A stretch of DNA of 64,000 bases, taken from positions 1-64,000 of IMG/VR virus record IMGVR_UViG_3300023179_000021; one strand, written 5' to 3'. A program made the position numbers and the translations under genes. The notes beneath the pieces were generated by a model, which was not told the DNA's origin, made no database searches, and saw only the letters and a program-made list of their open reading frames with translations. This document shows positions 1 through 64,000 of this stretch, in pieces. The DNA comes from a virus. Positions within the stretch are counted from its first letter, which is position 1; each line of letters opens with the position of its first letter.

Positions 1-156
1 AAAGTTGATACAGTTCCTGGTGCTGCAGCTAAAGTTGATACAGTTCCTGGTGCTGCAGCTAAAGTTGATACAGTTCCTGGTGCTGCAGCTAAAGTTGATA
101 CAGTTCCTGGTGCTGCAGCTAAAGTTGATACAGTTCCTGGTGCTGCAGCTAAAGTT
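1..156. repeat. 30-bp perfect tandem repeat (5 copies plus a partial copy; may continue left of the window), encodes TLAAAPGTVS on the minus strand
   Basis: aaagttgatacagttcctggtgctgcagct repeated exactly at 1, 31, 61, 91 and 121. Confidence 0.95.
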
Positions 157-2591
157 GGTGTAGTTCTTGTGTAATCATTTACTTTCACTAATAGTTCTGC
201 GCCAATTCCTTTATCTAAATTTAAACGAGGACCCCCAACAGCTTGAGTCACCGCTCGATTTGCTTCCTCTTGACTTTGAAAAATTTGGTTTTTTAAGTTA
301 GAATTGGTCATATATTTAGCAGCAATTTTGGCTGCAATTGGAAGATCATTTGCTAAATCTGGATTATTGATTAAATCAATACCAAGCGCTTTACTCATTT
401 TAACATAGTTATCTTTTCCAGTAAGTTGTATAAATCCTCTACCACGATATTTGTAGCCATCTCCGGGTTCTTTGTTTCCCATTTTTCCACTATAAACTAG
501 TTCTGCTAGTCCTTGGGGATTTTGCAAATATGGTTTTAATTGTTCATCGGACATGTTTTTCGTTACGGTAGGAAAAACTGTTCTTATTCTATCTATCGTG
601 TTAAAGTGCAAGTCTTCAGATTTAGGAACAAAATCACCGGTTTCTTTTTTTATATTTCCCAAAACAGCTAGTTGTGTTTTTTCGTCTGTTATACCTTCCT
701 CTTCTAAAGCTCTTATAACAATTGTTTCACGACCGTAAGGTGGAAATCTCAATTCTTTTGTTGGTGTGGTTGACTGAGCAGCTGCGTTATCTATTGCTCG
801 CACTGATGCTTGAGTTGCAGTGGTTTGTAATGCTGGTGTTGGTGCCGCTGGTGTAGTTGATTGAACAGTTGCATTATCTACTGCTCGCACTGATGCTTGA
901 GTTGCAGTGGTTTGTAATGCTGGTGTTGGACTTATTATATTTTTTTCTTTCGTATAACGCTCAATAGCAGTTTTGCCTCCTTCAATTTTAGCAAAACTTA
1001 AATTGTTTAATTGACTGACTGTAAGTGTTTCTCCACCACTTAATTCTTGCACTCTTTTAATTTCATTGGAATAATAATTGATTAAATCTTCACCTTCAAG
1101 TGGTGTAAATTTAACACCAGCACTTCGACCAGTACCCTTTTTCATATAGCCTGGAACACCATTCTGCATTACAAGTCTTTCACCCTTTGGTCCAATTCTT
1201 TTTTGTTTTTCAGCCTCGTCTTGATTTGTGCCTAACCCTGTTGTTGTGTTTTTTGGAACCACTGGTGTTTCTTCCGGCGACATCGTAACTGTTCCTGGTT
1301 CTTGTTCTGCTTGAGCACTTCCAGTAATAGTTTCTTCACCTTCCTTTCCAGACATTGCATCATTTTTAACAAGATAAGAAATTAGTGATGCTACTCCCGC
1401 AACACCTAAAGTTGCTAAAACAGCTGGATTTAAAATAAATGGTATTGCAGAACGAAGAACTGATCCTAAAGTTTTCGGTGATGAACTTGGTGGAGTTGTT
1501 GGTTTAGTTTGTCCAGTGGGAATATTTGGAGGAATTGGTGGTGTTTTTCCAGGTATTAATAAACCTCCGAGAGCTGCCGTTGCTGCACCGAGTGCTAATT
1601 GAAATGTTGCAAGAGCGCCAACTGTGGCCGCTAAAATTGATCCTAAATTAAATTTACCCAAAGGAGTTTCAATTTCTGTTCCTAATGCTACTTTAAAAGA
1701 TTCAACAACAGCGTCAATCATCGATTTAACAGCACTTTGTAAGGATTTAATAACTTCGGAATCAATTAAAAGTGTTTTTAATTCTTTAAATCCACTTTCT
1801 ATAGCATTAAAAGCGCCAATAAGCATATCTTTTAAAAAGTCTCTTATTTTTTGTTTTGTATCTTCATCTAAATTTTTAAAAATTAATCCAAAAATTCCGG
1901 CACCAATTATGGCTTTAATAAGTGTTCCAAAAAAACCAGATAAAGAGGGCAAAAGGCCAGTTAAAAGAGAACCAGCTCCACTGATACCTTTTCCTAATAA
2001 AGAAAAAATTCCACCAAATAGGCCTCCAGTTTCTTCTTTTTTTACCGGCGTTGTTCCTGGCATTATTTGAGAAGATTTTTCTCTTTTAAACTGCGATTCA
2101 TATAAAGCTTCTCTTTCTCCAGCTAATTTAAAGAAAGCATCAGATCCTTTACTTGCTGTGCCACCCATCAATTTAACGAGTTTTTGAATATTAATTCTTG
2201 TTACATTCATGTCTCTAGCCAAATATGGTAAAACTAAAGAATTTTTTGCCGATATTTTAGCGTGAGTTTTTAAATCGGAAGTTTCGTTAATTAGTACGTC
2301 AAGTTTTATATCGATCAATGGAGATGGCTTAGTTGATTCTTTTGCCTTCAAATTTTCTTTTATCGCAGAAGGTTCTAAAGGATTTACAGGAGCTAAACTA
2401 CTTGCGGTTGGCACAGTGTATGCTTTAAACAAAGAAGGTAAAACAGCTGCTAAAAACCCAGTTTGATTGAAAATTTGTCTTGGATCAAATTTCTCCAATC
2501 CTCTTTTACCTAAAGTGCTAAAAACTCCGCCACCCTTCTTTTTCTCGGCTTTGTAAATTTCAGCTAATCTACTTTTTTTATCTTTTGCCAT
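1..2591 (-). CDS. Tape-measure/baseplate hub-like protein (gp29-like position) with GH19 lysozyme/chitinase domain; 3' end outside window
   Basis: ATG at 2591 (MAKDKKSRLAEIYKAEK...). The same frame reads GNKEPGDGYKYRGRGFIQLTGKDNY at ~408-480, a GH19 motif. Lies downstream of gp26/gp51. Probably absent from the ORF track because no stop falls in the window; I spot-checked the frame rather than every codon. Confidence 0.7.
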   Translation of the reverse strand, partial: MAKDKKSRLAEIYKAEKKKGGGVFSTLGKRGLEKFDPRQIFNQTGFLAAVLPSLFKAYTVPTASSLAPVNPLEPSAIKENLKAKESTKPSPLIDIKLDVLINETSDLKTHAKISAKNSLVLPYLARDMNVTRINIQKLVKLMGGTASKGSDAFFKLAGEREALYESQFKREKSSQIMPGTTPVKKEETGGLFGGIFSLLGKGISGAGSLLTGLLPSLSGFFGTLIKAIIGAGIFGLIFKNLDEDTKQKIRDFLKDMLIGAFNAIESGFKELKTLLIDSEVIKSLQSAVKSMIDAVVESFKVALGTEIETPLGKFNLGSILAATVGALATFQLALGAATAALGGLLIPGKTPPIPPNIPTGQTKPTTPPSSSPKTLGSVLRSAIPFILNPAVLATLGVAGVASLISYLVKNDAMSGKEGEETITGSAQAEQEPGTVTMSPEETPVVPKNTTTGLGTNQDEAEKQKRIGPKGERLVMQNGVPGYMKKGTGRSAGVKFTPLEGEDLINYYSNEIKRVQELSGGETLTVSQLNNLSFAKIEGGKTAIERYTKEKNIISPTPALQTTATQASVRAVDNATVQSTTPAAPTPALQTTATQASVRAIDNAAAQSTTPTKELRFPPYGRETIVIRALEEEGITDEKTQLAVLGNIKKETGDFVPKSEDLHFNTIDRIRTVFPTVTKNMSDEQLKPYLQNPQGLAELVYSGKMGNKEPGDGYKYRGRGFIQLTGKDNYVKMSKALGIDLINNPDLANDLPIAAKIAAKYMTNSNLKNQIFQSQEEANRAVTQAVGGPRLNLDKGIGAELLVKVNDYTRTTPTLAAAPGTVSTLAAAPGTVSTLAAAPGTVSTLAAAPGTVSTLAAAPGTVST
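784..929. repeat. ~56-bp direct repeat, two copies 87 bp apart, in a Pro/Thr/Ala linker (PTPALQTTATQASVRA.DNA)
   Basis: tgctcgcactgatgcttgagttgcagtggtttgtaatgctggtgttgg present twice. Confidence 0.8.
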
Positions 2592-2592
2592 T

Positions 2593-2730
2593 TTACTTTC
2601 TTTGACGCTGCTGTTCTTTTAATCGTTCTCTTTCTTCTTCTAGATATTTAACAAGCATATCAATATAAATTTGTCTTTCCCAAGGTAACATATTATCCAA
2701 TTCTGTCAAACTATATTTGTGATGTTGCAT
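2593..2730 (-). CDS. gp51: Baseplate hub assembly catalyst gp51-like (frame open upstream to ~2820; possibly made as a gp26-gp51 frameshift fusion)
   Basis: Manual translation (YDTLGNYYQTNFSL)MQHHKYSLTELDNMLPWERQIYIDML...; position after gp26. Confidence 0.8.
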   Translation of the reverse strand: MQHHKYSLTELDNMLPWERQIYIDMLVKYLEEERERLKEQQRQRK

Positions 2731-2780
2731 TAATGAAAAATTAGTTTGATAGTAATTACCAAGGGTATCATAACCAAAAT

Positions 2781-3518
2781 TTAAACGAAAAAATTTTGTA
2801 TTCCTTCTACAACAATTTTTTCTTCATAGCCACATTTTCTACACTTAAAATCTAATTCTTTTTTTATTTTTGGCATTGTATTGAAAAAAATTTGTATTTT
2901 ATTTAAATCATCTTGTTGCAAATTTTCTACAAATTCAATCAACTCTTGTTTTTCAGTATCTTTAGCATAATACATTTGATTTTCATCGTAAATATAGTCA
3001 ATACAAGAAGTAATAATTTCTATTAAACCATCAATATCATTAAAATTTATATCTTTTATATTTTCTAACATTTTTATTGTTGGATACTTCATCATGATTC
3101 CAAGTTTTTTAGAAATTTCAATTTTTTTAGAATGTTCTTTACTGATTTCGGGCGCAATTTCTAAAAGATTTAAATCGAAATTTACTAAAGAACCACACTT
3201 CTTTGTTTCATTGTTTTCATCAGTAACATTGTTATTACAAGTGTATTTTAAATTAATTACTTCTCCGACTGATTTAGCGCGAAGGTTCATAAACAAATTT
3301 TCTAAATCAAATGTTGGCAATTCATCAATGTCAACTTTAGAAACAAGACAATTATTTAAAACCTGTTTTATTACACTTACAATTTCATTTTGATCTTCAG
3401 ATTGTGCAGCCATCAAAAAGAGTTTTTGCTCTTTTACTAAAAATGGTCTAAACTTTACTTTTTTTCCAGTCGAAATCAGTGTTGTCTCATAAACAGGCAC
3501 ATCAATTTTGGGTAACAT
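2781..3518 (-). CDS. gp26: Baseplate hub assembly protein gp26
   Basis: LPKIDVPVYE..KFRPFLVKEQK..LRAKSVGE, Cys pairs, C-terminal EGIQNFF. Confidence 0.88.
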   Translation of the reverse strand: MLPKIDVPVYETTLISTGKKVKFRPFLVKEQKLFLMAAQSEDQNEIVSVIKQVLNNCLVSKVDIDELPTFDLENLFMNLRAKSVGEVINLKYTCNNNVTDENNETKKCGSLVNFDLNLLEIAPEISKEHSKKIEISKKLGIMMKYPTIKMLENIKDINFNDIDGLIEIITSCIDYIYDENQMYYAKDTEKQELIEFVENLQQDDLNKIQIFFNTMPKIKKELDFKCRKCGYEEKIVVEGIQNFFV

Positions 3519-3530
3519 ATTAACTCTCCA

Positions 3531-4307
3531 TTAGTTAAAAAATCTTCCAAATGCTTTTCCAAATGGGCTTGAAACTTTATTTCCAAAGTTAGTTACGTTT
3601 TTTGCAACAGAATTGCCAAACAATTGCGTGGCAACTGCAACTAAATCATAATTTCCTTCATAGATAACTTTATAACGTTGATAGGCAAATTGAACACCAA
3701 GACGATGAAAGCCATCATCGCTCCACGCTAATGGTGCTGGTGATATACCAGTTGGAAATGCATCAATCAATTCAACTGCATAAATTTGTCTTATAAATTC
3801 ATCATATTGTACAATTTTAATATTTGTTAAATAACGAGATTTTTCACCCTTTGGATATCGCAAATTGTTTGTATCACTTGGCATAATTGATTCAAGCCAT
3901 TTTTCAAAAAGTTTACGCTCATAAAATTCGTTTGTACATATAAAATTTAATGTCATATCATTATATTGCATTTGATATGGAACTTTATAAGTAGGTCCAT
4001 ATACTTTAACATCGCTTGTCAATAATGTTTTACCGGGTAGTTCAGCACTTTCACATTGTAAAGCCAAGTATCTAGAAAGTGTAGCATTATCACTGAGCGA
4101 CTGTGGGTCACTACTTACGCCACGAAATGCTTGTGTAATTTCAGCGACCAGTGTATTGGGTAAATTGATAAGTTTTTCCAAAAGCGAATTACCAACGAAT
4201 TGATTGATATATGGTGGAATTGGCAAAACAACCTCAAAACGATTTGTCTTAGCAAAGCCTTCTTTAGCATTGGCGTTAGCTAAAAATGATTGTGGTGAAA
4301 ATGCCAT
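3531..4307 (-). CDS. Baseplate tail-tube initiator (gp54/gp19-like fold)
   Basis: NRFEV..CESAELPG..YGP..KVPY..L.DAFP tail-tube-like motifs; synteny. Confidence 0.7.
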   Translation of the reverse strand: MAFSPQSFLANANAKEGFAKTNRFEVVLPIPPYINQFVGNSLLEKLINLPNTLVAEITQAFRGVSSDPQSLSDNATLSRYLALQCESAELPGKTLLTSDVKVYGPTYKVPYQMQYNDMTLNFICTNEFYERKLFEKWLESIMPSDTNNLRYPKGEKSRYLTNIKIVQYDEFIRQIYAVELIDAFPTGISPAPLAWSDDGFHRLGVQFAYQRYKVIYEGNYDLVAVATQLFGNSVAKNVTNFGNKVSSPFGKAFGRFFN

Positions 4308-4888
4308 TAAAATTTCTTCCTAGATTCAGCATATACTTTATTTGCTGTAGCACCAACAAAAAGAGAAACCGGCAATAAAGCTGCTATGTCCCATTCGTCA
4401 GCAGTAATTTCTAAAAACCTAGATTCGACATGATTAAACAGATAACGTTTAATACATGCATTTACTTCATATGTTTTGCTTGCTTTTGAAAGTAAATCAT
4501 AACTCAACCTAAGTTTTGTGGTCTTATCAAATTTATTGTTATTTGCATATTCGCTTAATTTATCTAAAAGAATCATACGTTGTTTTGGATGTATGTAATG
4601 CAAATTCAGCCCTAAAAATCCATCATTATATTGCTCTATTGGTAAAACCAGTGGAAACCTGTCGTAATAAGGCAATTTATCTTTTGTTTTTGGATCGTAA
4701 AAATAAAAATACATACGGCCAATAATGGCATTATTTTTTAATCTTTGACGATCCGCTAAAAGTGCTTGCCGACTTGGTTTTAGTGTTTGTACTTTAGAAC
4801 GTAACCATTCACGAGCCTGATTTGTGCGGATGCTCAAACCTTCTTTTGCAAGAGAATCTTTAATTCGGTTGATTAAATAAGCCATCAT
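4307..4888 (-). CDS. gp2: DNA end protector protein
   Basis: GRMYFYFYDPKTKDKLPYYDRFPLV..GFLGLNLHY. Confidence 0.9.
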   Translation of the reverse strand: MMAYLINRIKDSLAKEGLSIRTNQAREWLRSKVQTLKPSRQALLADRQRLKNNAIIGRMYFYFYDPKTKDKLPYYDRFPLVLPIEQYNDGFLGLNLHYIHPKQRMILLDKLSEYANNNKFDKTTKLRLSYDLLSKASKTYEVNACIKRYLFNHVESRFLEITADEWDIAALLPVSLFVGATANKVYAESRKKF

Positions 4889-4889
4889 T

Positions 4890-4897
4890 TATTTAGG
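4890..4897 (-). promoter_or_regulatory. T4-type late promoter (CCTAAATA) upstream of gp2
   Basis: TAAATA core immediately 5' of the gp2 start. Confidence 0.55.
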
Positions 4898-4957
4898 CGA
4901 ATTCCCAATATTACCTTATTTACACTGATTTAGCTGTATAAGTATTGGTGCCTGATT

Positions 4958-5392
4958 TCAGATAATACCTAAATTTTTCTCCGTAAGAATTCTAAACTCC
5001 CATCCACGATCTTTACAAAATTCAGTAGCAGCTTTCCATTTAGATTGATTGATGGTATAAGTAATGTATTCGTTAATAAATTTTTGAGTTTGTTTTTTAC
5101 GAATTGGTTGTTTAGTTTGATGTTCTGGTTTGACTTCAATTACATGTGTCATTACTGTTCCATCTTTCTTTTTAACTTTTATAATAAAATCAGGAAAATA
5201 TCGATGAATTTTATTGTCAACTGGATTGTAATATTTGATTGCTAACTCTTCGGAAGACCAATAAATTACGCTCTCGCTTTGGTCAAGCCAATCCATCACT
5301 TTTCTTTCCCAAGTAGAACGCCAGATGATGTTTGTTGCATCACCAGCATACTTCTGTGGATTTTTGGGTGTAAATTTTCCTTTATATGACAT
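4958..5392 (-). CDS. gp4: Head completion nuclease (start refined to MSYKGKF)
   Basis: YKGKFTPKNPQKY.GD..I.WRS.WE..WSSEE..HRYFPDF..EVKP. Confidence 0.9.
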   Translation of the reverse strand: MSYKGKFTPKNPQKYAGDATNIIWRSTWERKVMDWLDQSESVIYWSSEELAIKYYNPVDNKIHRYFPDFIIKVKKKDGTVMTHVIEVKPEHQTKQPIRKKQTQKFINEYITYTINQSKWKAATEFCKDRGWEFRILTEKNLGII

Positions 5393-5404
5393 AAATATAT
5401 TTAT
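5391..5404. promoter_or_regulatory. Palindromic pair of T4-type late promoters (ATAAATATATTTAT) serving gp4 and gp48
   Basis: Perfect 14-bp palindrome with ATAAATA on both strands at the strand-switch point. Confidence 0.65.
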
Positions 5405-5420
5405 TCTCATAGGAAAAATA

Positions 5421-6662
5421 ATGGCCTTATTCTCTTTTACTGACATACGATTTAAAACAGCTGCTAGAAGAGTGGGATTAAATGGAAGATTAGTTGGCGG
5501 TCAATACGATTCTAATTTATATCGTTATCCAATTGATTTGGGTGAAGCTAACAAAGGTCATTATATGGTTTTTCACATCAATGTGCAAACCAAAACAGAA
5601 TTCAGCTCGCCACTTTCCTTTGACACTCCAGATATACTTAACAGTCCAAATCGAGTCACCAGTGGATTAGCCAATATTACAGATACTACGAATTGGCTTC
5701 GAGGACAACTTGATAATGCAGCTTTAGGGCTAACAGAGGGGTTACAGTTAACTGAATCCACAAGAACAGCTATAGAAACTGCTAAATCTGAAATTGGTCA
5801 AGGTTTAGACTTTGTTGGTGATTTAGCTAAAAGAGTATCTATTCAGGGCGCAAGAACAATTCAAAGAACTGCCGAGACAATAGCTTTATACATGCCCGAT
5901 ACATTAAATTTTGGCTATGACCAAAGTTATGATGGTGTTTCTTTGTCGAGTCCTTTTTTTGATATTCTTAATGCTGGTAAAGATGTGTTGCAAGCCGGTT
6001 CTTCAATAATCGATTTGGCAAAAGGCGGTCAAGTTTCTGTTCAAAATATTTTAAAATCAATTCCTAACAATTTAACGCCTTTTGCTGTTGACTATTTAAG
6101 TAGGTTTGCACCAACTAATGTTTTTGGTTCTAATTTCGGCCGTTTTGCCTTAGCATCATTAGGTGTGGCTCGGAATCCTTTATTGGAAGTTATTTACACA
6201 AGTCCATCGTTAAGAAAATTTCAGTTTGATTTTATTTTTTATCCAAGAAGTGAAAGAGAGGCTCAACAAGTTCAAAGCATTATAGATTCGTTTACATTTC
6301 ATCAATCGCCGGAAATTCTTCCTGGTTCTGGTGGTGTATTTCTTATACCTCCTTCTGAGTTTGATATTAAATTTTATTACAATGGAAAAGAAAATCCAAA
6401 TATACCAAAAATATCGACATGTGTTTTAAATGGTTTAAATATTGACTATGCACCATCTGGTTTTTCAACTTATGAAGTTCCAGGTGAAACAACTCCAAGT
6501 GTTGGTAGAACTGGTATGCCTGTTGGTATTCGTTTACAATTGAATTTTACAGAGACACAAATCATTACTAAAAATTCTTTGAGGCCTGATAGCTTTGCAT
6601 CACAAGCTGAAAATGTTTATTCTCCGAGAGATGAAAACGGTGAAGTAATTTACATAGGATAA
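5421..6662 (+). CDS. gp48: Baseplate tail tube cap (start refined to 5421 after AGGA)
   Basis: YRYPIDL..IALYMP..NP.LEVIY..P.LRKFQFDF.FYPRS..E..L.FTET. Confidence 0.85.
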   Translation: MALFSFTDIRFKTAARRVGLNGRLVGGQYDSNLYRYPIDLGEANKGHYMVFHINVQTKTEFSSPLSFDTPDILNSPNRVTSGLANITDTTNWLRGQLDNAALGLTEGLQLTESTRTAIETAKSEIGQGLDFVGDLAKRVSIQGARTIQRTAETIALYMPDTLNFGYDQSYDGVSLSSPFFDILNAGKDVLQAGSSIIDLAKGGQVSVQNILKSIPNNLTPFAVDYLSRFAPTNVFGSNFGRFALASLGVARNPLLEVIYTSPSLRKFQFDFIFYPRSEREAQQVQSIIDSFTFHQSPEILPGSGGVFLIPPSEFDIKFYYNGKENPNIPKISTCVLNGLNIDYAPSGFSTYEVPGETTPSVGRTGMPVGIRLQLNFTETQIITKNSLRPDSFASQAENVYSPRDENGEVIYIG

Positions 6663-6665
6663 AAA

Positions 6666-7304
6666 ATGGCAAGTTACTTTTCAAGATTTCCTAAACTCTT
6701 TTTTTCAATTAATGATGGCCAAACAGTTGATCGTGTAACCAATATTATGTCTAAATTTTCTTTGAATGAATCTATCAAAGAAAATACAGCCGTTTATTAT
6801 GAGTATGATGTTAATGAAAGTGATACACCAGAGATTGTGGCACATAAGATGTATGGTTCAGCACAAAGACAATGGATTGTTTTAATGATGAATAATATTG
6901 TTGATCCACAATATGATTGGCCTTTAACGACAATTACACTGAATAATTTTATTGATGCTAAATATTCAAATACACAATATGCTAATTCAAACACCTCTGG
7001 TGCTGGTTTATCATATGCTAGTTCAAATATACACTCATATTATAAAATTATTACAACAACAATACCAAATGGTTCTAAAATTACTAATGAATATCAAGTC
7101 GATGCAAATACTTATGCTAATGTTACCGTATCATCATCAAGCGTTACACTGCAAGACAATAATGTAATTACAATTTCTACTACAAAAACCACTAAAACTT
7201 ATTATGAACATGAAACTGAGATAAATGAATCTAAAAGAAAAATTAAATTATTAAAGCCAGAATTTGTAGTAACTTTAGAAGATGAAATTAAAAGAGTGTT
7301 TTAA
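6666..7304 (+). CDS. gp53: Baseplate wedge protein
   Basis: YFSRFP..DTPEIVAHKMYG...WIVLMMNNIVDPQYDWPL..NESKRKIKLLKP. Confidence 0.9.
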   Translation: MASYFSRFPKLFFSINDGQTVDRVTNIMSKFSLNESIKENTAVYYEYDVNESDTPEIVAHKMYGSAQRQWIVLMMNNIVDPQYDWPLTTITLNNFIDAKYSNTQYANSNTSGAGLSYASSNIHSYYKIITTTIPNGSKITNEYQVDANTYANVTVSSSSVTLQDNNVITISTTKTTKTYYEHETEINESKRKIKLLKPEFVVTLEDEIKRVF

Positions 7305-7306
7305 AA

Positions 7307-8650
7307 ATGGCAATTTCGTTTAAAAGTACCACACAATTTAAAATTGAGCGACTAGAATTAGTAATAAACTCTAGCCAAAGGTTTTCAATTGATGGTCTGT
7401 TTAGTGAATTAAATCTTTATGATAATCTTTTTACTCCTTGTATTTCTGGTAATATTTTAATTACTGATGCACTTGCTCTTGTCGATCAATTAAAATTAAA
7501 TGGCGATGAAAAAATATACATACGAATTTCAAAAGATGAAGAACAAGAAGACTTTAGATATGAAAAAGAATTTGTAATTTATAGTTTAACAAATAAAACA
7601 AATTTAAATATGACTTCAACTGTTTATATTTTAAATTTTGTATCTAAAGAATTTTTATTGTCTTTACAGAAAAAAGTAAATCAAAATTATTTTGGCACAT
7701 TTACTGGTATAGCATATCAATTGTTAACAGACACAGATTATCTTGGTGTTGCTGAAGAACCTCCGCAAAATGGAGAAAGTGGAGTTGGAGTTTTTTGGGG
7801 TTCTGATGGCCTACAAGATTTAATATTTCCTACGTTGACGCCATTTGATGCTATCAACTTTGTATCTCAAAAAGCTCTTTCAAAAAATATTCCTGATTTT
7901 TTATTTTTTGAAACACATAAAACTGGTTATAACTTTGTTACACTGTCATATCTTTTAGAACGAGAAAGTGTTTTTCAAATTAATTTTAAACCAAAAAATT
8001 TATCAAATACAGCTGCTGCTAATCAAGAAGAGTTTTTAGGCGCTCGTGATTTAAAAGTTTTATCACAATTTAGTGTTTTAAATAATGTTGAAAGTGGTGT
8101 TTATGCCGGCCGTTTTGTTGGTTTCGATACACTTACAAAAACAACAAAAATAACAACAATTGTAAGTGATAAAAATTTGTCAGATGATAAAAACAAAAAA
8201 TTCAATGAAATGACAAATTCAAGAGTTGTTTCTTACCCTTTTGCTTTGCCTAGAACTACAGTAGAATATATTAAAGAAAACAATCCTGAAGCATATGATA
8301 CGATTGATCGTTCTGAAAATTATGTGTTTCAAAGAAAAGCTATATTTACAAATTTAATTCAACAGCGGCTTCAATTAGTCATGCCTGGAAATTTTGAACT
8401 TTTTTCTAGTCGTAACATTTATTTAAAAGTTCCCAAATTTTCCACACAACTTGGTGATGATGCTTTGGATCGATCTCTAACAGGTAAATATATAATTACA
8501 GGATCAAGACATATTATTAAACCAAATCGTCATGAAACCATTATTGAAGTTTGTGCAGCACAACTATTGGGTTTAAGAAATAATCAACTTGGTGCTGAAG
8601 ATTTTACTTCGTTTTACACTAAAGAAGAATTAGAAAATATACCACTTTAA
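7307..8650 (+). CDS. Putative baseplate hub protein (gp27-like)
   Basis: Between gp53 and gp5; FLFFET..GYNF and GKYIITG.RH motifs. Confidence 0.55.
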   Translation: MAISFKSTTQFKIERLELVINSSQRFSIDGLFSELNLYDNLFTPCISGNILITDALALVDQLKLNGDEKIYIRISKDEEQEDFRYEKEFVIYSLTNKTNLNMTSTVYILNFVSKEFLLSLQKKVNQNYFGTFTGIAYQLLTDTDYLGVAEEPPQNGESGVGVFWGSDGLQDLIFPTLTPFDAINFVSQKALSKNIPDFLFFETHKTGYNFVTLSYLLERESVFQINFKPKNLSNTAAANQEEFLGARDLKVLSQFSVLNNVESGVYAGRFVGFDTLTKTTKITTIVSDKNLSDDKNKKFNEMTNSRVVSYPFALPRTTVEYIKENNPEAYDTIDRSENYVFQRKAIFTNLIQQRLQLVMPGNFELFSSRNIYLKVPKFSTQLGDDALDRSLTGKYIITGSRHIIKPNRHETIIEVCAAQLLGLRNNQLGAEDFTSFYTKEELENIPL

Positions 8651-8662
8651 GGAATCAATTTA

Positions 8663-10015
8663 ATGTTATCGCAAGATTTTTATGGTAAAAAAGGGTTTAT
8701 TTGGTGGATTGGTGTTGTAGAGGACATTTATGATCCATTAGAACTTGGAGGAGCTCGTGTTCGTATTATTGGTTTGCATAGTGAAGATACAAGTTTAGTG
8801 CCAACTGAAAGTTTGCCGTGGGCTCAACAATTAAAACCTTCAACCGGTTCAAACACATATTCTAGTTTAAATGTTGCTGATTGGGTTTTTGGTTTTTTTC
8901 AAGATGGTGAATACGCACAAATACCAGTAATTATGGGTGTTTTTTCTGGTATTGAAGGTGCTCAATCTACAACAATCTATCAAACTTGGGCTGCAAGTCA
9001 AGGTGGGTATGTACCTAAACAACCAAATTATTCTGGTTCATATGATCCGGCTTTTTTGGAAGATGAGTATGGAAATGACGCAAAGGCAGTAGAAAATGCC
9101 GACAGTGAAATATCTGTTACTGGTCAACCAGCAGTTTCACCGGCTTTTCGTGGTGTAAAACCAAAAGTTATGGCGGCTGCAAGTAATAAAAGAAAACACA
9201 TCTGTGATATTTCTCCTTTTGTTAAAAAAGCTGTTTCGCATGTAAATGGTCTTTTTGGAATAGTCGTCGAAGGATTAAGGCAAGTTGTTTTGGCGGTGAT
9301 TAAAGCTTTAGGTTTTGACCCAACTGGAATCGCTTCTTTTTTAAAAGAAATAGCGGCTTATATAACAGATTTTATTCAAAAAATTAGAAAAGTTTTAAAA
9401 CTAATAAGGGATGGTATCAACAAAATAAAAGAATTGGTAACTTTGTTTACAACAGTCATCCGATACATTTTAAGTTTGCCCGAAAGAGCTAAAAAGTTTT
9501 TGATTGGATGTTTAAATGATATTGTTGATGCAATTAAAGCTGGATTTGCAAATATTTTAGTTCCTTCTTTATTTGGGCCTGGAAGTTTAACAGATGAATA
9601 CAATAAAATAAAAAATGAACTTAAAGCTCTACAAAGAGAATCGATGCTTGTAACACAAGATTTAATTTCTGTAGCGGGAGCCGTAGGCACAGTAGTTTCT
9701 TTAGTTAATAAACCAAAATATAACCAAGCACAAATTAATACTATAACTGGAGATGCTCAATTAGCAAAAAGTGTGGATGAAACACAAAAAAAAGTAGATT
9801 CTAAAAATCCCACACAATCTGAAACACAAATTCAAGGCCAATATGGTGATTTAATGTATTTACCGCCAGCACTGGTTAAATCAATCATGTCTCCCACAAG
9901 TGAAGAAGAAATTTTGTCTTCTCAAAAATTAACTAATGGCTATGTTAATGCTTTAACTAAAACTTCTACGACGATGACTAGTCGAAATAATTATAACAAT
10001 AGTGTCTTATGGTGA
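8663..10015 (+). CDS. gp5: Baseplate central spike, gp5 N-terminal OB-fold part plus helical region
   Basis: FIWWIGVVED..DPL.LG..RVRIIG.H...LPWA..WVFGFF.DG..AQ.P.IMG. Confidence 0.8.
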   Translation: MLSQDFYGKKGFIWWIGVVEDIYDPLELGGARVRIIGLHSEDTSLVPTESLPWAQQLKPSTGSNTYSSLNVADWVFGFFQDGEYAQIPVIMGVFSGIEGAQSTTIYQTWAASQGGYVPKQPNYSGSYDPAFLEDEYGNDAKAVENADSEISVTGQPAVSPAFRGVKPKVMAAASNKRKHICDISPFVKKAVSHVNGLFGIVVEGLRQVVLAVIKALGFDPTGIASFLKEIAAYITDFIQKIRKVLKLIRDGINKIKELVTLFTTVIRYILSLPERAKKFLIGCLNDIVDAIKAGFANILVPSLFGPGSLTDEYNKIKNELKALQRESMLVTQDLISVAGAVGTVVSLVNKPKYNQAQINTITGDAQLAKSVDETQKKVDSKNPTQSETQIQGQYGDLMYLPPALVKSIMSPTSEEEILSSQKLTNGYVNALTKTSTTMTSRNNYNNSVLW

Positions 10016-10021
10016 AAAAAT

Positions 10022-10861
10022 ATGGCAAATGAAATGGATATTGAATTTCCCGATGGTTATAATGCTTGGGTAGAACCAGAAAGTTCTCCAACACAAGAAG
10101 CTGATAGAGCAAGATTTCCATATAACAGAGTTATACAAACAAAAACTGGGCACATTTTAGAGTTGGATGACACTCCAGGTAATGAAAGAATTCGTATAAC
10201 TCACAGAATGGGTACCTACACTGAAATGAGGCCCAATGGAGATGTAGTTCATAAATCTTTTGGCGATAATTATGAGATAATTATTGGAAATAAAAATGTT
10301 TCAATAGATGGCGTTTGTAGTATTACAGTTTTAGGTGATGCTATTTTTGATATAAAAGGTGATAAAATTGAAAAAGTTTCTGGTGATTACACAATTGAGT
10401 GTGGTGGTAAATTTACGGCTTATGCCCATGATGAGGCGGCTTTAATTTCTGATGTTGACGTTAGGATTTCGGCTGGTAAAGATTTAAGTGAAGGAGATGT
10501 GAATTTAACAACAGGTGGAAAAGTTGTAACAAGTGGAGATTTAAAAGTTCAGGGTACAATGACCGGTGAACTTATAACTTCTGTAACAAGGGTGAATGCT
10601 GGTACCGGTATTTTTGCTGGCCCTTTAGGTTTTGTTTCAATTCTTGGAGGGTTATCAATTGGTGTTCCGGCTGCCATTCCCGGCACAATTAATTGCATAG
10701 GTTTAATAAATGCCTCTGTAATGAATTCAGCAAGTGCTAATCACCTTTTAGGCTCATCTGTTCTGGGTATTTCAATTGTTAATGATTTGTTATATGATGG
10801 TCACGTTCATTTTTGTAAAGTGGGACCAACAACACCAACACCAATGCAAGCTGTTGGTTAA
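10022..10861 (+). CDS. Baseplate central spike, gp5 C-terminal beta-helix part
   Basis: PYNRVIQTKTGHILELDDTPGNERI..HR.GTY.E; C-terminal HVH. Confidence 0.8.
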   Translation: MANEMDIEFPDGYNAWVEPESSPTQEADRARFPYNRVIQTKTGHILELDDTPGNERIRITHRMGTYTEMRPNGDVVHKSFGDNYEIIIGNKNVSIDGVCSITVLGDAIFDIKGDKIEKVSGDYTIECGGKFTAYAHDEAALISDVDVRISAGKDLSEGDVNLTTGGKVVTSGDLKVQGTMTGELITSVTRVNAGTGIFAGPLGFVSILGGLSIGVPAAIPGTINCIGLINASVMNSASANHLLGSSVLGISIVNDLLYDGHVHFCKVGPTTPTPMQAVG

Positions 10862-10878
10862 TATTATAGGAATTTAAA

Positions 10879-13431
10879 ATGGCAGTAAGAATTGATTTAA
10901 TGGGAGATGTTCACCGAAATGGTGGGTCTGGTGGTTCAGCGGAATCGATGTCTGGAATGATTTCAACAGAAACACCATCAAGTTTATCTTCGTTTTTAAC
11001 AAACAACGCAAGAGACACAAATCAAAATCGTAAATTTTCAACAAGTTCTCCAACAGCCTCTATTTTAAACAGATTAGGATATAATTTTGATCCTGCGGAT
11101 GACAATATTTTGAAATTGTCACCAGAAGTTTTAGAGCAATTAAGAAGAATGCCAAGGCTTTTTAAAGATTGGCAAGCTGAAGATTTAAGAAGTGGAAATG
11201 TTGGGAGTTACTATAAAAATCCAGCGGCTGACAACGTTTTATCTATCAATGGTGTCTTGGAAGAAATTAAATCAAAAATATTAGTTAATCCGGGAGGAAC
11301 CACATTTACGGGTGAAGAGGTGATAGAAACCGGGCCTACGTTTATTTCTCCTTTAGGACCAATTTATGAAGAAGCAAATTTTGCTTTAGAAGAAGGACAA
11401 AAATTTTTATCACACACAAATAGATTATCAAATGTTGAACCTGTAACTTTTGATAACGCTAATTCTCCACATTTTACGGTTTGTTCGGGTTTATCTAAAG
11501 TTTTGACTTTCATGTGTTATCAAGTAGATGGAACCGAAACTGCCGAACCTTCAGTTGGATTTTTTACAAGTTTGTTTATAAATCAAGAGCTTACAGATTA
11601 TAGAAATACCGTTATTACATATCCAGATTTAATAAAAAACAGTATCGTAACAACAACTGTTCCAACTGGTGAAGATGAATATACAACTACATCTTCGAAT
11701 CTAACGGTGTCACAAGTTGAAACAATAGCTAATACAATTAGATCAATAAAAGTTTTATTTCAAACTAGAAGACAACATGATGAAAATTATTATACAAAAG
11801 CTCTAGATATAGTTAAAGAACAGAAAATTTTTATGGGCATGAATAAAGGTGGAGAATTTGATGATTATATGTTTAAAAATGTCATTGGTACTGAAAAATT
11901 AAAAGCAAGTAGAAATGTAGCAGATAATCCGGCGCCATTTGAAAGACAAATTATTGTTTCTGAATTTGGCCATATGAAAGTTTACAATAAAACAACAGGC
12001 GAAGTCATTGAAAGTGATGATGACATTATTGAAATACTTAGAACGCCGGTAGAAGATGATGAAATTATACAAACTGTTTTTGTACAAGGTGATCCACCTA
12101 TTCCAACAGAAATTGTTAATGAACCTTTAGTATTAACTTTAGATGAATTTATCGAACAATACAATACAAATGTTCTTACCGTAAATGTTGGAACAAATGA
12201 ATTAAATGTAAACACTGGCGCAATTATATTCAACACTTTTAATGGCGTTTTTTCTGGCACCAGAATTATTCGTGTTACAAATATTAACGACAATGTTTAC
12301 TATTATTCAAATTCTACAACAGTATCTAATTTTTTAAATTCTGAAGTTGTTGTTTCTGTTGAAGATGTAATAAGACGTAGACCAATTAAGACAGTTATAG
12401 TAGCAAACACTGGTTCTGGCTATTCTAATGGGACAGTTGTAATTACTGGAGGAGGCACTGATAATATTTCAGCAACAATTACAGCAAACGTAAATGCAAT
12501 CAGCGGCTCTATTAGAACTCTTAATATAATTTCTCAGGGTGCTTACACCACTGTTCCAACGTTAAATGTAGCAGCTCTTGGTGGGTCAAATGCAAACCTT
12601 ATAGCTGTTTTAGATGACCCAACTAATTCTATTGCAAATGGTGAATCATTTAATATTTCGGTAACATTTATTAGTTTAGCTTCTGGTAATACAGTTGATT
12701 ATGGAGTAATTACAATCAATCCAGGAATTGATTTACGAATAAAAGGTTATAGCAATGTTTCAACAGCTGGTATTTTGTTGCCAAATTCTCGTTCTCTTGC
12801 AATCAATGTGGGCACTACAGATTTAAAACCAAAAGTAAATGTATTTAATGGGCCTTATGCTATTGTTGATTCTTCTGCAACAGGGACAGAAAAATGGACA
12901 TTTAGAAATTTAAGTGCTAATTCTTTAACTATTTTAAGTGTAATTGAAACTACAAACGGAATAAGCACAAATAATAACACACACATGAATGTTCAGTTAT
13001 ATCAGGCTTCGGTACCAAATACATTAAATACAAATGATACCGTTCTTTGGTATGCTAATGTCAAACCATTGATTGAATTTCCAAATGTTTCTACTTTTTT
13101 GGTGACAACGTCTGATGGACAACAAAGAACTATTACAATTGGTGTTGATCGTGGTTTGGTAGATGTTGGAAATAATTTTAATGAAGTTTTAAACAGTAAC
13201 CCAGATATTATTGTAACAAATTCACCATTTACAATTCGTGCTTTTGGCGCCAAAGCTAATACTCGCTATACTTATAGTGGGCCAAACATATCTGGTTTTG
13301 GTTACATTGGAGCCAACGGTTACGCCACCATTGCTAATACAACAATTACAAGTAATGGTTCTTATACTTACACTGTAAATTTTGAAGGTACCAATCATCG
13401 AAGAACACTTACAAAAGTTATTACCATTTAA
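10879..13431 (+). CDS. Large putative virion structural protein
   Basis: 850-aa ORF in the baseplate operon; GSGYS..V.ITGGG module and beta-rich C-terminus. Confidence 0.55.
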   Translation: MAVRIDLMGDVHRNGGSGGSAESMSGMISTETPSSLSSFLTNNARDTNQNRKFSTSSPTASILNRLGYNFDPADDNILKLSPEVLEQLRRMPRLFKDWQAEDLRSGNVGSYYKNPAADNVLSINGVLEEIKSKILVNPGGTTFTGEEVIETGPTFISPLGPIYEEANFALEEGQKFLSHTNRLSNVEPVTFDNANSPHFTVCSGLSKVLTFMCYQVDGTETAEPSVGFFTSLFINQELTDYRNTVITYPDLIKNSIVTTTVPTGEDEYTTTSSNLTVSQVETIANTIRSIKVLFQTRRQHDENYYTKALDIVKEQKIFMGMNKGGEFDDYMFKNVIGTEKLKASRNVADNPAPFERQIIVSEFGHMKVYNKTTGEVIESDDDIIEILRTPVEDDEIIQTVFVQGDPPIPTEIVNEPLVLTLDEFIEQYNTNVLTVNVGTNELNVNTGAIIFNTFNGVFSGTRIIRVTNINDNVYYYSNSTTVSNFLNSEVVVSVEDVIRRRPIKTVIVANTGSGYSNGTVVITGGGTDNISATITANVNAISGSIRTLNIISQGAYTTVPTLNVAALGGSNANLIAVLDDPTNSIANGESFNISVTFISLASGNTVDYGVITINPGIDLRIKGYSNVSTAGILLPNSRSLAINVGTTDLKPKVNVFNGPYAIVDSSATGTEKWTFRNLSANSLTILSVIETTNGISTNNNTHMNVQLYQASVPNTLNTNDTVLWYANVKPLIEFPNVSTFLVTTSDGQQRTITIGVDRGLVDVGNNFNEVLNSNPDIIVTNSPFTIRAFGAKANTRYTYSGPNISGFGYIGANGYATIANTTITSNGSYTYTVNFEGTNHRRTLTKVITI

Positions 13432-13436
13432 ACTAG

Positions 13437-13444
13437 TATAAATA
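13437..13444 (+). promoter_or_regulatory. T4 late promoter TATAAATA upstream of gp25
   Basis: Exact consensus 4 nt before the ATG. Confidence 0.7.
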
Positions 13445-13448
13445 AACA

Positions 13449-13853
13449 ATGGCAACAGTCACAACAAATATTGCTCGTCAATTTAAAGATTTGGATTTAA
13501 ATTTTACAATCCACCCTTTAAAAAAAGACATTAACAAACACCTTGATGCAATGGCTGTCATAAATGCTATTAAAAATTTGGTGTTAACTAGTCATTACGA
13601 AAAACCATTCAACCCAGATTATGGGTCAAATGTTCGTAAACTTTTATTTGAAAATTTAGACATTATTACAGCTTCAGCAATTGAAAGAGAGATAAGACAA
13701 ACTATTGAATCGTTTGAACCTCGCGTAAGAATTATTGGCGTGGCAGTAATACCAGATATAGAAAATAATGGTTTTAGTGTTCGAATGGAATTTTCAATTA
13801 TAAATCAAACAAACCCAGTTTCAATAAGCTTTTTATTAGAAAGAATACGATAA
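13449..13853 (+). CDS. gp25: Baseplate wedge subunit
   Basis: FKDLDLNF..HP...AIKNLVLT..YEKPF.P.YGS...FEPRV. Confidence 0.92.
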   Translation: MATVTTNIARQFKDLDLNFTIHPLKKDINKHLDAMAVINAIKNLVLTSHYEKPFNPDYGSNVRKLLFENLDIITASAIEREIRQTIESFEPRVRIIGVAVIPDIENNGFSVRMEFSIINQTNPVSISFLLERIR

Positions 13854-13854
13854 A

Positions 13855-15900
13855 ATGGCCTCGAATCGCTTAACGGTCACCGATCTAGATTTTAACACAA
13901 TTAAAACAAATTTAAAAACTTACCTTCAAGCACAAGCTGAATTTACGGATTATGATTTCGAAGCTTCTGGTTTAAGTGTTCTTCTTGACATTTTAGCTTA
14001 TAACACTCACTACAATGCTTACTATCTTAATATGGTTGCCAATGAAGCTTTTATGGACACCGCAGTTCTTCGCAGTTCGGTTGTATCACACGCTAAAAGT
14101 TTAGGCTACACTCCACAATCAGCCACAGCGCCAAGAGCAATTATTAATTTAACAGTGCCCTCCGGCTCTTCAACGCCAGGATCGCTTACAATTCCTAGAG
14201 GATTCAACTTTAGAACAAATCTCTTAGAAAACACTACCTATAACTATACTGTTTTAGATGATGTAACTGTTAATAAAGTTGGTTCTGATTTTATTTTTAG
14301 AAATTTAAGCATTTATGAAGGTAATATTATTAATTATCAATATGCCTATAATTCAATAACAAATCCAAAATCTATTTTTATAATACCAGATACGAATGTA
14401 GATACAACAACACTTCAAGTTATTGTACAAACATCTTCAAGTAATTTATCGTCACAAACACATACTTTAGCTTCAGATGTTTTAGATGTAACTTCAAATT
14501 CAACTGTTTATTTTTTACAAGAAGGTCAAAACGGACAATTTGAAATTTATTTTGGCGATGCTTTTGTTGGTAAAAAACTAAGCGATGGTAATCTTATTAA
14601 AATTAGTTATTTGGTAACTTCTGGCTTTGACTCCAATAAATCAAATAATTTTACAGCATCATCTTCTGTTGCTCCATATACGACATATACAGTTACTTCC
14701 GTTTCCGAATCAGCTGGTGGCTCATCAAAAGAAAGTGTAGACAGTGTAAAATTAAATTCTGTGTTACAGTATTCAACACAAAATCGTTTAGTTACAACAA
14801 AAGATTATGAAAGTTACATTAAAAAAACTTATGGTGCTGTGAGTTCGATTTCCGTCTGGGGTGGTCAAGACGAAATTCCACCAGTTTACGGCAAAGTTTT
14901 TATTTCAATTAAACCCAAAACTAATTATTTTTTAACCGAAGCTGAAAAAACAAGAATAATTGATGAAATTGTAAAACCTAAATCAATTGTGGCGATTGAT
15001 GCCGAAATAAGAGATCCAGAATTTTTATATCTAAAGTTGACAAATAAAGTTAGAATTGATCGCAAAAAAACATCACTGAATGATGAACAAATAAAAACAT
15101 TAATACGAGCAGCTATTTTTAATTATTCAAATATCAATTTAAATAAATTTGGTGCAACTTTTGTTTTGTCTAAAGTCCAAGATTTTATTGATGCTGTTGA
15201 TTTAGCATCTATTATAGGTTCAGAGACAATTTTACGCCTTGAAAAACGATTTACACCAGATTTAAATAACAGTAAAACATATACAATTAATTATAATGCT
15301 AAACTTTATCGAGGCACAATTTTAAATCGCTTATTTTCTTCTGAATTTACAATTAATGATTCTTTGGGCACAACAAGAACAGCTATACTTGAAGAAATAC
15401 CAGAATCATTTACCGGTCTTTCATCCATAAATGTAACTAATGCTGGTTTTGGCTATGTTTCAGCACCAACAGTTACAATCACTGGCGATGGCACAGGTGC
15501 TACAGCTACCGCAACAATTGTTAATGGTCGTGTCACATCAATCACAATTACAAATCGTGGTATTAATTACAGTAAGGCTGTTGTTTCTTTTTCTGGTGGC
15601 GATGGTTATGGCGCTGCTGCAATTGCTGTTCTTGATGGCCGTTTTGGCACTTTAAGAACAGTATATTTTGATGAGCTGGCTCAAAGACAAATTATAAATT
15701 CAAAAGCGGGAACTATTGATTATGACACCGGTGAAGTAATAATTACCGATTTAAGAGTATTATCAGTTATAACTTCTGATGGCGTTATTAGAATAAGTGT
15801 TGAATCAGAAGATGGAATTATTTCATCTGTAAGAAGTACAATCTTGTCAATCGATCAAACAGATTCTACATCGGTAACTACTGAAATTACTGCTGTTTAA
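13855..15900 (+). CDS. gp6: Baseplate wedge subunit
   Basis: LDFNTIK.NLK..EFTDYDFE.SGLS.LLD.LAYNTHY; QNRLVT..DY. Confidence 0.93.
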   Translation: MASNRLTVTDLDFNTIKTNLKTYLQAQAEFTDYDFEASGLSVLLDILAYNTHYNAYYLNMVANEAFMDTAVLRSSVVSHAKSLGYTPQSATAPRAIINLTVPSGSSTPGSLTIPRGFNFRTNLLENTTYNYTVLDDVTVNKVGSDFIFRNLSIYEGNIINYQYAYNSITNPKSIFIIPDTNVDTTTLQVIVQTSSSNLSSQTHTLASDVLDVTSNSTVYFLQEGQNGQFEIYFGDAFVGKKLSDGNLIKISYLVTSGFDSNKSNNFTASSSVAPYTTYTVTSVSESAGGSSKESVDSVKLNSVLQYSTQNRLVTTKDYESYIKKTYGAVSSISVWGGQDEIPPVYGKVFISIKPKTNYFLTEAEKTRIIDEIVKPKSIVAIDAEIRDPEFLYLKLTNKVRIDRKKTSLNDEQIKTLIRAAIFNYSNINLNKFGATFVLSKVQDFIDAVDLASIIGSETILRLEKRFTPDLNNSKTYTINYNAKLYRGTILNRLFSSEFTINDSLGTTRTAILEEIPESFTGLSSINVTNAGFGYVSAPTVTITGDGTGATATATIVNGRVTSITITNRGINYSKAVVSFSGGDGYGAAAIAVLDGRFGTLRTVYFDELAQRQIINSKAGTIDYDTGEVIITDLRVLSVITSDGVIRISVESEDGIISSVRSTILSIDQTDSTSVTTEITAV

Positions 15901-15901
15901 C

Positions 15902-18208
15902 ATGGATCAAAAATCATCTCTTTTAATTGAAGGACAAGTACCGGCTTTTGTTCGTGAAGAATATCCATTATTTGTCACTTTTCTAGAAGCTTACTATGAG
16001 TTTTTAGAAAATAAACAGGGCTTAAATAAAAATGATTTGATAACGCAAGCCAAAAAACTTAAAACAATTTTTGATGTTGATGAATCCATTAATGAATTTG
16101 AAGAGAATTTTTTTAACACTTACGCATCTTTGATTCCTGTTGATGTCCAAGGAAACAAAGAATTATTAATTAAAAATATATTGCCACTTTATCAAGCCAA
16201 AGGCTCCGAAAATTCTTTTAAATTGTTGTTTCGTTTTCTTTTTCATGAAGAACCAACAATTTTTTATCCAAGAGACAGTATTCTTCGAGCTTCTTCTGGT
16301 GAATGGAAAATTGATAATTCCATTAAAGTTTCAACAGATATTTCTTCTTTTTATACCGCCGATGGTAATACGAAACAATTTGTAATGATTTCACAAGAAC
16401 CTTCGGCAAATCTTGACGTTTATGTAAATGGTACTTTAACGACCAGTGGTTTTAAAGTTCTCAAAGAATATAATTTAGTTGAATTCAACAGCAATGTGGC
16501 TGCTAACTCAACTTTAGAAATTTTTTATAATGTAATTGATCGTAATATTTTTAATAATCGTCAGTTAATTGGTAAAACTTCTGGTGCCACAACCGTTGTA
16601 GAGAAATCTTTTAATCGCTATTTAAATAATGTTGAAATATTAGAAATGTTTGTTGATGTTAAAACTTCAGTGGGTGATTTTGAAATTGGTGAAATTTTAG
16701 AAACCAATGTTTTTATTGGTGATACTCTTGTTGACGTTAGATTAAGAACAGTATCAGAACTTAAAGAAATTACTATTGTTAATTCTGGTGCTAATTATAA
16801 TGTTGGAGATCCAGTTATCATAACAGCGCCAAGATCACAAAGAATACCTCAAGCTGTAGTTTCAAGTGTTTCAAAAGGTGTGATTGATTCTATGACTATT
16901 TTAAAAGGTGGCGCTGGTTTTAAGGTAAATGCTCCAATTAGTGCTGATGGTTTTGGTAAGCCATTTGTTGATATTGATGTTGTTTCTGTTTTAACCACAT
17001 CTTCAAATTCAGCTAATAGTTTTAGAATTTTTTCGGATGTTATTTCTGATATTGATCCAGCTAATACATTCATTAATGCAGCATCATATGGTTTAAGTGG
17101 AGTATATTCGGGAAATTCCAGTAGTATCATTAGGCATACTTTTTCAAATACTTCTTATACGAACATTGGTGAAATTATTGGTGTTCAAATTAATTCAGTG
17201 CAAATTAATTTTGGATCAATACCCAATTTTAATGCTGAAGCGGCTAACTTAGTAATTGCAAATATAGGGTCAACAGTAACTAATACTACAGTTTATATTA
17301 ATAGTTTTGGGTCACTAGGCAAAACTGCAATACGAAACGGCGGCACTGGATATAGTATTGGTGATGAACTAGTTTTTACAAATCCTTCAGGTAGTTTTGG
17401 TGTAGGTGCTGCCGCCGAAGTTAGAACTATTGGCACTGGCGGAGCTATTACAAAAATTGAATTTGTTCCAAGTAAAATTGTTGGAACAGCCAACGTTTTT
17501 ACAACAAACGCAAATGTAATTGGAACAAATACTTTTTTTCAAGCTAATTTAATTGTTGGTGATTTAATTATGGTCAACGGCGAATCTCGCAGCATAAGCA
17601 CCATAACATCAAACACTCTTATGACCGTAAACACTGCTTTTGTTGCAAATTCAACAGGTAAACCAGTTCGTGTATACGGAACTCATTTAATTGGTGGCCA
17701 AGGATACAATCAAAATAGTTTACCTACTGTAACAATTACATCCACTGGCGGTTCAAACGCTAACGTTGAAGTTGTTGCCATCATGGGAGACGGTGAACAA
17801 TTTACTGCAAACATTGGAACAAATAAACCAGGCAGTGTTCAATCTGTTTTAATTATTGATGCTGGAAAAGGTTTGAAATCTGTTCCAGACTTTGATTTAA
17901 GTCGATCTGGTGATGGCACAGCGACTCTCCAAGCTGTTTTAATTCCAACGGTTGAAGAATTTCCTGGAAAGTGGATTAGTCAAAAAGGTTTAGTTTCGTC
18001 TTCATATACAAAGTTACAAGGTAAAGATTATTTTATTGATTATTCTTATGTTATAGTTTCAAGTATTCAATTTCAAAAATACAAACAAGTATTAAAAGAG
18101 TTATTACATCCGGCCGGTTTAATTCCTTATTCTGAAGTAGCTAGAACAAACGAAATCGAATCTCAGCGATTAAAAGTTTCAACAGAAATATCTCAAGTAG
18201 CCGCATAA
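15902..18208 (+). CDS. gp7: Baseplate wedge initiator (gp7-like)
   Basis: QVPAFVREEYPLFV.FLEAYYEF; Y.AKGS..SF..LFR.LF; LHPAG. Confidence 0.78.
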   Translation: MDQKSSLLIEGQVPAFVREEYPLFVTFLEAYYEFLENKQGLNKNDLITQAKKLKTIFDVDESINEFEENFFNTYASLIPVDVQGNKELLIKNILPLYQAKGSENSFKLLFRFLFHEEPTIFYPRDSILRASSGEWKIDNSIKVSTDISSFYTADGNTKQFVMISQEPSANLDVYVNGTLTTSGFKVLKEYNLVEFNSNVAANSTLEIFYNVIDRNIFNNRQLIGKTSGATTVVEKSFNRYLNNVEILEMFVDVKTSVGDFEIGEILETNVFIGDTLVDVRLRTVSELKEITIVNSGANYNVGDPVIITAPRSQRIPQAVVSSVSKGVIDSMTILKGGAGFKVNAPISADGFGKPFVDIDVVSVLTTSSNSANSFRIFSDVISDIDPANTFINAASYGLSGVYSGNSSSIIRHTFSNTSYTNIGEIIGVQINSVQINFGSIPNFNAEAANLVIANIGSTVTNTTVYINSFGSLGKTAIRNGGTGYSIGDELVFTNPSGSFGVGAAAEVRTIGTGGAITKIEFVPSKIVGTANVFTTNANVIGTNTFFQANLIVGDLIMVNGESRSISTITSNTLMTVNTAFVANSTGKPVRVYGTHLIGGQGYNQNSLPTVTITSTGGSNANVEVVAIMGDGEQFTANIGTNKPGSVQSVLIIDAGKGLKSVPDFDLSRSGDGTATLQAVLIPTVEEFPGKWISQKGLVSSSYTKLQGKDYFIDYSYVIVSSIQFQKYKQVLKELLHPAGLIPYSEVARTNEIESQRLKVSTEISQVAA

Positions 18209-18211
18209 ATA
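18204..18211 (+). promoter_or_regulatory. T4-type late promoter (CATAAATA) upstream of gp8
   Basis: TAAATA core overlapping the gp7 stop, 7 nt before the ATG. Confidence 0.5.
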
Positions 18212-18218
18212 AAAAAAT

Positions 18219-20087
18219 ATGCCAACATTTTTAAGAAAAACGTCAAACTACACAGCAAATGTAGGTGATTATTTAATTGCCGACACAACAGCTGGTTCAT
18301 TTACAATCACTCTCCCAGCCAATCCGACAACTGGTGACTTTGTTCAAATTGTTGATGGTGCTAGTTGGGAAACTTACAATCTTACAGTAGCAAGAAATGG
18401 CGAAACCATTGAAGGCAACGCTGATGATGTAACTTTAGACATAGGTGGAGTTAAAGTAGAATTCATTTATGATTCTACAACCTGGGAATTATTTGTTTCT
18501 GATATTGCTGTAGAACCTGAGGGCGCAAAATACACCTCAAAAAAGTTACGTTTTAATAATGCTGAACAATTCAAAGAGGCTTTTTCAGAAACAAATGCTT
18601 CAGTTGGTTATGTTTATTTGGGCCAACATTTACCTTGGGATATACCATCTTCTCCAGATACTTTAACTGATACTGTTGCAGCTGAAAAGTATATTTGGAA
18701 TAATATGATTGCTGCAAAAAAAGTTACTGGTAATGATGTTGAATTTGTTATACCTAGAATTAATTGGACAGCTAATAATACTTATCGACAATTTGATGAC
18801 ACAATAACACTTGATACACTTGTAACATCGAATTCTTTAGCTAATGTTTATTCTTTTTATGTTTATAATTCTGAAAGAAATGTTTATAAATGTCTATCAA
18901 ATAATTTAAGTTCTAATTCGACAGTTGAACCATTAGGAACAAATTTGGGCAATCGTGGAATTATTGAAACTGGTGATGGATTTCTTTGGAAGTACATGTA
19001 TAATATTCAGGCATCAAATAAATTTTTGTCAAATAATTGGTTGCCTGCTCCAATATCAATTAGTCAATTAGAATATAATGGCAGTGCTAATGCTACGATT
19101 GACGGTGAAATAACAACTATTGTGGTGACATCGCCTGGTAGTGGTTATTTTAATACAAATGCTAATGTAAGCTCATTTAATACTTCTTGTTCGGTGTTAA
19201 CAGTAGAAGCTTCAGTTGACATGGCTAATTTAATTGTTACAAATATGGGAATAACAGGTAACGGAATTTCAGCAAATACTTTTATTACTGCTGTGGATTT
19301 AGTAAACAGAAGAATTAATTTATCATACGCTACATCATCTTCAGGTGGAGGCACTGCAAATACTCTTTCGTTTAAAACTAGAGTTATTGTTGATGGCGAT
19401 GGAACTGGTGTCGTTGCTTCTGCTAATTTATCCGGCAATACTATTGGTAGCATTGGTGTGACTAGTTATGGAAGAAATTACAATTTTGCAAATGTTAATA
19501 TCTATGGAACTTCTGTTGGAGCAAACGTTGCTACAGCTCGAGCTATTATAGGCCCAAAATACGGCCATGGTTATAATTCAGCAAGAGAACTTGGTGGTCA
19601 TAATGTAATGATTTCTTTAAAAATAGGAGAGGGTGATACGACCGAAGGTAATATAATTTCTGACAGCACATCGTTTAGACAATATGGACTTCTTCGCAAC
19701 CCACATAAATATGGTGAAAATACAGCTGTAACTTATGCAAATGCTAATTCAGTCATTTCACAAACAACGGCTGTTACTTTAATTGCAGGTTCAAATTATC
19801 AAGTTAACGAATTTGTATATCAGGGAACTTTAGCCTCACCAACTTTTAGTGGTTATGTTGAATCGTTCGCCAGCACTGTAATTAATTTAACAAATGTTCG
19901 TGGTTCAATTACTTTAGGTTCAGTATTAAAAGGAACAACCACGAATCCTACAGGAAGAACAGTTTCTAGTATTGATTTTCCTGAGTTTGAAAAATATACT
20001 GGAGATGTTTTATATAATGAAAATATTGTCGCAATACAAAGAGTGGCGGGTCAAGCTGAAAATATTAAATTTGTTGTTAGATTTTAG
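18219..20087 (+). CDS. gp8: Baseplate wedge subunit with N-terminal extension
   Basis: [26 protein letters not shown]...[21 protein letters not shown]. Confidence 0.85.
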
Positions 20088-20095
20088 AGGAATTC

Positions 20096-23000
20096 ATGGC
20101 GCTTAATACCAATTTTAATGTGAATCCATATTATGAGGACTTTGATGAAGCAAAAAAATACCTTCGTTTACTTTTTAAACCAGGTTTTGCTGTACAAGCT
20201 CGTGAATTAACTCAAATACAGACAATACTGCAAAAACAAGTAGAACGTTTTGGTAATCATATATTTCAAAATGGTTCGGTTGTTACAGGAGGTCAATTTT
20301 TTTTACAAGATGCTACATATCTAAAACTTGATTCTGTATATGGTGCAACAGATGTAGTTGCTAATAATTTTATTGGTAAAACTATATTATCAAGTGATGA
20401 AACAAAACGAGCACAAGTCATTAAAGCTTATGCTACCGACGTTGGCACAGGCGATCCAATTACATTAATGGTGAAACAGATTTATGGTTCAGCATTTATA
20501 CCGTCAGAAACAATTAAAACCAGTGAAGTTTCTCCATCATTTGCAAATATCTCAACATCTGGCGTAGGAACAGGCCAAACGTTTTCTGTTAATGAAGGTG
20601 TTTTTTATTACGATGGTTTCTTTATACAAAATGATGCACAAACTGTAGCAGTTTCGAAATATACAAACACTACAGCAAATGCCAGAATTGGTTTTGAAAT
20701 CACAGAATCTATAGTTACAAACAATTCAGACACTTCTCTTTTAGATCCAGCACAAAATGCATCAAATTATCAAGCACCCGGTGCAGATCGTTATAAAATT
20801 AATTTGGTTTTAGCAACAAGAAGTTTAGCTTCTACAGATGATACACAATTTATTGAATTGGCTCTAGTTGAAGATGGTCAAATTGTTCGTGAAAACAAAT
20901 ATCCAATTTATTCGGTTCTTGAAGACACTTTAGCTCGTAGAACATTTGACGAATCTGGTAACTATACTGTTCGTGATTTTCGTATTTCATTGAACACAAA
21001 TTCTGCGAATTCAGCACAAACCAATATCGTAATGTCTCCAGGAAAAGCTTATGTTTACGGCTATGAGTTTGAAACTAATGGGCCAACAACTATAACAACA
21101 GATAAACCCAGAACAACTGCAAGCGTAGCAAACAAAAGACTTACAGCTGATTATGGTAACTTTGTTTTTACCACAAACCATTTTGGTTCTTTTCCAATTA
21201 ATAGTTTAACCACCGTAGATTTGCATTGTGTTAATACGGCATCGATTAATACAACATCAACAGCTACCATTTCAAATACCAAAATAGGAACCATTCGTGT
21301 TAAATCAATAGCCTATGAATCGGCTTCAAATACATCCAATGGTTCAACGTATGTTTATCGTTCTTATTTGTTTGATGCAAATGTTGGATCAATCACTGGT
21401 ACTGTAAATTCAGCAACATCAACATCTTTAACTCTTGCTAATTCAGTTGCAGGTAATGTATTTTCTACGGTTAATGACGCATACACTGGAGCTAAATTAC
21501 GAATTACAAGTGGTTTAGGCTCAGGTGAAGCACAAAAAATAATTACTGGTTTTACCGGATCAACACAAACAATTAATGTAAGTCCAGCATTTACAACAAC
21601 ACCCAATAATGCATCGATTTTTTCAATTGATTTTGAATTTAATGATGTAGAATCACTGGCTAATTTTAGTTCAACTACAAAAATTGTTGCAGCCGACATT
21701 TCAATTCGTTCAAAAGATTTAGCAACAACTTATGATGATGTTTATATTTCTGATGCAGCACTAGAGCCACTTATTTTTCGTTTAGGCCAAGAATATGTTG
21801 CAAACAGTACAATTGCTGATTTATCTTTTTCATATAAGAGGCTTTATGCATCACAATCATTTAGTGCAAACGATTCGCCAGCTTTAACTCTTGGTACTGG
21901 CGAAGATATTGCTTCAGCTACATCATCATCTGCTAAAGCTGAAAATTATTATATTGTTGTAACGTCTGCTGGCACTTCACCATATTCTGTTGGCCAAGTT
22001 ATTCCAGTTGATAAATTTTCTGTGAGTACCGGCACTAAAAAGGTTACGGTCACCAATGGTGGAAATATGACTGCCAATATCATTGCTACAATTGATGTTT
22101 CTACAATATCACAAAAAAATAAAACATATGTTACCAAGAATACAACAATTCAAACTGCATCAAGTTCAGATCGTATTGATGTTTTTGGAAATTCTGCACT
22201 TTTTATTTTTCCATCAAATGGCCAATGTCATATTGCAAACACTTTTGTAAAAAAAGTGCCCGGACAAATTCAATCTTTGTTTATGTCGGACATTATTGAA
22301 ATCACAAGTATTTTAGATTTTGGCAGTAATGGAATATCACAAGCAAATTCCACATATGCTTCAAATGTCACAACAAAATATACGTTTAATAATGGCCAAA
22401 AAGATTCTTTTTATGACCATTCATTTATTAAATTAAACCCCGGACAAAGTGCTCCATCTGGCAATATTGTGGTATTTTTCAATCGCTTTACTTCATCTGG
22501 CGCTGGGTTTTTCACTGTAGATTCTTATTCGGGCATAGCCTATGGCGATATTCCAATATATTCATCACCAACAAATAATTCTCTTTATAATTTAAGAGAT
22601 TGTTTAGATTTTCGTCCGGTTCGCTCTGATGCTGCAGCTTCTGGCGGTAGTGCTGTGGTTTTTGATGTAACGCCCGCAACAACTGGTCCAAAAATTCCAG
22701 AAAATGGTTCTGATATAGTTTTAGATTATCAGTATTATTTGCCAAGAGTTGATAAAATTGTTCTTGATAAAACAAAAAAATTTGAAATTATTAAAGGAGT
22801 GCCTTCGCTAACTCCTTTACCACCAAACGATTCATCTACAGGAATGACTTTGTTTATTTTAAGTTATTCTCCTTATCTCGATGATATAAAAGATGTAAAT
22901 ATACAAGGTATTAATCATCGCCGTTATACAATGCGTGACATTGGAAGTCTTGAATCTAGAATTGAAAATCTTGAATATTATACCTCATTAAGTTTGCTCG

Positions 23001-26000
23001 AACAAGATGCTTTAGCAAAACAAGATTTAACTATTTTAGATAATCAAAATATTGAAAGATTTAAAAATGGAATCGTTGTTGATTCATTTAAAGGGCATTC
23101 GGTTGCTGATGTTACAAATGATGATTACGAAGCTTCAATTGATACTGTAAATAAAGAACTAAGGCCATCATACAATATTTCTGCACATACTTTAACCTTT
23201 GATTCGGCTAATTCTTCAAACTTTACAAGAACTGGTTCATTAGTTACTGCAAATTCTACGCCACTTACGTTTATCGATCAACCAAAAGCTTCAAAATCTA
23301 TAAATGTAAACCCCTTTAATGTCATCAATTATCTTGGCAAATTAAAACTTAGCCCATCATCAGATATTTGGGTTGACGAAAATACCGCGCCCGATGTTTT
23401 AATTAACATTGGAGGTGATCGTGATGCTTGGCAATTAATTACGGATCGACTTCCGGTTGGTTATGAATGGAATTCTTGGCAAACAATTTGGACTGGAAAC
23501 GATGTAAGTAGTTCTCAAGCTTGGCAAGGCCGAAATTTAGTAGAAACAACCACTGTAACAACAAATCAAGGTCAAACAAGAAGCGGTATTATTTCAAGAG
23601 TTGTACCACAAACAATTACACAATCAATTGGTGATCGTGTGGTCGATGTTTCAATTGTTCCTTTTATGAGAACAATTAATATTCTTTTTGTTGGAACTGA
23701 TTTTAAACCAAACACAGCTCTTTATCCGTTTTTTGACGGAACTTCGATAGATAATTATGTTGGCGACCGTGTAAACAAATATTTTTTGACATCCAATAAT
23801 ATTGGATTTAATGTTAATTATAGCAATCCAGAAGTTATAACAGTTAGAGATAAATCAAATTCATCAAATGTTGCGAACGGTGTAGTTGTTCACACATCAA
23901 ATAATATTGTATATTTGACAAATATGGTCATCAATACAGCATTTAACTTCTCTACTGTAAATGTTGCCAATTTACAACTTATTGGCGATCAAACGGCTTT
24001 AACATACAATGTTGCATCTTATGAACACAACGGCGGAAACGTAAACACAGCTACTGCTAATACTGTAACACTTCGTCTTGATGCTCTTAATGCTAGCAAT
24101 CAAAACACAATTAACGGTTCAGTTCTTTTTATTACGCAAGGCACTGGTGCTGGTCAAAATGCTACAATTATTGCTTATAATACATCAACAAGAGTAGCCA
24201 ATATTTCTGGAACATGGTCAACAACACCAGATGCAACATCACAATACGGTATTGGTCGTATAACAACTGATCCAGCTGGTTCTATTGTGGGCATTTTTAC
24301 AATTCCAAGTGGAACATTTAGAGTAGGTGAAAAACAATTTCGTTTAACTGATACATCAACGGGTGATATTCCAAGTTCTTCAACAAACGGCGATACATCA
24401 TTTTTCGCACAGGGTGTTTTACAAACAAAACAAGAAACAATTCTTTCGGTTGTTTCACCTACAATACAAAGAACAGCCGTAAGTGACAGTCGTGTAATTA
24501 CAAACAGCACAAGTTCTACTCGTGTCATTCAAACAATTAATTGGTCTGACCCATTATCACAAACATTTTTAATTAGCCCACAACAATACCCACAGGGCTT
24601 ATTTTTATCTAAAATTAGGTTATGTTTTAAAACAAAAGATGATACTGTTCCTATTACATTACAAATTCGTCCAACAGTAAATGGTTATCCATCAAGTTCA
24701 GTTGTTTATCCATTTTCTACTGTATCTTTAACACCAGATAAAGTTAAAACATCTGCAAGTCCAGACATGGATAATGTAAATAAATATACTGAATTTGTTT
24801 TTGATGCGCCGGTTTATTTACAACCGGGTGAACATTCTTTTGTTCTTCTTGCTAATTCAAACAAATATGAAGCTTATATTGCTGAAATTGGTAAATTAGA
24901 CATTGTATCTGGCCGACAAATTTCTGAACAACCTTATGGTGGTTCATTGTTTTTGTCGCAAAATGGCTCAACGTGGAGCGCCGATCAAACTTCTGATATG
25001 ATGTTTCGTTTATATCGTAATAGTTATAATACAAATTCAGTTACGGCACAATTTTTAGTTAATAAACCAGCTACAAATGTGCCCTATGAAGTTGCACATT
25101 TAATTACTTCAGATGTAACTGTTGCAAATACTTCATTATCTTATCGATTTAATTCACAAAAAGCTGACGGCTCTGGTTTTGCCGGTCTTACATCGATTAC
25201 GCCATTGAAAAATTTTGAAATCACTGACGGTATTGGCAGAATTCTTAATTCAACATTAAATACAACATTTACTCTTGTTGGCACAATGTCAACTTTAAGT
25301 GATGATGTTACACCAATGATTGATATTTCTCGTGTGGCTGTTCTTGCAATTGAAAATAAAATTAATAATCTTGGTCTTTCAAATACTGACATTGTAATTT
25401 CAAATGTTGGCTCAGGTTATGCTAATTCTTCGGATATTACCGTTACAATTTCCGGTGGCGGTGGTTCGGGTGCTACGGCTGTGGCCAATGTTGTTTCAAA
25501 TACCGTGAATGCTGTTTACATTACAGCTGCAGGTTCTGGTTACATAAGTTCACCGACAATTACATTAACACCCGGCTCTGGTGGTGGTACTAATGCAGCT
25601 GTATCTTACATTGGTGAAACTGAAAAATCTGGCGGCAACGGAAGAGCAAAATACATTACTCGTCGTGTAACTTTGGCCGATGGCTTTGATTCTGGCGACC
25701 TTCGTGTTTACCTTCGCGCTAATAAACCATCGGGTACCAACCTTTTCGTTTATTATAAGATTCTTTCGGCTTCAGATCCGGAAACATTTGATGATAAAAG
25801 TTACCAATTAATGACAGAACTTGGAAATGCTAACTTTGTGTCGCTAAATGAAAATGATTATCGTGAATTGGTGTTTGCACCAGGTATTAATGGTATTGCA
25901 AATAATTCTGTTTCTTATACAACTAGCGGCACAGCATTTACAACATTTAGAACTTTCGCTATTAAGATTGTGATGACCAGTTCAAACACTGGTATTGTTC

Positions 26001-26044
26001 CTAAAATTCGTGATTTCAGAGCAATAGCTTTACCTGCAGGATAG
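20096..26044 (+). CDS. Large virion structural protein (VrlC/DUF4815-like)
   Basis: [25 protein letters not shown]; APGADR; [24 protein letters not shown]; DPLSQTF. Confidence 0.85.
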
Positions 26045-26045
26045 C

Positions 26046-26261
26046 ATGAAACAAGTGCAAATACCTGAAACCTTTTATATTCGTGATGTTCATTCGAAAG
26101 CTATTCTAAATACCGACAAAAAAGGCCTCAATGAATATTTAATGAAAAGAGACATTGCGAAAAAACAAAAAGATGAACAAAACGAAACAAAAGATCGATT
26201 AAAAAAACTAGAACAAGATATACAAGAAATCAAAGAATTACTTTCAAAAATGAGTCGATAA
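26046..26261 (+). CDS. Small coiled-coil hypothetical protein
   Basis: RD..SKAILNTD motif, C-terminal heptads; coupled to neighbours. Confidence 0.7.
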   Translation: MKQVQIPETFYIRDVHSKAILNTDKKGLNEYLMKRDIAKKQKDEQNETKDRLKKLEQDIQEIKELLSKMSR

Positions 26262-27041
26262 ATGGCAATTAATCAAATCAGTACAGCGAATACTTTTGAG
26301 CAATGGTTAATTGCTACTCAGTCACTTATAGCATTTGCCAACTCAATTACCAATGCGGCTCCAGGCGGTACTTTTACATCAAATACTTCAGAGTATATAA
26401 TCACTGGTAATTTAACTCTTGGAAATACAATAACTTGTACTACGGTAAATACAGATGTTATTATTTTTACTGATGGAACAAGGCTATCTTCGAATGTGTC
26501 AATTGTTAATGCTTTTAACAAAGCTAATGCCGCAAATGTTTTAGCGCAGCAAGCTTATGATTATGCAAACACAATTGCTATAAGTGGTGAAATTGCTGGT
26601 GATAATGTTCAAGTTTTATATGCGGTCACTGGAAATAATTTAATAGCGAATGTCTCTATTACAACCAACACACTTACGGGCAATAACATCACCATTGCAA
26701 ACACTGTGACTACCAATAATGTTACTGCTAACTTAGTTACAGCTGTTGACATTAATACAACTTCGGATATAGCCTTAAAAGACAATATTTTAAAGATCAA
26801 TAATTCTTTAGACGTTCTAGAAAAAATTACTGGTTTTACATTTAATTGGAAATCTGATGGTGTTAAATCTTATGGTGTTTCTGCACAAGAGGTCGAAAAA
26901 ATTCTTCCAGAAATTGTAAGAATACGAGATGATGGTTACAAAGGAGTTAATTATTTAAATTTGATAGCATTTTTGATTGAGGCAATAAAAGATTTAAAAA
27001 AAGAAGTATCCGAAATTAAAAAGAATATAAATAAAAAGTAG
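26262..27041 (+). CDS. Fibre protein with C-terminal peptidase S74 intramolecular chaperone
   Basis: TSDIALKDNI..G.TFNWK..GVSAQEVE..LPE.V..VNY..LI..LIEAIKDL. Confidence 0.85.
   Translation: MAINQISTANTFEQWLIATQSLIAFANSITNAAPGGTFTSNTSEYIITGNLTLGNTITCTTVNTDVIIFTDGTRLSSNVSIVNAFNKANAANVLAQQAYDYANTIAISGEIAGDNVQVLYAVTGNNLIANVSITTNTLTGNNITIANTVTTNNVTANLVTAVDINTTSDIALKDNILKINNSLDVLEKITGFTFNWKSDGVKSYGVSAQEVEKILPEIVRIRDDGYKGVNYLNLIAFLIEAIKDLKKEVSEIKKNINKK
27026..27033 (+). promoter_or_regulatory. T4 late promoter TATAAATA at the head of the accessory island
   Basis: Exact consensus. Confidence 0.7.
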
Positions 27042-27104
27042 CCGAGTTCTAGAAAGGAGCGAAGATGGCAACTCATTATCTCTATGTAAAATTTGGAGCG
27101 ATAA

Positions 27105-28010
27105 ATGGCAATTAAGGTAGCCGGGACAGTTGTAATTGATGACTCCCGTGTCGTTTCAAATTTAGGTTCTGCGCTTACAGTTAGCAATGGTGGCACAGGC
27201 GCAGGGTCTTTTACAGCAAACAGTTTACTTGTTGGAAATGCTACTTCATCTTTCCAACTTATAGCACCAGGAACATCTGCGAATGTTCTCACCTCCAACG
27301 GAACAAATTGGTATTCATCGGCTCCTGCAGCTGGTGGCGGTGGTTCTGGTCTTTTCAACACTTCAATTAGCACTGGCGTTGGATATTCATTAACTGACGC
27401 AATGGCCAATGCTTATGCCTCAGCAGCAACAGTCGGTTATCGTTACATTGTTCATTCGATTCATGTCACAAATATCAATGGTTTAAGCGCCGCAAATGTT
27501 TCGGGCCAAATTGTTGGAGGTACAGGGTCATACAGTAGCATCGCTTTTGCTAATACTGTTCCGGTTCCAGCTGGTAGTTCAGTGGAATTATTAAAGGCTC
27601 CAAAAATACTACAACCCGAAGATTACATACAATTACAATCTTCGGTAAGCGGTGATTTACATGCTACATTAACTATTGAAACCTCCACTGATACAAAATA
27701 TTTTGGCGCCGGTATTGATGTTACTTCAGCCACAACATACACACAACTTTATGCAATGACTGCTAATTCTGTTGTTGAAAGTGTATTGTTATCAAATGAC
27801 GATCCTTTGTATGATGTTAAAGTTCGTGTTCTTTGGACTAACGCATCGGATGTAATTCAAGGATATTTAGCTTATGAATTAATTGTACCATCTCAGGCTA
27901 CTGTTGAAATTATTGAAAAACCAAAATTCTTTGAAAGTGGTTATAAAGTTAAAGTTTATTCAAATCAAGCTAATCGTATTGAAGCGATCATTGCAGGAAA
28001 AACGGTTTAA
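27105..28010 (+). CDS. Putative fibre-associated structural protein
   Basis: MAIKVAGTVVIDDSR N-terminus, GGTG motif, two related beta-rich domains. Confidence 0.55.
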   Translation: MAIKVAGTVVIDDSRVVSNLGSALTVSNGGTGAGSFTANSLLVGNATSSFQLIAPGTSANVLTSNGTNWYSSAPAAGGGGSGLFNTSISTGVGYSLTDAMANAYASAATVGYRYIVHSIHVTNINGLSAANVSGQIVGGTGSYSSIAFANTVPVPAGSSVELLKAPKILQPEDYIQLQSSVSGDLHATLTIETSTDTKYFGAGIDVTSATTYTQLYAMTANSVVESVLLSNDDPLYDVKVRVLWTNASDVIQGYLAYELIVPSQATVEIIEKPKFFESGYKVKVYSNQANRIEAIIAGKTV

Positions 28011-28012
28011 TT

Positions 28013-30202
28013 ATGCCAGCAACAACAAAAGGTGCATGGAAATTACAAGAAGTTCGTGATGCTTTGTTAGCCGGCGAATGGGTTTCATATAGCCCTCTTG
28101 GTGATGCCGGTGAATTGTGGGTATGGGGTTTTAATCTTTATGGCCAACTAGGAGACAATACCACAACTAATAGATCCTCTCCAATCCAGATACCAGGTAC
28201 CTCCTGGAATGATATAGCAGGTGGTTGTCAGCATTCCTTCGCTCGTAAAACCGATGGTACCTTATGGTCATGGGGTTATAATTCTTTTGGCTCACTAGGA
28301 GACAATACCACAACTTGTAGATCCTCTCCAGTCCAGATACCAGGTACCTCCTGGAATGATATAGCAGGTGGTAGTGTTCATTCCTTAGCTCGTAAATCCG
28401 ATGGTACTTTATGGTCATGGGGTCGTAATAATAATGGCCAACTAGGAGACAATACCACAACTTCTAGATCCTCTCCAGTCCAGATACCAGGTACCCAATG
28501 GAATGATATAGCAGGTGGTAATAGTCATTCCTTAGCTCGTAAATCTGATGGTACCTTATGGGCATGGGGTCTTAATTCTACTGGCCAACTAGGAGACAAT
28601 ACTGCAACTTGTAGATCCTCTCCAGTCCAGATACCAGGTATCCAATGGAATGATATAGCAGGTGGTAGTCTTCATTCCTTAGCTCGTAAATCTGATGGTA
28701 CCTTATGGGTATGGGGTTGTAATCAATATGGCCAACTAGGAGACAATACCACAACTAATAGATCCTCTCCAGTCCAGATACCAGGTACCCAATGGAATGA
28801 TATAGCAAGTGGTGGTTATCATTCCTTAGCTCGTAAATCCGATGGTACCTTGTGGGTATGGGGTTATAATCCTTTTGGCCAAATAGGAGACAATACCACA
28901 GCTCCTGGATCCTCTCCAGTCCAGATACCAGGTACCCAATGGAATGATATAGCAAGTGGTAATTTTTATTCCTTAGCTCGTAAATCTGATGGTACATTAT
29001 GGTCATGGGGTGCTAATAATTATGGCCAAATAGGAGACAATACCAAAACTTATAGATCCTCTCCAGTCCAGATACCAGGTACCCAATGGAATGATATAGC
29101 AGGTGGTTTTTATCATCCCTTAGCTCGTAAATCTGTAGCTCCTGTTTTTAATGATAATTTAGGATCTACCTTATGGGCATGGGGTCGTAATTCTACTGGC
29201 CAACTAGGAGACAATACCACAACTTGTAGATCCTCTCCAATCCAAATACCAGGTACCCAATGGAATGATATAGCAGGTGGTAATTACCATTCCTTAGCTC
29301 GTAAATCCGATGGTACCTTATGGGCATGGGGTTCTAATTTTTTTGGCCAACTAGGAGACAATACCAGAACTTATAGATCCTCTCCAGTTCAGGTACCAGG
29401 TACCCAATGGAATGATATAGCAGGTGGTAACCATTCCTTAGCTCGTAAAACCGATGGTACCTTATGGGTATGGGGTTGTAATCAATATGGCCAACTAGGA
29501 GACAATACCACAACTAATAGATCCTCTCCAGTCCAGATACCAGGTACCCAATGGAATGATATAGCAAGTGGTGGTTATCATTCCTTCGCTCGTAAATCCG
29601 ATGGTACCTTATGGTCATGGGGTTATAATGCTTTTGGCCAACTAGCAGACAATACCAGAACTTGTAGATCCTCTCCAGTCCAGGTACCAGGTACCCAATG
29701 GAATGATATAGCAAGTGGTAATTTTTATTCCTTAGCTCGTAAATCTGATGGTACATTATGGTCATGGGGTGCTAATAATTATGGCCAAATAGGAGACAAT
29801 ACCACAACTTGTAGATCCTCTCCAGTCCAGATACCAGGTACCCAATGGAATGATATAGAAGGTGGTTGTAACCATTCTTTAGCTCGTAAATCCGATGGTA
29901 CCTTATGGTCATGGGGTTATAATCTTTATGGCCAACTAGGAGACAATACCACAACTTGTAGATCCTCTCCAATCCAGATACCAGGTACCCAATGGAATGA
30001 TATAGCAGGTGGTGGTAACCATTCTTTAGCTCGTAAATCTGATGGTACCTTATGGGTATGGGGTCGTAATAATTGTGGCCAACTAGGAGACAATACCACA
30101 ACTTATAGATCCTCTCCAGTCCAGGTACCAGGTACCCAATGGAATGATATAGCAAGTGGTAATAGTCACTCTTTAGCCATCAAATACAATAATACCGCTT
30201 AA
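28013..30202 (+). CDS. RCC1/BLIP-II-type repeat protein 1 (2 x 7 blades)
   Basis: 14 repeats of ~49 aa: LWxWGxNxxGQLGDNTTTxRSSPVQIPGTQWNDIAGGxxHSLARKSDGT. Confidence 0.92.
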   Translation: MPATTKGAWKLQEVRDALLAGEWVSYSPLGDAGELWVWGFNLYGQLGDNTTTNRSSPIQIPGTSWNDIAGGCQHSFARKTDGTLWSWGYNSFGSLGDNTTTCRSSPVQIPGTSWNDIAGGSVHSLARKSDGTLWSWGRNNNGQLGDNTTTSRSSPVQIPGTQWNDIAGGNSHSLARKSDGTLWAWGLNSTGQLGDNTATCRSSPVQIPGIQWNDIAGGSLHSLARKSDGTLWVWGCNQYGQLGDNTTTNRSSPVQIPGTQWNDIASGGYHSLARKSDGTLWVWGYNPFGQIGDNTTAPGSSPVQIPGTQWNDIASGNFYSLARKSDGTLWSWGANNYGQIGDNTKTYRSSPVQIPGTQWNDIAGGFYHPLARKSVAPVFNDNLGSTLWAWGRNSTGQLGDNTTTCRSSPIQIPGTQWNDIAGGNYHSLARKSDGTLWAWGSNFFGQLGDNTRTYRSSPVQVPGTQWNDIAGGNHSLARKTDGTLWVWGCNQYGQLGDNTTTNRSSPVQIPGTQWNDIASGGYHSFARKSDGTLWSWGYNAFGQLADNTRTCRSSPVQVPGTQWNDIASGNFYSLARKSDGTLWSWGANNYGQIGDNTTTCRSSPVQIPGTQWNDIEGGCNHSLARKSDGTLWSWGYNLYGQLGDNTTTCRSSPIQIPGTQWNDIAGGGNHSLARKSDGTLWVWGRNNCGQLGDNTTTYRSSPVQVPGTQWNDIASGNSHSLAIKYNNTA
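28112..30183 (+). repeat. 147-bp coding tandem repeat, 14 units in two blocks of 7
   Basis: Near-identical nucleotide units with a short linker at ~29133-29165. Confidence 0.92.
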
Positions 30203-30218
30203 CTTTTAACAAACAATT

Positions 30219-31094
30219 ATGAGATATTTCAAATTCACACAAATCTCCGGCGAAACAGGACGATCATGGGCTTTTGCTCAACCAGTTTCGGGACCTTCGT
30301 TTCCAAACCTTCCTGGAATCACCAATATTATTAAACTTGACCATGATTCTTTTTATTACGTCGGTGAGATTTCTGGTGAGACTGATATTCCCACCATCCA
30401 GGAATACCAAGATGCTATTAGTTACTTAGCTGATGAAAACAATAGACCTCAACGAACACCCGATCAACCACTTATTCCTGAAGTTCCTGAAGATTCTCCA
30501 TGGCGTGTCGCAGAAAGAACCGCAAATAGGTATCAAAATTATGTAAACAATGGCAACCTTTGCTTTGAAATAACATTCGAAGAATATGCACAAGAACTGG
30601 AAAAAACAGTTACATTCCATATCAACAAACGAAAGGCCACAATTTATGATGAAGAGAAATCCTTTCGCCAATCAATCTTTTCTAAATACGATGAAACAGC
30701 CGCTATCGCTGGAATTTATAAGTATCAGGAAGCCCTTGAATTGTTAGCCAATGAAAATGCCTTAGCTCCACAAGTACGCCAAGAAGCAACCATTCGTGGT
30801 GTTTCACCAAGTGTTATGGCTACAAGAATTAAAGACAATCACGAAAGTTTTAGAACCAAAGAAACTAAGATTGCAGGTATTCGAGGTTTAATTCAAGATA
30901 GGTTAAATAATTTTGTGTTTGATGTAAATGATGCTGTGGGATCCTATAATGAATTTTATTCTTTGGATATCATAGGTACACGAACAGAAATGCGTCTTAA
31001 CCCAGAAGCACCCGGTGAACAAATTGAAACCACTGTGAATATAACTGTACCTAAGTATGAATTGGCATTAGAACAAAGATTCTATCAGACATGA
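30219..31094 (+). CDS. Hypothetical protein, possibly a tail-fibre assembly chaperone
   Basis: EA.IRGV....MA.RI...H..F....IAGIR helical motif reminiscent of fibre assembly proteins. Confidence 0.45.
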   Translation: MRYFKFTQISGETGRSWAFAQPVSGPSFPNLPGITNIIKLDHDSFYYVGEISGETDIPTIQEYQDAISYLADENNRPQRTPDQPLIPEVPEDSPWRVAERTANRYQNYVNNGNLCFEITFEEYAQELEKTVTFHINKRKATIYDEEKSFRQSIFSKYDETAAIAGIYKYQEALELLANENALAPQVRQEATIRGVSPSVMATRIKDNHESFRTKETKIAGIRGLIQDRLNNFVFDVNDAVGSYNEFYSLDIIGTRTEMRLNPEAPGEQIETTVNITVPKYELALEQRFYQT

Positions 31095-33280
31095 CAACAA
31101 TTACAACAACAAAATGTGGTGCTTGGATACTTGATGATACTTATAAAAAAGTTCAATCGGGATATTGGACCTATGATGCTACGTTTGAAGGTGAATTGTG
31201 GTTATGGGGTCGTAATACTTATGGCCAACTGGGAGACAATACCACAACTTGTAGATCCTCTCCAATCCAGATACCAGGTACCTCCTGGAATGATATAGCA
31301 GGTGGTTGTCAGCATTCCTTCGCTCGTAAAACCGATGGTACCTTATGGGTATGGGGTTCTAATGTTTATGGCCAAATAGGAGACAATACCACAACTTATA
31401 GATCCTCTCCAGTCCAGGTACCAGGTACCCAATGGAATGATATAGTAGGTGGTAATAGTCATTCCTTAGCTCGTAAATCCGATGGTACCTTGTGGGTATG
31501 GGGTTATAATGTTTATGGCCAAATAGGAGACAATACCAGAACTCAAAGGTCCTCTCCAGTCCAGATACCAGGTACCTCCTGGAATGATATAGGAGGTGGT
31601 GGTTATCATTCCTTAGCTCGTAAATCTGATGGTACCTTGTGGGCATGGGGTGCTAATCCTTATGGCTCACTAGGAGACAATACCACAACTCCTAGATCCT
31701 CTCCAGTCCAGGTACCAGGTACCTCCTGGAATGATATAGCAAGTGGTGGTTGTCATCATTCCTTAGCTCGTAAATCCGATGGTACCTTATGGTCATGGGG
31801 TTATAATAGTTTTGGCTCACTAGGAGACAATACCAGAACTCAAAGATCCTCTCCAGTCCAGATACCAGGTACCCAATGGAATGATATAGCAAGTGGTAGT
31901 TTTCATTCCTTAGCTCGTAAATCTGATGGTACATTATGGTCATGGGGTGCTAATAATTATGGCCAAATAGGAGACAATACCATAACTCAAAGATCCTCTC
32001 CAGTCCAGATACCAGGTACCCAATGGAATGATATAGCAGGTGGTGATTATCATTCCTTAGCTCGTAAATCCGATGGTACCTTGTGGTCATGGGGTCTTAA
32101 TCAATTTGGCCAACTAGGAGACAATACCAAAACTTATAGATCCTCTCCAGTCCAGGTACCAGGTACCCAATGGAATGATATAGCAGGTGGTTTTTATCAT
32201 CCCTTAGCTCGTAAACCTGTGGCTCCTGTTTTTGGTGAAGGATGTACACTTTGGGCATGGGGTCGTAATGCTGAAGGCCAACTAGGAGACAATACCACAA
32301 CTAATAGATCCTCTCCAGTCCAGGTACCAGGTACCCAATGGAGTGATATAGCAGGTGGTTGTAGTCATTCCTTAGCTCGTAAATCCGATGGTACCTTATG
32401 GTCATGGGGTTATAATAATAATGGCCAATTAGGAGACAATACCACAACTTGTAGATCCTCTCCAGTCCAGATACCAGGTACCTCCTGGAATGATATTGTG
32501 AGTGGTAGTATTCATTCCTTAGCTCGTAAATCCGATGGTACCTTATGGGTATGGGGTCGTAATCAATATGGCGAACTAGGAGACAATACCACAACTTGTA
32601 GATCCTCTCCAGTTCAGGTACCAGGTACCCAATGGAATGATATAGCAGGTGGTAATTACCATTCCTTAGCTCGTAAATCCGATGGTACCTTATGGTCATG
32701 GGGTTCTAATTTTTTTGGCCAACTAGGAGACAATACCAGAACTAATAGGTCCTCTCCAATCCAGGTACCAGGTACCCAATGGAATGATATAGCAAGTGGT
32801 AGTCTTCATTCCTTAGCTCGTAAATCCGATGGTACCTTATGGGTATGGGGTCGTAATGATTCTGGCGAACTAGGAGACAATACCACAACTAATAGATCCT
32901 CTCCAGTCCAGATACCAGGTACCCAATGGAATGATATAGAAGGTGGTTGTGTCCATTCCTTAGCTCGTAAATCCGATGGTACCTTATGGTCATGGGGTTA
33001 TAATTGTTTTGGCCGACTAGGAGACAATACCACAACTTGTAGATCTTCTCCAGTCCAGGTACCAGGTACCACATGGAATGATATAGAAAGTGGTGATCTC
33101 CATTCCTTAGCTCGTAAATCCGATGGTACCTTATGGATATGGGGTGTTAATGCTTCTGGCGAACTAGGAGACAATACCAGAACTACTAGATCCTCTCCAG
33201 TCCAGATACCAGGTACCCAATGGAATGATATAGCAGGTGGTAATAACCATTCTTTAGCCATCAAATGTTTTCCGGTATAA
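31091..33280 (+). CDS. RCC1/BLIP-II-type repeat protein 2 (2 x 7 blades)
   Basis: 14 repeats of the same unit. Confidence 0.92.
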   Translation: MTTITTTKCGAWILDDTYKKVQSGYWTYDATFEGELWLWGRNTYGQLGDNTTTCRSSPIQIPGTSWNDIAGGCQHSFARKTDGTLWVWGSNVYGQIGDNTTTYRSSPVQVPGTQWNDIVGGNSHSLARKSDGTLWVWGYNVYGQIGDNTRTQRSSPVQIPGTSWNDIGGGGYHSLARKSDGTLWAWGANPYGSLGDNTTTPRSSPVQVPGTSWNDIASGGCHHSLARKSDGTLWSWGYNSFGSLGDNTRTQRSSPVQIPGTQWNDIASGSFHSLARKSDGTLWSWGANNYGQIGDNTITQRSSPVQIPGTQWNDIAGGDYHSLARKSDGTLWSWGLNQFGQLGDNTKTYRSSPVQVPGTQWNDIAGGFYHPLARKPVAPVFGEGCTLWAWGRNAEGQLGDNTTTNRSSPVQVPGTQWSDIAGGCSHSLARKSDGTLWSWGYNNNGQLGDNTTTCRSSPVQIPGTSWNDIVSGSIHSLARKSDGTLWVWGRNQYGELGDNTTTCRSSPVQVPGTQWNDIAGGNYHSLARKSDGTLWSWGSNFFGQLGDNTRTNRSSPIQVPGTQWNDIASGSLHSLARKSDGTLWVWGRNDSGELGDNTTTNRSSPVQIPGTQWNDIEGGCVHSLARKSDGTLWSWGYNCFGRLGDNTTTCRSSPVQVPGTTWNDIESGDLHSLARKSDGTLWIWGVNASGELGDNTRTTRSSPVQIPGTQWNDIAGGNNHSLAIKCFPV
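31193..33264 (+). repeat. 147-bp coding tandem repeat, 14 units
   Basis: Same unit as 28112-30183. Confidence 0.92.
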
Positions 33281-33300
33281 TTATTATTTTTTTATAAATT

Positions 33301-33882
33301 ATGCTTTTATTTGATTATGTTACGGTGATGCCAAACTGCTTAAATGATTCTTTACTTGATATGTATTTGTCATTAAAAGAACAAGAAGTTTCTCCGGCAC
33401 TTACCGGTTATTCCGATAACCAAAAAACAAACCTTGAGTATCGTAAAACAAATTGGATTCCTATACCTTATGACCTTTTACAACAAACTCAGGCCTCCAT
33501 TACTTCTTTTTATAATGGTATGCTTCTTGACAAATATAAACAACCAATTAAATTTATTGAACCTACACAATTACTCCATTACCCCGTTGGTGGTGAATAT
33601 AAAGAACATAATGATTCTGAAGATTTTGTCCACGGAAAACTGACAAGAGTTTGCGAAAGAGACTTGTCGATTTTAGCCTACCTAAATGATGACTATGAAG
33701 GTGGTGAACTCGAACTAAATAACTTTAATGTGACATTTAAACCAAAGGCCGGAACTGTGATTTGCTTTCCTTCCTACATTGAATTCACACACCGAGTTTA
33801 TCCGGTGACCAAAGGTAACAGATATACACTTGCAACATGGATATGCACCTATGAACGAATCTACTCCAGACCATACTTATGA
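33301..33882 (+). CDS. 2OG-Fe(II) oxygenase, prolyl 4-hydroxylase-like
   Basis: QLLHY..G.EY..HND..LS...YLNDDYEGGEL..FP....H.V.PV.KG.RY. Confidence 0.88.
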   Translation: MLLFDYVTVMPNCLNDSLLDMYLSLKEQEVSPALTGYSDNQKTNLEYRKTNWIPIPYDLLQQTQASITSFYNGMLLDKYKQPIKFIEPTQLLHYPVGGEYKEHNDSEDFVHGKLTRVCERDLSILAYLNDDYEGGELELNNFNVTFKPKAGTVICFPSYIEFTHRVYPVTKGNRYTLATWICTYERIYSRPYL

Positions 33883-34492
33883 CAAAGAAGGCTTTATCGT
33901 ACTTCGAAAATTTATACCACATTTTTTCGCTGACTACCTTAAAACCTATTTCGACACATTAAAAACAAACGATAAATTACAAAAAGGCGATGCACAAGTC
34001 GGTAATTCTTTGTGTACCTATGGTGACCCAGCCTTTGATACTTTTATGCTTATGTCGGCACCTTTGATTTCTGGTGCCGTAGGAAAGCAATTATTTCCAA
34101 CTTATACTTACGCACGAATTTATTACAAAGGCTCCGAATTACTTCCACATATTGATCGAGATGAGTGTGAACATTCGGTATCGGTATTTCTTGGTGGTGA
34201 ATATGATACGCTATGGCCAATTTGGATGCTAAATAAAGAAGTACACAAGCAACCTCAAATGTGTGCGCTTTATTCTGGTGATGCCGTAGTTTATCAGGGA
34301 AACAAAGTACATCATTGGCGTGATGGTTTCGAGGGCACCTCACACTATCAATTGTTTATGCACTTTGTTGAAGCCGATGGCAAACACAAGGATAAAATTT
34401 ACGACACTCGCCCCTTTATAGGATTACCAAGTGACACAAAAACAGATTATGGACTTTCAAGCGATCAACGACCAAGCGAAGAACCTGTTTGA
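33851..34492 (+). CDS. 2OG-Fe(II) oxygenase
   Basis: PTYTYARIY..G..L..H.DR..CE.S..GDAVVY.G....HWR..FMHFV. Confidence 0.8.
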   Translation: MNESTPDHTYDKEGFIVLRKFIPHFFADYLKTYFDTLKTNDKLQKGDAQVGNSLCTYGDPAFDTFMLMSAPLISGAVGKQLFPTYTYARIYYKGSELLPHIDRDECEHSVSVFLGGEYDTLWPIWMLNKEVHKQPQMCALYSGDAVVYQGNKVHHWRDGFEGTSHYQLFMHFVEADGKHKDKIYDTRPFIGLPSDTKTDYGLSSDQRPSEEPV

Positions 34493-35630
34493 CCAAAAAC
34501 AATTTTCTGAAGCTCTTCAATTACTTGATCGTCCTGACCTACCAAAAGAACTCATACCAAATTTAGCCAAGTGCTATTATTACACTTCAAGGGCTCCCGA
34601 GGCTCTTGAATTGTTATTGCCACTGAAGAAAGACGCAGACCTTTGGATTGATACGGCTCTTTATTACAATGCCATAGGAAACCATGATAAGGCTCTTGAA
34701 ATTTATGAGACATTAAATAAAGAAGATTCAAAAGTTGCTTTTAATATAGCCTGGCATTACCTAAGAAACAATGAATTTTCAAAAGGGTTTAAACTCATAC
34801 AAAAAGGGTCTGAAGTAAGATCCTGGGGTCACGAATACCTTCACCTTGAAAATGGCATCGTTCATCCCGAGAACCGATGGAGTGGTCAACAAACCAATCA
34901 TTTAGTTCTTTTACTTGAAGGTGGTCTGGGTGATGAATTTATTTTTTTACGATGGGCCAATTACCTTAAAACAAAATGTAATAAGTTAACCATTCTTTGT
35001 AATCCATCCCTTCTTCGTTTACTGACCAATGCTGGGTATGATGTAATGCCAAGTAGCGCACTGAAAGAATTAGACTACGATCATTATGCACCAAGTATGG
35101 CTTTACCCGATATTCTTGGTTTAAATTCACCACAAGAACATGTCGTTTTTCCTTATATAAAATCCTATGTTGAACCATTTATTACCAAGCAAATGAATAA
35201 AGTAGCGAATGGCCAAAAAAAGATTGGCATTAAATGGTTTGGAAATCCAGAGTTTGAACATGACCAATTTAGAACGGTACCCTCAGATGCACTGAAGGAT
35301 CTTGAAGAATTTGGTCAATTATTTTCTTTACAATTTGAAGATGGTGACCCAAGAATACCAAATTGCCGAGAAATCATTCGAGACTGGCAAGATACCTATT
35401 CGGTCTTTGGTAGTCTTGATTTAATGGTGACCAGTTGTACCAGTACCGCACATTTAGCTGGTGCCATGGGTATACCTGTCATTGTTTTGGTTCCATTAGT
35501 ACCGTATTTTGTATGGGCTTCTGATACAATGCCCTGGTATCCAAAAAATGTAAAGGTTCTCAGACAAACTAAATACAATGACTGGTCTGAAACCTTGAAA
35601 GAACTATACCATGAAATATCAAGAATTTAA
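34449..35630 (+). CDS. TPR-containing glycosyltransferase (GT9-like, GT-B fold)
   Basis: N-terminal TPR-like helices; EGGLGDE..F.R; DLMVTSCTSTAHLAGAMG.P; WYP...RQ. Confidence 0.78.
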   Translation: MDFQAINDQAKNLFDQKQFSEALQLLDRPDLPKELIPNLAKCYYYTSRAPEALELLLPLKKDADLWIDTALYYNAIGNHDKALEIYETLNKEDSKVAFNIAWHYLRNNEFSKGFKLIQKGSEVRSWGHEYLHLENGIVHPENRWSGQQTNHLVLLLEGGLGDEFIFLRWANYLKTKCNKLTILCNPSLLRLLTNAGYDVMPSSALKELDYDHYAPSMALPDILGLNSPQEHVVFPYIKSYVEPFITKQMNKVANGQKKIGIKWFGNPEFEHDQFRTVPSDALKDLEEFGQLFSLQFEDGDPRIPNCREIIRDWQDTYSVFGSLDLMVTSCTSTAHLAGAMGIPVIVLVPLVPYFVWASDTMPWYPKNVKVLRQTKYNDWSETLKELYHEISRI

Positions 35631-36219
35631 ATTATTTCCAACAACTGTCTTGCGTTTTGATTGCTCTGAGGTGATTACAAATGATGATGTAAACGCTATG
35701 ATTTTCGACATTGATAAAATTTGTGACAATGGTAAGTACATACAAGACGATGAAAAAACTCCCAAATATCAAAGTAAACCTATTTTGTTTTTAGATGAAG
35801 CACCAGAAATTTGGCAGAAACTTAAATATACTTTTTTAAATTCTTGCCAACAATATTTACAAACCGTGAATGATTTTGTCAACAATCAAAACTCAATGCA
35901 ATTCACTGGTGCTCGAGCCTGGTTCTACAAGGGCTGGAAATCCTTTAATGTTACACAAACCAACCCATGGCATAATCACAACCCTTCGTTTCTTTCGGGT
36001 GTATTTTATTTAAGTGTTCCTGGAAATGAAAATGAAGGTGGCACCGAATTTATGGACCCAAGACAAAATGAATCTCATGGTGTTCGTAATCAATTTATCG
36101 CACCAATTAATTTAACTTGGGTTATTTTTCCAGGGTGGCTCTATCATCGTTCGAGCTATTGTGATACTGAAACACCTAGGTATGTCATTGCTGCCGATTC
36201 TTATGTAAAAGTGCAATAA
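35611..36219 (+). CDS. Putative 2OG-Fe(II) oxygenase (TIGR02466-like)
   Basis: LFPT..WHNH..FLSGVFYL..IFPGWLYH..R. Confidence 0.78.
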   Translation: MKYQEFKLFPTTVLRFDCSEVITNDDVNAMIFDIDKICDNGKYIQDDEKTPKYQSKPILFLDEAPEIWQKLKYTFLNSCQQYLQTVNDFVNNQNSMQFTGARAWFYKGWKSFNVTQTNPWHNHNPSFLSGVFYLSVPGNENEGGTEFMDPRQNESHGVRNQFIAPINLTWVIFPGWLYHRSSYCDTETPRYVIAADSYVKVQ

Positions 36220-36806
36220 TGTACCAACAGTTTATTCACACAAAACCGGAAGTCAAAGAGGTGGCCACTGATATTTTGGCCGTTGAATTTTGGAAGCCAG
36301 AGTTTTGTGAGTATGTCATTGAGGCTGCCGAAAACATAGGTGGTTTTCAAAGTCATCCAAGTGACCCGGTACCTGGTTCGGAGCTTCGCATAAATAAAAT
36401 TTCCGAAGAGCTTTACACTTCTTATTGTAGACATTGGAAATATATTCTGCAACCCATTCTTGAAGATTATTATCAACTTCCATCGGAGCAATGGTTCTTT
36501 GGTTGGAAAGTTCCGTTCATTATTAAGTATACAATGAACGGTCAAAGAAATTTAAGAAAACATTTTGATGGCAGCTTAATTACGGGATCAGTGAAATTAA
36601 ATGATAAATACAGAGGTGCCGAGTTAGTATTTCCTAGGCAAAAGTTTTCAAATAAGAATGTTCCTATTGGTTGGATTTTACTTTGGCCAAGCAGTATACA
36701 ACATTTACATTTTTGTGATGATTTAATAGAGGGTACAAAATATTCTTTGACTTGTTGGACTAAACAGGATATAAAAGAGCAAGGAATCAATTACAAGGAT
36801 GTTTAA
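36219..36806 (+). CDS. 2OG-Fe(II) oxygenase, lysyl-hydroxylase (PLOD) catalytic-domain-like
   Basis: EFC..VIE..E; FIIKY...Q..L..HFD.S.IT..V.LN..Y.G..L.FPR; H.H....L..GTKY. Confidence 0.75.
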   Translation: MYQQFIHTKPEVKEVATDILAVEFWKPEFCEYVIEAAENIGGFQSHPSDPVPGSELRINKISEELYTSYCRHWKYILQPILEDYYQLPSEQWFFGWKVPFIIKYTMNGQRNLRKHFDGSLITGSVKLNDKYRGAELVFPRQKFSNKNVPIGWILLWPSSIQHLHFCDDLIEGTKYSLTCWTKQDIKEQGINYKDV

Positions 36807-38989
36807 TGGTAACTAAAAATGTATTTCGTTTAAAGAAATATTATGAATTAGTTTTGGCTGGTTGTGTGGGTTATGATGCTACGTTTGATGGCGGTGAATT
36901 GTGGTCGTGGGGTTATAATGGTGATGGCCGACTAGGAGACAATACCAAAACTTGTAGATCCTCTCCAATCCAGATACCAGGTACCCAATGGAATGATATA
37001 GCAATCGGTAATTCTCATTCCTTAGCTCGTAAATCCGATGGTACCTTGTGGGCATGGGGTGATAATGGTAGTGGCTTTCTAGGAAACAATACCACAACTC
37101 CTAGATCCTCTCCAGTCCAGATACCAGGTACCCAATGGAGTGATATAGCAAGTGGTGGTAACCATTCTTTAGCCTGCAAATCTGATGGCACTTTATGGGT
37201 GTGGGGATCTGGTAATTGTGGCCGTTTAGGAATCAATTCTACATCTCAAAGATCCTCTCCGATCCAGGTACCAGGCACCACATGGAGTGATATATCGGGT
37301 GGTGAAAGTCATTCCTTAGCTCTTAAATCCGATGGTACCTTGTGGTCATGGGGTTATAATGTTTATGGCCAACTAGGAGACAATACCACAACTCAAAGAT
37401 CCTCTCCAGTCCAGGTACCAGGCACCCAATGGAATGTTATAGAGGGTGGTAGTTCCCATTCCTTAGCTCGTAAATCCGATGGTACCTTATGGGTATGGGG
37501 TAATAATAGTTCTGGCAACCTAGGAGACAACACCACAACTTGGAAATCCTCTCCAGTCCAGATACCAGGTACCCAATGGAATGATATAGTAGGTAGTGCT
37601 AGTTTTTCTTTAGCTCGTAAATCCGATGGTACCTTATGGTCATGGGGTTATAATGGTTCTGGCCGACTAGGAGACAATACCACAACTAATAGATCCTCTC
37701 CAGTCCAGATACCAGGTACCCAATGGAATGATGTAGGGAGTAGTGTTGCCCATTCCTTAGCTCGTAAATCCGATGGTACCTTATGGTCATGGGGTGTTAA
37801 TAATTGTGGCCAACTAGGAGACAATACCACAACTTATAGATCCTCTCCAGTCCAGATACCAGGTACCCAATGGAATGATATAGCAGGTGGTAGTTCCCAT
37901 TCCTTAGCTCGTAAATCTGTGGCTCCAGTTTTTGATGAGGGTGCTTGTACCTTATGGTCATGGGGTTATAATAATTGTGGCCAACTAGGAGACAATACCA
38001 CAACTAATAGATCCTCTCCAATCCAGATACCAGGTTTTCGGTGGAATGATATAACAGGTAGTGGTTGTCATTCCTTAGCTCGTAAATCCGATGGTACCTT
38101 ATGGGCATGGGGTAATAATGGTCAAGGCCAACTAGGAGACAATACCATAACTCCTAGATCCTCTCCAGTCCAGGTACCAGGTACCCAATGGAATGATATA
38201 GCAAATGGTAATAGGCATTCCTTAGCTCGTAAATCCGATGGTACCTTATGGGCATGGGGTGCTAATGGTAGTGGCGAACTAGGAGACAATACTGGAACTT
38301 ATAGATCCTCTCCAATCCAGATATCAGGTACCCAATGGAATGATATAGAAGGTGGTGGTAGCCATTCCTTAGCTCTTAAATCCGATGGTACCTTATGGGT
38401 ATGGGGTTATAATTATAATGGCCAACTAGGAGACAATACCAATACTAATAGATCCTCTCCAATCCAGGTACCAGGTACCCAATGGAATGATATAGCAGGT
38501 GGTGTTAGCTTTTCCTTAGCTCGTAAATCCGATGGTACCTTGTGGTCATGGGGTGCTAATGGTGTTGCCCAACTAGGAGACAATACCAGAACTTATAGAT
38601 CCTCTCCAGTCCAGGTACCAGGTACCCAATGGAATGATATAGCGGGTGGCGGTTTTCAATCCTTAGCTCGTAAAACCGATGGTACCTTATGGGCATGGGG
38701 TAATAATGGTCGAGGCAACCTAGGAGACAATACCAGAACTTATAGATCCTCTCCAGTCCAGATACCAGGTACCCAATGGAATGATATAGGAGGGGGATGT
38801 CTTTATTCCTTAGCTCGTAAAACCGATGGTACCTTATGGGTATGGGGCGATAATGATAAAGGTCAATTGGGACAAATAACTTATACTGATCGGAGGTCTT
38901 CTCCAGTCCAGGTACCAGGTACCCAATGGAGTGATATAGCAAAGGTTGATAACCATTCTTTAGCCATCAAATACAATAGTACCGCTTAA
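36806..38989 (+). CDS. RCC1/BLIP-II-type repeat protein 3 (2 x 7 blades)
   Basis: 14 repeats of the same unit, somewhat more diverged. Confidence 0.92.
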   Translation: MVTKNVFRLKKYYELVLAGCVGYDATFDGGELWSWGYNGDGRLGDNTKTCRSSPIQIPGTQWNDIAIGNSHSLARKSDGTLWAWGDNGSGFLGNNTTTPRSSPVQIPGTQWSDIASGGNHSLACKSDGTLWVWGSGNCGRLGINSTSQRSSPIQVPGTTWSDISGGESHSLALKSDGTLWSWGYNVYGQLGDNTTTQRSSPVQVPGTQWNVIEGGSSHSLARKSDGTLWVWGNNSSGNLGDNTTTWKSSPVQIPGTQWNDIVGSASFSLARKSDGTLWSWGYNGSGRLGDNTTTNRSSPVQIPGTQWNDVGSSVAHSLARKSDGTLWSWGVNNCGQLGDNTTTYRSSPVQIPGTQWNDIAGGSSHSLARKSVAPVFDEGACTLWSWGYNNCGQLGDNTTTNRSSPIQIPGFRWNDITGSGCHSLARKSDGTLWAWGNNGQGQLGDNTITPRSSPVQVPGTQWNDIANGNRHSLARKSDGTLWAWGANGSGELGDNTGTYRSSPIQISGTQWNDIEGGGSHSLALKSDGTLWVWGYNYNGQLGDNTNTNRSSPIQVPGTQWNDIAGGVSFSLARKSDGTLWSWGANGVAQLGDNTRTYRSSPVQVPGTQWNDIAGGGFQSLARKTDGTLWAWGNNGRGNLGDNTRTYRSSPVQIPGTQWNDIGGGCLYSLARKTDGTLWVWGDNDKGQLGQITYTDRRSSPVQVPGTQWSDIAKVDNHSLAIKYNSTA
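36896..38971 (+). repeat. 147-bp coding tandem repeat, 14 units
   Basis: Same unit as the other two arrays. Confidence 0.9.
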
Positions 38990-39007
38990 TCTTAATGAAA
39001 GTAAATT

Positions 39008-39865
39008 ATGAAAAATATGAATTTTTGTATAGGGTTGCCTCGTTCCGGTTCAACCCTTTTGATGAATATCCTTCAACAAAACCCTAGCATCTTTACATCA
39101 TCAACTTGTCCAACTCCATACCTAGTTGAAGGTTGTAAAATACAGGCCACATCTATATCCGAGTTTATTGCTATGGATCAGGATGTGCTTACTAAGTCTC
39201 TCCTTTCTTTTATGAAATATGGTATTGATGGTTGGTACAATGCCTTAACCAATAAACCAAATATCATTTCTAAGTCGAGGTGCTGGGACAGTAATTTAAA
39301 TATGATTTTTGCTCTTTATGAAAACCCCAAGATTATCATTTCGCTTCGTGATGTTCGAGATATAATTTGTTCTTTTGAAAAACTTCTTCAAAGACATCCA
39401 ATGTGGACAATAGGTTCCAAAGAAGACCCTGTACACCTAATGCCCTTTGAAAAACGAATGGAAATTTATTGTACCGATGTTGGTGCAAATTTAGGAAGGC
39501 CACTTTATTACCTTCCACATGTTTACGAATGGATGCAAAAGAGGCCAAATAATTTCTTTCTTTTTCGTTTTGAAGACTTTAATGAAAAACCAAAAGAATC
39601 GTTGAGATCACTGTATCAATGGCTCGACCTACCCTATTTCGACCATGACTTAAATAACATACCTCCGGCTGAACAGTATGAACATGACACTGTTTATCGA
39701 GCTCTAGTTTCACACAAGACCGAAACAAAACTAAGATATATGGAACCGAACTATATATCTATGATGACGCCAGAACAATCGGACCTTGTCATACGGCACA
39801 ATGAATTTTTTTACAAGACATTTTATCCTGAAATTTATTATGAAAAATCAAATAGAATTTCGTAA
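39008..39865 (+). CDS. Sulfotransferase family protein
   Basis: 5'-PSB loop GLPRSGSTLL; 3'-PB KIIISLRDVRDIICSF; RFEDF...P...L..LY.WL. Confidence 0.85.
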   Translation: MKNMNFCIGLPRSGSTLLMNILQQNPSIFTSSTCPTPYLVEGCKIQATSISEFIAMDQDVLTKSLLSFMKYGIDGWYNALTNKPNIISKSRCWDSNLNMIFALYENPKIIISLRDVRDIICSFEKLLQRHPMWTIGSKEDPVHLMPFEKRMEIYCTDVGANLGRPLYYLPHVYEWMQKRPNNFFLFRFEDFNEKPKESLRSLYQWLDLPYFDHDLNNIPPAEQYEHDTVYRALVSHKTETKLRYMEPNYISMMTPEQSDLVIRHNEFFYKTFYPEIYYEKSNRIS

Positions 39866-40373
39866 GGTATTTAAAGAACTTCCAGTTTTTACAACAAACA
39901 TTGGTCAACATCGACAGGCTATTGAAATGGCCGCTAAAGCCATTTTTGAAGAGCGCCAAAAAAATCCAAGAAGAATGGAATCTAATGTTAAGGCCGATTA
40001 TGTTTCTTCTTGGGGAAGCCATTTAAACAATCCAAATTTTCAGCCACTCATTGACATTGTTCTATCGTTTTGTGAAGAAGTATCTAAGACATATTTTAAT
40101 GTTGAATTGAAGTATAAAATATATAATTGTTGGGGTATGTTATATGAGAAAGGCGACTATGCAGTAAAACATTCACATTTTCCATCGACCTTTGCTGCGG
40201 TTATATACCTTGAAGTTGAAAAAGATTCTGCACCAATTGTATTTGAAGATGAACTGACCGTTGTTCCAGCTTCAGGCTCATTAATTCTTTTTCCAGCGAT
40301 TCTTCACCATGAAGTGCCTAAAACAAAAGGACGAAGAATGGTAATTTCTATGAACATCGACCACATATCATAA
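39840..40373 (+). CDS. Putative 2OG-Fe(II) oxygenase (TIGR02466-like)
   Basis: WGMLY.KGD....HSHFP..F.AVIYL..LILFP..L.HEV..R.VISMNI. Confidence 0.8.
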   Translation: MKNQIEFRKVFKELPVFTTNIGQHRQAIEMAAKAIFEERQKNPRRMESNVKADYVSSWGSHLNNPNFQPLIDIVLSFCEEVSKTYFNVELKYKIYNCWGMLYEKGDYAVKHSHFPSTFAAVIYLEVEKDSAPIVFEDELTVVPASGSLILFPAILHHEVPKTKGRRMVISMNIDHIS

Positions 40374-40383
40374 CGGAGTACCT

Positions 40384-40848
40384 ATGAACCAAAGAATTAT
40401 TAACGTATTTAATGACTTTCAAATTGCTGACCTTGATGATGATATGGTTGGAATTTGTAAGACATTGGTAGATTTTATGAAAGAGATTCGTCGGCAAATA
40501 CCCGATGAAGAGTACCCTGAAGCCGAACCGCCACATAACTTTTATAAAATGCAACCACATCAGCCAAAAATGGAGTTAAGAAAAAACTACAGAAAACTTT
40601 TGGCTAATACCGTAAGAAATCAACACCCAATTGTATCTCATAACATTAAACTTTTAAACCTTTATGTTGTTCTTCTTACAGCTGCATACCTCTATCACCT
40701 GCCCGTTGAAAAGATGGTTGAACTCAGTAAAAATGTCGATGGTGAATTTACAAGAAAAGAATCTGAACAATTATTGCTTGATGATACCATGTCGCCGAAC
40801 TGGCTCAAAGAACCATCGGGAAAGGACTTCACTGCGATTATGTTATGA
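40384..40848 (+). CDS. Hypothetical protein
   Basis: ORF with GGAG RBS, coupled to the next gene. Confidence 0.6.
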   Translation: MNQRIINVFNDFQIADLDDDMVGICKTLVDFMKEIRRQIPDEEYPEAEPPHNFYKMQPHQPKMELRKNYRKLLANTVRNQHPIVSHNIKLLNLYVVLLTAAYLYHLPVEKMVELSKNVDGEFTRKESEQLLLDDTMSPNWLKEPSGKDFTAIML

Positions 40849-41522
40849 AATTTAATTATGAATATACACATGAACGTGAAATTGAATCGGCTTACATACT
40901 TAAATTATCAGGTAATCCAGTTTCACAAGAGCTTTCTGAAAGATGTAAATACACTTGTGACAAAGTTGGAATGCCTGCTAAATATTGGGAGGCCTTTGAT
41001 GGCACCAATAAAGTTGATGTCATTATACCAAATCACCTTAAAAACAAAGATCATATACAGTGGCTAAAAGTACATAAAACAGACATAAGTACCACGCAAG
41101 TTGCTATTATCATGTCGCATTTTTCATTATGGTGCCACTGTATGACCATTGATAAACCAATTGTTATTTTTGAACATGATGCTGTAATGATTAAACCTTT
41201 ACTTAAATTTGGTTTTTATAATATGATACAGTTTTTAGGATGTATAGAACAAGTAAAGGGAACGCTACCGGTATTTAAGTTACCTCCACACGCATCTTGG
41301 TATGAAGGCCGCCTAAGGTTTATTTGTCGTGCTCATGCGTATGCCATTGACCCACAAATAGCCAAAAATTTAGTTTCTCATATTCTAAGAGTTGGAATTA
41401 TTACAACGGCTGATGTTTTTATGCGCTCCGATTTATTTGGAATTATACAAGATGATGTGTATGCCTACGATATGGCTGGTGAATCTATAAATTACGAACT
41501 ACAGAACTCCATAAATTCATGA
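40845..41522 (+). CDS. Glycosyltransferase family 25-like
   Basis: AFDG..SHFSLW..C....PIVIFEHDA..AHAYAIDP..AK.L. Confidence 0.75.
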   Translation: MKFNYEYTHEREIESAYILKLSGNPVSQELSERCKYTCDKVGMPAKYWEAFDGTNKVDVIIPNHLKNKDHIQWLKVHKTDISTTQVAIIMSHFSLWCHCMTIDKPIVIFEHDAVMIKPLLKFGFYNMIQFLGCIEQVKGTLPVFKLPPHASWYEGRLRFICRAHAYAIDPQIAKNLVSHILRVGIITTADVFMRSDLFGIIQDDVYAYDMAGESINYELQNSINS

Positions 41523-42160
41523 ATAAATGTGTTCATGTTGTTTATATCAATGACTTTTTTCCCGAACTTTGGTCATTAACATACCCAAGCATTAGTTATT
41601 ATGCTAAAAAAATTGGTGCCGATTTAAACATTATCGACCAAAGAAAATTTCCCGAATGGCATATGTACTATGAGAAAATGCAAATGTATGAATGTGGTAG
41701 AAATTATGATGCTAATTTTCTTTTAGATGCTGACATTTTAATTCATCCAGATTTTCCAGATTTTACTACCGTCACAAAGCCACATCACATAGCATTTAAT
41801 GATAACTTTCATGCAACCGATCATTATTACGGAGTAGAAGACAACATTTACTTTCAACGTGATGGCCGTGATGTCGGTATCTCAACAAATGCCGTTATTT
41901 CATTTAAGTCTACACATGATGTTTGGGAACCATTAGACATGGATCCAAATGAGGCAAAAAAAATTTTAAAGCCTCATGCCTTCATTGATGAGTATTGTTT
42001 GTCTTTAAATATGGCTAAATATGGTTTGAAGTATACTGGTATTACATGGGAAGATTGGCAACGATACTACTTCGTTCATTTAGGAAACATGGGACCAAAA
42101 GATACGGTTCTACCAAATGCTTATAAAGTGATTGAAAATTGGAAGAAAAATTTAAAATGA
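41519..42160 (+). CDS. Putative GT-A glycosyltransferase (DxD)
   Basis: YAKKIGAD..YEK..FLLDADILI. Confidence 0.6.
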   Translation: MNKCVHVVYINDFFPELWSLTYPSISYYAKKIGADLNIIDQRKFPEWHMYYEKMQMYECGRNYDANFLLDADILIHPDFPDFTTVTKPHHIAFNDNFHATDHYYGVEDNIYFQRDGRDVGISTNAVISFKSTHDVWEPLDMDPNEAKKILKPHAFIDEYCLSLNMAKYGLKYTGITWEDWQRYYFVHLGNMGPKDTVLPNAYKVIENWKKNLK

Positions 42161-43080
42161 ATACAACATTTTTATTATCTGGTGGTGCAGGAAGAATCAT
42201 TACGGCTACACCTGCTCTTGAGAAATATGCTCGTCTAAACCCAGAAGACGATTTTAAAGTATTGATTTATGGATGGGAAAACCTATATTGGAACCATCCA
42301 CTGCTACAATCTAAAACGTATGGCGTAAATCAAAAAGGTATATTTGAGTTAATTATTAAAAACTCAATACTTAAATCACCCGAACCATATCATTGTCATT
42401 CTTATTACAATCAAAAAACTTCTTTGAGTGAAGCCTTTGATGAAGAAATCAATCACACAACCGATCATTCTGATTTAACAAAGGCTAATTTATATCTACA
42501 CTCAAACGAAATAATAACAGTCACAAAGATGATTGATGATGCAAAAAAACAAAAGAAAAGAAAAAAGTTTGTGGTGTATCAACCGTTTGGATCTGGTATT
42601 CAACTAGTCAACAATCGCCCATTTGATGCTTCGGGTCGTAGTTTAGATGTTGATGATTCTCTTAATTTAGGTTACCTTTTGTCGCAAGATGCTGTTGTTC
42701 TATATTTCGGACCCAGTGAGTTCATACATCCAAAAGATAATTTTATGTTGAACACCAAAAATATGAATGGTGCCGATTTGAGATTTTATATGGCCATGAT
42801 TTCTCAATGTGATTATTTTGTAGGTGTTGATTCAGTCGGCCAACATATGGCTCGTGCATTTGATAAACCGGGTGTCATTGTCATGGGATCTACATTTGAA
42901 AAGAATGTAAGTTATCCCGAATGGTTTAAAATTTATCGCAATGGTGTCCAACCAACATATAATCCCATAAGAATTGGTGGTGTTGATTCAGAATTTGCTG
43001 ATCGGGCAAATGATATGGTTATGAGTTTCAATAAAAATCAAATTCAAGAAATTTATACAATGGCAAAAAATTTATGTTAA
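42157..43080 (+). CDS. Glycosyltransferase, GT9-like
   Basis: GGAGR N-terminus; FVGVDSVGQHMARAFDKPG.IVMGST. Confidence 0.7.
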   Translation: MNTTFLLSGGAGRIITATPALEKYARLNPEDDFKVLIYGWENLYWNHPLLQSKTYGVNQKGIFELIIKNSILKSPEPYHCHSYYNQKTSLSEAFDEEINHTTDHSDLTKANLYLHSNEIITVTKMIDDAKKQKKRKKFVVYQPFGSGIQLVNNRPFDASGRSLDVDDSLNLGYLLSQDAVVLYFGPSEFIHPKDNFMLNTKNMNGADLRFYMAMISQCDYFVGVDSVGQHMARAFDKPGVIVMGSTFEKNVSYPEWFKIYRNGVQPTYNPIRIGGVDSEFADRANDMVMSFNKNQIQEIYTMAKNLC

Positions 43081-43667
43081 GATTCCACGATTATTTAGAA
43101 GGTAGTATAAGACACATACTGGAAAAAATACCTCCGCCAAAAACAGTCATTGAAATTGGCGTGTTCGAAGGTTATTTTACCTTTAACATGACTCAAATGA
43201 TAGCACCAAAAAATAAAGATTATGTTCATTATGCAATCGACCCATATTCGGGACCATCAGACGCTTTAACCAAAGAAAGAATATTTGAGGCTGAAAAGGA
43301 ATTTGTTTCTTATTTAAATAATTTTCCCTATAAGAATAACATTAAGTTTATGAAGAAGCGATCTTGGGATGGTCTCATGGAATTACACCATAAAGGTGTT
43401 CGTGCCGACTTCATTTATGTTGATGGTGACCACAAGGCCGCCGAAGTTCTTGAAGACATGGTTCTTGGTTTTAATTTGCTAAATACTGGAGGTGCTATGT
43501 TATGCGACGATTCGGTTTCTTGGTGTCATACAGAATCTAACGGACAAAAACCTTTACACTATTCTCCAAGATTAGCCGTTGACAGTTTTATACAGTGTAA
43601 TTGGGGTAAAATAGATGTTTGTATTTTACCTAATGGATATCAATCAGCCTTCATTAAAAGATCATGA
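43074..43667 (+). CDS. Class I SAM-dependent methyltransferase (Methyltransf_24-like)
   Basis: IEIGVFEG..AIDPY..DFIYVDGDH..LL..GG.M..DD. Confidence 0.85.
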   Translation: MLRFHDYLEGSIRHILEKIPPPKTVIEIGVFEGYFTFNMTQMIAPKNKDYVHYAIDPYSGPSDALTKERIFEAEKEFVSYLNNFPYKNNIKFMKKRSWDGLMELHHKGVRADFIYVDGDHKAAEVLEDMVLGFNLLNTGGAMLCDDSVSWCHTESNGQKPLHYSPRLAVDSFIQCNWGKIDVCILPNGYQSAFIKRS

Positions 43668-44179
43668 CTGAAAGCCCAGTAAATTTTTATTCTTCAAAAC
43701 CAAAACCTGTACACTACGATAGGCAATGTGGTGACTGTAGTGTTTGTTGTCGTTGGTTATTTTATGTTATCAATGGCCATCTAAAGCATCCAGGAAAACC
43801 ATGTTTCTACCTTGGTGAAAATTGTACAGTACACGATGTTCGTCCACAAAGTTGTCGTGATTATCATTGTGCTTACATACAAGGCATTTTACCAGAATGG
43901 ATGAAGCCAACTCGTTCTAAAGTTTTGGTCAATGTGGAGAATTGGGGACAAAATAAAGAACATAGAATGCTTCGTGTCGTTGAGTGTGGCCAAAAGATAG
44001 ATTCGGAAGTGCTCTCTTGGCTTATTCAATTTTCCAGAAATACAAATATAGGACTTATCTATCAACTATCTGGCGTATGGAATTATTTTGGTCCCGATGC
44101 CTTTATGGAGTTTTTTAAAGATCAAATTCTTAAAGCCGAATTTCAAAACCCATTATTATATGACGAAAAGAAAACTTGA
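43664..44179 (+). CDS. YkgJ-like CxxCxxCC metal/Fe-S-binding protein
   Basis: CGDCSVCC..PCFYL...C.VH..RP..CR.Y.C. Confidence 0.75.
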   Translation: MTESPVNFYSSKPKPVHYDRQCGDCSVCCRWLFYVINGHLKHPGKPCFYLGENCTVHDVRPQSCRDYHCAYIQGILPEWMKPTRSKVLVNVENWGQNKEHRMLRVVECGQKIDSEVLSWLIQFSRNTNIGLIYQLSGVWNYFGPDAFMEFFKDQILKAEFQNPLLYDEKKT

Positions 44180-44963
44180 CATAGCCCTTAGAACTTGCGA
44201 TAATAATTCAATACATGAAAGTCGCTCAAGTACAGGTAAAAGAATTATACCATCAGATAAACCAATGCTAATTAAAAAGTGTTTCGTTTCTCTTTGTAAT
44301 TCAATTGAGAAAACCGAAAATACCGATATAAGGCTTTGGATTTACGATGACCATAGTTCCGAAGATACAAAAAAATATTTAAAAACGGTTGCTGCCAATA
44401 AAAACATTGAATATTATTTTTTTGATTTAGAAGAAAGAGGTCATAATTATTCTGGCCTGAAACAGTTTGAATGTTGTCGGGATAATGGCCGAGATTGGTC
44501 ATACTCAGTTGAAGATGATTATTTACATTATCCAAGTGCTATACCAGAATTTTTATCAATGGGTGAGCGATTTAGAAATATGCTTGGCACTCCAATTGGT
44601 ATTCGACCTGATGATTGTCCTATGTCTTATACCAGTAATACTTCATTTAGAACAAAACCATCAATTATATTTTTAGGTAATGATCGACACTGGAAAACAA
44701 CGCAGCATACCACACAAACTATGTTTTTAGATTCAAGCGTTTTCAAAGACTATTGGGATATTTTTGCAGTTATGGCAAAATATTATGGCCGCTTGGTTAT
44801 CTTTGAAAACGATACGCTAAATAAGTTATGGGATGATGGTGTTTCAACAAGAGGTCCAGTGCCATTGTTTTCTCCAATACCATCACTTGCTATGCACATT
44901 ACTTATGATACTGAACCACCTTTTACTGATTATAAAAAACTTTGGGATGAAATTGAACTATGA
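44160..44963 (+). CDS. Glycosyltransferase, GT2-like
   Basis: IYDDHSS; YSVEDDYLH; SPIPSLA.H. Confidence 0.7.
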   Translation: MTKRKLDIALRTCDNNSIHESRSSTGKRIIPSDKPMLIKKCFVSLCNSIEKTENTDIRLWIYDDHSSEDTKKYLKTVAANKNIEYYFFDLEERGHNYSGLKQFECCRDNGRDWSYSVEDDYLHYPSAIPEFLSMGERFRNMLGTPIGIRPDDCPMSYTSNTSFRTKPSIIFLGNDRHWKTTQHTTQTMFLDSSVFKDYWDIFAVMAKYYGRLVIFENDTLNKLWDDGVSTRGPVPLFSPIPSLAMHITYDTEPPFTDYKKLWDEIEL

Positions 44964-45796
44964 ATAAAATTTTAATTATGGGTCTTCCAGGATCCGGTAA
45001 AACATATTTTGCTGAGCGCCTTAAAAGATACCTTGAAACACACGGCACAAGGTCATTATCATCAATTGAAGATGTTCCATATCCAAATTTAAATGCTCGT
45101 GTTGATTGGTTTAATGCCGATGAGGTTCGCAAAAAATTTAACGATTGGGATTTTAGTCGTGAAGGCCGTATTCGCCAATCAATTCGTATGTTTGATTTTG
45201 CTTTGAGATGTAAAGGTGATTATGTCATTTGTGATTTCGTGGCACCTTTACCTGAGATGCGACACAATTTCAAAGCCGATTGGACAATTTGGATGGACAC
45301 AATTGATGCTGGTCGTTATGAAGATACCAATAAAGCCTTTGTTCCGCCAGATGTTTATGATTTTCGTATCAATGAACAAAACGCCGAGAAGTGGGTCCCC
45401 TATGTTGGTGAAATGATTCTCCAAGAAAAAAGAAGGCCTCGATTTGATTGGCAAAAAGAAACAGTTCAAATGCTGGGTCGTTGGCAACCATGGCATCCAG
45501 GACATCGAGCGCTATTTGAAAGAGCAATTGCAAAGACCGGACAAGTGGCCATTATGATTCGTGATTGTCAAGGTTGGAATGGCTCCAATCCTTTTGCCAT
45601 TGAACAAGTTAAAAACTTTATTCGCCGTGATTTGGATCCTTTATATCAAGGTCAATATGAAATTCTTGTTGTGCCAAATATTGTAAACATCACATACGGC
45701 CGTGACGTTGGCTATAAAATTGAACAAGAAGTTTTTGATGATACGATTCACAACATTTCAGCCACAAAAATAAGAGAATCAATGGGCCTCAAGTGA
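44960..45796 (+). CDS. cysC: Adenylylsulfate kinase-like domain fused to an HxGH nucleotidyltransferase domain
   Basis: GLPGSGKT P-loop, NADEVR..DWDFSREGRIRQ; C-terminal GRWQPWHPGH and ISATKIR. Confidence 0.72.
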   Translation: MNKILIMGLPGSGKTYFAERLKRYLETHGTRSLSSIEDVPYPNLNARVDWFNADEVRKKFNDWDFSREGRIRQSIRMFDFALRCKGDYVICDFVAPLPEMRHNFKADWTIWMDTIDAGRYEDTNKAFVPPDVYDFRINEQNAEKWVPYVGEMILQEKRRPRFDWQKETVQMLGRWQPWHPGHRALFERAIAKTGQVAIMIRDCQGWNGSNPFAIEQVKNFIRRDLDPLYQGQYEILVVPNIVNITYGRDVGYKIEQEVFDDTIHNISATKIRESMGLK

Positions 45797-46017
45797 ACAA
45801 ATATCATATCAGATTTAATACTAATCATAGTGGCACACCTTTGGTTTGGCGTGTATTCGAAAACGGCATCGAACATTTAGCAACCGATGTTCGTATTATA
45901 GGTGAAACTTTTACCGAATGTACCGAAGAACATGGTCAAATCAAATGGAATATTGCTTGTTTAGGAAATTTAACCTGGTCGGATAAGTCTGCAACTATTA
46001 TAACAGTTAAGAACTAG
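45793..46017 (+). CDS. Hypothetical protein
   Basis: GTGA-overlapped ORF within the operon. Confidence 0.6.
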   Translation: MNKYHIRFNTNHSGTPLVWRVFENGIEHLATDVRIIGETFTECTEEHGQIKWNIACLGNLTWSDKSATIITVKN

Positions 46018-46018
46018 T

Positions 46019-46726
46019 GTGATACCCAAAATAGTTCACCTCTCTTGGAAAGATAAGAATCTTTTTGAGAGACATTCACCACTTATAATTTATGGTGTTA
46101 AAAGGCTTCGAGATTTAAACCCAGATTGGGACATAAGAATAACCATTGATGAAGAAATTAATGACTATTTAAATGAAACAATGCGGCATGATTTTTCTTT
46201 AGTTGAACATAAAGGCATTGTGGCCAAAACAGATATTTGGAGGCTCTATAAGTTACTTTATGAGGGTGGTATTTACGTTGACATTGACCGCTTCTGTGAT
46301 GTTAAATTGTCAGAAGTTATACCAAAAAATGTAAAACAAATTCTTCCTGTTTGTAGGTATTATGATTTTTCTCACGATTTAATGATAAGCGCACCAAATA
46401 ACCCGGTTTATAATACAACAATTTCAATGTATTTGCATCGTAGAAAGATAGGATTTGATAACATTTATTTCTTAGGCGCTCAAACCTACATGCACGCTAT
46501 CACTCATACTTTAGTTGGTGAAATGATTAACACGAATCCGGGCCAAGAAAAGTTTGAAGGAATAATAAATAAGATAAAAAGTCTAGGTTTCATTGAAGTT
46601 TTTGTTGAAGATCCGCCATATTTCACTTTTCTATATCGAAATCGTGAGGATATAGGTGACTGGGGAAAACTAAAGAAAGAATTCTACTCCAAATCAGGCA
46701 TCAAACATTGGACAGGAGAATGGTAA
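46019..46726 (+). CDS. Glycosyltransferase, GT32/DXD sugar-binding (OCH1-like)
   Basis: IPKIVH.SW..NPDW..DIWRL..L..EGGIYVDID. Confidence 0.85.
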   Translation: MIPKIVHLSWKDKNLFERHSPLIIYGVKRLRDLNPDWDIRITIDEEINDYLNETMRHDFSLVEHKGIVAKTDIWRLYKLLYEGGIYVDIDRFCDVKLSEVIPKNVKQILPVCRYYDFSHDLMISAPNNPVYNTTISMYLHRRKIGFDNIYFLGAQTYMHAITHTLVGEMINTNPGQEKFEGIINKIKSLGFIEVFVEDPPYFTFLYRNREDIGDWGKLKKEFYSKSGIKHWTGEW

Positions 46727-46731
46727 TTAAA

Positions 46732-46765
46732 CTCTTCTTTTAACTAAATATGGGTTAAAGAGGAG
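46732..46765 (+). promoter_or_regulatory. RBS-sequestering hairpin with late promoter TAAATA in its loop
   Basis: ctcttcttttaac / gttaaagaggag imperfect inverted repeat; TAAATA at 46745-46750. Confidence 0.6.
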
Positions 46766-46773
46766 ACCTCACT

Positions 46774-47109
46774 TTGGCAGACTTTGTAGAACTCGACATT
46801 GAGGCCGGTGCGACATTTTCATTACAAATTACAATTAAAAATGATAATGGAACTGGTAAAAATTTAGCAAATCACATTTTTACAGGCCAGCTTCGAAGGT
46901 CTTATTATTCCTCTACTGCTAACAATTTCACCATAACTGTTGATGATACTGCAAATGGTGTTATTTCTTTAGGGATTTCTTCAGCTAATACCGCAAACCT
47001 TCGTGCTGGCCGTTATGTTTTTGATATTGAAATGGATGACACATCCAACACTACTGTTACAAGAGTGGTAGAAGGTATTGCTACGGTTCTGCCAAATGTA
47101 ACAAGATAG
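46774..47109 (+). CDS. Small virion structural/adaptor protein (TTG start)
   Basis: L.IE.GATF..GRYVFDIE..TRVVEG.ATV.P.VT; GAGGAG RBS. Confidence 0.65.
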   Translation: MADFVELDIEAGATFSLQITIKNDNGTGKNLANHIFTGQLRRSYYSSTANNFTITVDDTANGVISLGISSANTANLRAGRYVFDIEMDDTSNTTVTRVVEGIATVLPNVTR

Positions 47110-47113
47110 TTAC

Positions 47114-49771
47114 ATGAAAATAGAAATAACCAAGGCTAGTCCTTCTGTTAGCACTGTAAAACTTGGAGGTAATTTAACAGCAGCAGTTGCAACGGGTGTT
47201 CAAGGAACTTCAGGTTTTTCCGGTTACAGTGGAGATAATCCAGGCTCAAGTGGTTATTCTGGTCGTTCTGGTTTTTCCGGTTACAGTGGAGATAATCCAG
47301 GCTCAAGTGGTTATTCGGGTCGTTCGGGTTATTCTGGTTACTCAGGTATTTCTGGTTTTTCTGGTTTTTCTGGTTTTTCGGGTGCTCAATTTGTAGGATC
47401 ATCTGGTTATTCAGGTGTATCTGGTTACTCTGGTAATAGTACATCAGGTTATTCGGGACCATCGGGTTACTCCGGGTTTTCTGGTGTTTCCGGTTACTCT
47501 GGTATTTCGGGTGCTTCAGGTATCTCAGGTTATTCTGGACAATCTGGTTTTTCTGGTACTTCCGGGATAAGTGGTTTTTCTGGCGCTTCTGGTTACTCTG
47601 GTTTCTCAGGCATTTCAGGCTATTCGGGACCATCAGGATATTCTGGTCAATCGGGATTTTCTGGCCAAATTGGTAACTCCGGTTATTCTGGTCAATTAGG
47701 CATTTCTGGTTATTCTGGCCAATTAGGTACATCCGGTTACTCCGGTGTCTCTGGTTATTCCGGCATTTCTGGTTATTCCGGATTCTCTGGTATTTCCGGA
47801 TACTCAGGCGTTTCTGGTTATTCTGGATATTCTGGTATTTCAGGCGCTTCAGGTATAAGTGGTTATTTCGGTATTTCTGGATATTCTGGATTTTCTGGTT
47901 ATTCCGGGTTTTCTGGTATTTCTGGTGCTTCGGGTTTATCTGGTTATTCTAGTATCTCTGGTTATTCCGGGTTTTCTGGTATTTCTGGTGCTTCGGGTTT
48001 ATCTGGTTACTCAGGTATTTCTGGATTTTCTGGTATCTCTGGTTATTCTGGGTTTTCCGGTATTTCAGGTGCTTCGGGTTTATCTGGTTATTCTGGTATT
48101 TCTGGTTATTCGGGAAGCGTTGGTGCGGTTGGAGGATTTTTCTTTTATACTTTCGACACCGCTAAGACAACAGATACCGCACCAGATTCACAATCATTTC
48201 ATTCAAATAGTCCGGGAAGCCAAGCATTAATTTCTAAACTTTGGTTTGATGATGATGATATAGCCGGCGCAAATGTTTATCCTTTTGTGAGTTCTGTTTT
48301 CAATACGACAGGAACACCTAAAGGTTTTTTAAGTATTCGTGGTTCAGCTGGCACTGAACGTCTTTACATACAAGTTGATTCTGTAACAAAGAAAACTGGA
48401 TATTATGAATTAAGTGTTACTGTGCTTTCAAATTCACCAGATGCATTAGATGATGGTGATTTGTCTGGATTTAATTTAACGAGAAATGGTGATTCGGGCA
48501 CCTCTGGTTATTCTGGTATAAGTGGTTATTCCGGCATATCCGGATATTCAGGTTATTCTGGTATATCTGGTTACTCCGGTTTTTCGGGTATTTCTGGTTA
48601 CTCCGGATTCTCAGGTATTTCTGGCTATTCCGGTTATTCTGGCATTTCAGGTACTTCTGGTATATCTGGTTATTCAGGCGTTTCTGGTTACTCCGGATTC
48701 TCAGGTATTTCTGGCTATTCCGGTTATTCTGGCATTTCAGGTACTTCTGGTATATCTGGTTATTCAGGCGTTTCTGGTTACTCCGGATTCTCAGGTATTT
48801 CTGGCTATTCTGGCTATTCTGGTATTTCGGGTTACTCTGGTTATTCGGGCATTTCTGGTTACTCCGGATTCTCAGGTATTTCTGGCTATTCTGGCTATTC
48901 TGGTATTTCGGGTTACTCTGGTTATTCGGGCATTTCTGGTTATTCTGGATATTCTGGTATTTCTGGTGCTTTGGGTATTTCTGGTTACTCTGGATTTTCA
49001 GGTATTTCGGGTTACTCTGGTTATTCGGGCATTTCTGGTTATTCTGGATATTCTGGTATTTCAGGCGATTCAGGTATAAATGGTTATTCTGGTATTTCTG
49101 GATATTCTGGATTTTCTGGTTACTCCGGGTTTTCTGGTATTTCTGGTTACTCTGGATTTTCTGGTATTTCAGGAGCTTCAGGCATTTCTGGATTTTCTGG
49201 TATTTCTGGCTATTCTGGTATTTCTGGTGCTTCGGGTATTTCTGGTTACTCTGGATTTTTTGGTATTTCTGGATTCTCTGGTATTTCTGGATTCTCTGGT
49301 ATTTCTGGTTTTTCTGGCGCTGCCGGTCCATCAACCACAATTAACGCCACAAATGATACAACAACAGCTTCTGATTTTTATCCTGTATTTGTTGCTGGAA
49401 CCGGATCAAACCAAACAGCTACAGCATCTTCAACCAAACTTTATTTCAGACCTTCAACTGGACAATTAAGCGCTACAGATTTCAACACACTTTCGGATAT
49501 AGCATATAAAGAAAATATAGACACTATCCATAATGCACTAAATAAAGTATTAGAACTAAGAGGAGTTTCTTATCAGTTTAGAGATTCAAATAAACCCGCT
49601 TTTGGAGTTATCGCTCAAGAAATAGAGAATGTTTTGCCTGAAGTTGTTAATCAAAATGATAATGGCGACAAAACTGTATCTTACAATCATATTATTGCTG
49701 TGTTGATTGAAGCTATTAAAGAACAACAACAAATTATAGATAAAATAAATCATAAAATAAAGAACTTGTAA
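47114..49771 (+). CDS. Long collagen-like (Ser-Gly-X)n fibre with central globular domain and C-terminal peptidase S74 chaperone
   Basis: Gly at every third residue (SGY/SGF/SGI); LSD.AYKENI..GVIAQEIE..LPEVV..VSY..LIEAIKE. Confidence 0.85.
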   Translation: MKIEITKASPSVSTVKLGGNLTAAVATGVQGTSGFSGYSGDNPGSSGYSGRSGFSGYSGDNPGSSGYSGRSGYSGYSGISGFSGFSGFSGAQFVGSSGYSGVSGYSGNSTSGYSGPSGYSGFSGVSGYSGISGASGISGYSGQSGFSGTSGISGFSGASGYSGFSGISGYSGPSGYSGQSGFSGQIGNSGYSGQLGISGYSGQLGTSGYSGVSGYSGISGYSGFSGISGYSGVSGYSGYSGISGASGISGYFGISGYSGFSGYSGFSGISGASGLSGYSSISGYSGFSGISGASGLSGYSGISGFSGISGYSGFSGISGASGLSGYSGISGYSGSVGAVGGFFFYTFDTAKTTDTAPDSQSFHSNSPGSQALISKLWFDDDDIAGANVYPFVSSVFNTTGTPKGFLSIRGSAGTERLYIQVDSVTKKTGYYELSVTVLSNSPDALDDGDLSGFNLTRNGDSGTSGYSGISGYSGISGYSGYSGISGYSGFSGISGYSGFSGISGYSGYSGISGTSGISGYSGVSGYSGFSGISGYSGYSGISGTSGISGYSGVSGYSGFSGISGYSGYSGISGYSGYSGISGYSGFSGISGYSGYSGISGYSGYSGISGYSGYSGISGALGISGYSGFSGISGYSGYSGISGYSGYSGISGDSGINGYSGISGYSGFSGYSGFSGISGYSGFSGISGASGISGFSGISGYSGISGASGISGYSGFFGISGFSGISGFSGISGFSGAAGPSTTINATNDTTTASDFYPVFVAGTGSNQTATASSTKLYFRPSTGQLSATDFNTLSDIAYKENIDTIHNALNKVLELRGVSYQFRDSNKPAFGVIAQEIENVLPEVVNQNDNGDKTVSYNHIIAVLIEAIKEQQQIIDKINHKIKNL
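47207..49320 (+). repeat. Low-complexity 9-bp period (tcNggNNNN) coding repeat in two blocks (~47207-48115 and ~48490-49320) with higher-order 57-, 54- and 90-bp duplications
   Basis: tctggttat/tctggtatt/tctggattt units. Confidence 0.85.
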
Positions 49772-49772
49772 A

Positions 49773-50654
49773 ATGGCAATATCACTAAGAACACTATTAG
49801 GCGCAGGCGTATCGGGTTATTCGGGTAAATCCGGTTTTTCTGGTTATTCTGGCACTTCGGGTACTTCTGCTTATTCCGGTATTTCAGGTTTTTCTGGCCG
49901 ATCAGGTTATTCTGGTATCTCTGGTTATTCTGGAATATCTGGTTATTCCGGCATTTCTGGTTATTCTGGTTATTCCGGCATTTCTGGTTATTCTGGTTAT
50001 TCCGGCATCTCTGGTTATTCTGGTTATAGTGGTTATTCTGGTGTTTCTGGATATAGTGCGGCTTCACCTGGACCAGAAGGTGTATCTGGTTATTCTGGTT
50101 ACTCTGGTTATTCCGGCATCTCTGGGTATTCAAGTTATTCCGGCATCTCTGGTTATTCCGGCATTTCCGGTTATTCCGGCATTTCCGGTTATTCCGGCAT
50201 TTCCGGTTATTCTGGTGCTTCAGGCCCATCCACCACAATTAATGCTACAAATGATACAACAACAGCTTCTGATTTTTATCCGGTATTTGTTGCAGCTACA
50301 GGTTCAAACCAGACAGCCACAGCATCTTCAACCAAACTTTATTTTAGGCCATCTACTGGCCAGTTGAGTGCTACAGATTTCAATACACTTTCTGATGTAG
50401 CGTATAAAGAAAATATTGAGCCAATTAATAATGCGCTAAATAAGATATTAGAGTTGCGTGGCGTTTCTTATCGTATGAAAGGTTCTAAAAAGCAATCTTT
50501 GGGTGTTATTGCACAAGAAATTCAACATATATTGCCTGAAGTTGTTAATCAAAATGATAATGGTGATAAAACAGTTTCTTATAACCACATTATTGCTGTA
50601 CTAATTGAAGCTATTAAAGAACTTAAAGAAGAGATAGACCGATTTAAAAAATAA
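49773..50654 (+). CDS. Short collagen-like (Ser-Gly-X)n fibre with peptidase S74 chaperone
   Basis: SGY/SGI triplets; C-terminus closely similar to the upstream fibre. Confidence 0.85.
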   Translation: MAISLRTLLGAGVSGYSGKSGFSGYSGTSGTSAYSGISGFSGRSGYSGISGYSGISGYSGISGYSGYSGISGYSGYSGISGYSGYSGYSGVSGYSAASPGPEGVSGYSGYSGYSGISGYSSYSGISGYSGISGYSGISGYSGISGYSGASGPSTTINATNDTTTASDFYPVFVAATGSNQTATASSTKLYFRPSTGQLSATDFNTLSDVAYKENIEPINNALNKILELRGVSYRMKGSKKQSLGVIAQEIQHILPEVVNQNDNGDKTVSYNHIIAVLIEAIKELKEEIDRFKK

Positions 50655-50668
50655 AATTTGGAGTTGTT

Positions 50669-52603
50669 ATGAAATATAGTGTGGTGATACCAACATATAA
50701 TCACTGTGATGATTTTCTTAAACCATGTATCGAATCAATTTTAGAATACACTCATATGAAAGACATAGAATTAATTGTGTCAGCCAATGGGTGTACCGAT
50801 AACACAAAAGAATACCTTGAAAGTCTAAAACTTAATACAAGTATTCATCTAAAAATAATTTGGTCCGATAGTGCAATTGGTTTTGCCAAAGCTGTTAATT
50901 TAGGCATTAAAGCCGCATCTTGTGATAAAATTATTCTTCTTAATAATGATACCAAACTTCTTCAACAAGAAAAAAACACCTGGTTAAATTTACTTGAAGC
51001 ACCCTTTGAAAATGAAAAATGTGGTATTTCTTGTGTGGTAAAAGAATACTCTAAAGTAATGAATAAAGATTTTGCTGTTTTCTTTTGTGTAATGATTGAC
51101 CGAAAAGTGTTTAATACCATTGGTTATTTAAATGAAGAATATGAAATTGGTTCAGGCGAAGATATGGAATTTTCTATTCTTGCCGAAGCGGCTGGGTTTC
51201 AAGTTACACAAGTTTCTGATAAAATAAAACTTGATCGAAAATATTTTACTGGTTCTTTTCCCATATATCATTTTGGTGAAGGTACTGTACACGACGAATC
51301 TTTAGTGCCGAATTGGAGTTCTGTATTTTTAAAAAATGCTTTGAAGGTAGCTAAGAAACATAATGAAGAATGGAGAAAAGAAAAAAACATGAATCATCCT
51401 AAAATTGGTGTAATTACTCCCGTTTATAATGATACCGAACATTTATTTCATGCAATTAATTCGGTAGAAACTCAAAATTTAGGTAATGTTGTACACTTTA
51501 TCTATGATGACTGTTCAACCGATGGCCTTGTAAATTCGGTCAGAGATTATATGAAAGGCAACAAATCGATTGTCTATATGAAAGGCATTGAAAACAAAGG
51601 CCAAGCACATTCAAGAAATCAAGCAATCACTGCAGCTCTCGCCGAGGGTTGCAATTATTTAGCTTTTTTAGATTCAGATGATGTTTGGTTTCCAAATCAT
51701 TTACAAAGAGCACTTGATGATTTAAGAACTAAAAATTGTGACATTGTTTATTCAACTCCACAATTTGTAACTGAAGATGGCCAAATTGTTTTTCCTTATA
51801 ACATTCCAGTGCCACATGTTTTTATTGGCAAACAACTAAGACATAATAACTTTATTTGGGTTTCAAGTGTCGTTTGTAATGCTCGTTGTTTTCTTTATGA
51901 AAAATTTGATGATACATTAAACAGCGTTGAAGAATGGGATATGTGGATTAGATTAGATGCAAGAGGATATAAATTTTATAAAGATGATGAAATAACCACT
52001 CGTTATTTGGTTCGTGATGGGTCGCAAGCCTCAAAGGGTGGTGAAAAGATGCCATTGTTTTGGCAGAAACATCAACAGTTACCGCAACTTAAATTACATT
52101 TGGCTTGTGGCCACGATTATGATGAGGATTATATCAACATTGATTTATATGCTCCTGAAGATGCTAGATGTGATATTCGTTTTGATGTTCAAAAATTACC
52201 GTATGATGATAATACCATTGATGAAATCAAGGCCTTTCATATCATTGAACATTTTCACTTTTTTGAAATACAAGAAGTTCTCAAAGAATGGCATCGTGTG
52301 CTGAAGCCCGGCGGAAAATTATATCTTGAAACTCCGGATTTTTTAGAAACTTGTCGTTCTTTTGTTGAAGGTAGTCCGATACCAGGTTATGATATAGAAC
52401 AATGGAGAATTTTGTTATACGGTCATTTTTTCGCTCATGCTTGGATTCCTGGGCAAATACATAAATTTTTATTTACTGAAACACAACTTAGAACAAACCT
52501 TGGATGGGCTGGGTTTAAAACTGTAAACCGTGTTCGGCCGGCGTCTAAGTATGTAATGAACGAAACACATCATTTATTTTTAACAGTTGAGGCTTTTAAG
52601 TGA
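50669..52603 (+). CDS. GT2-GT2-methyltransferase multidomain protein
   Basis: YSVVIPTYN..LLNND; IGVITPVYN..DDCSTD..FLDSDD; LHLACG..HIIEHF..RVLKPGG.L. Confidence 0.85.
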   Translation: MKYSVVIPTYNHCDDFLKPCIESILEYTHMKDIELIVSANGCTDNTKEYLESLKLNTSIHLKIIWSDSAIGFAKAVNLGIKAASCDKIILLNNDTKLLQQEKNTWLNLLEAPFENEKCGISCVVKEYSKVMNKDFAVFFCVMIDRKVFNTIGYLNEEYEIGSGEDMEFSILAEAAGFQVTQVSDKIKLDRKYFTGSFPIYHFGEGTVHDESLVPNWSSVFLKNALKVAKKHNEEWRKEKNMNHPKIGVITPVYNDTEHLFHAINSVETQNLGNVVHFIYDDCSTDGLVNSVRDYMKGNKSIVYMKGIENKGQAHSRNQAITAALAEGCNYLAFLDSDDVWFPNHLQRALDDLRTKNCDIVYSTPQFVTEDGQIVFPYNIPVPHVFIGKQLRHNNFIWVSSVVCNARCFLYEKFDDTLNSVEEWDMWIRLDARGYKFYKDDEITTRYLVRDGSQASKGGEKMPLFWQKHQQLPQLKLHLACGHDYDEDYINIDLYAPEDARCDIRFDVQKLPYDDNTIDEIKAFHIIEHFHFFEIQEVLKEWHRVLKPGGKLYLETPDFLETCRSFVEGSPIPGYDIEQWRILLYGHFFAHAWIPGQIHKFLFTETQLRTNLGWAGFKTVNRVRPASKYVMNETHHLFLTVEAFK

Positions 52604-53562
52604 GTATATTGTGTTCTATTTCCACTAAAGGTAGATATGATACAACACTACCAATGGCTATACAATCGGTTATTACACAAACTCTTTTACCAAATAAATT
52701 TGTATTGTTTGATGATAATGATGAACCAAAAGATTTAAGAGATATACAACATTATCAATACCTTTTTAAAATTCTCGACGAAAAAAATATTCAATGGGAA
52801 GTAGTTTTTGGACCTAAAAAAGGCCAACATCACAATCATCAAATAGCTAACAGTATGAATTATGAATGGGTTTGGAGGTTAGATGATGACACAGTGGCTG
52901 AATCAAATGTTCTAGAAAATTTAATGTCTTATACAAATTCAAAAGTTGGTGCAGTTGGTGGTTCAATATTAACACCACCATATATTAAAGGCCTTCAGTC
53001 AACCGGAAAAATTGAAAATATTGAAGAACAAAATATTCAATGGGATATGATAACAAATGTTAAAGAAGTTGACCATTTACATTGTTCTTTTGTTTATCGT
53101 GCCGGTATTCAAGACTATAACCTTTCATTATCGAGAGCAGCATTTCGTGAAGAAACATTATTTACTTTTGGTTTAAAACAAAAAGGCTATAAATTACTTG
53201 TCGTACCAAATGCTATAACTTGGCATCTTAAAAATCAATCTGGTGGTGTAAGAACAAATACCAAAGAAATGTTCGACAATGATGATCGAATATTTAAAAA
53301 CTTTTTGCAATTTAAAGATAAAACAATTGTAGTTCTTGATTGTGGTATGGGCGACCACATAGTATTTTCACATGTGCTTGATGACATACCAAATGCTGAA
53401 ATATTTTCTTGCTATCCCGACATAGTGCCAGGTCGAAGTATTGCTGAAGCTATAGATTTATTTGGTGAAATAGATCAATTCAATGTTTACAGAAAAATGG
53501 ATCAATGGAATTGGAAAGATTCATTAGAAAATGCCTTTCGAAAGATGTATATTGTAAAATGA
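52600..53562 (+). CDS. GT2-like glycosyltransferase with a C-terminal GT9-like N-domain
   Basis: QSVITQT..FDDND..WRLDDD..REET; CGMGDHI. Confidence 0.75.
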   Translation: MSILCSISTKGRYDTTLPMAIQSVITQTLLPNKFVLFDDNDEPKDLRDIQHYQYLFKILDEKNIQWEVVFGPKKGQHHNHQIANSMNYEWVWRLDDDTVAESNVLENLMSYTNSKVGAVGGSILTPPYIKGLQSTGKIENIEEQNIQWDMITNVKEVDHLHCSFVYRAGIQDYNLSLSRAAFREETLFTFGLKQKGYKLLVVPNAITWHLKNQSGGVRTNTKEMFDNDDRIFKNFLQFKDKTIVVLDCGMGDHIVFSHVLDDIPNAEIFSCYPDIVPGRSIAEAIDLFGEIDQFNVYRKMDQWNWKDSLENAFRKMYIVK

Positions 53563-53987
53563 TAATTATTTCTCCTTATTCAAAACCTCTTCGTAATGGA
53601 CAAAATAATCCTAAAAATTACCCATATTGGAAAGAACTGATTTCATTAATTAAAGAACCAATTATACAAGTGGGAACTAATGAAGAAATTCAACTTGTAA
53701 AAGAGTTTCATAAAAATTTATCAATACCTGAGCTTCGAAACCTTATAAATTCATGTCGAACATGGATTTCAGTTGACAGTTTTTTTCAGCATTTAGCCTG
53801 GGATCAAGGTAAACCCGGCATTGTGCTTTGGGGGCAATCAGATCCGTTGATATTTGGTCATCCTGAAAACACAAATTTATTAAAAGATCGTTCTTATTTG
53901 CGGGAAAAACAATTTTGGTTGTGGGAACAATGTAACTATAGAAAGGAGGCCTTTGTCGAACCGGCAGAAGTTCTAAAGTATTTGTAA
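53559..53987 (+). CDS. GT9-like glycosyltransferase C-terminal domain
   Basis: KNYPYW..IQVG..ISVDSFFQHLA...KPGIVLWG. Confidence 0.72.
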   Translation: MIIISPYSKPLRNGQNNPKNYPYWKELISLIKEPIIQVGTNEEIQLVKEFHKNLSIPELRNLINSCRTWISVDSFFQHLAWDQGKPGIVLWGQSDPLIFGHPENTNLLKDRSYLREKQFWLWEQCNYRKEAFVEPAEVLKYL

Positions 53988-53995
53988 GATAAATA
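53988..53995 (+). promoter_or_regulatory. T4-type late promoter (GATAAATA) upstream of gp13
   Basis: TAAATA core in a short intergenic region followed by AAGGA RBS. Confidence 0.6.
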
Positions 53996-54016
53996 CTTTA
54001 TAAACAAGGATTTCTT

Positions 54017-54970
54017 ATGGCCACTCCAACAACAAGAACACAATTTCGTGATTACTGCCTTAGACGGCTAGGATTTCCAGTCATTGATATTAATGTCGAT
54101 GACGATCAAATTGATGATAGAATTGATGATGCACTGAGTTTTTTCTATGATTACCACTACGATGGAACAGAAAAACTTTTCATGAAGCATCAAATAACAC
54201 AAACAGACATCGACCGCCGTTGGATTTATTGTCCCGATGCGGTGCTTTTTGTCACTGGCGTTCTTCGTTTTGATGATTCAAATTCTTCAATTAATATGTT
54301 TGACCTTAGATACCAATTAAGGCTACATGATTTATATGATTTCACTTCAGTTTCTTATGTTTCGTATGAAATTACCATGCAACATATTCAATCTTTAAAC
54401 CTTCTTTTTTCTGGAACACCACAATTTCGTTTTAATCGTTTGCAAAACAAAGTATTTTTAGACATTGATTGGACAAGAGATGTTGAAGTTGGAGATTATG
54501 TAATTATTGAATGTTATCGTAAAATGGCACCAGAAACTGTTAGTCTTACAGGCACAGCCGCACTTACATCTGGTAACACAACGGTTACAGGAACTGGTAC
54601 AAAATTTGACCAAGAAATTGTAGAAAATGATTTTGTAACATTTGGCTCCGAAACAATTCAAGTCAGTAAAATTATTTCGCCAACTAGCATAACACTAACT
54701 ACTGCACCATCAGCAACAAATGCTGCAGCAACAATGACAGTTTCCGGCCTCACTGATGTTTGGGATACTCGTTTTTTAAAAGCTTATGCCACTGCTAAAA
54801 TTAAAATGCAGTGGGGTTCTAATCTTAAAAAATTCGGTGGCATACAAATGCCTGGTGGAGTTACATTAAATGGCCAACAAATTTATGATGAAGCTATGGA
54901 AGAAATTAAATATCTTGAAGAGCAAATGTATAACTCAACAAGTATGCCTAGTGAAATTATGATAGGGTAA
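54017..54970 (+). CDS. gp13: Neck protein
   Basis: YCLRRLG.PVIDINVDDDQIDDRIDDAL; K.QWG.NL.KF.G.Q.PGGVTLNG. Confidence 0.93.
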   Translation: MATPTTRTQFRDYCLRRLGFPVIDINVDDDQIDDRIDDALSFFYDYHYDGTEKLFMKHQITQTDIDRRWIYCPDAVLFVTGVLRFDDSNSSINMFDLRYQLRLHDLYDFTSVSYVSYEITMQHIQSLNLLFSGTPQFRFNRLQNKVFLDIDWTRDVEVGDYVIIECYRKMAPETVSLTGTAALTSGNTTVTGTGTKFDQEIVENDFVTFGSETIQVSKIISPTSITLTTAPSATNAAATMTVSGLTDVWDTRFLKAYATAKIKMQWGSNLKKFGGIQMPGGVTLNGQQIYDEAMEEIKYLEEQMYNSTSMPSEIMIG

Positions 54971-54973
54971 TTT

Positions 54974-55882
54974 GTGCCTACTAACCTATATTTTAACCAC
55001 TTTCCTAAAAATCAAATAACAAGTGAGCAACTTCTTGTTGAAGATTTGGTTATTGAAGCCATGCAGATTTATGGTATGGATGTTTATTACCTTCCAAGAA
55101 CTGTAAGAGGGGGAAATGAAGTAGATTATATTTACGGTGAAGATACGTTAAAAGAATATAAGGTAGCACATCCATTAGAAATGTATCTTGAAAATGTAAC
55201 AGGTATGGATGGCGAAGGTGATTTTATTTCCAAATTTGGCCTTGAAATTCGTGATGAATTATCTCTATTGGTTTCTAGAAAACGTTTTAGATATGCAACA
55301 AGAAATAGCCAATTAATAAGGCCAAGAGAGGGTGACTTGGTTTATGTTCCTCTCATGAAAAATTTTTTTGAAATTACTTTTGTTGAAAGTGAAAATGACC
55401 AAGCCATGTTTTATACTCTTGGTCGCGGTCGTGGTGGTAATGTATATGTTTATGCTATGAAATTAAAACAATTTGTATTTTCAAATGAAATTATTGAAAC
55501 TGGTATTGCTGAAGTTGATGAACAAATTCGTGATAATTATTTTCGAACCAAAATTACATTGACAACTGGTTCTGGCTATTATTCAAATGGTGAAATTGTT
55601 TATCAAGGCACCAGTCTTGCAAATGCTAATGCACAGGCTATCGTTGAAAGTTTTGATTTAGTGAGCGCAAGTAAATACATTCAAATTATTCGTGTACAAG
55701 GTAATTTCACCACTGCAAACGTAATTGGCGTAACAAGTGGCGCATCTTGGATGGCCAATGTTGTTTCCGATACTGCTACAATGGATAATGCTTTTGAAGA
55801 CATTGTTGATAATAATCGTATTGAAGGTGAAGCTGATGCAATACTTGATTGGACAGAAACTAACCCATTTGGTGAATCATAA
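54974..55882 (+). CDS. gp14: Neck protein
   Basis: EQLLVEDLVIE..IYG.DVYYLPR; SKFGLEIRDE; PREGDL.Y; E.NPFG. Confidence 0.93.
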   Translation: MPTNLYFNHFPKNQITSEQLLVEDLVIEAMQIYGMDVYYLPRTVRGGNEVDYIYGEDTLKEYKVAHPLEMYLENVTGMDGEGDFISKFGLEIRDELSLLVSRKRFRYATRNSQLIRPREGDLVYVPLMKNFFEITFVESENDQAMFYTLGRGRGGNVYVYAMKLKQFVFSNEIIETGIAEVDEQIRDNYFRTKITLTTGSGYYSNGEIVYQGTSLANANAQAIVESFDLVSASKYIQIIRVQGNFTTANVIGVTSGASWMANVVSDTATMDNAFEDIVDNNRIEGEADAILDWTETNPFGES

Positions 55883-56874
55883 TGTTAGGTAACGACTTTT
55901 TTAGTCACCGCACCATACGAAAAGTTGTTGTAGCCTTTGGCACAATGTTTAATGATTTAATTATAACTAGAATCACACATTCTGGCGCTCAAAAAGAACA
56001 TTTTAAGATTCCATTGTCATATGGTGCAAAAGAAAAATACTTGACACTGATTACTTCGGATCCAACATTGACAAAATCAATTGCTGTAACAGTGCCCAGA
56101 ATTTCATTTAACCTTGACAGTTTATCTTATGATCCAACTCGTAAACAAATGTCAACGATACGGAACTTCTCCGCTAATACATCAACAGCAACTAAAACAC
56201 AATTTGCTCCAGTTCCATATAACTTTGAGTTTTCATTGTCAATATATGTAAGAAATACAGAAGATGGCACACAAATACTTGAACAAATACTTCCATTTTT
56301 TACACCAGATTTTACAGTTACGGTAGATTTTATTCCTTCAATGGATCAAAAATATGATTTACCTATTATACTTAATTCTGTAACATCAACAGTTGACTAT
56401 GAAGGTGACATGTCCACCACACGTTTGATTATGTGGGATTTATCATTTACTGTAAAAGGTTATGTTTGGCCACCAATTAAATCTGGCGAAATTATACGTC
56501 AAGCTAATACAAACATTTATTATCAACCACAAAGTTTAGATGGTCAAGTTGTTTTTGTTGATTATGCCAATGGTACAGGACAATATTTACAATCAGAAAC
56601 TATTCGTGTGGATGATCGATTAGTAAGTGGCCGCGTTCTTTATTTTAGTAACAGTAATACTGGGATATTAATTGCTACAAGTTTAAATAAATTGCTTGAG
56701 GTTGGAGATGTAGTCATCGGTGATATAAGTAATGCATCATTTACAATATCAACTGTAGAAAATACAGCACTTAAACAAACAGCAATAGTTACCACTCCAA
56801 ACCCATCAAATGCTTTACCCGATGATGAATTTGGATTCAATGAAACAATCATCAACTGGCCTAATACGGTATGA
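55882..56874 (+). CDS. gp15: Tail sheath stabiliser / tail terminator
   Basis: TIRKVVVAFGTMFN..PLSYG.KEK..QILEQILPFF.P. Confidence 0.92.
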   Translation: MLGNDFFSHRTIRKVVVAFGTMFNDLIITRITHSGAQKEHFKIPLSYGAKEKYLTLITSDPTLTKSIAVTVPRISFNLDSLSYDPTRKQMSTIRNFSANTSTATKTQFAPVPYNFEFSLSIYVRNTEDGTQILEQILPFFTPDFTVTVDFIPSMDQKYDLPIILNSVTSTVDYEGDMSTTRLIMWDLSFTVKGYVWPPIKSGEIIRQANTNIYYQPQSLDGQVVFVDYANGTGQYLQSETIRVDDRLVSGRVLYFSNSNTGILIATSLNKLLEVGDVVIGDISNASFTISTVENTALKQTAIVTTPNPSNALPDDEFGFNETIINWPNTV

Positions 56875-57272
56875 AAAAAATAAATGAAAAATTATCGGAG
56901 CTGTTTGAAGTTGAACCAATAATAATAGAACAACCTAAAGTTGAAACAGTTATTGTTTCTGAAACTAACCCTGTTGATTCCGATGCAGAATTTGCTCGTA
57001 AAAATATTCGTGATTTATTACAAAAAGGCGGTTATGCAATTGATGAATTATTAATGGTTGCAAAACATTCTGAATCACCGAGAGCCTATGAAGTGGCTGC
57101 CAATTTAATTAAGAATTTATCTGATCTAAATAAAGACCTATTAGAGATTCAAAAACGCAAAAAAGATTTAGTTGCTGACAAAGCCGGATCAAAAGATGTG
57201 AATATTGATAAAGCTGTTTTCGTCGGTTCAACCGCAGAATTAATGAAACTTTTAAAAACAAATAAGGCATAA
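56871..57272 (+). CDS. gp16: Terminase small subunit
   Basis: D.EFARKN..SESPRAYEVA..AVFVGSTAEL.K.L. Confidence 0.9.
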   Translation: MKKINEKLSELFEVEPIIIEQPKVETVIVSETNPVDSDAEFARKNIRDLLQKGGYAIDELLMVAKHSESPRAYEVAANLIKNLSDLNKDLLEIQKRKKDLVADKAGSKDVNIDKAVFVGSTAELMKLLKTNKA

Positions 57273-57273
57273 A

Positions 57274-57708
57274 ATGGAAAAATTAATTGAACAATTGAAA
57301 GTTATTTTGGGTACAAATTTTGCACTATATTACAAAGCACACAGCTACCATTGGAATGTAGAAGGGCCTGATTTTCCTCAATACCACAAATTTTTGAAAA
57401 AACTTTATTCAGCAATTTTTGAAAATGTTGATAATATTGCCGAACAAATACGTGCTCTTGATTCTTATGCACCAACTAGTTTATCAAGAATATTAGAACT
57501 TTCAGATATTAGTGAGACTGATATAATACCAAGTCCTTTGATTATGATGGCTAATTTAAAAAATGAAAATGATCGTTTTATGATACATGTTCGTGCTGGA
57601 ATTGTAGCTGCTAATGAAGCTGATGAGCCCGGAATTTCAAATTTTCTCCAAGACATTTTAAATCAACATCAAAAACATTCTTGGATGCTTCGTAGTATTA
57701 TTAAATAA
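57274..57708 (+). CDS. dps: Dps/ferritin-like protein
   Basis: KAHSYHWNVEG.DF..YH..D.IAEQIR.L..H.KH.WMLRS. Confidence 0.9.
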   Translation: MEKLIEQLKVILGTNFALYYKAHSYHWNVEGPDFPQYHKFLKKLYSAIFENVDNIAEQIRALDSYAPTSLSRILELSDISETDIIPSPLIMMANLKNENDRFMIHVRAGIVAANEADEPGISNFLQDILNQHQKHSWMLRSIIK

Positions 57709-59360
57709 TGTCTGATAGTTACCTTGGCAACTCTAGTCTTAAAAAAATTGGTATTTCTATACCATTTACAGAAGAAAATGTATTAGAATATAAAAAATGT
57801 TCCGAAGAACCAATTTATTTTATAGATAATTATTGTCATATAGTTACACTCGACCACGGTATTCAAAAATTCAAACTTTTTGATTGTCAAAAAGAAAAAA
57901 TTAATTTAATACACAAAGAACGCCGTGTCATTATTATGGAATCTCGGCAAGCAGGCAAAACAACTACAGCGGCGGCATATATTCTTTGGTATACACTATT
58001 TCAAGCTGACAAAAATGTTGCAATTTTGGCCAACAAAGACAAAACAGCTCGCGAGATTCTTTCTCGTTATCAATTGATGTATGAACATTTACCATTATGG
58101 ATGCAACAAGGTGTTAAAACATGGAATAAAGGTGATATTGAATTAGAAAATAATTCAAAAGTATTTACTGCTGCGACAACTACAGCCGGTATTCGTTCTA
58201 AATCGGTTAATCTTTTATATATCGACGAAGCTGCAATTATTCCAAACAATATTGCTGATGCATTTTTTACATCAGTTTATCCGGTTGTTTCAGCTGGTCA
58301 AACAACTAAAATTCTCATCACTTCAACGCCACTTGGATATAATCATTTTTGGAAATTTTGGAATGATGCTGAACATGGTCGTAATGGTTTTGTGCCTCTT
58401 TTTATTCCTTATTGGAAAATTCCAGGCCGTGATGAAAGATGGGCTGAAGAACAACGCCGTGTTCTTGGCGATGTCAAATATAATCAAGAAGTTTTATGTA
58501 AATTTTTAGGTTCGGCACTGACACTTATTCGCTCTGATATAATTGAACAAATGTCATATATTGAACCAATTTATCAAAAAGAAGGCCTTGATTTGTATGA
58601 AATGCCAGAAAAAAATCATAGCTATGTCATTGTAGCTGATACAGCAAAAGGCGTTGGTGGTGATTATTCAGCATTTGTTATTGTTGACATTACAGAAGTG
58701 CCATATAGAGTTGTTGGCAAATATCGTGATAATAATATAGCGCCCATGCTATACCCATCAGTTATCTATCGTGTTGCTAGTGATTTTAATTCAGCACATG
58801 TACTAATAGAAATAAACACATCTGAACAAGTAGCACATATTTTATATCAAGAATATGAATATGAAAATATATTATTTGTGCAAAGAGATAGTAAGGGCCA
58901 AAGAGTTTCTGGTGGTTTCGCTGGCGCAGGAAAAACACAATTAGGCGTTTCAACCGACAAAAAAGTAAAAAGAATTGGATGTTTTAATTTTAAATCATTA
59001 CTTGAAGAAAAAAAACTTCTTGTTTTTGATGCTGATGTAATTTCCGAATTATCTACATTTATTGAATCGAAAGGGTCATATGAAGCCGATGTTGGTTATC
59101 ATGATGATTTGGTAATGCCTTTAGTTTTGTTTGGATGGCTTACAACGAATTCTTATTTTAGAGAAATTACCGATGTTAATCTTCGCAAAGCCGTTTATGA
59201 ACAAAAAATTAAACAAATTGAAGAAGACATGCTGCCTCTGGGTTTTATCAATGATGGTCAACAAGAAGAGGTAACTATTGATTCGGGAGATGTTTGGGGT
59301 AACTATAATTTTGAAGAAAGAAATACGCCACCTCCTGGGTATCTTTCTTCTAAATTGTAA
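57708..59360 (+). CDS. gp17: Terminase large subunit
   Basis: SRQAGKTT Walker A, YIDEAA Walker B, TSTPLG.NHF, D.AKGVGGDYS, HDDLVM. Confidence 0.95.
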   Translation: MSDSYLGNSSLKKIGISIPFTEENVLEYKKCSEEPIYFIDNYCHIVTLDHGIQKFKLFDCQKEKINLIHKERRVIIMESRQAGKTTTAAAYILWYTLFQADKNVAILANKDKTAREILSRYQLMYEHLPLWMQQGVKTWNKGDIELENNSKVFTAATTTAGIRSKSVNLLYIDEAAIIPNNIADAFFTSVYPVVSAGQTTKILITSTPLGYNHFWKFWNDAEHGRNGFVPLFIPYWKIPGRDERWAEEQRRVLGDVKYNQEVLCKFLGSALTLIRSDIIEQMSYIEPIYQKEGLDLYEMPEKNHSYVIVADTAKGVGGDYSAFVIVDITEVPYRVVGKYRDNNIAPMLYPSVIYRVASDFNSAHVLIEINTSEQVAHILYQEYEYENILFVQRDSKGQRVSGGFAGAGKTQLGVSTDKKVKRIGCFNFKSLLEEKKLLVFDADVISELSTFIESKGSYEADVGYHDDLVMPLVLFGWLTTNSYFREITDVNLRKAVYEQKIKQIEEDMLPLGFINDGQQEEVTIDSGDVWGNYNFEERNTPPPGYLSSKL

Positions 59361-59363
59361 AAA

Positions 59364-59372
59364 TACTAAATA
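59364..59372 (+). promoter_or_regulatory. T4-type late promoter (ACTAAATA) upstream of gp18
   Basis: TAAATA core; AAGGAG RBS before the ATG at 59422. Confidence 0.6.
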
Positions 59373-59421
59373 GAGTATTGATAAAAAAAACTGATTGTAC
59401 TTATAACTAAAGGAGAAATCC

Positions 59422-61086
59422 ATGGCGTTTCAGCTTTCACCTGGCGTAAATGTATCAGAAATTGATCTGACTACAATTGTGCCCTCAGTCGCCACATCAG
59501 TTGGCGCCTTTGCCGGAATTTTTGCCTGGGGACCAGTTAATGAAGTCATTACAATTTCCGACGAAGTTCGTTTGGTTGACGTATTTGGTAAGCCAGACAA
59601 CAATAATTATGAATACTGGTTTTCAGCCGCTAACTTTTTAGCATATTCAAACAACCTTCGTGTCATTCGTGCAGCAAATTTAGCTACAACAAATACAGCT
59701 ACAAGTGCAAACTCGGGTCTTTTAATTGAAAATGAAGATGATTACTTAGATAATCACAGTTCTGGTGCAAACACTTATGGTCGTTTTGCAGCTAAATACC
59801 CCGGTGATTTGGGTAATTCAATTCGTGTAGAAGTTGCAGATTCAAACACATATTCTGGTTGGACATACGCAAATAATTTTACATCTACACCAAATACTTC
59901 TGTATCTGTTTCAAATCGTGGTGGTGCAAATGATGAATTGCATATCATTGTTCTTGATGTTAATGGTAAATTTACTGGAACAAATAATACAATTCTTGAA
60001 AAATTTCCTTTTGTTTCTAAAGCCAGTGATGCTAAAAGTTTTGATGGTTCTAGTAACTTCTATAAAGATGTTCTTAATCAAAGGTCTAAATACATTTATT
60101 GGATGTCACACCCAGACAGTACAAATTGGGGCACCGTAAACTCTAGCTATACATTACTTGCAACAAGAATCACCTCGACCCTCGCAAATGGCGCCAACGG
60201 TTCAGTAACAGCTGGTGATATTCAAACAGCATTTAATAAAGTAGCCAACCCCGATTCAGAAGACGTTTCATTAATTATTACAGGCCCAGCAACTGCAGCT
60301 ACAATTACAAATGCTATCTCAATTGCTGAAACTCGTAAAGATTGTGTTGTGTTTTGCTCACCAGAGAAAGCTGATGTTGTTGATAATTCTGGTTCTCAAG
60401 AGAATGATGTAACAGCATTCCGTGATACAATTACATCTTCTTCATATGCTGTTATGGATTCTGGTTGGAAATATCAATACGACAAATACAATGACGTTTA
60501 TCGTTGGATACCACTAAATGCTGATACTGCCGGACTCTGTGCTCGAACAGATCAAGAACGTGATCCATGGTTTTCACCAGCAGGTACAAATCGCGGCGTA
60601 ATTAAGAACGTTATTAAATTGGCTTGGAATCCCACTAAAGCTAATCGTGATGTTCTTTACAATCGTGGTATTAATCCAGTTGTTACATTTCAAGGCGAGG
60701 GCACAGTTCTTTTTGGCGACAAAACACTTTTAAGCCGCCCATCAGCATTTGATCGCATTAATGTTCGACGCTTATTCATTTCACTTGAAAAATCAATAGC
60801 ACGTGCAGCTCGCACTTCACTGTTTGAATTTAATGATACATTTACGAGATCACAATTTGTAAATCTGGTTGAGCCTTATCTTCGTGATGTACAAGGTCGC
60901 CGCGGTATTACTGACTTCCGTGTTGTGTGTGATGAAACAAATAACACTGCTGAAGTTATTGATCGCAACGAATTTGTTGGCGATATTTTTATCAAACCAG
61001 CTCGTTCAATTAACTTTATTCAATTGAATTTTGTTGCTGTAAGAAGTGGTGTAGCTTTTGAAGAAATTGTTGGTCGTGCAGTCTAA
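59422..61086 (+). CDS. gp18: Tail sheath protein
   Basis: FQLSPGVNVSEIDLT; PWFSPAG..RG; FDRINVRRLF; FEFND..TR; IKPARSINFI.LNF. Confidence 0.96.
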   Translation: MAFQLSPGVNVSEIDLTTIVPSVATSVGAFAGIFAWGPVNEVITISDEVRLVDVFGKPDNNNYEYWFSAANFLAYSNNLRVIRAANLATTNTATSANSGLLIENEDDYLDNHSSGANTYGRFAAKYPGDLGNSIRVEVADSNTYSGWTYANNFTSTPNTSVSVSNRGGANDELHIIVLDVNGKFTGTNNTILEKFPFVSKASDAKSFDGSSNFYKDVLNQRSKYIYWMSHPDSTNWGTVNSSYTLLATRITSTLANGANGSVTAGDIQTAFNKVANPDSEDVSLIITGPATAATITNAISIAETRKDCVVFCSPEKADVVDNSGSQENDVTAFRDTITSSSYAVMDSGWKYQYDKYNDVYRWIPLNADTAGLCARTDQERDPWFSPAGTNRGVIKNVIKLAWNPTKANRDVLYNRGINPVVTFQGEGTVLFGDKTLLSRPSAFDRINVRRLFISLEKSIARAARTSLFEFNDTFTRSQFVNLVEPYLRDVQGRRGITDFRVVCDETNNTAEVIDRNEFVGDIFIKPARSINFIQLNFVAVRSGVAFEEIVGRAV

Positions 61087-61089
61087 ATA
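61082..61089 (+). promoter_or_regulatory. T4-type late promoter (TCTAAATA) upstream of gp19
   Basis: TAAATA core overlapping the gp18 stop; AGGAG RBS downstream. Confidence 0.55.
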
Positions 61090-61111
61090 GGGAAAAATAG
61101 GAGAAAATAAC

Positions 61112-61657
61112 ATGGCATTTTCAGTAGCTCAATTTAGATCCCAAATGACTGGTGACGGTGCTCGTCCCAATTTATTTGAGGTTTCTATGCCGTTTCCTAC
61201 CTTTTCTGCACCGGGAAACGCACAAACAAAATTAACATTTATGTGTAAAACTGCACAACTTCCCGGTTCAACCGTTGGAGTTGTGCCTGTTCAATATTTT
61301 GGCCGCGAATTGAAATTTGCTGGTAACAGAACTTTTGCAGATTGGACAATTACAGTCATTAATGATGAAGACTTTATTGTAAGAAATGCGTTTGAACGTT
61401 GGATGAATGGCCTTAACACACATCGTACCAATCTTCGTAATGCTACAGCCTTAGCTCCCTCTAGTTACACTCAAGATGCAGAAGTTTATCAATATGGCAA
61501 AATTGGCAATCGGATTAAAACTTATAGATTTATTGGCATGTTTCCAAATGATATTACGCCAATTGATGTTGATTGGGGTTCGAATGATACTATTGAAGAG
61601 TTTTCGGTAACTCTTGCTTATCAATGGTGGGAAGCGGTACCTACTGGCGTATTTTAA
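61112..61657 (+). CDS. gp19: Tail tube protein
   Basis: GARPNLFEV..CKTAQLPGS..GRELKFAG.RTF..WT.T..NDEDF..IEEF.VT..YQWW. Confidence 0.95.
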   Translation: MAFSVAQFRSQMTGDGARPNLFEVSMPFPTFSAPGNAQTKLTFMCKTAQLPGSTVGVVPVQYFGRELKFAGNRTFADWTITVINDEDFIVRNAFERWMNGLNTHRTNLRNATALAPSSYTQDAEVYQYGKIGNRIKTYRFIGMFPNDITPIDVDWGSNDTIEEFSVTLAYQWWEAVPTGVF

Positions 61658-61687
61658 AGTGGTGGGCTTTGGCCCATTTACTTCTTT
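61657..61687 (+). terminator. Putative intrinsic terminator after gp19
   Basis: tgggc-tttg-gccca hairpin followed by a T-rich tract. Confidence 0.55.
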
Positions 61688-61701
61688 AGAATGAGAAACC
61701 G

Positions 61702-63342
61702 ATGGCAATAAACCTTTTTGGGTTTACTATAGGTAGAAAAGACGTTGCTCAGGAAGAGAAACCAGAGCAACGTTCTTTTGCACTTCCTATGCCGGCACTT
61801 GACGATGGTGCCATTACAATTACACAAAATGCTTATTACGGCACATATGTTGACCTAGAAGGTTCTGTTCGAAATGAGCTAGAACTGATTACACGCTATC
61901 GTGAAATGGCAAATCACCCTGAACTTGAAGCCGCTATTGATGATATTGTCAATGAAGCTATTACACATGATGAAACTGGTGATGTTGTCACTATTAATTT
62001 GGATAAACTTAAACAACCAGAAACAATTAAGAAAAAAATTATTGAAGAATTTAATAATGTTCAACGTCTTCTTAATTTTGAAAATTTAGCTGATGATTTA
62101 TTTAAACGTTGGTATATTGATGGAAGAATTTATTTTCATATTGTAGTTAACGAAAAAAATCCCAAAGAAGGTATACAAGAACTTCGTTATATTGATCCAA
62201 GAAAAATAAGAAAAGTTCGTGAAGTTGTAAAAGAAAAAGATGCCAAATCTGGTGCTATGGTTATTAAATCTTTAGCGGAATATTATGTTTACAGTGATCG
62301 TGGCAGTACAACACAAACTTACACCGCGGGTATAAATGCCGGTGTTCGTATTGCTGCTGATTCTGTTATTAATGTAAATTCTGGTCTTATGGATGCTAAA
62401 AATACTTTTGTGATTTCATATATTCATAAGGCCATTAAGCCACTTAATCAATTACGAATGATTGAAGATGCAGTAGTGATTTATCGTTTATCTAGAGCAC
62501 CAGAACGTCGTGTTTTTTATATTGATGTTGGTAATTTGCCAAAAGGTAAAGCTGAACAATACCTTCGTGACATCATGATTAAATATCGTAATAAAATGGT
62601 TTATGATGCAAACACTGGTGAACTTCGTGATGATCGTAAACACATGTCAATGCTTGAAGATTTTTGGCTTCCTCGCCGTGAAGGTGGTAAAGGTACAGAA
62701 ATTACTACACTGCCTGCTGGTCAAAACTTAGGTCAAATTGAAGATGTAGATTATTTTCGCAAAAAACTTTTACAATCTTTAAATGTTCCATATTCCCGAA
62801 TGGATCAACAAGGTGGTGGTGGTCTTGCATCTCTTGGACGATCAGCTGAAATCACCCGTGATGAATTGAAGTTTGCTAAATTTGTTAATCGCCTTCGAAA
62901 TAAATTTTCACAAATATTTGATAATGCTTTAAAAATACAACTTTCACTTAAAGGTATTTGTAGTTTAGAAGAGTGGGATGAATTTAAAGAAAGTATCTAT
63001 TACGATTATAAAAAAGATAATAATTTTACTGAACTTCGTGAAGCAGAATTAATGCGTGAAAGAGTTTCAACACTTCAACTTTTAGATCCTTATATTGGTA
63101 AATATTTTTCTCAAACATGGGTTAAAAAAAATGTTCTTCGCATGTCTGATGAAGAAATTGAAGAGATGGCTAAAGAAATGGAAGAAGACGGTTCAACTGA
63201 TATGTTAGCACAGGCTCAACAACCCGAAGGTGGCGATCAAGTTGAACCAGTAGATAACACTGTTGATCGCACGGCTACTGAATCGCCAACACCACAACTT
63301 GATGCTGAAGTTGAGAAATATTCAATAGGTATAAATAGATAA
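61702..63342 (+). CDS. gp20: Portal protein
   Basis: WYIDGR; LRYIDPRKI; NQLRMIEDAVVIYR.SRAPERRVFYIDVGNLPK.KAEQY; EDFWLPRREGGKGTEITTLP. Confidence 0.97.
   Translation: MAINLFGFTIGRKDVAQEEKPEQRSFALPMPALDDGAITITQNAYYGTYVDLEGSVRNELELITRYREMANHPELEAAIDDIVNEAITHDETGDVVTINLDKLKQPETIKKKIIEEFNNVQRLLNFENLADDLFKRWYIDGRIYFHIVVNEKNPKEGIQELRYIDPRKIRKVREVVKEKDAKSGAMVIKSLAEYYVYSDRGSTTQTYTAGINAGVRIAADSVINVNSGLMDAKNTFVISYIHKAIKPLNQLRMIEDAVVIYRLSRAPERRVFYIDVGNLPKGKAEQYLRDIMIKYRNKMVYDANTGELRDDRKHMSMLEDFWLPRREGGKGTEITTLPAGQNLGQIEDVDYFRKKLLQSLNVPYSRMDQQGGGGLASLGRSAEITRDELKFAKFVNRLRNKFSQIFDNALKIQLSLKGICSLEEWDEFKESIYYDYKKDNNFTELREAELMRERVSTLQLLDPYIGKYFSQTWVKKNVLRMSDEEIEEMAKEMEEDGSTDMLAQAQQPEGGDQVEPVDNTVDRTATESPTPQLDAEVEKYSIGINR
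63330..63337 (+). promoter_or_regulatory. T4 late promoter TATAAATA upstream of the prohead core genes
   Basis: Exact consensus at the end of gp20. Confidence 0.65.
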
Positions 63343-63358
63343 TTAATAAAGGTGTAAT

Positions 63359-63550
63359 ATGACAACAAGACAATTTATAGATCAACTTGCTGCTGGCGAA
63401 AGCGCTTTAGCAAAAGAAACTCTTGAAAATATCATTTCAAGTAAGGCTTTTGAAGCGCTTGATGCCTATAAAAAAGAAATAGCTGTAGGCATTTTTGGTG
63501 GGCAATCAGATGAAACCGAAGAAGAAGTTGAAGAACAAGAAATTGAATGA
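63359..63550 (+). CDS. gp67: Prohead core protein (gp67-like)
   Basis: Small protein with acidic C-terminus directly after the portal gene. Confidence 0.6.
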   Translation: MTTRQFIDQLAAGESALAKETLENIISSKAFEALDAYKKEIAVGIFGGQSDETEEEVEEQEIE

Positions 63551-64000
63551 AAAGTTTAACTGAATTTAGGCAAGAACCTCTAACGGAAGAAAAATCAAAT
63601 TATTTAAAGTTTGATATTTTAATTCGTGCTGGTTTAGCTAATAAAGCACAGTTACAAAGAATACATAACATTCTTGATAAAATGCAAGAGGAAAAACCAT
63701 CTTTTAATAACGCCGATAAAATGATTATACAAAATCTTTTTAATAAAATGGCGGATTTGCTTACTTCAAATAAGCAAATTTTTTCACAAGCACGCCGTTC
63801 GGTTAATGAGGGTGTAATTGATACCTCCGATTATAAAGTTTCACCAACAACTGGTAAAAAATATAAAGCTCATCGAATTAATATTTCAAAAACTGGTGAA
63901 GAAGAAAATCTCAAAGAAGAATTAACTAAGTTTGACCCACCTTTTGTTCTTGTATTGAAGCGAAAAGCCATTCGTCTTTATCCTGGCTCTACAAGAATTG
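63547..64000 (+). CDS. Hypothetical protein in head gene cluster, 3'-truncated by the window end
   Basis: ATGA overlap with the previous gene; MKSLTEFRQE...DPPFVLVLKRKAIRLYP. Confidence 0.65.
   Translation, partial: MKSLTEFRQEPLTEEKSNYLKFDILIRAGLANKAQLQRIHNILDKMQEEKPSFNNADKMIIQNLFNKMADLLTSNKQIFSQARRSVNEGVIDTSDYKVSPTTGKKYKAHRINISKTGEEENLKEELTKFDPPFVLVLKRKAIRLYPGSTRI

Follow-up and report, generated by a model that had tools for sequence, protein, structure and literature searches.

Two conserved cassettes of adhesin-like, fibre and candidate protein-modifying enzyme genes in a lake T4-like phage

The tail-fibre region of an uncultured lake T4-like phage contains a long block of adhesin-like, fibre and enzyme genes, raising the question of whether these genes belong together and, if so, what the enzymes might modify. 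A sequence-only reading of the window, the 64,000-nucleotide stretch analysed here, had treated the block as a single toolkit for decorating the virion, an interpretation that we find partly supported. Gene families were assigned by Pfam, PHROGs and NCBIfam (Table 1).

Layout and gene content of the block

As that reading described, 27105-53987 is a single co-oriented block: its main ORFs all run on the + strand, with many stop/start overlaps of 1-4 nt. Start codons are doubtful for the TTG/GTG ORFs at 33830, 34431, 39786, 42139 and 44088, which overlap the gene before. The late-promoter motif noted at the head of the block is present as TATAAATA; it occurs three times in 64 kb against 9.2 expected, with 3/3 copies on the + strand and directly 5' of genes, and it suggests that the block is expressed late. 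Only two terminator-like sites were found between 26000 and 45900 (13.7 expected), both within ORFs. The 259-aa S74 fibre gene lies just outside the block start as first drawn, yet ahead of the cassette in relatives, being upstream of u301-RCC1 in L178 and L182-L193.

Table 1. Features of the block and its flanks
Feature	Position	Strand	Evidence
Fibre-type protein, 1982 aa (upstream flank)	20096-26044		phrog_358
Short fibre protein, 259 aa, Peptidase_S74 chaperone end	26262-27041	+	PF13884 E 4e-13; tail-fibre PHROGs
TATAAATA, T4-type late-promoter-like motif, head of block	27026-27033	+	
u301, fibre-like, Gly/Ser/Thr/Asn-rich N-terminus	27105-28010	+	no Pfam or PHROG match
RCC1 double propeller 1, 729 aa, 14 repeats	28013-30202	+	PF00415 E 7e-144, 14 stretches
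u291, ahead of second RCC1 gene	30219-31094	+	no Pfam or PHROG match
RCC1 double propeller 2, 729 aa	31091-33280	+	Pfam; 78% identical to propeller 1
2OG-Fe(II) oxygenase, prolyl-4-hydroxylase-type (2OG-FeII_Oxy_3)	33301-33882	+	PF13640 E 6e-17
u220	33830-34492	+	phrog_2954 E 7e-46; no Pfam match
TPR-GT9, N-terminal TPR domain + GT9-fold (GT-B) glycosyltransferase	34431-35630	+	TPR Pfam matches, family alignment, AF2
2OG-Fe(II) oxygenase (2OG-FeII_Oxy_5)	35611-36219	+	PF13759 E 3e-9
2OG-Fe(II) oxygenase-like	36219-36806	+	phrog_61 E 3e-18; no Pfam match
RCC1 double propeller 3, 727 aa	36806-38989	+	Pfam; 73% identical to propeller 1
PAPS-type sulfotransferase	39008-39865	+	PF13469 E 2e-14
2OG-Fe(II) oxygenase (2OG-FeII_Oxy_5)	39786-40373	+	PF13759 E 1e-10
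u154, syntenic with cassette	40384-40848	+	no Pfam or PHROG match
GT25-family glycosyltransferase	40845-41522	+	PF01755 E 4e-9
u213, syntenic with cassette	41519-42160	+	no family match
Weak GT9-like (heptosyltransferase-like) protein	42139-43080	+	PF01075 E 1e-3, under cut-off; NCBIfam heptosyltransferase III E 3e-4
Class I SAM methyltransferase (Methyltransf_24, O-methyltransferase-like)	43074-43667	+	PF13578 E 2e-14
u171, small Cys-rich protein, CxxCxxCC motif	43664-44179	+	phrog_9155 E 5e-32
GT2 glycosyltransferase	44088-44963	+	PF00535 E 6e-5, 23.6 bits (cut-off 23.3)
P-loop kinase + NMNAT-like nucleotidyltransferase fusion	44960-45796	+	
GT32-type glycosyltransferase (DXD sugar-binding region)	46019-46726	+	PF04488 E 1.5e-8
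Fibre-assembly-like protein, 111 aa	46774-47109	+	phrog_1084, phrog_3304 'L-shaped tail fiber protein assembly'
Large collagen-like fibre, 885 aa	47114-49771	+	PF01391 E 2e-81, PF13884 E 1e-13
Small collagen-like fibre, 293 aa, S74 end	49773-50654	+	translation, Pfam
Three-domain enzyme, GT2 + GT2 + SAM methyltransferase	50669-52603	+	PF00535 twice, Methyltransf_11
320-aa GT2	52600-53562	+	Pfam
GT9-like protein, 160 aa, about one Rossmann half	53505-53987	+	PF01075 E 6.5e-7
ATAAATA, next late-promoter-like site, before gp13	53989-53995	+	
gp13/gp14/gp15-type genes (downstream flank)	54017, 54974, 55882		

Three RCC1 double propellers, two Ser-Gly fibres, two methyltransferase domains (43074 and the C-terminus of 50669) and a sulfotransferase (39008) had been proposed. 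All were recovered, the propellers with 14 repeats each and the fibres as (Gly-X-Ser)n collagen-like proteins with S74 chaperone ends. The roughly nine glycosyltransferase genes proved to be eight, with nine domains (34431, 40845, 42139, 44088, 46019, 50669, 52600 and 53505), and four of the five 2OG oxygenases are present (33301, 35611 and 39786 by Pfam; 36219 by phrog_61), a fifth not being found in the block by Pfam, PHROGs or NCBIfam. The fusion at 44960 was not established as an APS kinase or PAPS supplier: its kinase half is generic (APS_kinase 23.3 bits, KTI12 about equal) and its C-terminal half is an NMN-adenylyltransferase-like HxGH domain (motif GRWQPWHKGH). This family, labelled 'kinase' in Sano-like and DLP_6 phages, has more than 8000 relatives at ~80% identity and is spread far more widely than the island; the fusion is probably not specific to a decoration system.

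By sequence comparison, the block is two conserved cassettes and not a loose AMG island. Cassette A (27105-46726) comprises RCC1 propeller(s) and TPR-GT9, often with GT25 and the sulfotransferase, while cassette B (46774-53987) joins collagen-like fibre to downstream GT2, GT2 and GT9-like genes. The proposal of a single toolkit did not hold, as the cassettes are separable: close relatives (77-99% aa) keep the fibres and glycosyltransferase trio and lack cassette A altogether, indicating that cassette A is dispensable.

Cassette A: RCC1 propellers and TPR-GT9

We examined the neighborhoods of the best 79 viral loci among at least 546 TPR-GT9 relatives in IMG/VR (29-64% identity); since many of these loci are mutually related, the counts overstate independence. 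An RCC1 gene was present in 74 of the 79; in 72 it lay no more than 2 kb away, and the median gap was 144 bp. GT25 was found in 37 of 80 TPR-GT9 loci and a sulfotransferase in 31 loci. Homologs of u301 (35-60%) lie immediately 5' of RCC1 in 15/80 loci and, where found, are always ahead of it; homologs of u291, which is unrelated to u301, are upstream of an RCC1 gene in 14/80. A 2OG-FeII_Oxy_3 homolog directly precedes TPR-GT9 in 16/80, u213 is found in 14/80, and u220, whose phrog_2954 label 'ferrochelatase' is of doubtful functional meaning, is syntenic in 9/80. Likewise, u154 homologs adjoin GT25 in seven loci, the weak GT9-like protein is syntenic at 56-75% in six, and u171 again adjoins RCC1 and sulfotransferase genes in G006, L043 and S-SRM01.

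The entire island is syntenic in L178 (44-76%) and L184-L193 (44-61%). Cassette A is found again in a distantly related T4-like phage (gp14 41% identical), in the complete 194.6-kb genome L043 and next to the tail-fibre genes of two cultured cyanophages, S-SRM01 and BUCT-ZZ01, as well as in Bdellovibrionota and Patescibacteria genomes. We found no description of it in the literature. Co-occurrence had been suggested as a check, and its outcome is stronger than anticipated: across hundreds of viral contigs the enzymes travel with RCC1 genes and collagen-like fibres, and both linkages also hold among phages otherwise without close similarity. Such linkage points to modification of the propellers and fibres by the enzymes, and also fits other joint functions of these genes.

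The three RCC1 proteins (727-729 aa) share 73-78% pairwise identity. Their repeat consensus has an invariant scaffold with hypervariable positions 7, 9, 10, 20, 39 and 40, and the propellers could thus be variable binding heads, each blade contributing six hypervariable loop positions. Attachment to a virion is the difficulty for this reading, as the proteins are nearly all propeller, with only ~30 additional N-terminal residues. In its favor, the RCC1 protein GAP32_001 was identified as a virion protein by mass spectrometry, and multi-copy RCC1 arrays occur in 121Q and PBECO4 (PMC5259590); the minor pilin PilX2 of the episymbiont TM7x is also an RCC1-propeller protein (PMC11623550).

In the AF2 model of TPR-GT9 (pLDDT 92.7), residues 151-399 match GT9 3tov (Z 16.6), WaaF (Z 15.9) and TibC (Z 14.8), and SPY/OGT are the top Foldseek matches of the whole chain. 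TibC is a protein O-heptosyltransferase. The TPR+GT9 architecture resembles that of TibC/OGT/FlmG, and the model makes the phage enzyme a candidate protein O-glycosyltransferase.

Cassette B: collagen-like fibres and linked glycosyltransferases

The 111-aa protein keeps its position ahead of the collagen-like fibres in relatives. Both fibres have Gly at every third residue, preceded by Ser, with X mostly Y/I/F; the larger has two (Gly-X-Ser)n tracts, a globular insert in the middle and an S74 chaperone end, and the smaller has more than 427 relatives in IMG/VR. As the fibres are almost without Pro or Lys, they offer no obvious target to the P4H-type oxygenase.

The most faithful fibre companion is the 320-aa GT2 (177 relatives in IMG/VR), homologs of which (44-64%) lie immediately 3' of the fibre in 41 of the 76 loci where a fibre was found. 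The GT9-like protein was present in 39 of these and a GT2 domain of the three-domain enzyme in 32, always downstream and in constant order; the 160-aa GT9-like gene follows the 320-aa GT2 in 61/73 loci. Among unrelated loci only, the GT2 was downstream of the fibre in 20/40 and upstream in 1/40. Reciprocally, a collagen-like run was upstream of the GT2 in 21/41 loci and downstream in 3/36 (Fisher p 5e-5; loci not independent). In about half of the unrelated GT2-trio loci, the flanking sequence that was retrieved contained no fibre; in some of these, its place was taken by very large multi-GT genes or by Gly/Ser/Thr-rich proteins of other kinds. The three-domain enzyme is TuaG/WcaA-like, with chondroitin synthase and PglI as best PDB sequence matches.

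Proposed modification of virion proteins

The best reading of this linkage is that the phage decorates its own adhesins and fibres in the cytoplasm. We consider it moderately probable that the cassettes combine exposed virion proteins with soluble enzymes that would modify them in the host cytoplasm, late and before assembly. The RCC1 propellers would be the likely TPR-GT9 substrates, the TPR domain gripping the protein and the GT9-fold domain adding the first sugar, a step comparable to TibC acting on TibA and FlmG on flagellin. The GT25, GT2 and GT32 enzymes could then extend the glycan and a methyltransferase cap it, while the P4H-type and other 2OG oxygenases might hydroxylate residues, with the invariant prolines in the SSPVQIPG loop as possible targets. 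The Ser-rich collagen-like fibres would trimerise via their S74 chaperone, and their repeat serines might be O-glycosylated by the GT2-GT2-methyltransferase, the 320-aa GT2 and the GT9-like protein. This would be similar to SgtA (GT-A+TPR), which is encoded beside bclA3 and O-glycosylates Thr/Ser of the BclA3 collagen repeats (PMC7157674). Glycosylation of mycobacteriophage virions, as cited in PMC12619734, provides a precedent.

That the enzymes instead act on DNA or LPS is less favored, because they co-travel with adhesin and fibre genes, the ones encoded closest to the structural genes resemble enzymes that modify proteins (TPR+GT9 and TPST-like folds), and the island proteins have no membrane segments; nor did flippases, polymerases or sugar-nucleotide synthesis enzymes give a Pfam/NCBIfam match in the island. 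The same evidence favors the virion-protein targets that the sequence-only reading had preferred.

The sulfated glycan coat suggested earlier is one option for virion decoration; the sulfotransferase might sulfate either tyrosines or the glycan. Its family profile matched CurM (1.6e-13) and TPST1/2 (4e-13 to 2e-12) in the PDB, and its AF2 model (pLDDT 86) aligned with TPSTs at Z 19.5-19.7 over 240-250 residues, versus Z 14-15 for carbohydrate sulfotransferases. Because the nearest solved structures are protein-tyrosine sulfotransferases, direct protein sulfation seems at least as likely as glycan sulfation. The sulfotransferase is fused in a single open frame with the GT9 part in 17 viral and three genome loci.

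Setting of the block and its two cassettes

The IMG/VR virus record, 145.6 kb long and 83% complete, belongs to a T4-like myovirus, and the window is its first 64 kb. Gene order in the window runs from baseplate and wedge genes through a 1982-aa fibre-type protein to the block studied here, and then to genes of gp13, gp14, gp15, terminase, sheath, tube and portal type. The portal is ~51-56% identical to those of cyanomyoviruses and of Stenotrophomonas phage DLP_6, and a search of deposited phages for near-identical DNA found none. Using ORFs, Pfam, PHROGs and NCBIfam, we recovered all the elements that the sequence-only reading had listed for the block, with two corrections: four 2OG oxygenases were found instead of five, and the supposed APS-kinase fusion (ORF 44960) joins a generic P-loop kinase to an NMN-adenylyltransferase-like HxGH domain. 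These parts aside, the idea of that reading, a system decorating virion proteins, was largely right in kind.

The motif heading the block, TATAAATA, is strongly depleted: the window has 3 copies where 9 would be expected. ATAAATA, with 12 copies for an expected 36, is likewise rarer by a factor of three, and 11 of its copies lie on the + strand, directly 5' of genes or within coding sequence. Such depletion and strand bias are what a real late-promoter signal would look like, and expression of the block would, on these motifs, be late. Across the whole window, positions 1-64000, the depletion looks as if selection acted against spurious late-promoter cores. Composition also shifts along the block: G+C is raised in the RCC1 part, and AT skew falls over the fibre genes because of their repetitive codons.

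Fourteen close-relative contigs (77-99% protein identity) keep one gene order up to gp13, comprising a 111-aa assembly-like protein, one or more collagen-like fibres, a GT2-GT2-methyltransferase, a 320-aa GT2 and a 160-aa GT9-like protein. In the four relatives whose sequence reaches far enough upstream, everything that precedes this series in the block is absent, and the five longest relative records, when tested, showed no RCC1 repeat. Close relatives thus carry cassette B without cassette A, and the two are separable. A collagen-like fibre is present in 13 of 80 cassette A loci.

Coordinates of the features discussed
Feature	Sequence	Position	Remark
TATAAATA heading the block	window	27026	
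Block between fibre genes and gp13	window	27105-53987	all main ORFs on + strand
Cassette A	window	27105-46726	RCC1 double propellers, TPR-GT9, sulfotransferase, GT25, 2OG oxygenases
RCC1 part	window	28000-40000	G+C 0.40-0.43 (backbone 0.32-0.35)
ORF 33301	window	33301	
Stretch matched by contig L259	window	33301-36806	97-99% identity
TPR-GT9	window	34431-35630	399 aa
Sulfotransferase	window	39008-39865	
Small Cys-rich protein	window	43664-44179	CxxCxxCC and further Cys/His
ORF 44960	window	44960-45796	kinase and NMNAT-like fusion
Cassette B	window	46774-53987	fibres and glycosyltransferase trio
Fibre genes	window	46-50 kb	AT skew to -0.27
GT2-GT2-methyltransferase	window	50669	three domains
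GT2	window	52600	320 aa
GT9-like protein	window	53505	160 aa
Small 'DNA binding protein' gene	window	57274-57708	phrog_3636
Giant multi-glycosyltransferase protein	contig G041	C1:6909-11423	
Giant multi-glycosyltransferase protein	contig L142	2532-7001	
Giant multi-glycosyltransferase protein	contig L120	3028-6972	
Five tandem Gly/Ser/Thr-rich paralogs	contig L134	458-4053	
Split large-terminase homolog	contig L019	6487-9341	matches 6487-7380 and 8481-9341
Spacer between gp13 and gp14 homologs	contig L012	5070-5661	

Close relatives also differ outside the block. The phrog_3636 gene, between the small and large terminase genes, has alleles at 99%, 69% and 47% identity among relatives while flanking genes stand at 76-99%. 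In one close relative the large-terminase homolog is split by ~1.1 kb, which may be an intron, an intein or a homing-endonuclease insertion. In another relative ~590 bp separate the gp13 and gp14 homologs, against 3-24 bp in the window and other relatives.

Cassette A enzymes and their linkage to RCC1 genes

The TPR-GT9 family has at least 546 relatives in IMG/VR. Of the best 79 viral loci, which extend down to 29% identity, 74 contain an RCC1 gene, 72 of them within 2 kb, and the median gap is 144 bp; 37 of these best loci also have a GT25 gene and 31 a sulfotransferase. At 17 viral and 3 genome loci the sulfotransferase is fused to the GT9 part in one open frame of 570-613 aa, as Pfam confirmed for three of the fused frames, and the two activities are therefore tied to one pathway. 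The whole island, including the ORFs u301, u291, u220, u154, u213 and u171, is syntenic at 44-76% in contigs L178 and L184-L193. Cassette A also occurs in a distant T4-like phage, where it is convergent to the fibre genes, in a complete 194.6-kb genome (L043), and in the cultured freshwater cyanophages S-SRM01 and BUCT-ZZ01, adjoining annotated tail-fibre genes. The system may have gone unnoticed because only 4 of 50,697 deposited phage records hold the TPR-GT9 enzyme; the S-SRM01 paper (PMC8557907) does not mention these genes and contains no proteomics. A small Cys-rich protein, which may by its sequence be a metal- or Fe-S-binding helper, travels with RCC1, sulfotransferase and glycosyltransferase genes in several phages.

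A scan of prokaryotes at one genome per species, queried with the TPR-GT9 alignment, returned 60 loci. Setting aside obvious phage contigs, nearly all belonged to Bdellovibrionota, including two complete Bdellovibrio chromosomes, or to Patescibacteria/Saccharibacteria, with some perhaps representing prophages or errors of binning. Of 59 genome loci, 35 have an RCC1 gene no more than 2 kb away and 15 include a sulfotransferase. Bdellovibrionota and Patescibacteria, as phages do, must attach to other bacteria.

The TPR-GT9 protein has GT9-type motifs conserved in its family alignment, and its AF2 model (pLDDT 92.7) combines a TPR domain with a GT-B domain. TPR matches in Pfam fall at residues 11-115, the model's helices span 9-129, and TPR structures align at Z 11-13. 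The nearest solved structures to the GT-B domain are GT9 3tov (Z 16.6), WaaF (1psw; 15.9) and WaaC (14.7), and residues 138-399 align with the protein O-heptosyltransferase TibC (4rap) over 234 residues (Z 14.8; rmsd 3.5). Whole-chain Foldseek ranked SPINDLY (SPY) and OGT first (E 4e-7; TM 0.3-0.38), while the catalytic part matches GT9 structures at Z 14-16.6 versus OGT at 10.9-11.4 with rmsd >13. The enzyme thus shares N-terminal protein-binding repeats and a C-terminal GT-B catalytic domain with OGT/SPINDLY of GT41 and with Caulobacter FlmG (PMC7591256), in the latter case a likeness of architecture and not of compared sequences, but its catalytic domain aligns best with GT9, not GT41. As a soluble GT9-fold enzyme encoded beside a repeat-built adhesin, it also resembles the bacterial autotransporter heptosyltransferases (BAHT enzymes; TibC/TibA, Aah/AIDA-I; PDB 4rap/4rb4). 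BAHT enzymes are thought to hyper-glycosylate the neighbouring adhesin in the cytoplasm, and their hallmarks are a beta-helix autotransporter substrate, an ADP-heptose donor and an iron-binding dodecamer. TPR-GT9 has the GT9-like GT-B fold and a gene next to an adhesin that would be its substrate. Unlike BAHT enzymes, it has an N-terminal TPR domain, relatives often fused to a sulfotransferase, and a setting in a phage tail-fibre operon. It would work like a BAHT enzyme, but we do not file it as a member because its neighbour is an RCC1 beta-propeller and not a beta-helix autotransporter.

As a single query in IMG/VR, the sulfotransferase found no close relative; homologs at 22-64% identity were reached through the TPR-GT9 loci. 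A profile of 13 homologs matched CurM/olefin-synthase sulfotransferases and TPST1/2 over full length at E ~1e-13 to 1e-12 (TPST1/2: 4e-13 to 2e-12), against only 1e-3 for heparan-sulfate enzymes, and by sequence score the polyketide/olefin-synthase enzymes CurM (PDB 4gbm) and 4gox equal the TPSTs. We compared the AF2 model (pLDDT 86) with 48,161 PDB representatives without a prefilter. Three TPSTs ranked at the top (8w5z, 5wri and 3ap3; Z 19.5-19.7 over 240-250 of 285 residues), followed by 4gox (Z 17.1), with carbohydrate sulfotransferases at Z 14-15. The 5'-PSB-like motif GLPRSGST is conserved (L10 and R12 invariant; G9, P11, G14, S15 and T16 at least 90%), R114 and S122 are invariant, and the enzyme has a TPST-type fold with PAPS-binding motifs. 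It differs from TPST1/2 in being cytoplasmic and phage-encoded, and the best structural matches share an identity of only 12-17%. The modelled TPST-like fold would favour a protein acceptor; for tyrosine as that acceptor, the Tyr-rich fibres and the frequent Tyr at hypervariable RCC1 positions would be circumstantial signs. Protein tyrosine sulfation has very rarely been reported in bacteria.

ORF 44960 scores 23.3 bits for APS_kinase PF01583 (cut-off 21.1) with KTI12 scoring equally, and reaches 22 bits for the NCBIfam adenylyl-sulfate kinase (cut-off 127) and E 0.004 against PDB 2yvu. Over its C-terminal 110 aa it resembles NMN adenylyltransferases (NCBIfam E 7e-6 to 2e-4; PDB 2qjt E 9e-4) and carries the motif GRWQPWHKGH in an HxGH-type domain; NCBIfam and PDB gave no match to an ATP sulfurylase domain. 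A PAPS-synthase reading was rejected on these grounds: no sulfurylase match, an NMNAT-like C-terminus and a generic kinase part. The family is very abundant and highly conserved in environmental data (>8000 proteins; the best 120 are 79-99% identical) and is therefore far commoner than the island; among cultured phages, only the Sano-like Xylella/Stenotrophomonas phages and DLP_6 hold relatives, annotated 'kinase'. It co-occurs with the sulfotransferase in 7 loci, so a role in decoration is still to be considered, and ORF 44960 may have one.

The usual reading of cyanophage glycosyltransferase clusters, host cell-wall modification, remains the main rival to decoration of the phage's own proteins. 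The transferases would then be auxiliary metabolic genes altering host LPS, capsule or cell wall during infection, and the RCC1 and fibre genes mere neighbours in a hyperplastic region. S-SCSM2R has 22 'cell wall synthesis and modification' genes and 13 glycosyltransferases, with homologs in P-SSM2 and S-SCSM1 (PMC12801897); in bacteria GT2, GT9, GT25 and GT32 mostly act on LPS or polysaccharide; and the stretch from fibre genes to gp13 varies among close relatives. Those cyanomyovirus clusters and the block alike hold many clustered transferases, with overlapping families (GT2/GT25), in T4-like aquatic phages. The former, however, contain Kds genes as well as sugar-nucleotide epimerases and have been interpreted as modifying the host surface (PMC12801897), whereas the transferases of the window are locked to RCC1 and fibre genes. 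In the island, Pfam and NCBIfam gave no match for epimerase, dehydratase or Kds genes, nor for a flippase, polymerase, ligase, initiating phosphoglycosyltransferase or sugar-nucleotide synthesis. No island ORF has a transmembrane-type hydrophobic segment, the sole hydrophobic window, in TPR-GT9, being a buried strand of the modelled Rossmann fold. The island thus departs from cyanophage cell-wall/LPS clusters, which combine glycosyltransferases with sugar-nucleotide genes and membrane-linked steps. We favour protein decoration over an LPS or DNA target because of these absences, because the enzymes nearest the structural genes resemble protein-modifying ones (a key enzyme with a TPR protein-binding domain; a sulfotransferase closest to protein-tyrosine sulfotransferases), and because tight, ordered linkage to specific structural genes recurs across unrelated phages, Bdellovibrionota and Patescibacteria. 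Host-surface remodelling appears unlikely.

RCC1 propellers as candidate virion adhesins

As a single query, RCC1 gave only 3 loci, the pattern search requiring close relatives. The 42 RCC1 repeats share the invariant scaffold TLW.WG.N..GQLGDNT.T.RSSPVQIPGTQWNDI, while positions 7, 9, 10, 20, 39 and 40 are hypervariable and often hold Tyr, a pattern that in the repeat alignment is that of a putative diversified binding face. No reverse transcriptase, which would suggest a DGR as the source of this hypervariability, was found in the 145.6-kb record; at 83% completeness its lack does not exclude one. The first and the second RCC1 gene are each preceded by a homolog of u301 or u291, both in the window and in 13-14 related loci (14-15 of 80 loci). 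The N-terminus of u301 is rich in Gly/Ser/Thr/Asn, a composition read as fibre-like, and u291 has no recognisable features; a reading of the two as paralogs was rejected, as they share no similarity.

These settings suggest that the propellers would sit on the virion. Another viral contig has RCC1 propellers inside a 2846-aa protein; portal and capsid genes follow 5-9 kb downstream, beyond a PhoH-like gene. Mass spectrometry detected the RCC1 protein GAP32_001 in virions, and multi-copy RCC1 arrays occur in 121Q and PBECO4 (PMC5259590); the TM7x episymbiont has a minor pilin with an RCC1 propeller (PMC11623550). The propellers could instead be non-virion proteins at work inside the infected cell, where their variable surfaces might, for example, serve binding in host takeover or against host defence, and the enzymes would modify them or host proteins. 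They have no recognisable virion-attachment domain or signal peptide, and hypervariable binding loops would suit an arms race with host defence proteins. In T4-like and other phages, however, their genes have tail-fibre genes as neighbours and a late-type motif ahead of them, the first two following homologs of u301, with its fibre-like reading, or u291; propellers are built into giant proteins in some phages; GAP32 places one in the virion; and predators and episymbionts that attach to cells share the module. We consider an intracellular role quite improbable.

Gene content and order, folds, fusions and linkage statistics are direct observations, and from them we infer that the RCC1 propellers and the fibres are substrates of the co-encoded enzymes. 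The modified residues would be Ser/Thr, Tyr and the hydroxy-Pro of an SSPVQIPG loop, and the 2OG oxygenases would take part in this decoration. As Freeman et al. (2023; PMC10527164) are cited in PMC12619734 and PMC12801897, glycans of mycobacteriophage virions sit on the C-termini of capsid and tail-tube subunits. There, as is presumed here, phage-encoded glycosyltransferases modify the phage's own virion proteins. Compared with that cited account, the enzymes here would presumably act on propeller adhesins and collagen-like fibres, and they also include oxygenases, methyltransferases and a sulfotransferase.

Collagen-like fibres with a glycosyltransferase trio

Both fibres match collagen repeats (PF01391, E 2e-81 and 6e-20) and end in Peptidase_S74 (PF13884, E 1e-13 and 2e-15); long uninterrupted Gly-X-Y repeats with this C-terminus fit a collagen-like fibre with an intramolecular chaperone. 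Their Tyr-rich translations show no Pro-rich or charge-stabilised triplets, consisting of Gly-(Y/I/F/V/A)-Ser, in which Pro and charged residues are nearly absent, and are collagen-like by sequence alone. The small fibre has >427 relatives in IMG/VR, and we mapped the window's proteins onto the best 76 loci, replacing a cruder Pfam GT2 census of 37 fibre-bearing records. Homologs of the 320-aa GT2 (44-64% identical) occur in 41 of these 76, of the GT9-like protein in 39, and of one GT2 domain of the three-domain enzyme in 32, always directly 3' of the fibre in constant order and strand; the majority of the contigs are not T4-like relatives of the window. When close relatives are excluded, 20 of 40 loci have the GT2 within 6 kb on the downstream side of the fibre, and 1 of 40 has it upstream.

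A reciprocal test seeded with the 320-aa GT2 (177 relatives in IMG/VR) scored collagen-like runs of at least 10 triplets with Ser-rich third positions. Of 41 loci, 21 have such a run upstream of the GT2, against 3 of 36 with one downstream (Fisher p 5e-5, for loci that are not independent). In several loci without a fibre, giant multi-glycosyltransferase genes push it beyond the fetched flank; in others, different Gly/Ser/Thr-rich proteins stand in its place. The giants found in some phages measure 1314, 1489 and 2970 aa, the last with 5 GT2 Pfam matches and ~5.6 kb downstream of a fibre; those on L120 and L142 take the place of the three-domain enzyme, directly 5' of a 320-aa GT2 homolog. In contig L134, five tandem paralogs of ~210-260 aa replace the collagen-like fibre 5' of a GT2 pair.

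In C. difficile the GT-A/WcaA-like enzyme SgtA, encoded beside collagen-like bclA3, adds O-GlcNAc to Thr of Gly-Pro-Thr repeats and also accepts Ser (PMC7157674). By analogy, this pair is a biochemical precedent for what cassette B would do, exact in logic. As with SgtA-BclA3 and Bacillus BclA, collagen-like exosporium glycoproteins, a glycosyltransferase gene adjoins a collagen-like gene, and the hydroxyl residue modified in BclA3 is the third of a Gly-X-Thr/Ser triplet, where the cassette B fibres have Ser. Cassette B, in contrast, encodes phage fibres with S74 chaperone ends and Gly-(Tyr/Ile/Phe)-Ser in place of Gly-Pro-Thr repeats, and adds, as known from its genes, three transferase genes and a methyltransferase domain.

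Decoration might also be confined to cassette B, its trio glycosylating the fibres; cassette A would then be an unrelated mobile island whose propellers bind the small molecule or free glycan that its enzymes make. The cassettes do separate in nature, close relatives having B without A; most cassette A loci lack a collagen-like fibre; and RCC1-like propellers can be ligand binders. The TPR domain, the TibC/OGT-like architecture and the TPST-like fold nevertheless point to protein substrates, and the sulfotransferase-GT9 fusions lie at a median of 144 bp from RCC1 genes, leaving this division only a slim chance. Hydroxylation and glycosylation of phage DNA bases by the oxygenases and transferases, evading restriction, is routinely offered in papers for phage glycosyltransferases and has known parallels in phage TET/JBP-type oxygenases with transferases and a sub-threshold Tet_JBP match of ORF 33301 (E 4e-4; 20 bits against a cut-off of 34.9), but it is hardly credible given that this ORF's best family is of P4H type, that GT2, GT9, GT25 and GT32 differ from known DNA glucosyltransferase types, and that the genes sit in a late structural operon linked to propeller and fibre genes, also in cellular genomes. 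The TET/JBP reading of ORF 33301 was itself rejected, as it falls below the Pfam cut-off and the P4H-type family scores far better.

Both cassettes are real, ordered and widespread. Their kind would be a known one, dedicated cytoplasmic glycosylation of adhesins or virion proteins, and we found no description of either in the searchable literature on RCC1 in phage fibres, cyanophages, Bdellovibrio or Patescibacteria, or on collagen-like phage proteins and glycosyltransferases. We tentatively propose that the RCC1 propellers and the TPR-GT9/TPST-like/oxygenase set may constitute a common, undescribed prey-recognition adhesin of tailed phages, Bdellovibrio-like predators and Patescibacteria episymbionts, whose decoration, including tyrosine sulfation, might help to set specificity or stability, and that aquatic phages may possess, in the Ser-rich fibres and their trio, a second glyco-fibre module independent of the first. 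The prevailing view is that receptor-binding proteins set phage host range through their amino-acid sequence. Were the proposal true, many aquatic phages (in IMG/VR alone at least 546 TPR-GT9, >427 fibre and 177 GT2 relatives) would also tune or protect these proteins enzymatically with sugars, sulfate, methyl and hydroxyl groups. Such decoration would be invisible to sequence-based host prediction and fibre engineering, and annotating phage glycosyltransferase clusters by default as host LPS genes would need revision. The same module in Bdellovibrionota and Patescibacteria hints that all these entities dock onto prey cells in a common manner. Since two cultured cyanophages, S-SRM01 and BUCT-ZZ01, carry cassette A, the idea is open to direct testing.

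Some matching records carry labels of other organisms. L259 (RFNU01000161.1), a 5.1-kb contig nearly identical to part of cassette A, was deposited within the bacterial MAG 'bacterium LLD_282 Lanier' and is a mis-binned phage contig, a hint that the phage comes from a lake; other MAG matches, such as L280 with gp13-15, look mis-binned likewise. L095 (IMGVR_UViG_GVMAG-M-3300022752-15_000001), labelled a giant-virus MAG, carries a fibre of the Gly-Tyr-Ser type, 62% identical over the repeat part.

Follow-up and report, generated by a model that had tools for sequence, protein, structure and literature searches.

Three genes in the window, a 64,000-nucleotide stretch of viral DNA, encode repeat proteins in which a nearly uniform blade scaffold carries six hypervariable codons per blade. 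Our explanation, to which as a whole we give a probability of about two in three, is concerted evolution combined with diversifying selection on probable host-binding proteins. It takes the genes to encode double seven-bladed RCC1-type propellers on short gene-specific N-terminal anchors, in an island of the late tail-fibre/baseplate module of an uncultured lake phage, a T4-like aquatic myovirus that has its relatives among the freshwater cyanomyoviruses.

Repeat anatomy and surroundings of the RCC1 genes

The three RCC1 genes lie on the + strand at 28013-30202 (gene 1, 729 aa), 31091-33280 (gene 2, 729 aa) and 36806-38989 (gene 3, 727 aa). Each consists of 14 units of 147 bp (49 codons), anchored by an LWxWG motif and ordered as seven units, a "VAPVF.." linker of 7-9 residues and seven further units. 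The open reading frames, the unit counts and Pfam, whose RCC1 family matches gene 1 in 14 stretches (E 7e-144), confirm the three genes of 2x7 blades proposed in a preliminary description of this DNA. The 145.6-kb record holds exactly 42 DNA copies of the unit, every one within these genes. Units 1-7 of gene 1 start at 28115, its linker spans ~29132-29170 and units 8-14 start at 29171; the units start at 31196 in gene 2 (linker ~32216-32248) and at 36899 in gene 3 (linker ~37916-37951). The scaffold of gene 3 is slightly more diverged, with a dS of 0.12-0.13 against genes 1 and 2, compared to 0.08 between gene 1 and gene 2. The N-terminal anchor of gene 1 (28013-28114, + strand, ~34 aa) is kept between strains: residues 1-26 are identical in the near-strain contigs L014 and L016, with one synonymous difference in each, and AF2 models residues 11-19 as a short helix and residues 24-26 as a strand. 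The anchor type of gene 2 also occurs in ~740-aa phage proteins (P0098, P0104, P0105 and P0027) whose blades are ordinarily diverged.

Tail-fibre and baseplate genes neighbour the island, and a site resembling a late promoter lies nearby. Upstream, a tail-fibre-type protein (26262-27041, + strand) has a C-terminal S74 chaperone domain (Pfam Peptidase_S74, E 4e-13) and matches many PHROG tail-fibre families. The T4-type late-promoter-like TATAAATA (27026-27033, + strand) stands ahead of the island's first gene; the motif has 3 matches in the window, a count below chance, two of which (13437 and 27026) are just upstream of gene starts. It hints, weakly, that the island may be transcribed late. 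Directly upstream of gene 1 is a 301-aa phage-only protein (27105-28010, + strand) with no Pfam or PHROG match and only viral hypothetical proteins in the Atlas; its gene has 97% nucleotide identity in L014 and 77% in L016. Between genes 1 and 2 is a 291-aa phage-only protein (30219-31094, + strand; 4-base overlap with the start of gene 2), which matches no Pfam or PHROG family and is not a paralogue of the 301-aa protein; its gene is 97.6% identical in L014 and has a distant homologue between two RCC1 genes in L019. The intervening genes at 33301-36806 (+ strand) are three 2OG-Fe(II) oxygenase-like genes, one of the PHROG "ferrochelatase" family and one TPR gene, and a sulfotransferase (39008-39865, + strand; Pfam Sulfotransfer_3, E 2e-14) directly follows gene 3.

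Hypervariable codons on a homogenised scaffold

Per-codon analysis of the 42 units revealed six hypervariable columns (6, 8, 9, 19, 38 and 39) with residue entropies of 2.7-3.4 bits. Within these codons, entropy was 1.3-1.97 bits at positions 1-2 and 0-0.5 bits at position 3 (1.3 bits in column 39). T-ending codons accounted for 84.7% of them, against 59.7% expected for the same residues from phage codon usage, and 92 of the 98 four-fold Gly, Ala, Val, Pro and Thr codons ended in T, against ~45% by our own estimate from genome fractions. The variable residues are rich in Tyr, Asn, Ser, Phe, Cys and Gly, whereas Lys and Met are absent (0/576) and Cys, at 7%, is approximately a random NNT draw (1/16). 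The pN of these codons, 0.58 (dN ~1.1), is ~10 times the scaffold dS and ~4 times their own dS, and selection probably maintains the diversity. Outside the six codons the units are ~92% identical, with near-invariant DNA runs of ~45 nt. Specifically, the scaffold codons GGC, GGA, GAC, AAT, ACC, TCC, TCT, CCA, CAG, CCA, GGT and ACC are the same in 38-42 of the 42 units, while CAA (28/42), CTA (32/42), GTC (30/42) and ATA (26/42) are less fixed. Apart from the latter four codons, these data bear out the earlier claims of about six variable codons per unit, mostly NNT (85%), and of a 147-bp scaffold nearly identical even at synonymous sites.

The secondary structure predicted by AF2 has four strands per unit and places columns 6, 8, 9, 17 and 19 in the D-A loop and columns 38-39 in the B-C loop. 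When aligned to UVR8 by HMMER, columns 38-39 correspond to the W-R of GWRHT and column 6 to the W of SWGWG, residues that belong to the UVR8 dimer interface (PMC4501546). Because the AF2 model is of mediocre quality (pLDDT 67) and its Foldseek TM scores to UVR8 (target-normalised) are low, mostly ~0.4 and at best 0.58, the placement is drawn from strand topology and sequence homology rather than from coordinates. By these, the six columns, which fall in two loop classes, probably share one propeller face, as had been suggested, and it would be the face through which UVR8 dimerises.

New in this analysis are the loop placement of the variable codons and the occurrence of the same scaffold in six metagenome contigs of near strains, with propeller-wise gene sizes and without blade-by-blade orthology. 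Most flanking genes in these contigs are 96-99% identical. The main caveat is that all these arrays were assembled from short metagenomic reads. Between the window and L014, whose flanking genes are 97% identical, blade identity was 86.3% on the diagonal and 85.8% off it, and at non-hypervariable sites it was 0.917 for orthologous against 0.915 for non-orthologous blades (p=0.27). No unit was common to two strains, the best pair between gene 1 of the window and of L014 being 94% identical. Positional orthology of blades is lost between near strains. Moreover, scaffold pS was 0.06-0.17 in every unit comparison, whether within a gene, between genes or between strains, and scaffold dS between gene 1 of the window and of L016 was 0.06 though the adjacent genes had dS of 0.86 and 0.52. 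Homogenisation of the scaffold across the three genes and across strains is strongly supported. The number of blades per gene was 7 (L016 and L012), 14 or 21 (L017), always in whole propellers, and each of the 16 propellers in 9 complete genes had exactly 7. The 7-blade genes terminate in a "..SLARKA" tail of their own, and the next gene abuts them.

Source of the diversity

The recurring residue patches listed in the preliminary description are all present in the arrays. Seven tracts with at least three hypervariable codons were found against 1.5 expected from column-shuffled controls, and two with at least five against 0 in 200 shuffles. Within contigs, the mosaic tracts exceed the shuffled controls (11 tracts, where 2.2 were expected and 100 shuffles gave at most 7). 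The longest are in gene 1, where 44 codons from unit 4 column 47 to unit 5 column 41 recur from unit 9 column 47 to unit 10 column 41, and 39 codons from unit 6 column 27 to unit 7 column 16 recur from unit 11 column 27 to unit 12 column 16; between these perfectly identical tracts are 34 codons with ~10 differences. The mosaic tracts are few, 75-132 nt long and mostly intragenic, and sharing of patches or tracts between strains was not above chance. The variable columns are near linkage equilibrium, z=3.2 being reached by columns 8-9 only. Shuffling is genuine but minor; the bulk of the diversity shows no dependence between sites and is not common to strains. Of the proposal that recombination homogenises the scaffold and shuffles patches, the homogenisation stands for all three genes, with a few mosaic tracts, but given the near linkage equilibrium ready-made patches are not the main source of diversity.

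Homologous recombination among the 147-bp units, by short gene-conversion tracts and unequal exchange, could act inside single genes, among the three genes and between co-infecting strains. It would keep the blade scaffold nearly uniform in DNA, which is concerted evolution, and would gain or lose whole propellers to give 7, 14 or 21 blades. Diversifying selection would keep the six codons per blade, in the D-A and B-C loops, maximally different.

A dedicated targeted hypermutation, either DGR-like or an unknown RT-independent process, might instead randomise the first two bases of the NNT codons, with recombination minor. We consider this highly improbable, although it would suit the nearly maximal entropy at positions 1-2 (up to 1.97 of 2 bits) beside a constant third-position T, the lack of Lys and Met, the Cys frequency, the almost unlinked columns, the complete turnover between strains despite 97% identical flanks, and close units that differ in both codon bases (for example g1-1 and g2-1). 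Near-uniform positions 1-2, Cys at 7% and near linkage equilibrium at sites 30 nt apart also fit a site-targeted mutator, and this counts against our explanation. However, no RVT_1 match was found in the 145.6-kb record (83% complete) or in the complete genome of the Synechococcus phage S-SRM01 (NC_070963, Kyanoviridae), which has the same pattern, and the record has no 43rd, non-coding copy of the unit as a template, in line with the earlier claim that no reverse transcriptase is needed. Furthermore, scaffold adenines are invariant, including AAT at columns 7, 15 and 32; variation is not limited to A positions (ACA/AGA in column 17, GTC/ATC in column 24); the codons are unlike those from A-mutagenesis of AAT, with CAT, GAT, ATT and ACT rare and TTT, TGT, GGT and CGT common; and the rare third-position variants CAA, GAA and TGG occur at about the rate expected of selected point mutations. 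Recombination rather than a dedicated mutator therefore probably drives the pattern. It is very unlikely, too, that the units were amplified in one recent burst and then diverged by ordinary point mutation under positive selection, without ongoing gene conversion. Scaffold dS among units (~0.1) does resemble the 0.05-0.17 measured between strains for most flanking genes, and the NNT bias would suit a young age, but a burst does not accommodate scaffold polymorphisms without positional orthology between strains, a scaffold dS of 0.06 beside genes at 0.5-0.86, or differences clustered between perfectly identical tracts. Since S-SRM01 has its own homogenised scaffold in syntenic genes, separate recent bursts would be needed in each lineage.

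The scrambled order, shared patches and 7/14/21 counts could also be largely short-read assembly artefacts of a mixed population whose true arrays are orderly and orthologous. The similarity of the units and their near-invariant runs lend themselves to this, the longest shared tracts are intragenic with the same 5-unit offset, and Illumina assemblies of analogous repeats in Podospora were shown to be wrong and unreliable (PMC11761791). We nevertheless regard it as rather improbable: random graph walks would not keep seven blades in 16/16 propellers with intact frames and correctly placed linkers and C-terminal tails, the distinct tail and abutting neighbour of the 7-blade genes are not what a simple collapse would give, positional orthology would survive strain switching at homologous positions, and the isolate genome S-SRM01 has the same architecture. 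Finally, the propellers might evolve fast not as virion adhesins but because they act inside the cell or are secreted and bind, for example as decoys or inhibitors, variable host proteins of defence or surface remodelling. The RCC1 proteins have no tail-fibre domain and only faint PHROG tail matches, the genes around them encode modifying enzymes (2OG oxygenases, a sulfotransferase, glycosyltransferases), and RCC1-like propellers elsewhere (UVR8, HERC2, RCC1) bind proteins. This appears unlikely because the genes are directly behind tail-fibre/baseplate genes in one co-oriented, late-looking block, as in S-SRM01, where they follow the distal subunit of the long tail fibre; an RCC1 gene in L013, which has another anchor, comes after a collagen-like fibre gene, and anchors that are short and conserved between strains are suited to docking on a structure.

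Related systems and a probable role in host binding

The RCC1 genes of S-SRM01 (gp335, gp337 and gp344, annotated "regulator of chromosome condensation") are not mentioned in the paper on that phage. As in the window, three such genes follow a long-tail-fibre gene, TPR and 2OG-oxygenase genes lie between them, the third is followed by a sulfotransferase, and the homogenised units of the three vary at corresponding positions. They differ in forming single 7-blade propellers of 153-bp units, with a different scaffold homogenised across the three genes, ~50% protein identity and other N-terminal anchors. UVR8, the RLD domains of HERC1/HERC2 and RCC1 are matched in sequence (E 2e-47 to 1e-22) and are also the best Foldseek matches. 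In the alignment, the variable columns coincide with W94 and the W-R of GWRHT, which are UVR8 interface residues, but these eukaryotic proteins each form one propeller, whose blades have diverged and whose partners are fixed, and the match does not imply a GEF or photoreceptor function for the phage propellers.

The previously suggested analogy to lamprey VLR and TALE arrays is loose. These too are repeat proteins that draw specificity from few variable residues on a conserved scaffold, but VLRs are assembled somatically from cassettes in a deaminase-dependent manner and TALE repeats read DNA through two residues, whereas the phage arrays show no sign of programmed assembly and patch sharing is rare. 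DGRs combine a fixed scaffold with a few fully randomised codons in which a fixed third base avoids stop codons. Those acting on phage receptor-binding proteins (BPP-1 Mtd type of Bordetella phage; tentaclins, PMC10743442) likewise place a few randomised codons on a fixed scaffold in a tail-module protein. In contrast, the phage arrays have no detected reverse transcriptase or template repeat, variation that is not adenine-specific beside invariant scaffold adenines, 42 variable units rather than one C-terminal variable region, and an RCC1 rather than a C-type-lectin fold.

By comparison, the closest known system, much closer than VLRs or TALEs, is the fungal HNWD WD40 repeats. The HNWD genes (het-d, het-e, het-r) of Podospora anserina encode NLR-like proteins whose repeats show "high internal conservation" (Paoletti 2007 and Chevanne 2010, as cited in PMC11761791). 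They resemble the phage arrays in having beta-propeller repeats 80-100% identical in DNA within and between paralogues, put down to concerted evolution; few hypervariable codons per repeat, under diversifying selection on a predicted interaction surface; and repeat-number polymorphism, with a model of two 7-blade propellers. They differ in fold family (WD40 units of 42 aa against RCC1 units of 49 aa), in number of variable codons per repeat (four against six) and in belonging to a fungus rather than a virus. The phage proteins have no NACHT/NB-ARC or effector domain, their copy number shifts by whole propellers (7/14/21), and their probable target is the surface of the host, not an allelic self protein.

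In the literature available to us, we found nothing linking these RCC1 proteins to adsorption. From their genomic setting, they are probably virion proteins that bind the host. The outcome of recombination and diversifying selection would be a ring of Tyr/Asn/Ser/Phe/Cys/Gly-rich residues, most likely a ligand-binding surface for host cell-surface structures, and the scrambled loop codons fit fast-evolving host-binding heads.

Three double-propeller RCC1 genes in a tail-fibre module

The IMG/VR record whose first 64 kb form the window is linear, 145.6 kb long and estimated to be 83% complete. The phage is a T4-like myovirus that encodes portal, large terminase, tail sheath and baseplate wedge proteins as well as S74-capped tail fibres, and its portal protein is ~50-55% identical to the portals of cyanomyoviruses and a few other T4-like phages. 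Three RCC1 genes on the plus strand (gene 1, 28013-30202; gene 2, 31091-33280; gene 3, 36806-38989) form an island bordered on the 5' side by a tail-fibre-type gene (26262-27041) and on the 3' side by a sulfotransferase gene (39008-39865). Two open reading frames of the island, 27105-28010 and 30219-31094, were considered as paralogous partners and rejected, as they show no mutual similarity; neither was assigned to any family.

Each RCC1 gene encodes a gene-specific N-terminal segment of ~31-35 residues, followed by seven units, a linker of 7-9 residues ('VAPVF..') and seven further units. The units are 49 residues long and of RCC1 type; in gene 1, PF00415 matched 14 stretches (E 7e-144) and PF25390 matched with an E value of 2e-211. 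Both a profile search above the curated cut-off and a DNA search recovered exactly 42 RCC1 units in the whole record and none outside the three genes. Numbering columns from the L of LWxWG, an AlphaFold2 model of moderate quality placed four strands in each 49-residue unit, at columns 1-5, 24-26, 31-36 and 40-45. The linker follows exactly seven units in all 16 propellers of the window and its near strains, and the best PDB matches by sequence and by fold were 7-blade RCC1-family propellers. The proteins are thus RCC1-repeat proteins with seven-bladed, four-strand propellers. To our knowledge bacteria have no Ran, and the database label 'regulator of chromosome condensation' reflects the fold family only.

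Several neighbouring loci were also noted. Genes for modifying enzymes crowd around gene 3 (33301-36806 and 39008-45796), comprising three 2OG-Fe(II) oxygenase-like genes, a gene of the PHROG 'ferrochelatase' family, a TPR gene and the sulfotransferase gene; the third RCC1 gene of the Synechococcus phage isolate S-SRM01 has comparable surroundings (TPR, 2OG oxygenase, sulfotransferase). Further downstream lie two collagen-like tail-fibre genes (47114-50654) with abundant Ser-Gly-Tyr/Ile/Phe triplets and S74 chaperone ends, the first of which (47114-49771) has many PHROG tail-fibre matches; a related repeat is present on L013, a metagenome contig of a near strain. A 1982-residue protein of PHROG 358 (function unknown) is encoded at 20096-26044, with the baseplate wedge genes on one side and the tail-fibre gene on the other; its C-terminal part is just 82% identical in the near strain L014. 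Two genes at 43664-44963 are 61-81% identical to those of the near strain L012 (dS 0.8-1.3) while their neighbours are 96-99% identical; they form a second, small mosaic island on the 3' side of the RCC1 genes. The T4-type late-promoter-like sequence TATAAATA occurs three times in the whole window, where nine occurrences are expected by chance, and two of the three copies (at 13437 and 27026) stand just upstream of a gene start. This scarcity and placement fit a late promoter of T4 type, with the motif being avoided at other sites.

Probable concerted evolution of the scaffold and loss of blade orthology

A search with the scaffold DNA pattern retrieved six metagenome contigs (L012-L017) from two samples. 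Most flanking genes on these contigs are 96-99% identical to the window (dS 0.05-0.17, dN about 0.005), and a few are far more diverged. Their RCC1 genes carry the scaffold and the N-terminal anchors of the window, the anchors differing at 0-1.5 synonymous sites per 26 codons. By DNA and by scaffold pattern, no near relatives were found in the phage collection or IMG/VR, where the record itself may be masked. Among 5.8 billion protein sequences, the matches were all generic RCC1 proteins with no more than 53% identity.

DNA identity is 80-99% for most pairs of units and falls to 67-78% for the degenerate units 3 and 14 of gene 3; the non-hypervariable sites are ~92% identical. Scaffold pS is 0.06-0.17 whether units are compared within a gene, between genes or between strains. 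When gene 1 of the window was compared with gene 1 of L016, the scaffold dS was 0.06 and the dS values of the adjacent genes were 0.86 and 0.52. S-SRM01 is a cultured cyanomyovirus from freshwater whose genome is complete, and its gene order matches that of the window: long-tail-fibre gene, RCC1, hypothetical gene, RCC1, TPR, 2OG oxygenase, RCC1, sulfotransferase. Its three RCC1 genes have seven blades each, built of 153-bp units that are ~80% identical to one another, with variable residues at positions corresponding to those of the window and a scaffold that differs from it. Since the S-SRM01 units are homogenised on a scaffold of their own, paralogues within a genome are far more alike than syntenic genes between genomes. 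Relatives that share the gene 2 anchor (the phage proteins P0098, P0104, P0105 and P0027, and the contig L019) have ordinarily diverged blades, which indicates that homogenisation is lineage-specific.

Blade order is not preserved among the near strains. For gene 1 of the window and of L014, blades at the same position are 86.3% identical and blades at different positions 85.8%, with flanks at 97%; at the remaining polymorphic sites the values are 0.917 and 0.915 (p=0.27). The hypervariable codons taken alone likewise show no positional orthology, and the same was true of every between-strain gene pair tested. Blade number differs as well. L016 and L012 have complete 7-blade versions of all three genes, each ending in '..SLARKA' and running right up to the next gene. 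The genes of L014 and L015 have 14 blades, and the gene 3 allele of L017 has 21 (3x7; L017:880-4140 on the minus strand, orthologous to window 36806-38989). Blade number therefore changes by whole propellers among near strains, subject to the reliability of the assemblies. At its second junction ('..SLAIKCFLPIGEGCS..'), the L017 allele seems to join a C-terminal tail of gene 2 type to a linker, an arrangement suggesting that recombination at the linker or tail adds propellers. On L013 the same scaffold DNA (L013:1435-1866) is joined to another N-terminal domain ('MTLPSAGALSLSQVNTELGRS..'), so that a related phage shows a fourth type of anchor; upstream of it is a collagen-like (Ser-Gly-Tyr)n fibre gene whose C-terminus is of S74 type.

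The preliminary description had proposed that recombination shuffles variable patches among blades, and all of the recurring patches that it named are present. In the window we counted seven in-register tracts with at least three identical hypervariable codons, against 1.5 in column-shuffled controls, and two with at least five, against none in 200 shuffles. Within gene 1, identical tracts of 44 and 39 codons join units 4/5 to 9/10 and units 6/7 to 11/12; the 34 codons between them include ~10 that differ, scaffold codons among them. This pattern is a signature of patchy conversion and not of point mutation. Over all contigs, 11 within-contig tracts were found where 2.2 were expected, whereas the 14 between-strain tracts (7.8 expected) were not significant. 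Patch sharing between strains was at chance level, and no whole unit was common to different strains. Mutual information among the variable columns was weak, with columns 8-9 the sole pair to reach z=3.2. Since linkage is weak and sharing between strains is at chance, site states combine almost freely in the repertoire, apart from a recent tract here and there. Shuffling thus occurs, but for the same reasons cassette shuffling was rejected as the main source of diversity.

All arrays compared here come from short-read metagenome assemblies, and individual tracts and blade orders are provisional. The constant seven blades, the intact reading frames and the isolate genome of S-SRM01 together argue that the overall picture is real.

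Hypervariable codons and their predicted place on the propeller

Variation is concentrated in six columns (6, 8, 9, 19, 38 and 39), where residue entropy is 2.7-3.4 bits. Columns 3, 11, 17, 30, 35, 36 and 40 are moderately variable and the remaining columns are nearly fixed to the codon level, so that the near-identical scaffold and the mostly NNT hypervariable codons reported from the first reading of the sequence were both borne out. In these six columns the first two codon positions come close to the maximum of 2 bits, and the third is nearly always T. T-ending codons make up 84.7%, compared with 59.7% expected for the same residues under the phage's own codon usage, which rules out codon usage as the source of the bias; among four-fold Gly/Ala/Val/Pro/Thr codons, 92 of 98 end in T. 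The hypervariable codons have a pN of 0.58 (dN about 1.1), ~10 times the scaffold dS and ~4 times their own dS. The residues encoded are rich in Tyr (20%), Asn, Ser, Phe, Cys and Gly; acidic residues are rare, and Lys and Met are absent (0/576). Cys (TGT) accounts for 7.3% of hypervariable residues (window 28115-38989), which is 10.6 times the phage background and near the 1/16 share of random NNT. Such a residue composition resembles that of binding surfaces.

In each protein this design would put 84 variable residues on two rigid rings. The AlphaFold2 model of gene 1 was built from a 9-sequence alignment and has a pLDDT of 67. Columns 6, 8, 9, 17 and 19 fall in the long loop after the WG strand, assigned as D-to-A, and columns 38 and 39 in the short G-x-x-H loop, assigned as B-to-C. 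In propeller topology the D-to-A and B-to-C loops lie on one common face; by the same topology the less variable columns 30 and 46 would lie on the opposite face. In a HMMER alignment with UVR8, columns 38-39 fall on the W-R of GWRHT and column 6 on the second W of SWGWG, which are dimer-interface residues of UVR8 (PMC4501546). Since Foldseek comparison of the model with UVR8 gave TM scores mostly of about 0.4 (best 0.58), too poor for geometric mapping, we infer from topology and alignment that the variable columns share one propeller face.

Origin and significance of the diversity

The closest described system is the Podospora HNWD family (PMC11761791). Its WD40 repeats are 80-100% identical through concerted evolution, carry four hypervariable codons each on the interaction surface, are polymorphic in number and form two 7-blade propellers; Illumina assemblies of such repeats are unreliable (PMC11761791), a warning that covers every array compared here. 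The term high internal conservation (HIC) is defined for fungal NLR WD40/ANK/TPR repeats that evolve in concert. Like these, the phage arrays have mostly more than 80% DNA identity within and between paralogues, a few hypervariable codons per repeat with dN far above dS and, allowing for the assemblies, repeat-number polymorphism and repeat exchange. In the literature covered, we found no paper linking cyanophages with RCC1 or describing such phage repeats, and the S-SRM01 paper does not mention its RCC1 genes. One paper that appeared to tie 'RCC1' to a viral hypervariable region was a false match, RCC being a culture-collection prefix there.

A classical diversity-generating retroelement (DGR) was considered and rejected. 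Consistent with the earlier view that no reverse transcriptase would be needed, RVT_1 matched neither the 145.6-kb record (83% complete) nor the complete genome of S-SRM01, while control genomes matched. There is no template repeat, since the record holds exactly 42 copies, all of them coding. The adenines of the scaffold do not vary, nor do the AAT codons at columns 7, 15 and 32, and non-A positions are variable too. Taken together, the lack of a reverse transcriptase in both genomes, the lack of a template and the invariant scaffold adenines exclude a DGR as far as the data go. The family of this phage is noted for its very active recombination, and we favour ordinary homologous recombination among units, together with diversifying selection that acts on one face of proteins that probably bind the host. 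Under this reading the NNT pattern would be expected of units that are recent or under constant homogenisation, their third positions staying at a neutral level of ~0.1, provided that no mutations other than amino-acid-changing ones are driven to high frequency. Rare hypervariable codons (CAA, GAA, TGG and AAA) are present, in keeping with the minor fraction of third-position changes that affect the residue. Alternatively, a dedicated, codon-phase-aware mechanism without reverse transcriptase could randomise six NNT codons per blade, a diversity generator working on 42 sites at once while recombination merely maintains the scaffold. The near-uniform base use, Cys at its random-NNT level and the weak linkage between variable sites all fit such a targeted mutator, which would be a new class of targeted diversity generator; we nevertheless consider it very unlikely.

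Gene context makes the RCC1 propellers probable host-binding proteins. The genes lie co-oriented within the tail-fibre and baseplate module, with the late-promoter-like TATAAATA at 27026, those of S-SRM01 are likewise placed behind a long-tail-fibre gene, and the short anchors are conserved, a fourth type occurring on the same scaffold behind the collagen-like fibre gene of L013. The analysis of the window adds propellers in pairs, near strains that differ in blade number (7/14/21), a positional orthology that is completely lost beside 97% identical flanks and the near-independence of variable sites, here quantified. The locus brings a design known from fungal immune receptors, high internal conservation with hypervariable sites, to viruses and to a second family of propellers. 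With surfaces that are restricted to NNT codons and rich in Tyr, Ser and Asn, on a rigid scaffold, it resembles man-made binder libraries. If the propellers are host-binding heads, they would be adhesins diversified by the phage's own recombination machinery and repeat design alone. Near-identical co-occurring strains have completely different sets and different numbers of propellers, and in freshwater T4-like phages this variation would then contribute greatly, and so far without annotation, to host-range microdiversity.

Follow-up and report, generated by a model that had tools for sequence, protein, structure and literature searches.

Gly-X-Ser collagen-like fibres of a marine pelagimyophage relative and the downstream glycosyltransferase genes that probably sugar-coat them

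Introduction

The locus described here raises the question of whether a phage modifies its own collagen-like fibres, which have almost no proline, with glycosyltransferases that are encoded next to them. The window, i.e. the whole stretch of DNA that was analysed, comprises 64,000 nucleotides (positions 1 to 64,000 of IMG/VR record IMGVR_UViG_3300023179_000021) and belongs to the 145.6-kb genome of a T4-like marine pelagimyophage relative. Both fibre genes (encoding P0001 and P0002) lie within the published pelagimyophage 'host recognition cluster', directly upstream of the neck genes, and stand between a VrlC-type baseplate gene (phrog_358) and gp13/gp14/gp15. In T4 the corresponding slot between the baseplate gene and the neck genes is occupied by the whisker gene wac. 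The fibre genes and the three-gene cassette that follows them run in the same direction inside the late structural block.

Gly-X-Y repeats have been noted as fibre markers in P-SSM2 (orf23 and orf28; PMC1079782), and pelagimyophages have been reported to carry 'triple collagen repeats' alongside numerous glycosyltransferases (PMC7029224). These fibre candidates share genome type and region with P0001 and P0002; the two papers describe neither a Ser/aromatic composition nor a coupling between fibre and transferase, and assign the transferases to host LPS.

Results

Architecture of the fibre proteins

The features of the locus are collected in Table 1. P0001 consists of a 27-residue N-terminus, a first collagen tract, a 116-residue globular insert, a second collagen tract, a short stalk and an S74 domain. 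In P0002 the collagen tract (residues 12-153) is followed by the stalk (154-206) and the S74 domain (207-293), and its C-terminal 133 residues are 87% identical to their counterpart in P0001. The central domain of P0001 has no relative in a PDB sequence search or in any fetched locus. The stalk is kept in 68 fibre ORFs, non-Ser collagens among them.

Both proteins terminate in a Pfam Peptidase_S74 domain (E-values of 1e-13 for P0001 and 2e-15 for P0002), as the initial annotation had recognized. An S-D-x3-K dyad, which we take to be catalytic by likeness to the endosialidase chaperones, is present in each (Ser794/Lys799 and Ser207/Lys212). The S74 domain of P0002 aligns to PDB entry 6f45, the chaperone of phage S16 gp37, with the S-D-x3-K motif retained, and the fibre C-terminus matches PHROG tail-fibre families. 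The 111-residue protein encoded immediately before P0001 matches phrog_1084 (1e-22) and phrog_3304, 'L-shaped tail fiber protein assembly' (1.5e-19); in related loci its homologues are found upstream of Gly-X-Ser and also of other collagen fibres. Open reading frames that overlap the repeats in other frames, such as 47148-47732 and 48471-49340 on the minus strand, were rejected as repeat artefacts.

Table 1. Coordinates of the fibre genes, their domains and the neighbouring genes in the window
Feature	Position	Strand	Basis or remark
GT32-like DXD gene	46019-46726		Pfam; upstream of fibres
111-aa small protein, fibre-associated	46774..47109	+	Directly upstream of first fibre gene
P0001, long collagen-like fibre, 885 aa	47114..49771	+	Pfam Collagen and S74
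P0001 collagen tract 1, residues 28-342	47195..48139	+	102 triplets, six runs, short register breaks
P0001 central non-collagen domain, residues 343-458	48140..48487	+	
P0001 collagen tract 2, residues 459-740	48488..49333	+	94 uninterrupted Gly-X-Y triplets
P0001 stalk between collagen and chaperone, residues 741-793	49334..49492	+	
P0001 Peptidase_S74 chaperone, from Ser794, with Lys799	49493..49768	+	Pfam residues 794-845, 1e-13
P0002, short collagen-like fibre, 293 aa	49773..50654	+	Pfam Collagen and S74
644-aa soluble GT2-GT2-methyltransferase, variable cassette member	50669..52603	+	Pfam Glycos_transf_2 twice (1.3e-39) and Methyltransf_11
320-aa GT-A enzyme, conserved cassette core 1	52600..53562	+	Alignment A1, fold search
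142-aa GT9 C-terminal half, conserved cassette core 2	53559..53987	+	Start overlaps preceding stop

Composition of the collagen-like tracts

Counted in runs of at least four, the two proteins contain 240 Gly-X-Y triplets with Gly in phase (196 in P0001 and 44 in P0002). For the longest run, that of tract 2, the chance of 94 in-phase glycines is ~5e-59, given that Gly makes up 24% of residues. Ser occupies the Y position in 224 of the 240 triplets (181/196 in P0001 and 43/44 in P0002), while the X position is Tyr in 89, Ile in 60 and Phe in 32, together 181/240. Pro takes five of the 480 X and Y positions (~1%) and charged residues ten (about 2%); the Pro counts of the whole proteins are 15 (P0001) and seven (P0002). 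These counts bear out the initial description of more than 200 nearly Pro-free triplets across two genes, with Ser before Gly and X mostly Tyr, Ile or Phe. The DNA repeats are merely 63-80% alike, one short array excepted, and the repeat Ser codons are a mixture of TCT, TCA, TCC, TCG and AGT, so that the pattern is maintained at the protein level and does not stem from a recent slippage array.

Pfam Collagen (PF01391) matches P0001 at 2e-81 and P0002 at 6e-20, both above the 27.2-bit cutoff, and the two hallmarks of that assignment, long uninterrupted runs with Gly at every third position and an adjacent trimerization domain (S74), are found in these proteins. Collagen-like proteins are usually stabilized by Pro/Hyp, hydration or charge pairs (PMC8968730), and these stabilizers, including Thr/Gln hydration, were not encountered at the X and Y positions of P0001 and P0002. 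The domain content and repeat pattern support the assignment of both proteins as S74-chaperoned collagen-like fibres of unusual Ser/aromatic composition. The missing stabilizers could instead point to a different fold with glycine periodicity (a polyglycine-II/PPII bundle or a β-solenoid, for instance), and we know of no structure of a proline-free Gly-(Tyr/Ile/Phe)-Ser sequence. Such a fold is extremely improbable, however, in view of the strict period of three over the whole of tract 2, the strength of the Pfam match, the trimerizing chaperone at the C-terminus and the fact that the same S74 stalk bears ordinary Gly-X-Gln/Thr collagens in sister fibres.

Enzymes of the downstream cassette

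The cassette starts 15 nt 3' of the P0002 gene. For its 644-residue product the top NCBIfam match was TuaG (1.5e-35, below the cutoff of the TuaG model), and in the PDB the second GT2 domain resembles chondroitin synthase (3.7e-13) and the first heparosan synthase (6e-7), matches that are of a generic GT2 level. Homologues span 251-1500 residues, and one record has a 2970-residue open frame. An analogy to animal proteoglycans, which had been drawn from the Ser-Gly motif, is not supported by this comparison: it comes down to a trivial dipeptide and the generic GT2 similarity, the scarcity of charged residues at X and Y leaves the Ser-Gly sites without acidic flanks, and Pfam scans of the neighbouring genes found no xylosyltransferase-type family.

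The 320-residue enzyme has invariant catalytic DD (38-39) and DDD (95-97) motifs and a C-terminal α/β piece of about 80-84 residues with an invariant G-x-G-D-H. Its AF2 model (pLDDT 89) gave ppGalNAc-T2, B4GALNT1 and TarP as top Foldseek matches; no PHROG family was matched. The 142-residue protein corresponds to the C-terminal, nucleotide-sugar-binding half of a GT9 heptosyltransferase-type GT-B fold. Its profile (A2) aligns to WaaC residues 180-295 (E 0.008), with the invariant K19 and D73 falling on the K192- and D261-type motifs of WaaC, the positions of the conserved Lys and Asp of the GT9 nucleotide-sugar domain. The two proteins are joined in a natural fusion (P0123), the model of which is confident in the GT9 half only; this domain yielded Z scores of 15.2 for TibC (148 residues aligned), 15.2 for WaaF and 15.0 for WaaC, the next match being at 12.3. 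The N-terminal acceptor domain of GT9 enzymes is absent from the 142-residue protein, and a profile search with the C-terminal piece of the 320-residue enzyme, a candidate for the missing half, gave no PDB hit. Membership of the BAHT family was considered for the 142-residue protein and rejected, as the NCBIfam scan gave weak LPS-heptosyltransferase models only and no match to TIGR04414, and BAHT is a single chain of about 400 residues. The one near-invariant Cys of the 142-residue family also argues against an iron-finger.

No membrane or hydrophobic segment is present in any GT protein of the window, the 644-residue protein included. A GmhA-type gene was not found in this genome; at another cassette locus (L099) ADP-heptose-type genes (PfkB kinase, cytidylyltransferase-like and epimerase) lie directly 5' of the cassette, which we regard as a lead only.

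Linkage between cassette and fibre

Using the fibre protein as the query, 79 collagen loci were fetched and then dereplicated to an evaluable set. Homologues of the 644-, 320- and 142-residue proteins occur in 37, 45 and 45 of the 79, respectively, typically beginning 6-20 nt past the collagen stop codon. After dereplication the cassette stands beside the Gly-X-Ser collagen at 30 of the 42 evaluable loci. It was found at none of the 71 control S74-fibre loci without a Gly-X-Ser collagen: five dereplicated non-Ser collagens from the fibre query and 66 further S74-fibre loci (48 collagen-free and 18 with Gly-X-Gln or Gly-X-Thr collagens). The association has a Fisher p of 5e-18, the loci not being independent. 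In the reverse direction, a search with the 320-residue enzyme found a Gly-X-Ser collagen within 3 kb at 22 of 26 evaluable dereplicated loci; the other four are L096, L098, L099 and L132, the last of which has a collagen fragment 3.7 kb upstream of the 320-residue gene. The survey of such fibres for transferase neighbours that the initial annotation had called for thus supports a linkage well beyond chance, and one that is confined to the three downstream genes (50669-53987).

That annotation had correctly placed glycosyltransferase genes on both sides of the fibres and had taken the whole island to act on them; upstream lies the GT32-like DXD gene, and downstream lie the GT2-GT2-methyltransferase and GT2 genes. 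This proposal is supported for the downstream genes and not for the remainder: none of the collagen loci has a homologue of the upstream GT32-like, GT2, GT25 or oxygenase gene, and the sulfotransferase accompanies Gly-X-Gln fibres in related phages, not Gly-X-Ser fibres.

The cassette might glycosylate exposed Ser/Thr-rich virion proteins in general, the Gly-X-Ser collagens being its commonest neighbour and no specific acceptor. At L103 it comes after an S74 fibre that is Thr/Gly/Ser-rich but no collagen, and at L112 after seven LamG-type Gly/Thr/Ser-rich proteins; mycobacteriophage virions carry glycans at capsid and tail-tube C-termini (as cited in PMC12619734). Its absence from all 48 collagen-free S74-fibre loci, and the fact that collagens with Ser at Y are its strongest and most frequent partners, make so broad a specificity quite unlikely.

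The 12 evaluable Gly-X-Ser loci that lack the cassette mostly encode giant Trp-containing collagens, and in most of these records neither a GT2 nor a GT9 gene lies near the fibre. Repeat composition hardly differs between loci that have the cassette and loci that lack it (X = Tyr 0.30 versus 0.34, Ile 0.20 versus 0.21 and Y = Ser 0.87 in both). With about a quarter of Gly-X-Ser loci free of the cassette, the earlier suggestion that the fibre needs glycosylation is not established. The same observations would suit fibres that fold and function without modification, with Tyr, Phe and Ile packed between the chains to hold the helix at sea temperature and the transferases serving otherwise or adding few sugars. 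We judge this decidedly unlikely, as it leaves the linkage in both search directions unaccounted for and many of the records that lack the cassette are fragmentary, with an estimated completeness of 8-40%.

Distribution of the cassette

Across the 120 cassette loci the flanking genes belong to 23 families upstream and 28 downstream, and the carrier genomes range from 36 kb to 190 kb; a cultured carrier is the siphovirus Methylophilaceae phage P19250A. The cassette is almost virus-only: among 185,579 prokaryote species genomes the 320-residue family has four matches, all on MAG contigs, one of which reads collagen, GT2, GT2_320, and the Atlas clusters of the family are labelled 'Viruses 100%'.

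These observations bear on the published reading of transferase genes in pelagimyophages, as host O-chain modification (PMC7029224), and in cyanophages (PMC1079782). On this reading the cassette would act on glycans of the host surface (the LPS core, the O-chain or the capsule), against superinfection or for release, and would adjoin the fibre only as fellow cargo of the hypervariable host-recognition region. The LPS heptosyltransferases belong to GT9, both GT2 and GT9 are families typical of LPS and polysaccharide synthesis, the GT2 domains find their best named matches among polysaccharide enzymes (TuaG and the chondroitin and heparosan synthases) and some cassette loci have no collagen. This reading nevertheless seems unlikely to us. 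It explains neither why the cassette tracks Ser at the Y position and is missing beside Gln/Thr-type or collagen-free fibres, nor why cassette and fibre gene have moved jointly into at least 23 contexts; moreover, the 320-residue family is essentially missing from cellular genomes, and the cassette proteins have no membrane anchor and are encoded co-directionally in the late structural block.

Discussion

Proposed model

Taken together, the gene linkage and the enzyme folds suggest that the phage probably sugar-coats its own Gly-X-Ser fibres, and we favour, with modest confidence, a model in which trimeric collagen-like fibres are O-glycosylated by the enzymes of the three downstream genes, a conserved pair and a variable extender. 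The C-terminal S74 domain would trimerize three chains, nucleate zippering of the Gly-X-Ser triple helix from C to N and cleave itself at Ser794 (P0001) or Ser207 (P0002). At 0.286 nm per residue, the resulting rods would measure ~170 nm for P0001, with the 116-residue knob between its two tracts, and ~40 nm for P0002. The cassette products would be soluble cytoplasmic enzymes, with outward-facing Y-position serines as likely acceptors, up to ~540 per P0001 trimer and ~130 per P0002 trimer. The 320-residue GT-A enzyme and the 142-residue GT9 half may act as one enzyme that lays down conserved inner sugars, the GT9 half plausibly providing a heptose-type donor site. The variable multi-GT2/methyltransferase protein would build on these sugars, lengthening and capping an outer glycan that is specific to the lineage.

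A more far-reaching version, which we put forward as speculative and on balance improbable, is a 'glyco-collagen' in which the mobile virus-only cassette sugars nearly every Gly-X-Ser serine. The glycans would stack on neighbouring Tyr and Phe, favour the PPII backbone and replace hydroxyproline as stabilizer, making the fibre a bottlebrush akin to a mucin or proteoglycan. Its outer sugars, determined by the variable multi-GT2/methyltransferase enzyme, would adjust host range or protect the fibre.

Comparison with known systems

Among the closest parallels are the spore collagens of Clostridioides difficile (BclA3) and Bacillus anthracis (BclA). Beside bclA3 lies the gene for SgtA, a GT-A enzyme that puts O-GlcNAc on Thr of Gly-Pro-Thr collagen repeats (PMC7157674), and the BclA-type glycan is thought to help hydration and stability (PMC8968730). 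A hydroxy amino acid at Y and an adjoining GT-A gene are common to both systems. The BclA3/BclA repeats are Gly-Pro-Thr, whereas those of the phage are Gly-(Tyr/Ile/Phe)-Ser; the BclA-type C-terminal domain is C1q/TNF-like, whereas the phage fibres have S74 alone (Pfam); the phage enzymes are a virus-specific GT-A and a split GT9 and, unlike SgtA, have no TPR domain; and the phage fibre would be displayed on a virion in place of a spore.

GT9-type enzymes that place heptose on serines of repetitive adhesins are known from TibC/TibA and Aah/AIDA-I. The 142-residue protein resembles TibC in fold, but it is the C-terminal half only and a separate protein, and the acceptor of TibC and Aah is a β-helix whereas the predicted phage acceptor is a collagen helix. 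The chlorovirus PBCV-1 protein A064R (638 residues), a GT-GT-methyltransferase that builds capsid glycans (PMC9614988), shares the three-domain layout of the 644-residue protein; the likeness is one of layout, with no sequence relationship claimed, and A064R makes N-linked capsid glycans in a eukaryotic virus. As in mycobacteriophage virion glycosylation, soluble phage-encoded transferases lie within the structural operon. We found no published description of the pairing between Gly-X-Ser fibres and this cassette.

Significance

The known collagen stabilizers are missing in fibres that abound in viral metagenomes: IMG/VR contains more than 427 relatives, and the proteins reach 942 triplets. 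The cultured carrier P19250A makes the question of their glycosylation experimentally feasible. If the cassette glycosylates the fibres, biomaterials would gain a collagen scaffold that needs no hydroxylase and has a defined sugar handle, and a triple helix would be seen to be stabilized in a new way. For the phages themselves, virion glycosylation by phage-encoded enzymes would have a second and widespread example, and the host-LPS 'auxiliary metabolic genes' of SAR11-type phages would be reassigned.

The collagen-like fibres and their genomic setting

The two collagen-like fibres of the window, P0001 and P0002, contain 196 and 44 in-phase Gly-X-Y triplets, respectively, as counted on the translations. 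Ser occupies the Y position in 224 of the 240 triplets and the X position is most often Tyr (89), Ile (60) or Phe (32), while Pro accounts for five and charged residues for ten (~2%) of the 480 X and Y positions. The longest unbroken tract is 94 triplets (chance expectation ~5e-59). Both proteins match Pfam Collagen (E of 2e-81 for P0001 and 6e-20 for P0002) and both end in a Peptidase_S74 domain (1e-13 and 2e-15). The initial annotation, which described Gly-periodic, Ser-rich and almost Pro-free fibres with S74 ends, is thus borne out. The repeat units are only 63-80% alike at the DNA level, with the exception of one short array, and the Ser codons of the P0001 repeats are mixed (TCT 101, TCA 28, TCC 24, TCG 21 and AGT 7; five codons from both codon families); conservation of the Gly-X-Ser pattern therefore lies at the protein level. 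The whole genome has no other collagen-type genes, and the two fibre proteins share 87% identity over 133 residues of stalk and chaperone. The chaperone aligns to the C-terminus of phage S16 gp37 (PDB 6f45) and retains the S-D-x3-K motif. Neither the PDB nor any of the fetched loci contains a relative of the 116-aa central non-collagen domain of P0001.

The window makes up the first 64 kb of one viral contig of 145,640 bp, and the + strand holds every gene of the window from 5.3 kb onward. The gp6-type baseplate wedge protein has 45% identity to that of Pelagibacter phage HTVC008M, with the Methylophilales 'Melnitz' phages next closest. In pelagimyophages, a host recognition cluster with tail fibres and many glycosyltransferases lies between VrlC and gp14 (Zaragoza-Solas et al.; PMC7029224), and the mixed block that carries the fibres is this cluster. 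No cultured phage gave a megablast match to positions 44-54 kb.

Features of the window discussed in the text, in genome order
Feature	Position	Strand	Remark
Baseplate hub and wedge proteins	before VrlC-type gene
VrlC-type protein, 1982 aa	20096-26044	+	phrog_358
Mixed block, 28 kb	between VrlC-type gene and gp13-like gene	+
Non-collagen S74-chaperoned fibre, 259 aa	26262-27041	+	directly 3' of VrlC-type gene
RCC1-repeat paralogues (three), 727-729 aa	28013-30202, 31091-33280, 36806-38989	+	~14 repeats, double propellers
2OG-Fe(II) oxygenases (three)	33301-33882, 35611-36219, 39786-40373	+	one prolyl-hydroxylase-like (PF13640)
Sulfotransferase	39008-39865	+	PF13469/PF00685
P-loop kinase/nucleotidyltransferase-like fusion, 278 aa	44960-45796	+
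P0001 fibre, 885 aa	47114-49771	+
P0002 fibre, 293 aa	49773-50654	+
GT2-GT2-methyltransferase, 644 aa	50669-52603	+	cassette
GT-A enzyme, 320 aa	52600-53562	+	cassette
GT9 C-terminal half, 142 aa	53559-53987	+	cassette
gp13-like	54017-54970	+
gp14 neck and gp15 proteins	after gp13-like gene	+
Small terminase, ferritin-like gene, large terminase, sheath, tube, portal	after gp15	+	ferritin-like gene (PF00210, 1e-23) at 57274-57708, between the terminase genes

Several other features of the cluster were recorded. The GC content is 0.40-0.43 across most of 28-40 kb, the stretch of the RCC1 genes, compared with ~0.33 elsewhere in the window; the RCC1-repeat proteins may be receptor-binding proteins, possibly of outside origin. 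The collagen tracts offer the three 2OG-Fe(II) oxygenases almost no Pro or Lys for hydroxylation. The 259-aa fibre is the third S74-chaperoned fibre of the window. Three sites (13437, 27026 and 63330) are the only ones that carry the T4-type late-promoter word TATAAATA; all are on the + strand just upstream of structural genes, the site at 27026 being the closest upstream of the fibre and cassette block. A promoter and terminator scan of that block gave nothing exceeding shuffled sequence, and its terminator-like matches were discarded as repeat artefacts.

Spread of the repeat class

A protein search returned 1178 matches at E <= 1e-3; most among the matches listed have Ser at 0.7-0.98 of Y positions, with X taken by Tyr, Phe, Ile or Trp. 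More than 598 stretches matched in IMG/VR, 427 of which are confirmed relatives, with collagen ORFs of up to 3371 aa and 942 triplets. The same stalk is shared by sister S74 fibres whose repeats are quite unlike these, being mostly Gly-(Ile/Thr/Leu)-Gln or Gly-X-Thr. The S74-chaperoned phage collagens include a second large class in which Gln takes the Y position and Ile, Thr or Leu the X position (for example L169:817-5622 and 7889-10429, L190:1-4200 and L189:1-3051; in one case Gln fills 200 of 241 triplets), and this class was never found with the cassette. Separate precedents exist for collagen-like fibres in phages, for glycosylated collagen-like proteins in bacteria and for glycosylation of phage virions; the literature searched yielded no published description of the Ser/aromatic repeat class or of a transferase cassette tied to such repeats.

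Linkage of the cassette to Gly-X-Ser collagens

Related loci were retrieved, their ORFs were called, and every island protein was compared by phmmer with the ORFs of the 79 loci fetched with the fibre. Only three island proteins have many homologues there: the 644-aa GT2-GT2-methyltransferase (37 loci), the 320-aa enzyme (45) and the 142-aa protein (45). The recurring gene order is collagen gene(s), variable GT2 protein, 320-aa enzyme and 142-aa protein, usually with 6-20 nt between the collagen stop and the first transferase start. After dereplication, 30 Gly-X-Ser loci have the cassette, 12 lack it and 13 are truncated; a locus was counted as cassette-free only if its downstream room was 3.5 kb or more, leaving 42 evaluable. 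The cassette was present in none of the five evaluable non-Ser collagen loci. As the non-collagen S74 fibre of the window had yielded only eight loci, a profile of S74-only fibres served as the larger control. It gave 67 loci after dereplication, of which 48 have no collagen, 18 have other collagens and one is a truncated Gly-X-Ser locus; the cassette occurs in none of them. The comparison of 30/42 Gly-X-Ser loci with 0/71 controls gives a Fisher p of 5e-18, which is only indicative because the loci are related. The reverse search, with the 320-aa enzyme, found 177 viral stretches; the 142-aa gene almost always follows, and a Gly-X-Ser collagen lies within 3 kb in 22 of 26 evaluable dereplicated loci. 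The independence of the linkage is argued by the varied flanks (23 upstream and 28 downstream gene families across 120 cassette loci), by carrier genomes ranging from complete ones of 36 kb up to 190 kb, and by one cultured carrier.

The only carrier found in culture is Methylophilaceae phage P19250A (KX815270.1, 38.7 kb). Its gene 0023 (L155:3750-7355) encodes a 1202-aa Gly-X-Ser collagen of 281 triplets and is followed by genes for a methyltransferase and for the 320-aa and 142-aa homologues. Gene 0023 is annotated as a 'tail length tape-measure protein', and the 'PE family protein' of this phage (L155:405-3182) is fibre-like and rich in Gly, Thr and Ser; neither annotation looks correct.

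The association of the fibres with neighbouring transferases therefore holds for the downstream cassette and not for the upstream genes. The 79 collagen loci contain 0-1 homologues of each of the upstream GT32-like, GT2 (GT2_291), GT25 and oxygenase genes, and the proposal that the whole island has the fibre as its substrate was abandoned. Sulfation of the fibre was likewise rejected: the sulfotransferase has three homologues among these loci, and its homologues lie with Gly-X-Gln or other fibres rather than with Gly-X-Ser fibres. Homologues in L008, L019, L054, L169, L181 and L199 accompany Gly-X-Gln fibres together with GT25, GT9-like and oxygenase genes.

The 12 cassette-free loci, about a quarter of those evaluable, mostly encode giant Trp-containing collagens, and in most of these records the vicinity of the fibre lacks GT2 and GT9 genes. 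The repeats have the same composition whether or not the cassette is present, so the earlier suggestion that the fibre needs glycosylation is unsupported. The cassette also follows other genes, namely a non-collagen S74 fibre (L103), LamG-type proteins (L112) and sugar-nucleotide genes (L098 and L099). It may act on host LPS instead of the fibre, and the glycosyltransferases of the pelagimyophage cluster have been ascribed to modification of the host O-chain (Zaragoza-Solas et al.; PMC7029224). The recurrence of the cassette beside Gly-X-Ser collagens is consistent with the fibre as acceptor.

The cassette enzymes

The 320-aa family has an N-terminal GT-A domain in which DD (38-39) and DDD (95-97) are invariant in the alignment, and an 80-aa alpha/beta C-terminal piece with an invariant G-x-G-D-H. 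The best Foldseek matches of its AF2 model (pLDDT 89) are polypeptide GalNAc-transferases, B4GALNT1, TarP and RmlT, a generic GT-A picture; since comparable scores are reached by other GT-A enzymes, the GalNAc-transferase matches were not counted towards a protein acceptor. The family has no PHROG family, a sequence search of the PDB was empty and its Atlas clusters are labelled 100% viral. Among 185,579 prokaryote species genomes it has four matches, all on MAG contigs, one of which reads collagen, GT2, 320-aa enzyme.

The profile of the 142-aa family matches WaaC residues 180-295, and its invariant Lys and Asp fall on the donor-binding motifs of WaaC. When modelled inside the fusion described below, the domain gives Z-scores of 15.2 for TibC, 15.2 for WaaF, 15.0 for WaaC and 14.4 for another GT9, with the next chain at 12.3. 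Profile and model together identify the family as the nucleotide-sugar (C-terminal) half of a GT9 fold. In a natural fusion, P0123 (489 aa, nine member sequences), a homologue of the 320-aa enzyme (62% identity) is continuous with the 142-aa protein; the two proteins therefore act together. The 84-aa tail of the 320-aa enzyme was considered as the GT9 N-terminal half; a profile search of the PDB with it was empty, and the fusion model is poor in its N-terminal part. Upstream of the L099 cassette lie a cytidylyltransferase-like gene, a PfkB kinase, a cupin and an NAD-dependent epimerase, pieces of an ADP-heptose-type pathway that would fit a heptose-type donor. A GmhA-type gene (SIS_2) is absent from the genome of the window. 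The 278-aa kinase/nucleotidyltransferase-like fusion may make a sugar-nucleotide donor; it has homologues directly 3' of the cassette (L103:4538-5392) and between two collagen genes (L066:5584-6420).

The 644-aa protein comprises two GT2 domains and a methyltransferase domain; its best named matches (TuaG, chondroitin synthase and heparosan synthase) are all far below family cutoffs. Its homologues range from 251 to ~1500 aa across loci, and one record has an open frame of 2970 aa with at least five GT2 domains. Very large multi-GT2 proteins that look like glycan assembly lines adjoin collagens at L068:6825-11334 (record G045, 6909-11423), L120:2952-7421 and L098:4028-7972.

Proposed mechanism

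The fibre genes abut, with stop and start at 49771/49773, and the cassette genes overlap (52603/52600 and 53562/53559). None of the island transferases has a hydrophobic segment. We propose, as the most likely mechanism, that the S74 domain would trimerize the chains, nucleate the helix from the C-terminus and then cleave itself off, and that soluble cassette enzymes in the cytoplasm would attach O-glycans to serines exposed at Y. In this scheme the inner sugars would come from the conserved GT-A/GT9 pair, and a lineage-specific outer glycan would be built and capped by the variable GT2/methyltransferase protein. Riftia cuticle collagen is stabilized by galactosyl-threonine at Y, and (Gly-Pro-Thr)10 peptides are not known to adopt a helix unless glycosylated. 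Precedents for the mechanism are SgtA and BclA3 (PMC7157674), the chlorovirus GT-GT-methyltransferase A064R (PMC9614988) and the virion glycans of mycobacteriophages, the last as cited in PMC12619734.

The same fibre module is also found in siphovirus tail regions. At the collagen rise of 0.286 nm per residue, P0001 is predicted to form rods of ~90 and 81 nm (~170 nm in total) and P0002 a rod of ~41 nm. T4 carries wac directly upstream of gp13, the slot that the fibre genes occupy here, and the fibres are therefore as likely to be neck whiskers as baseplate fibres.
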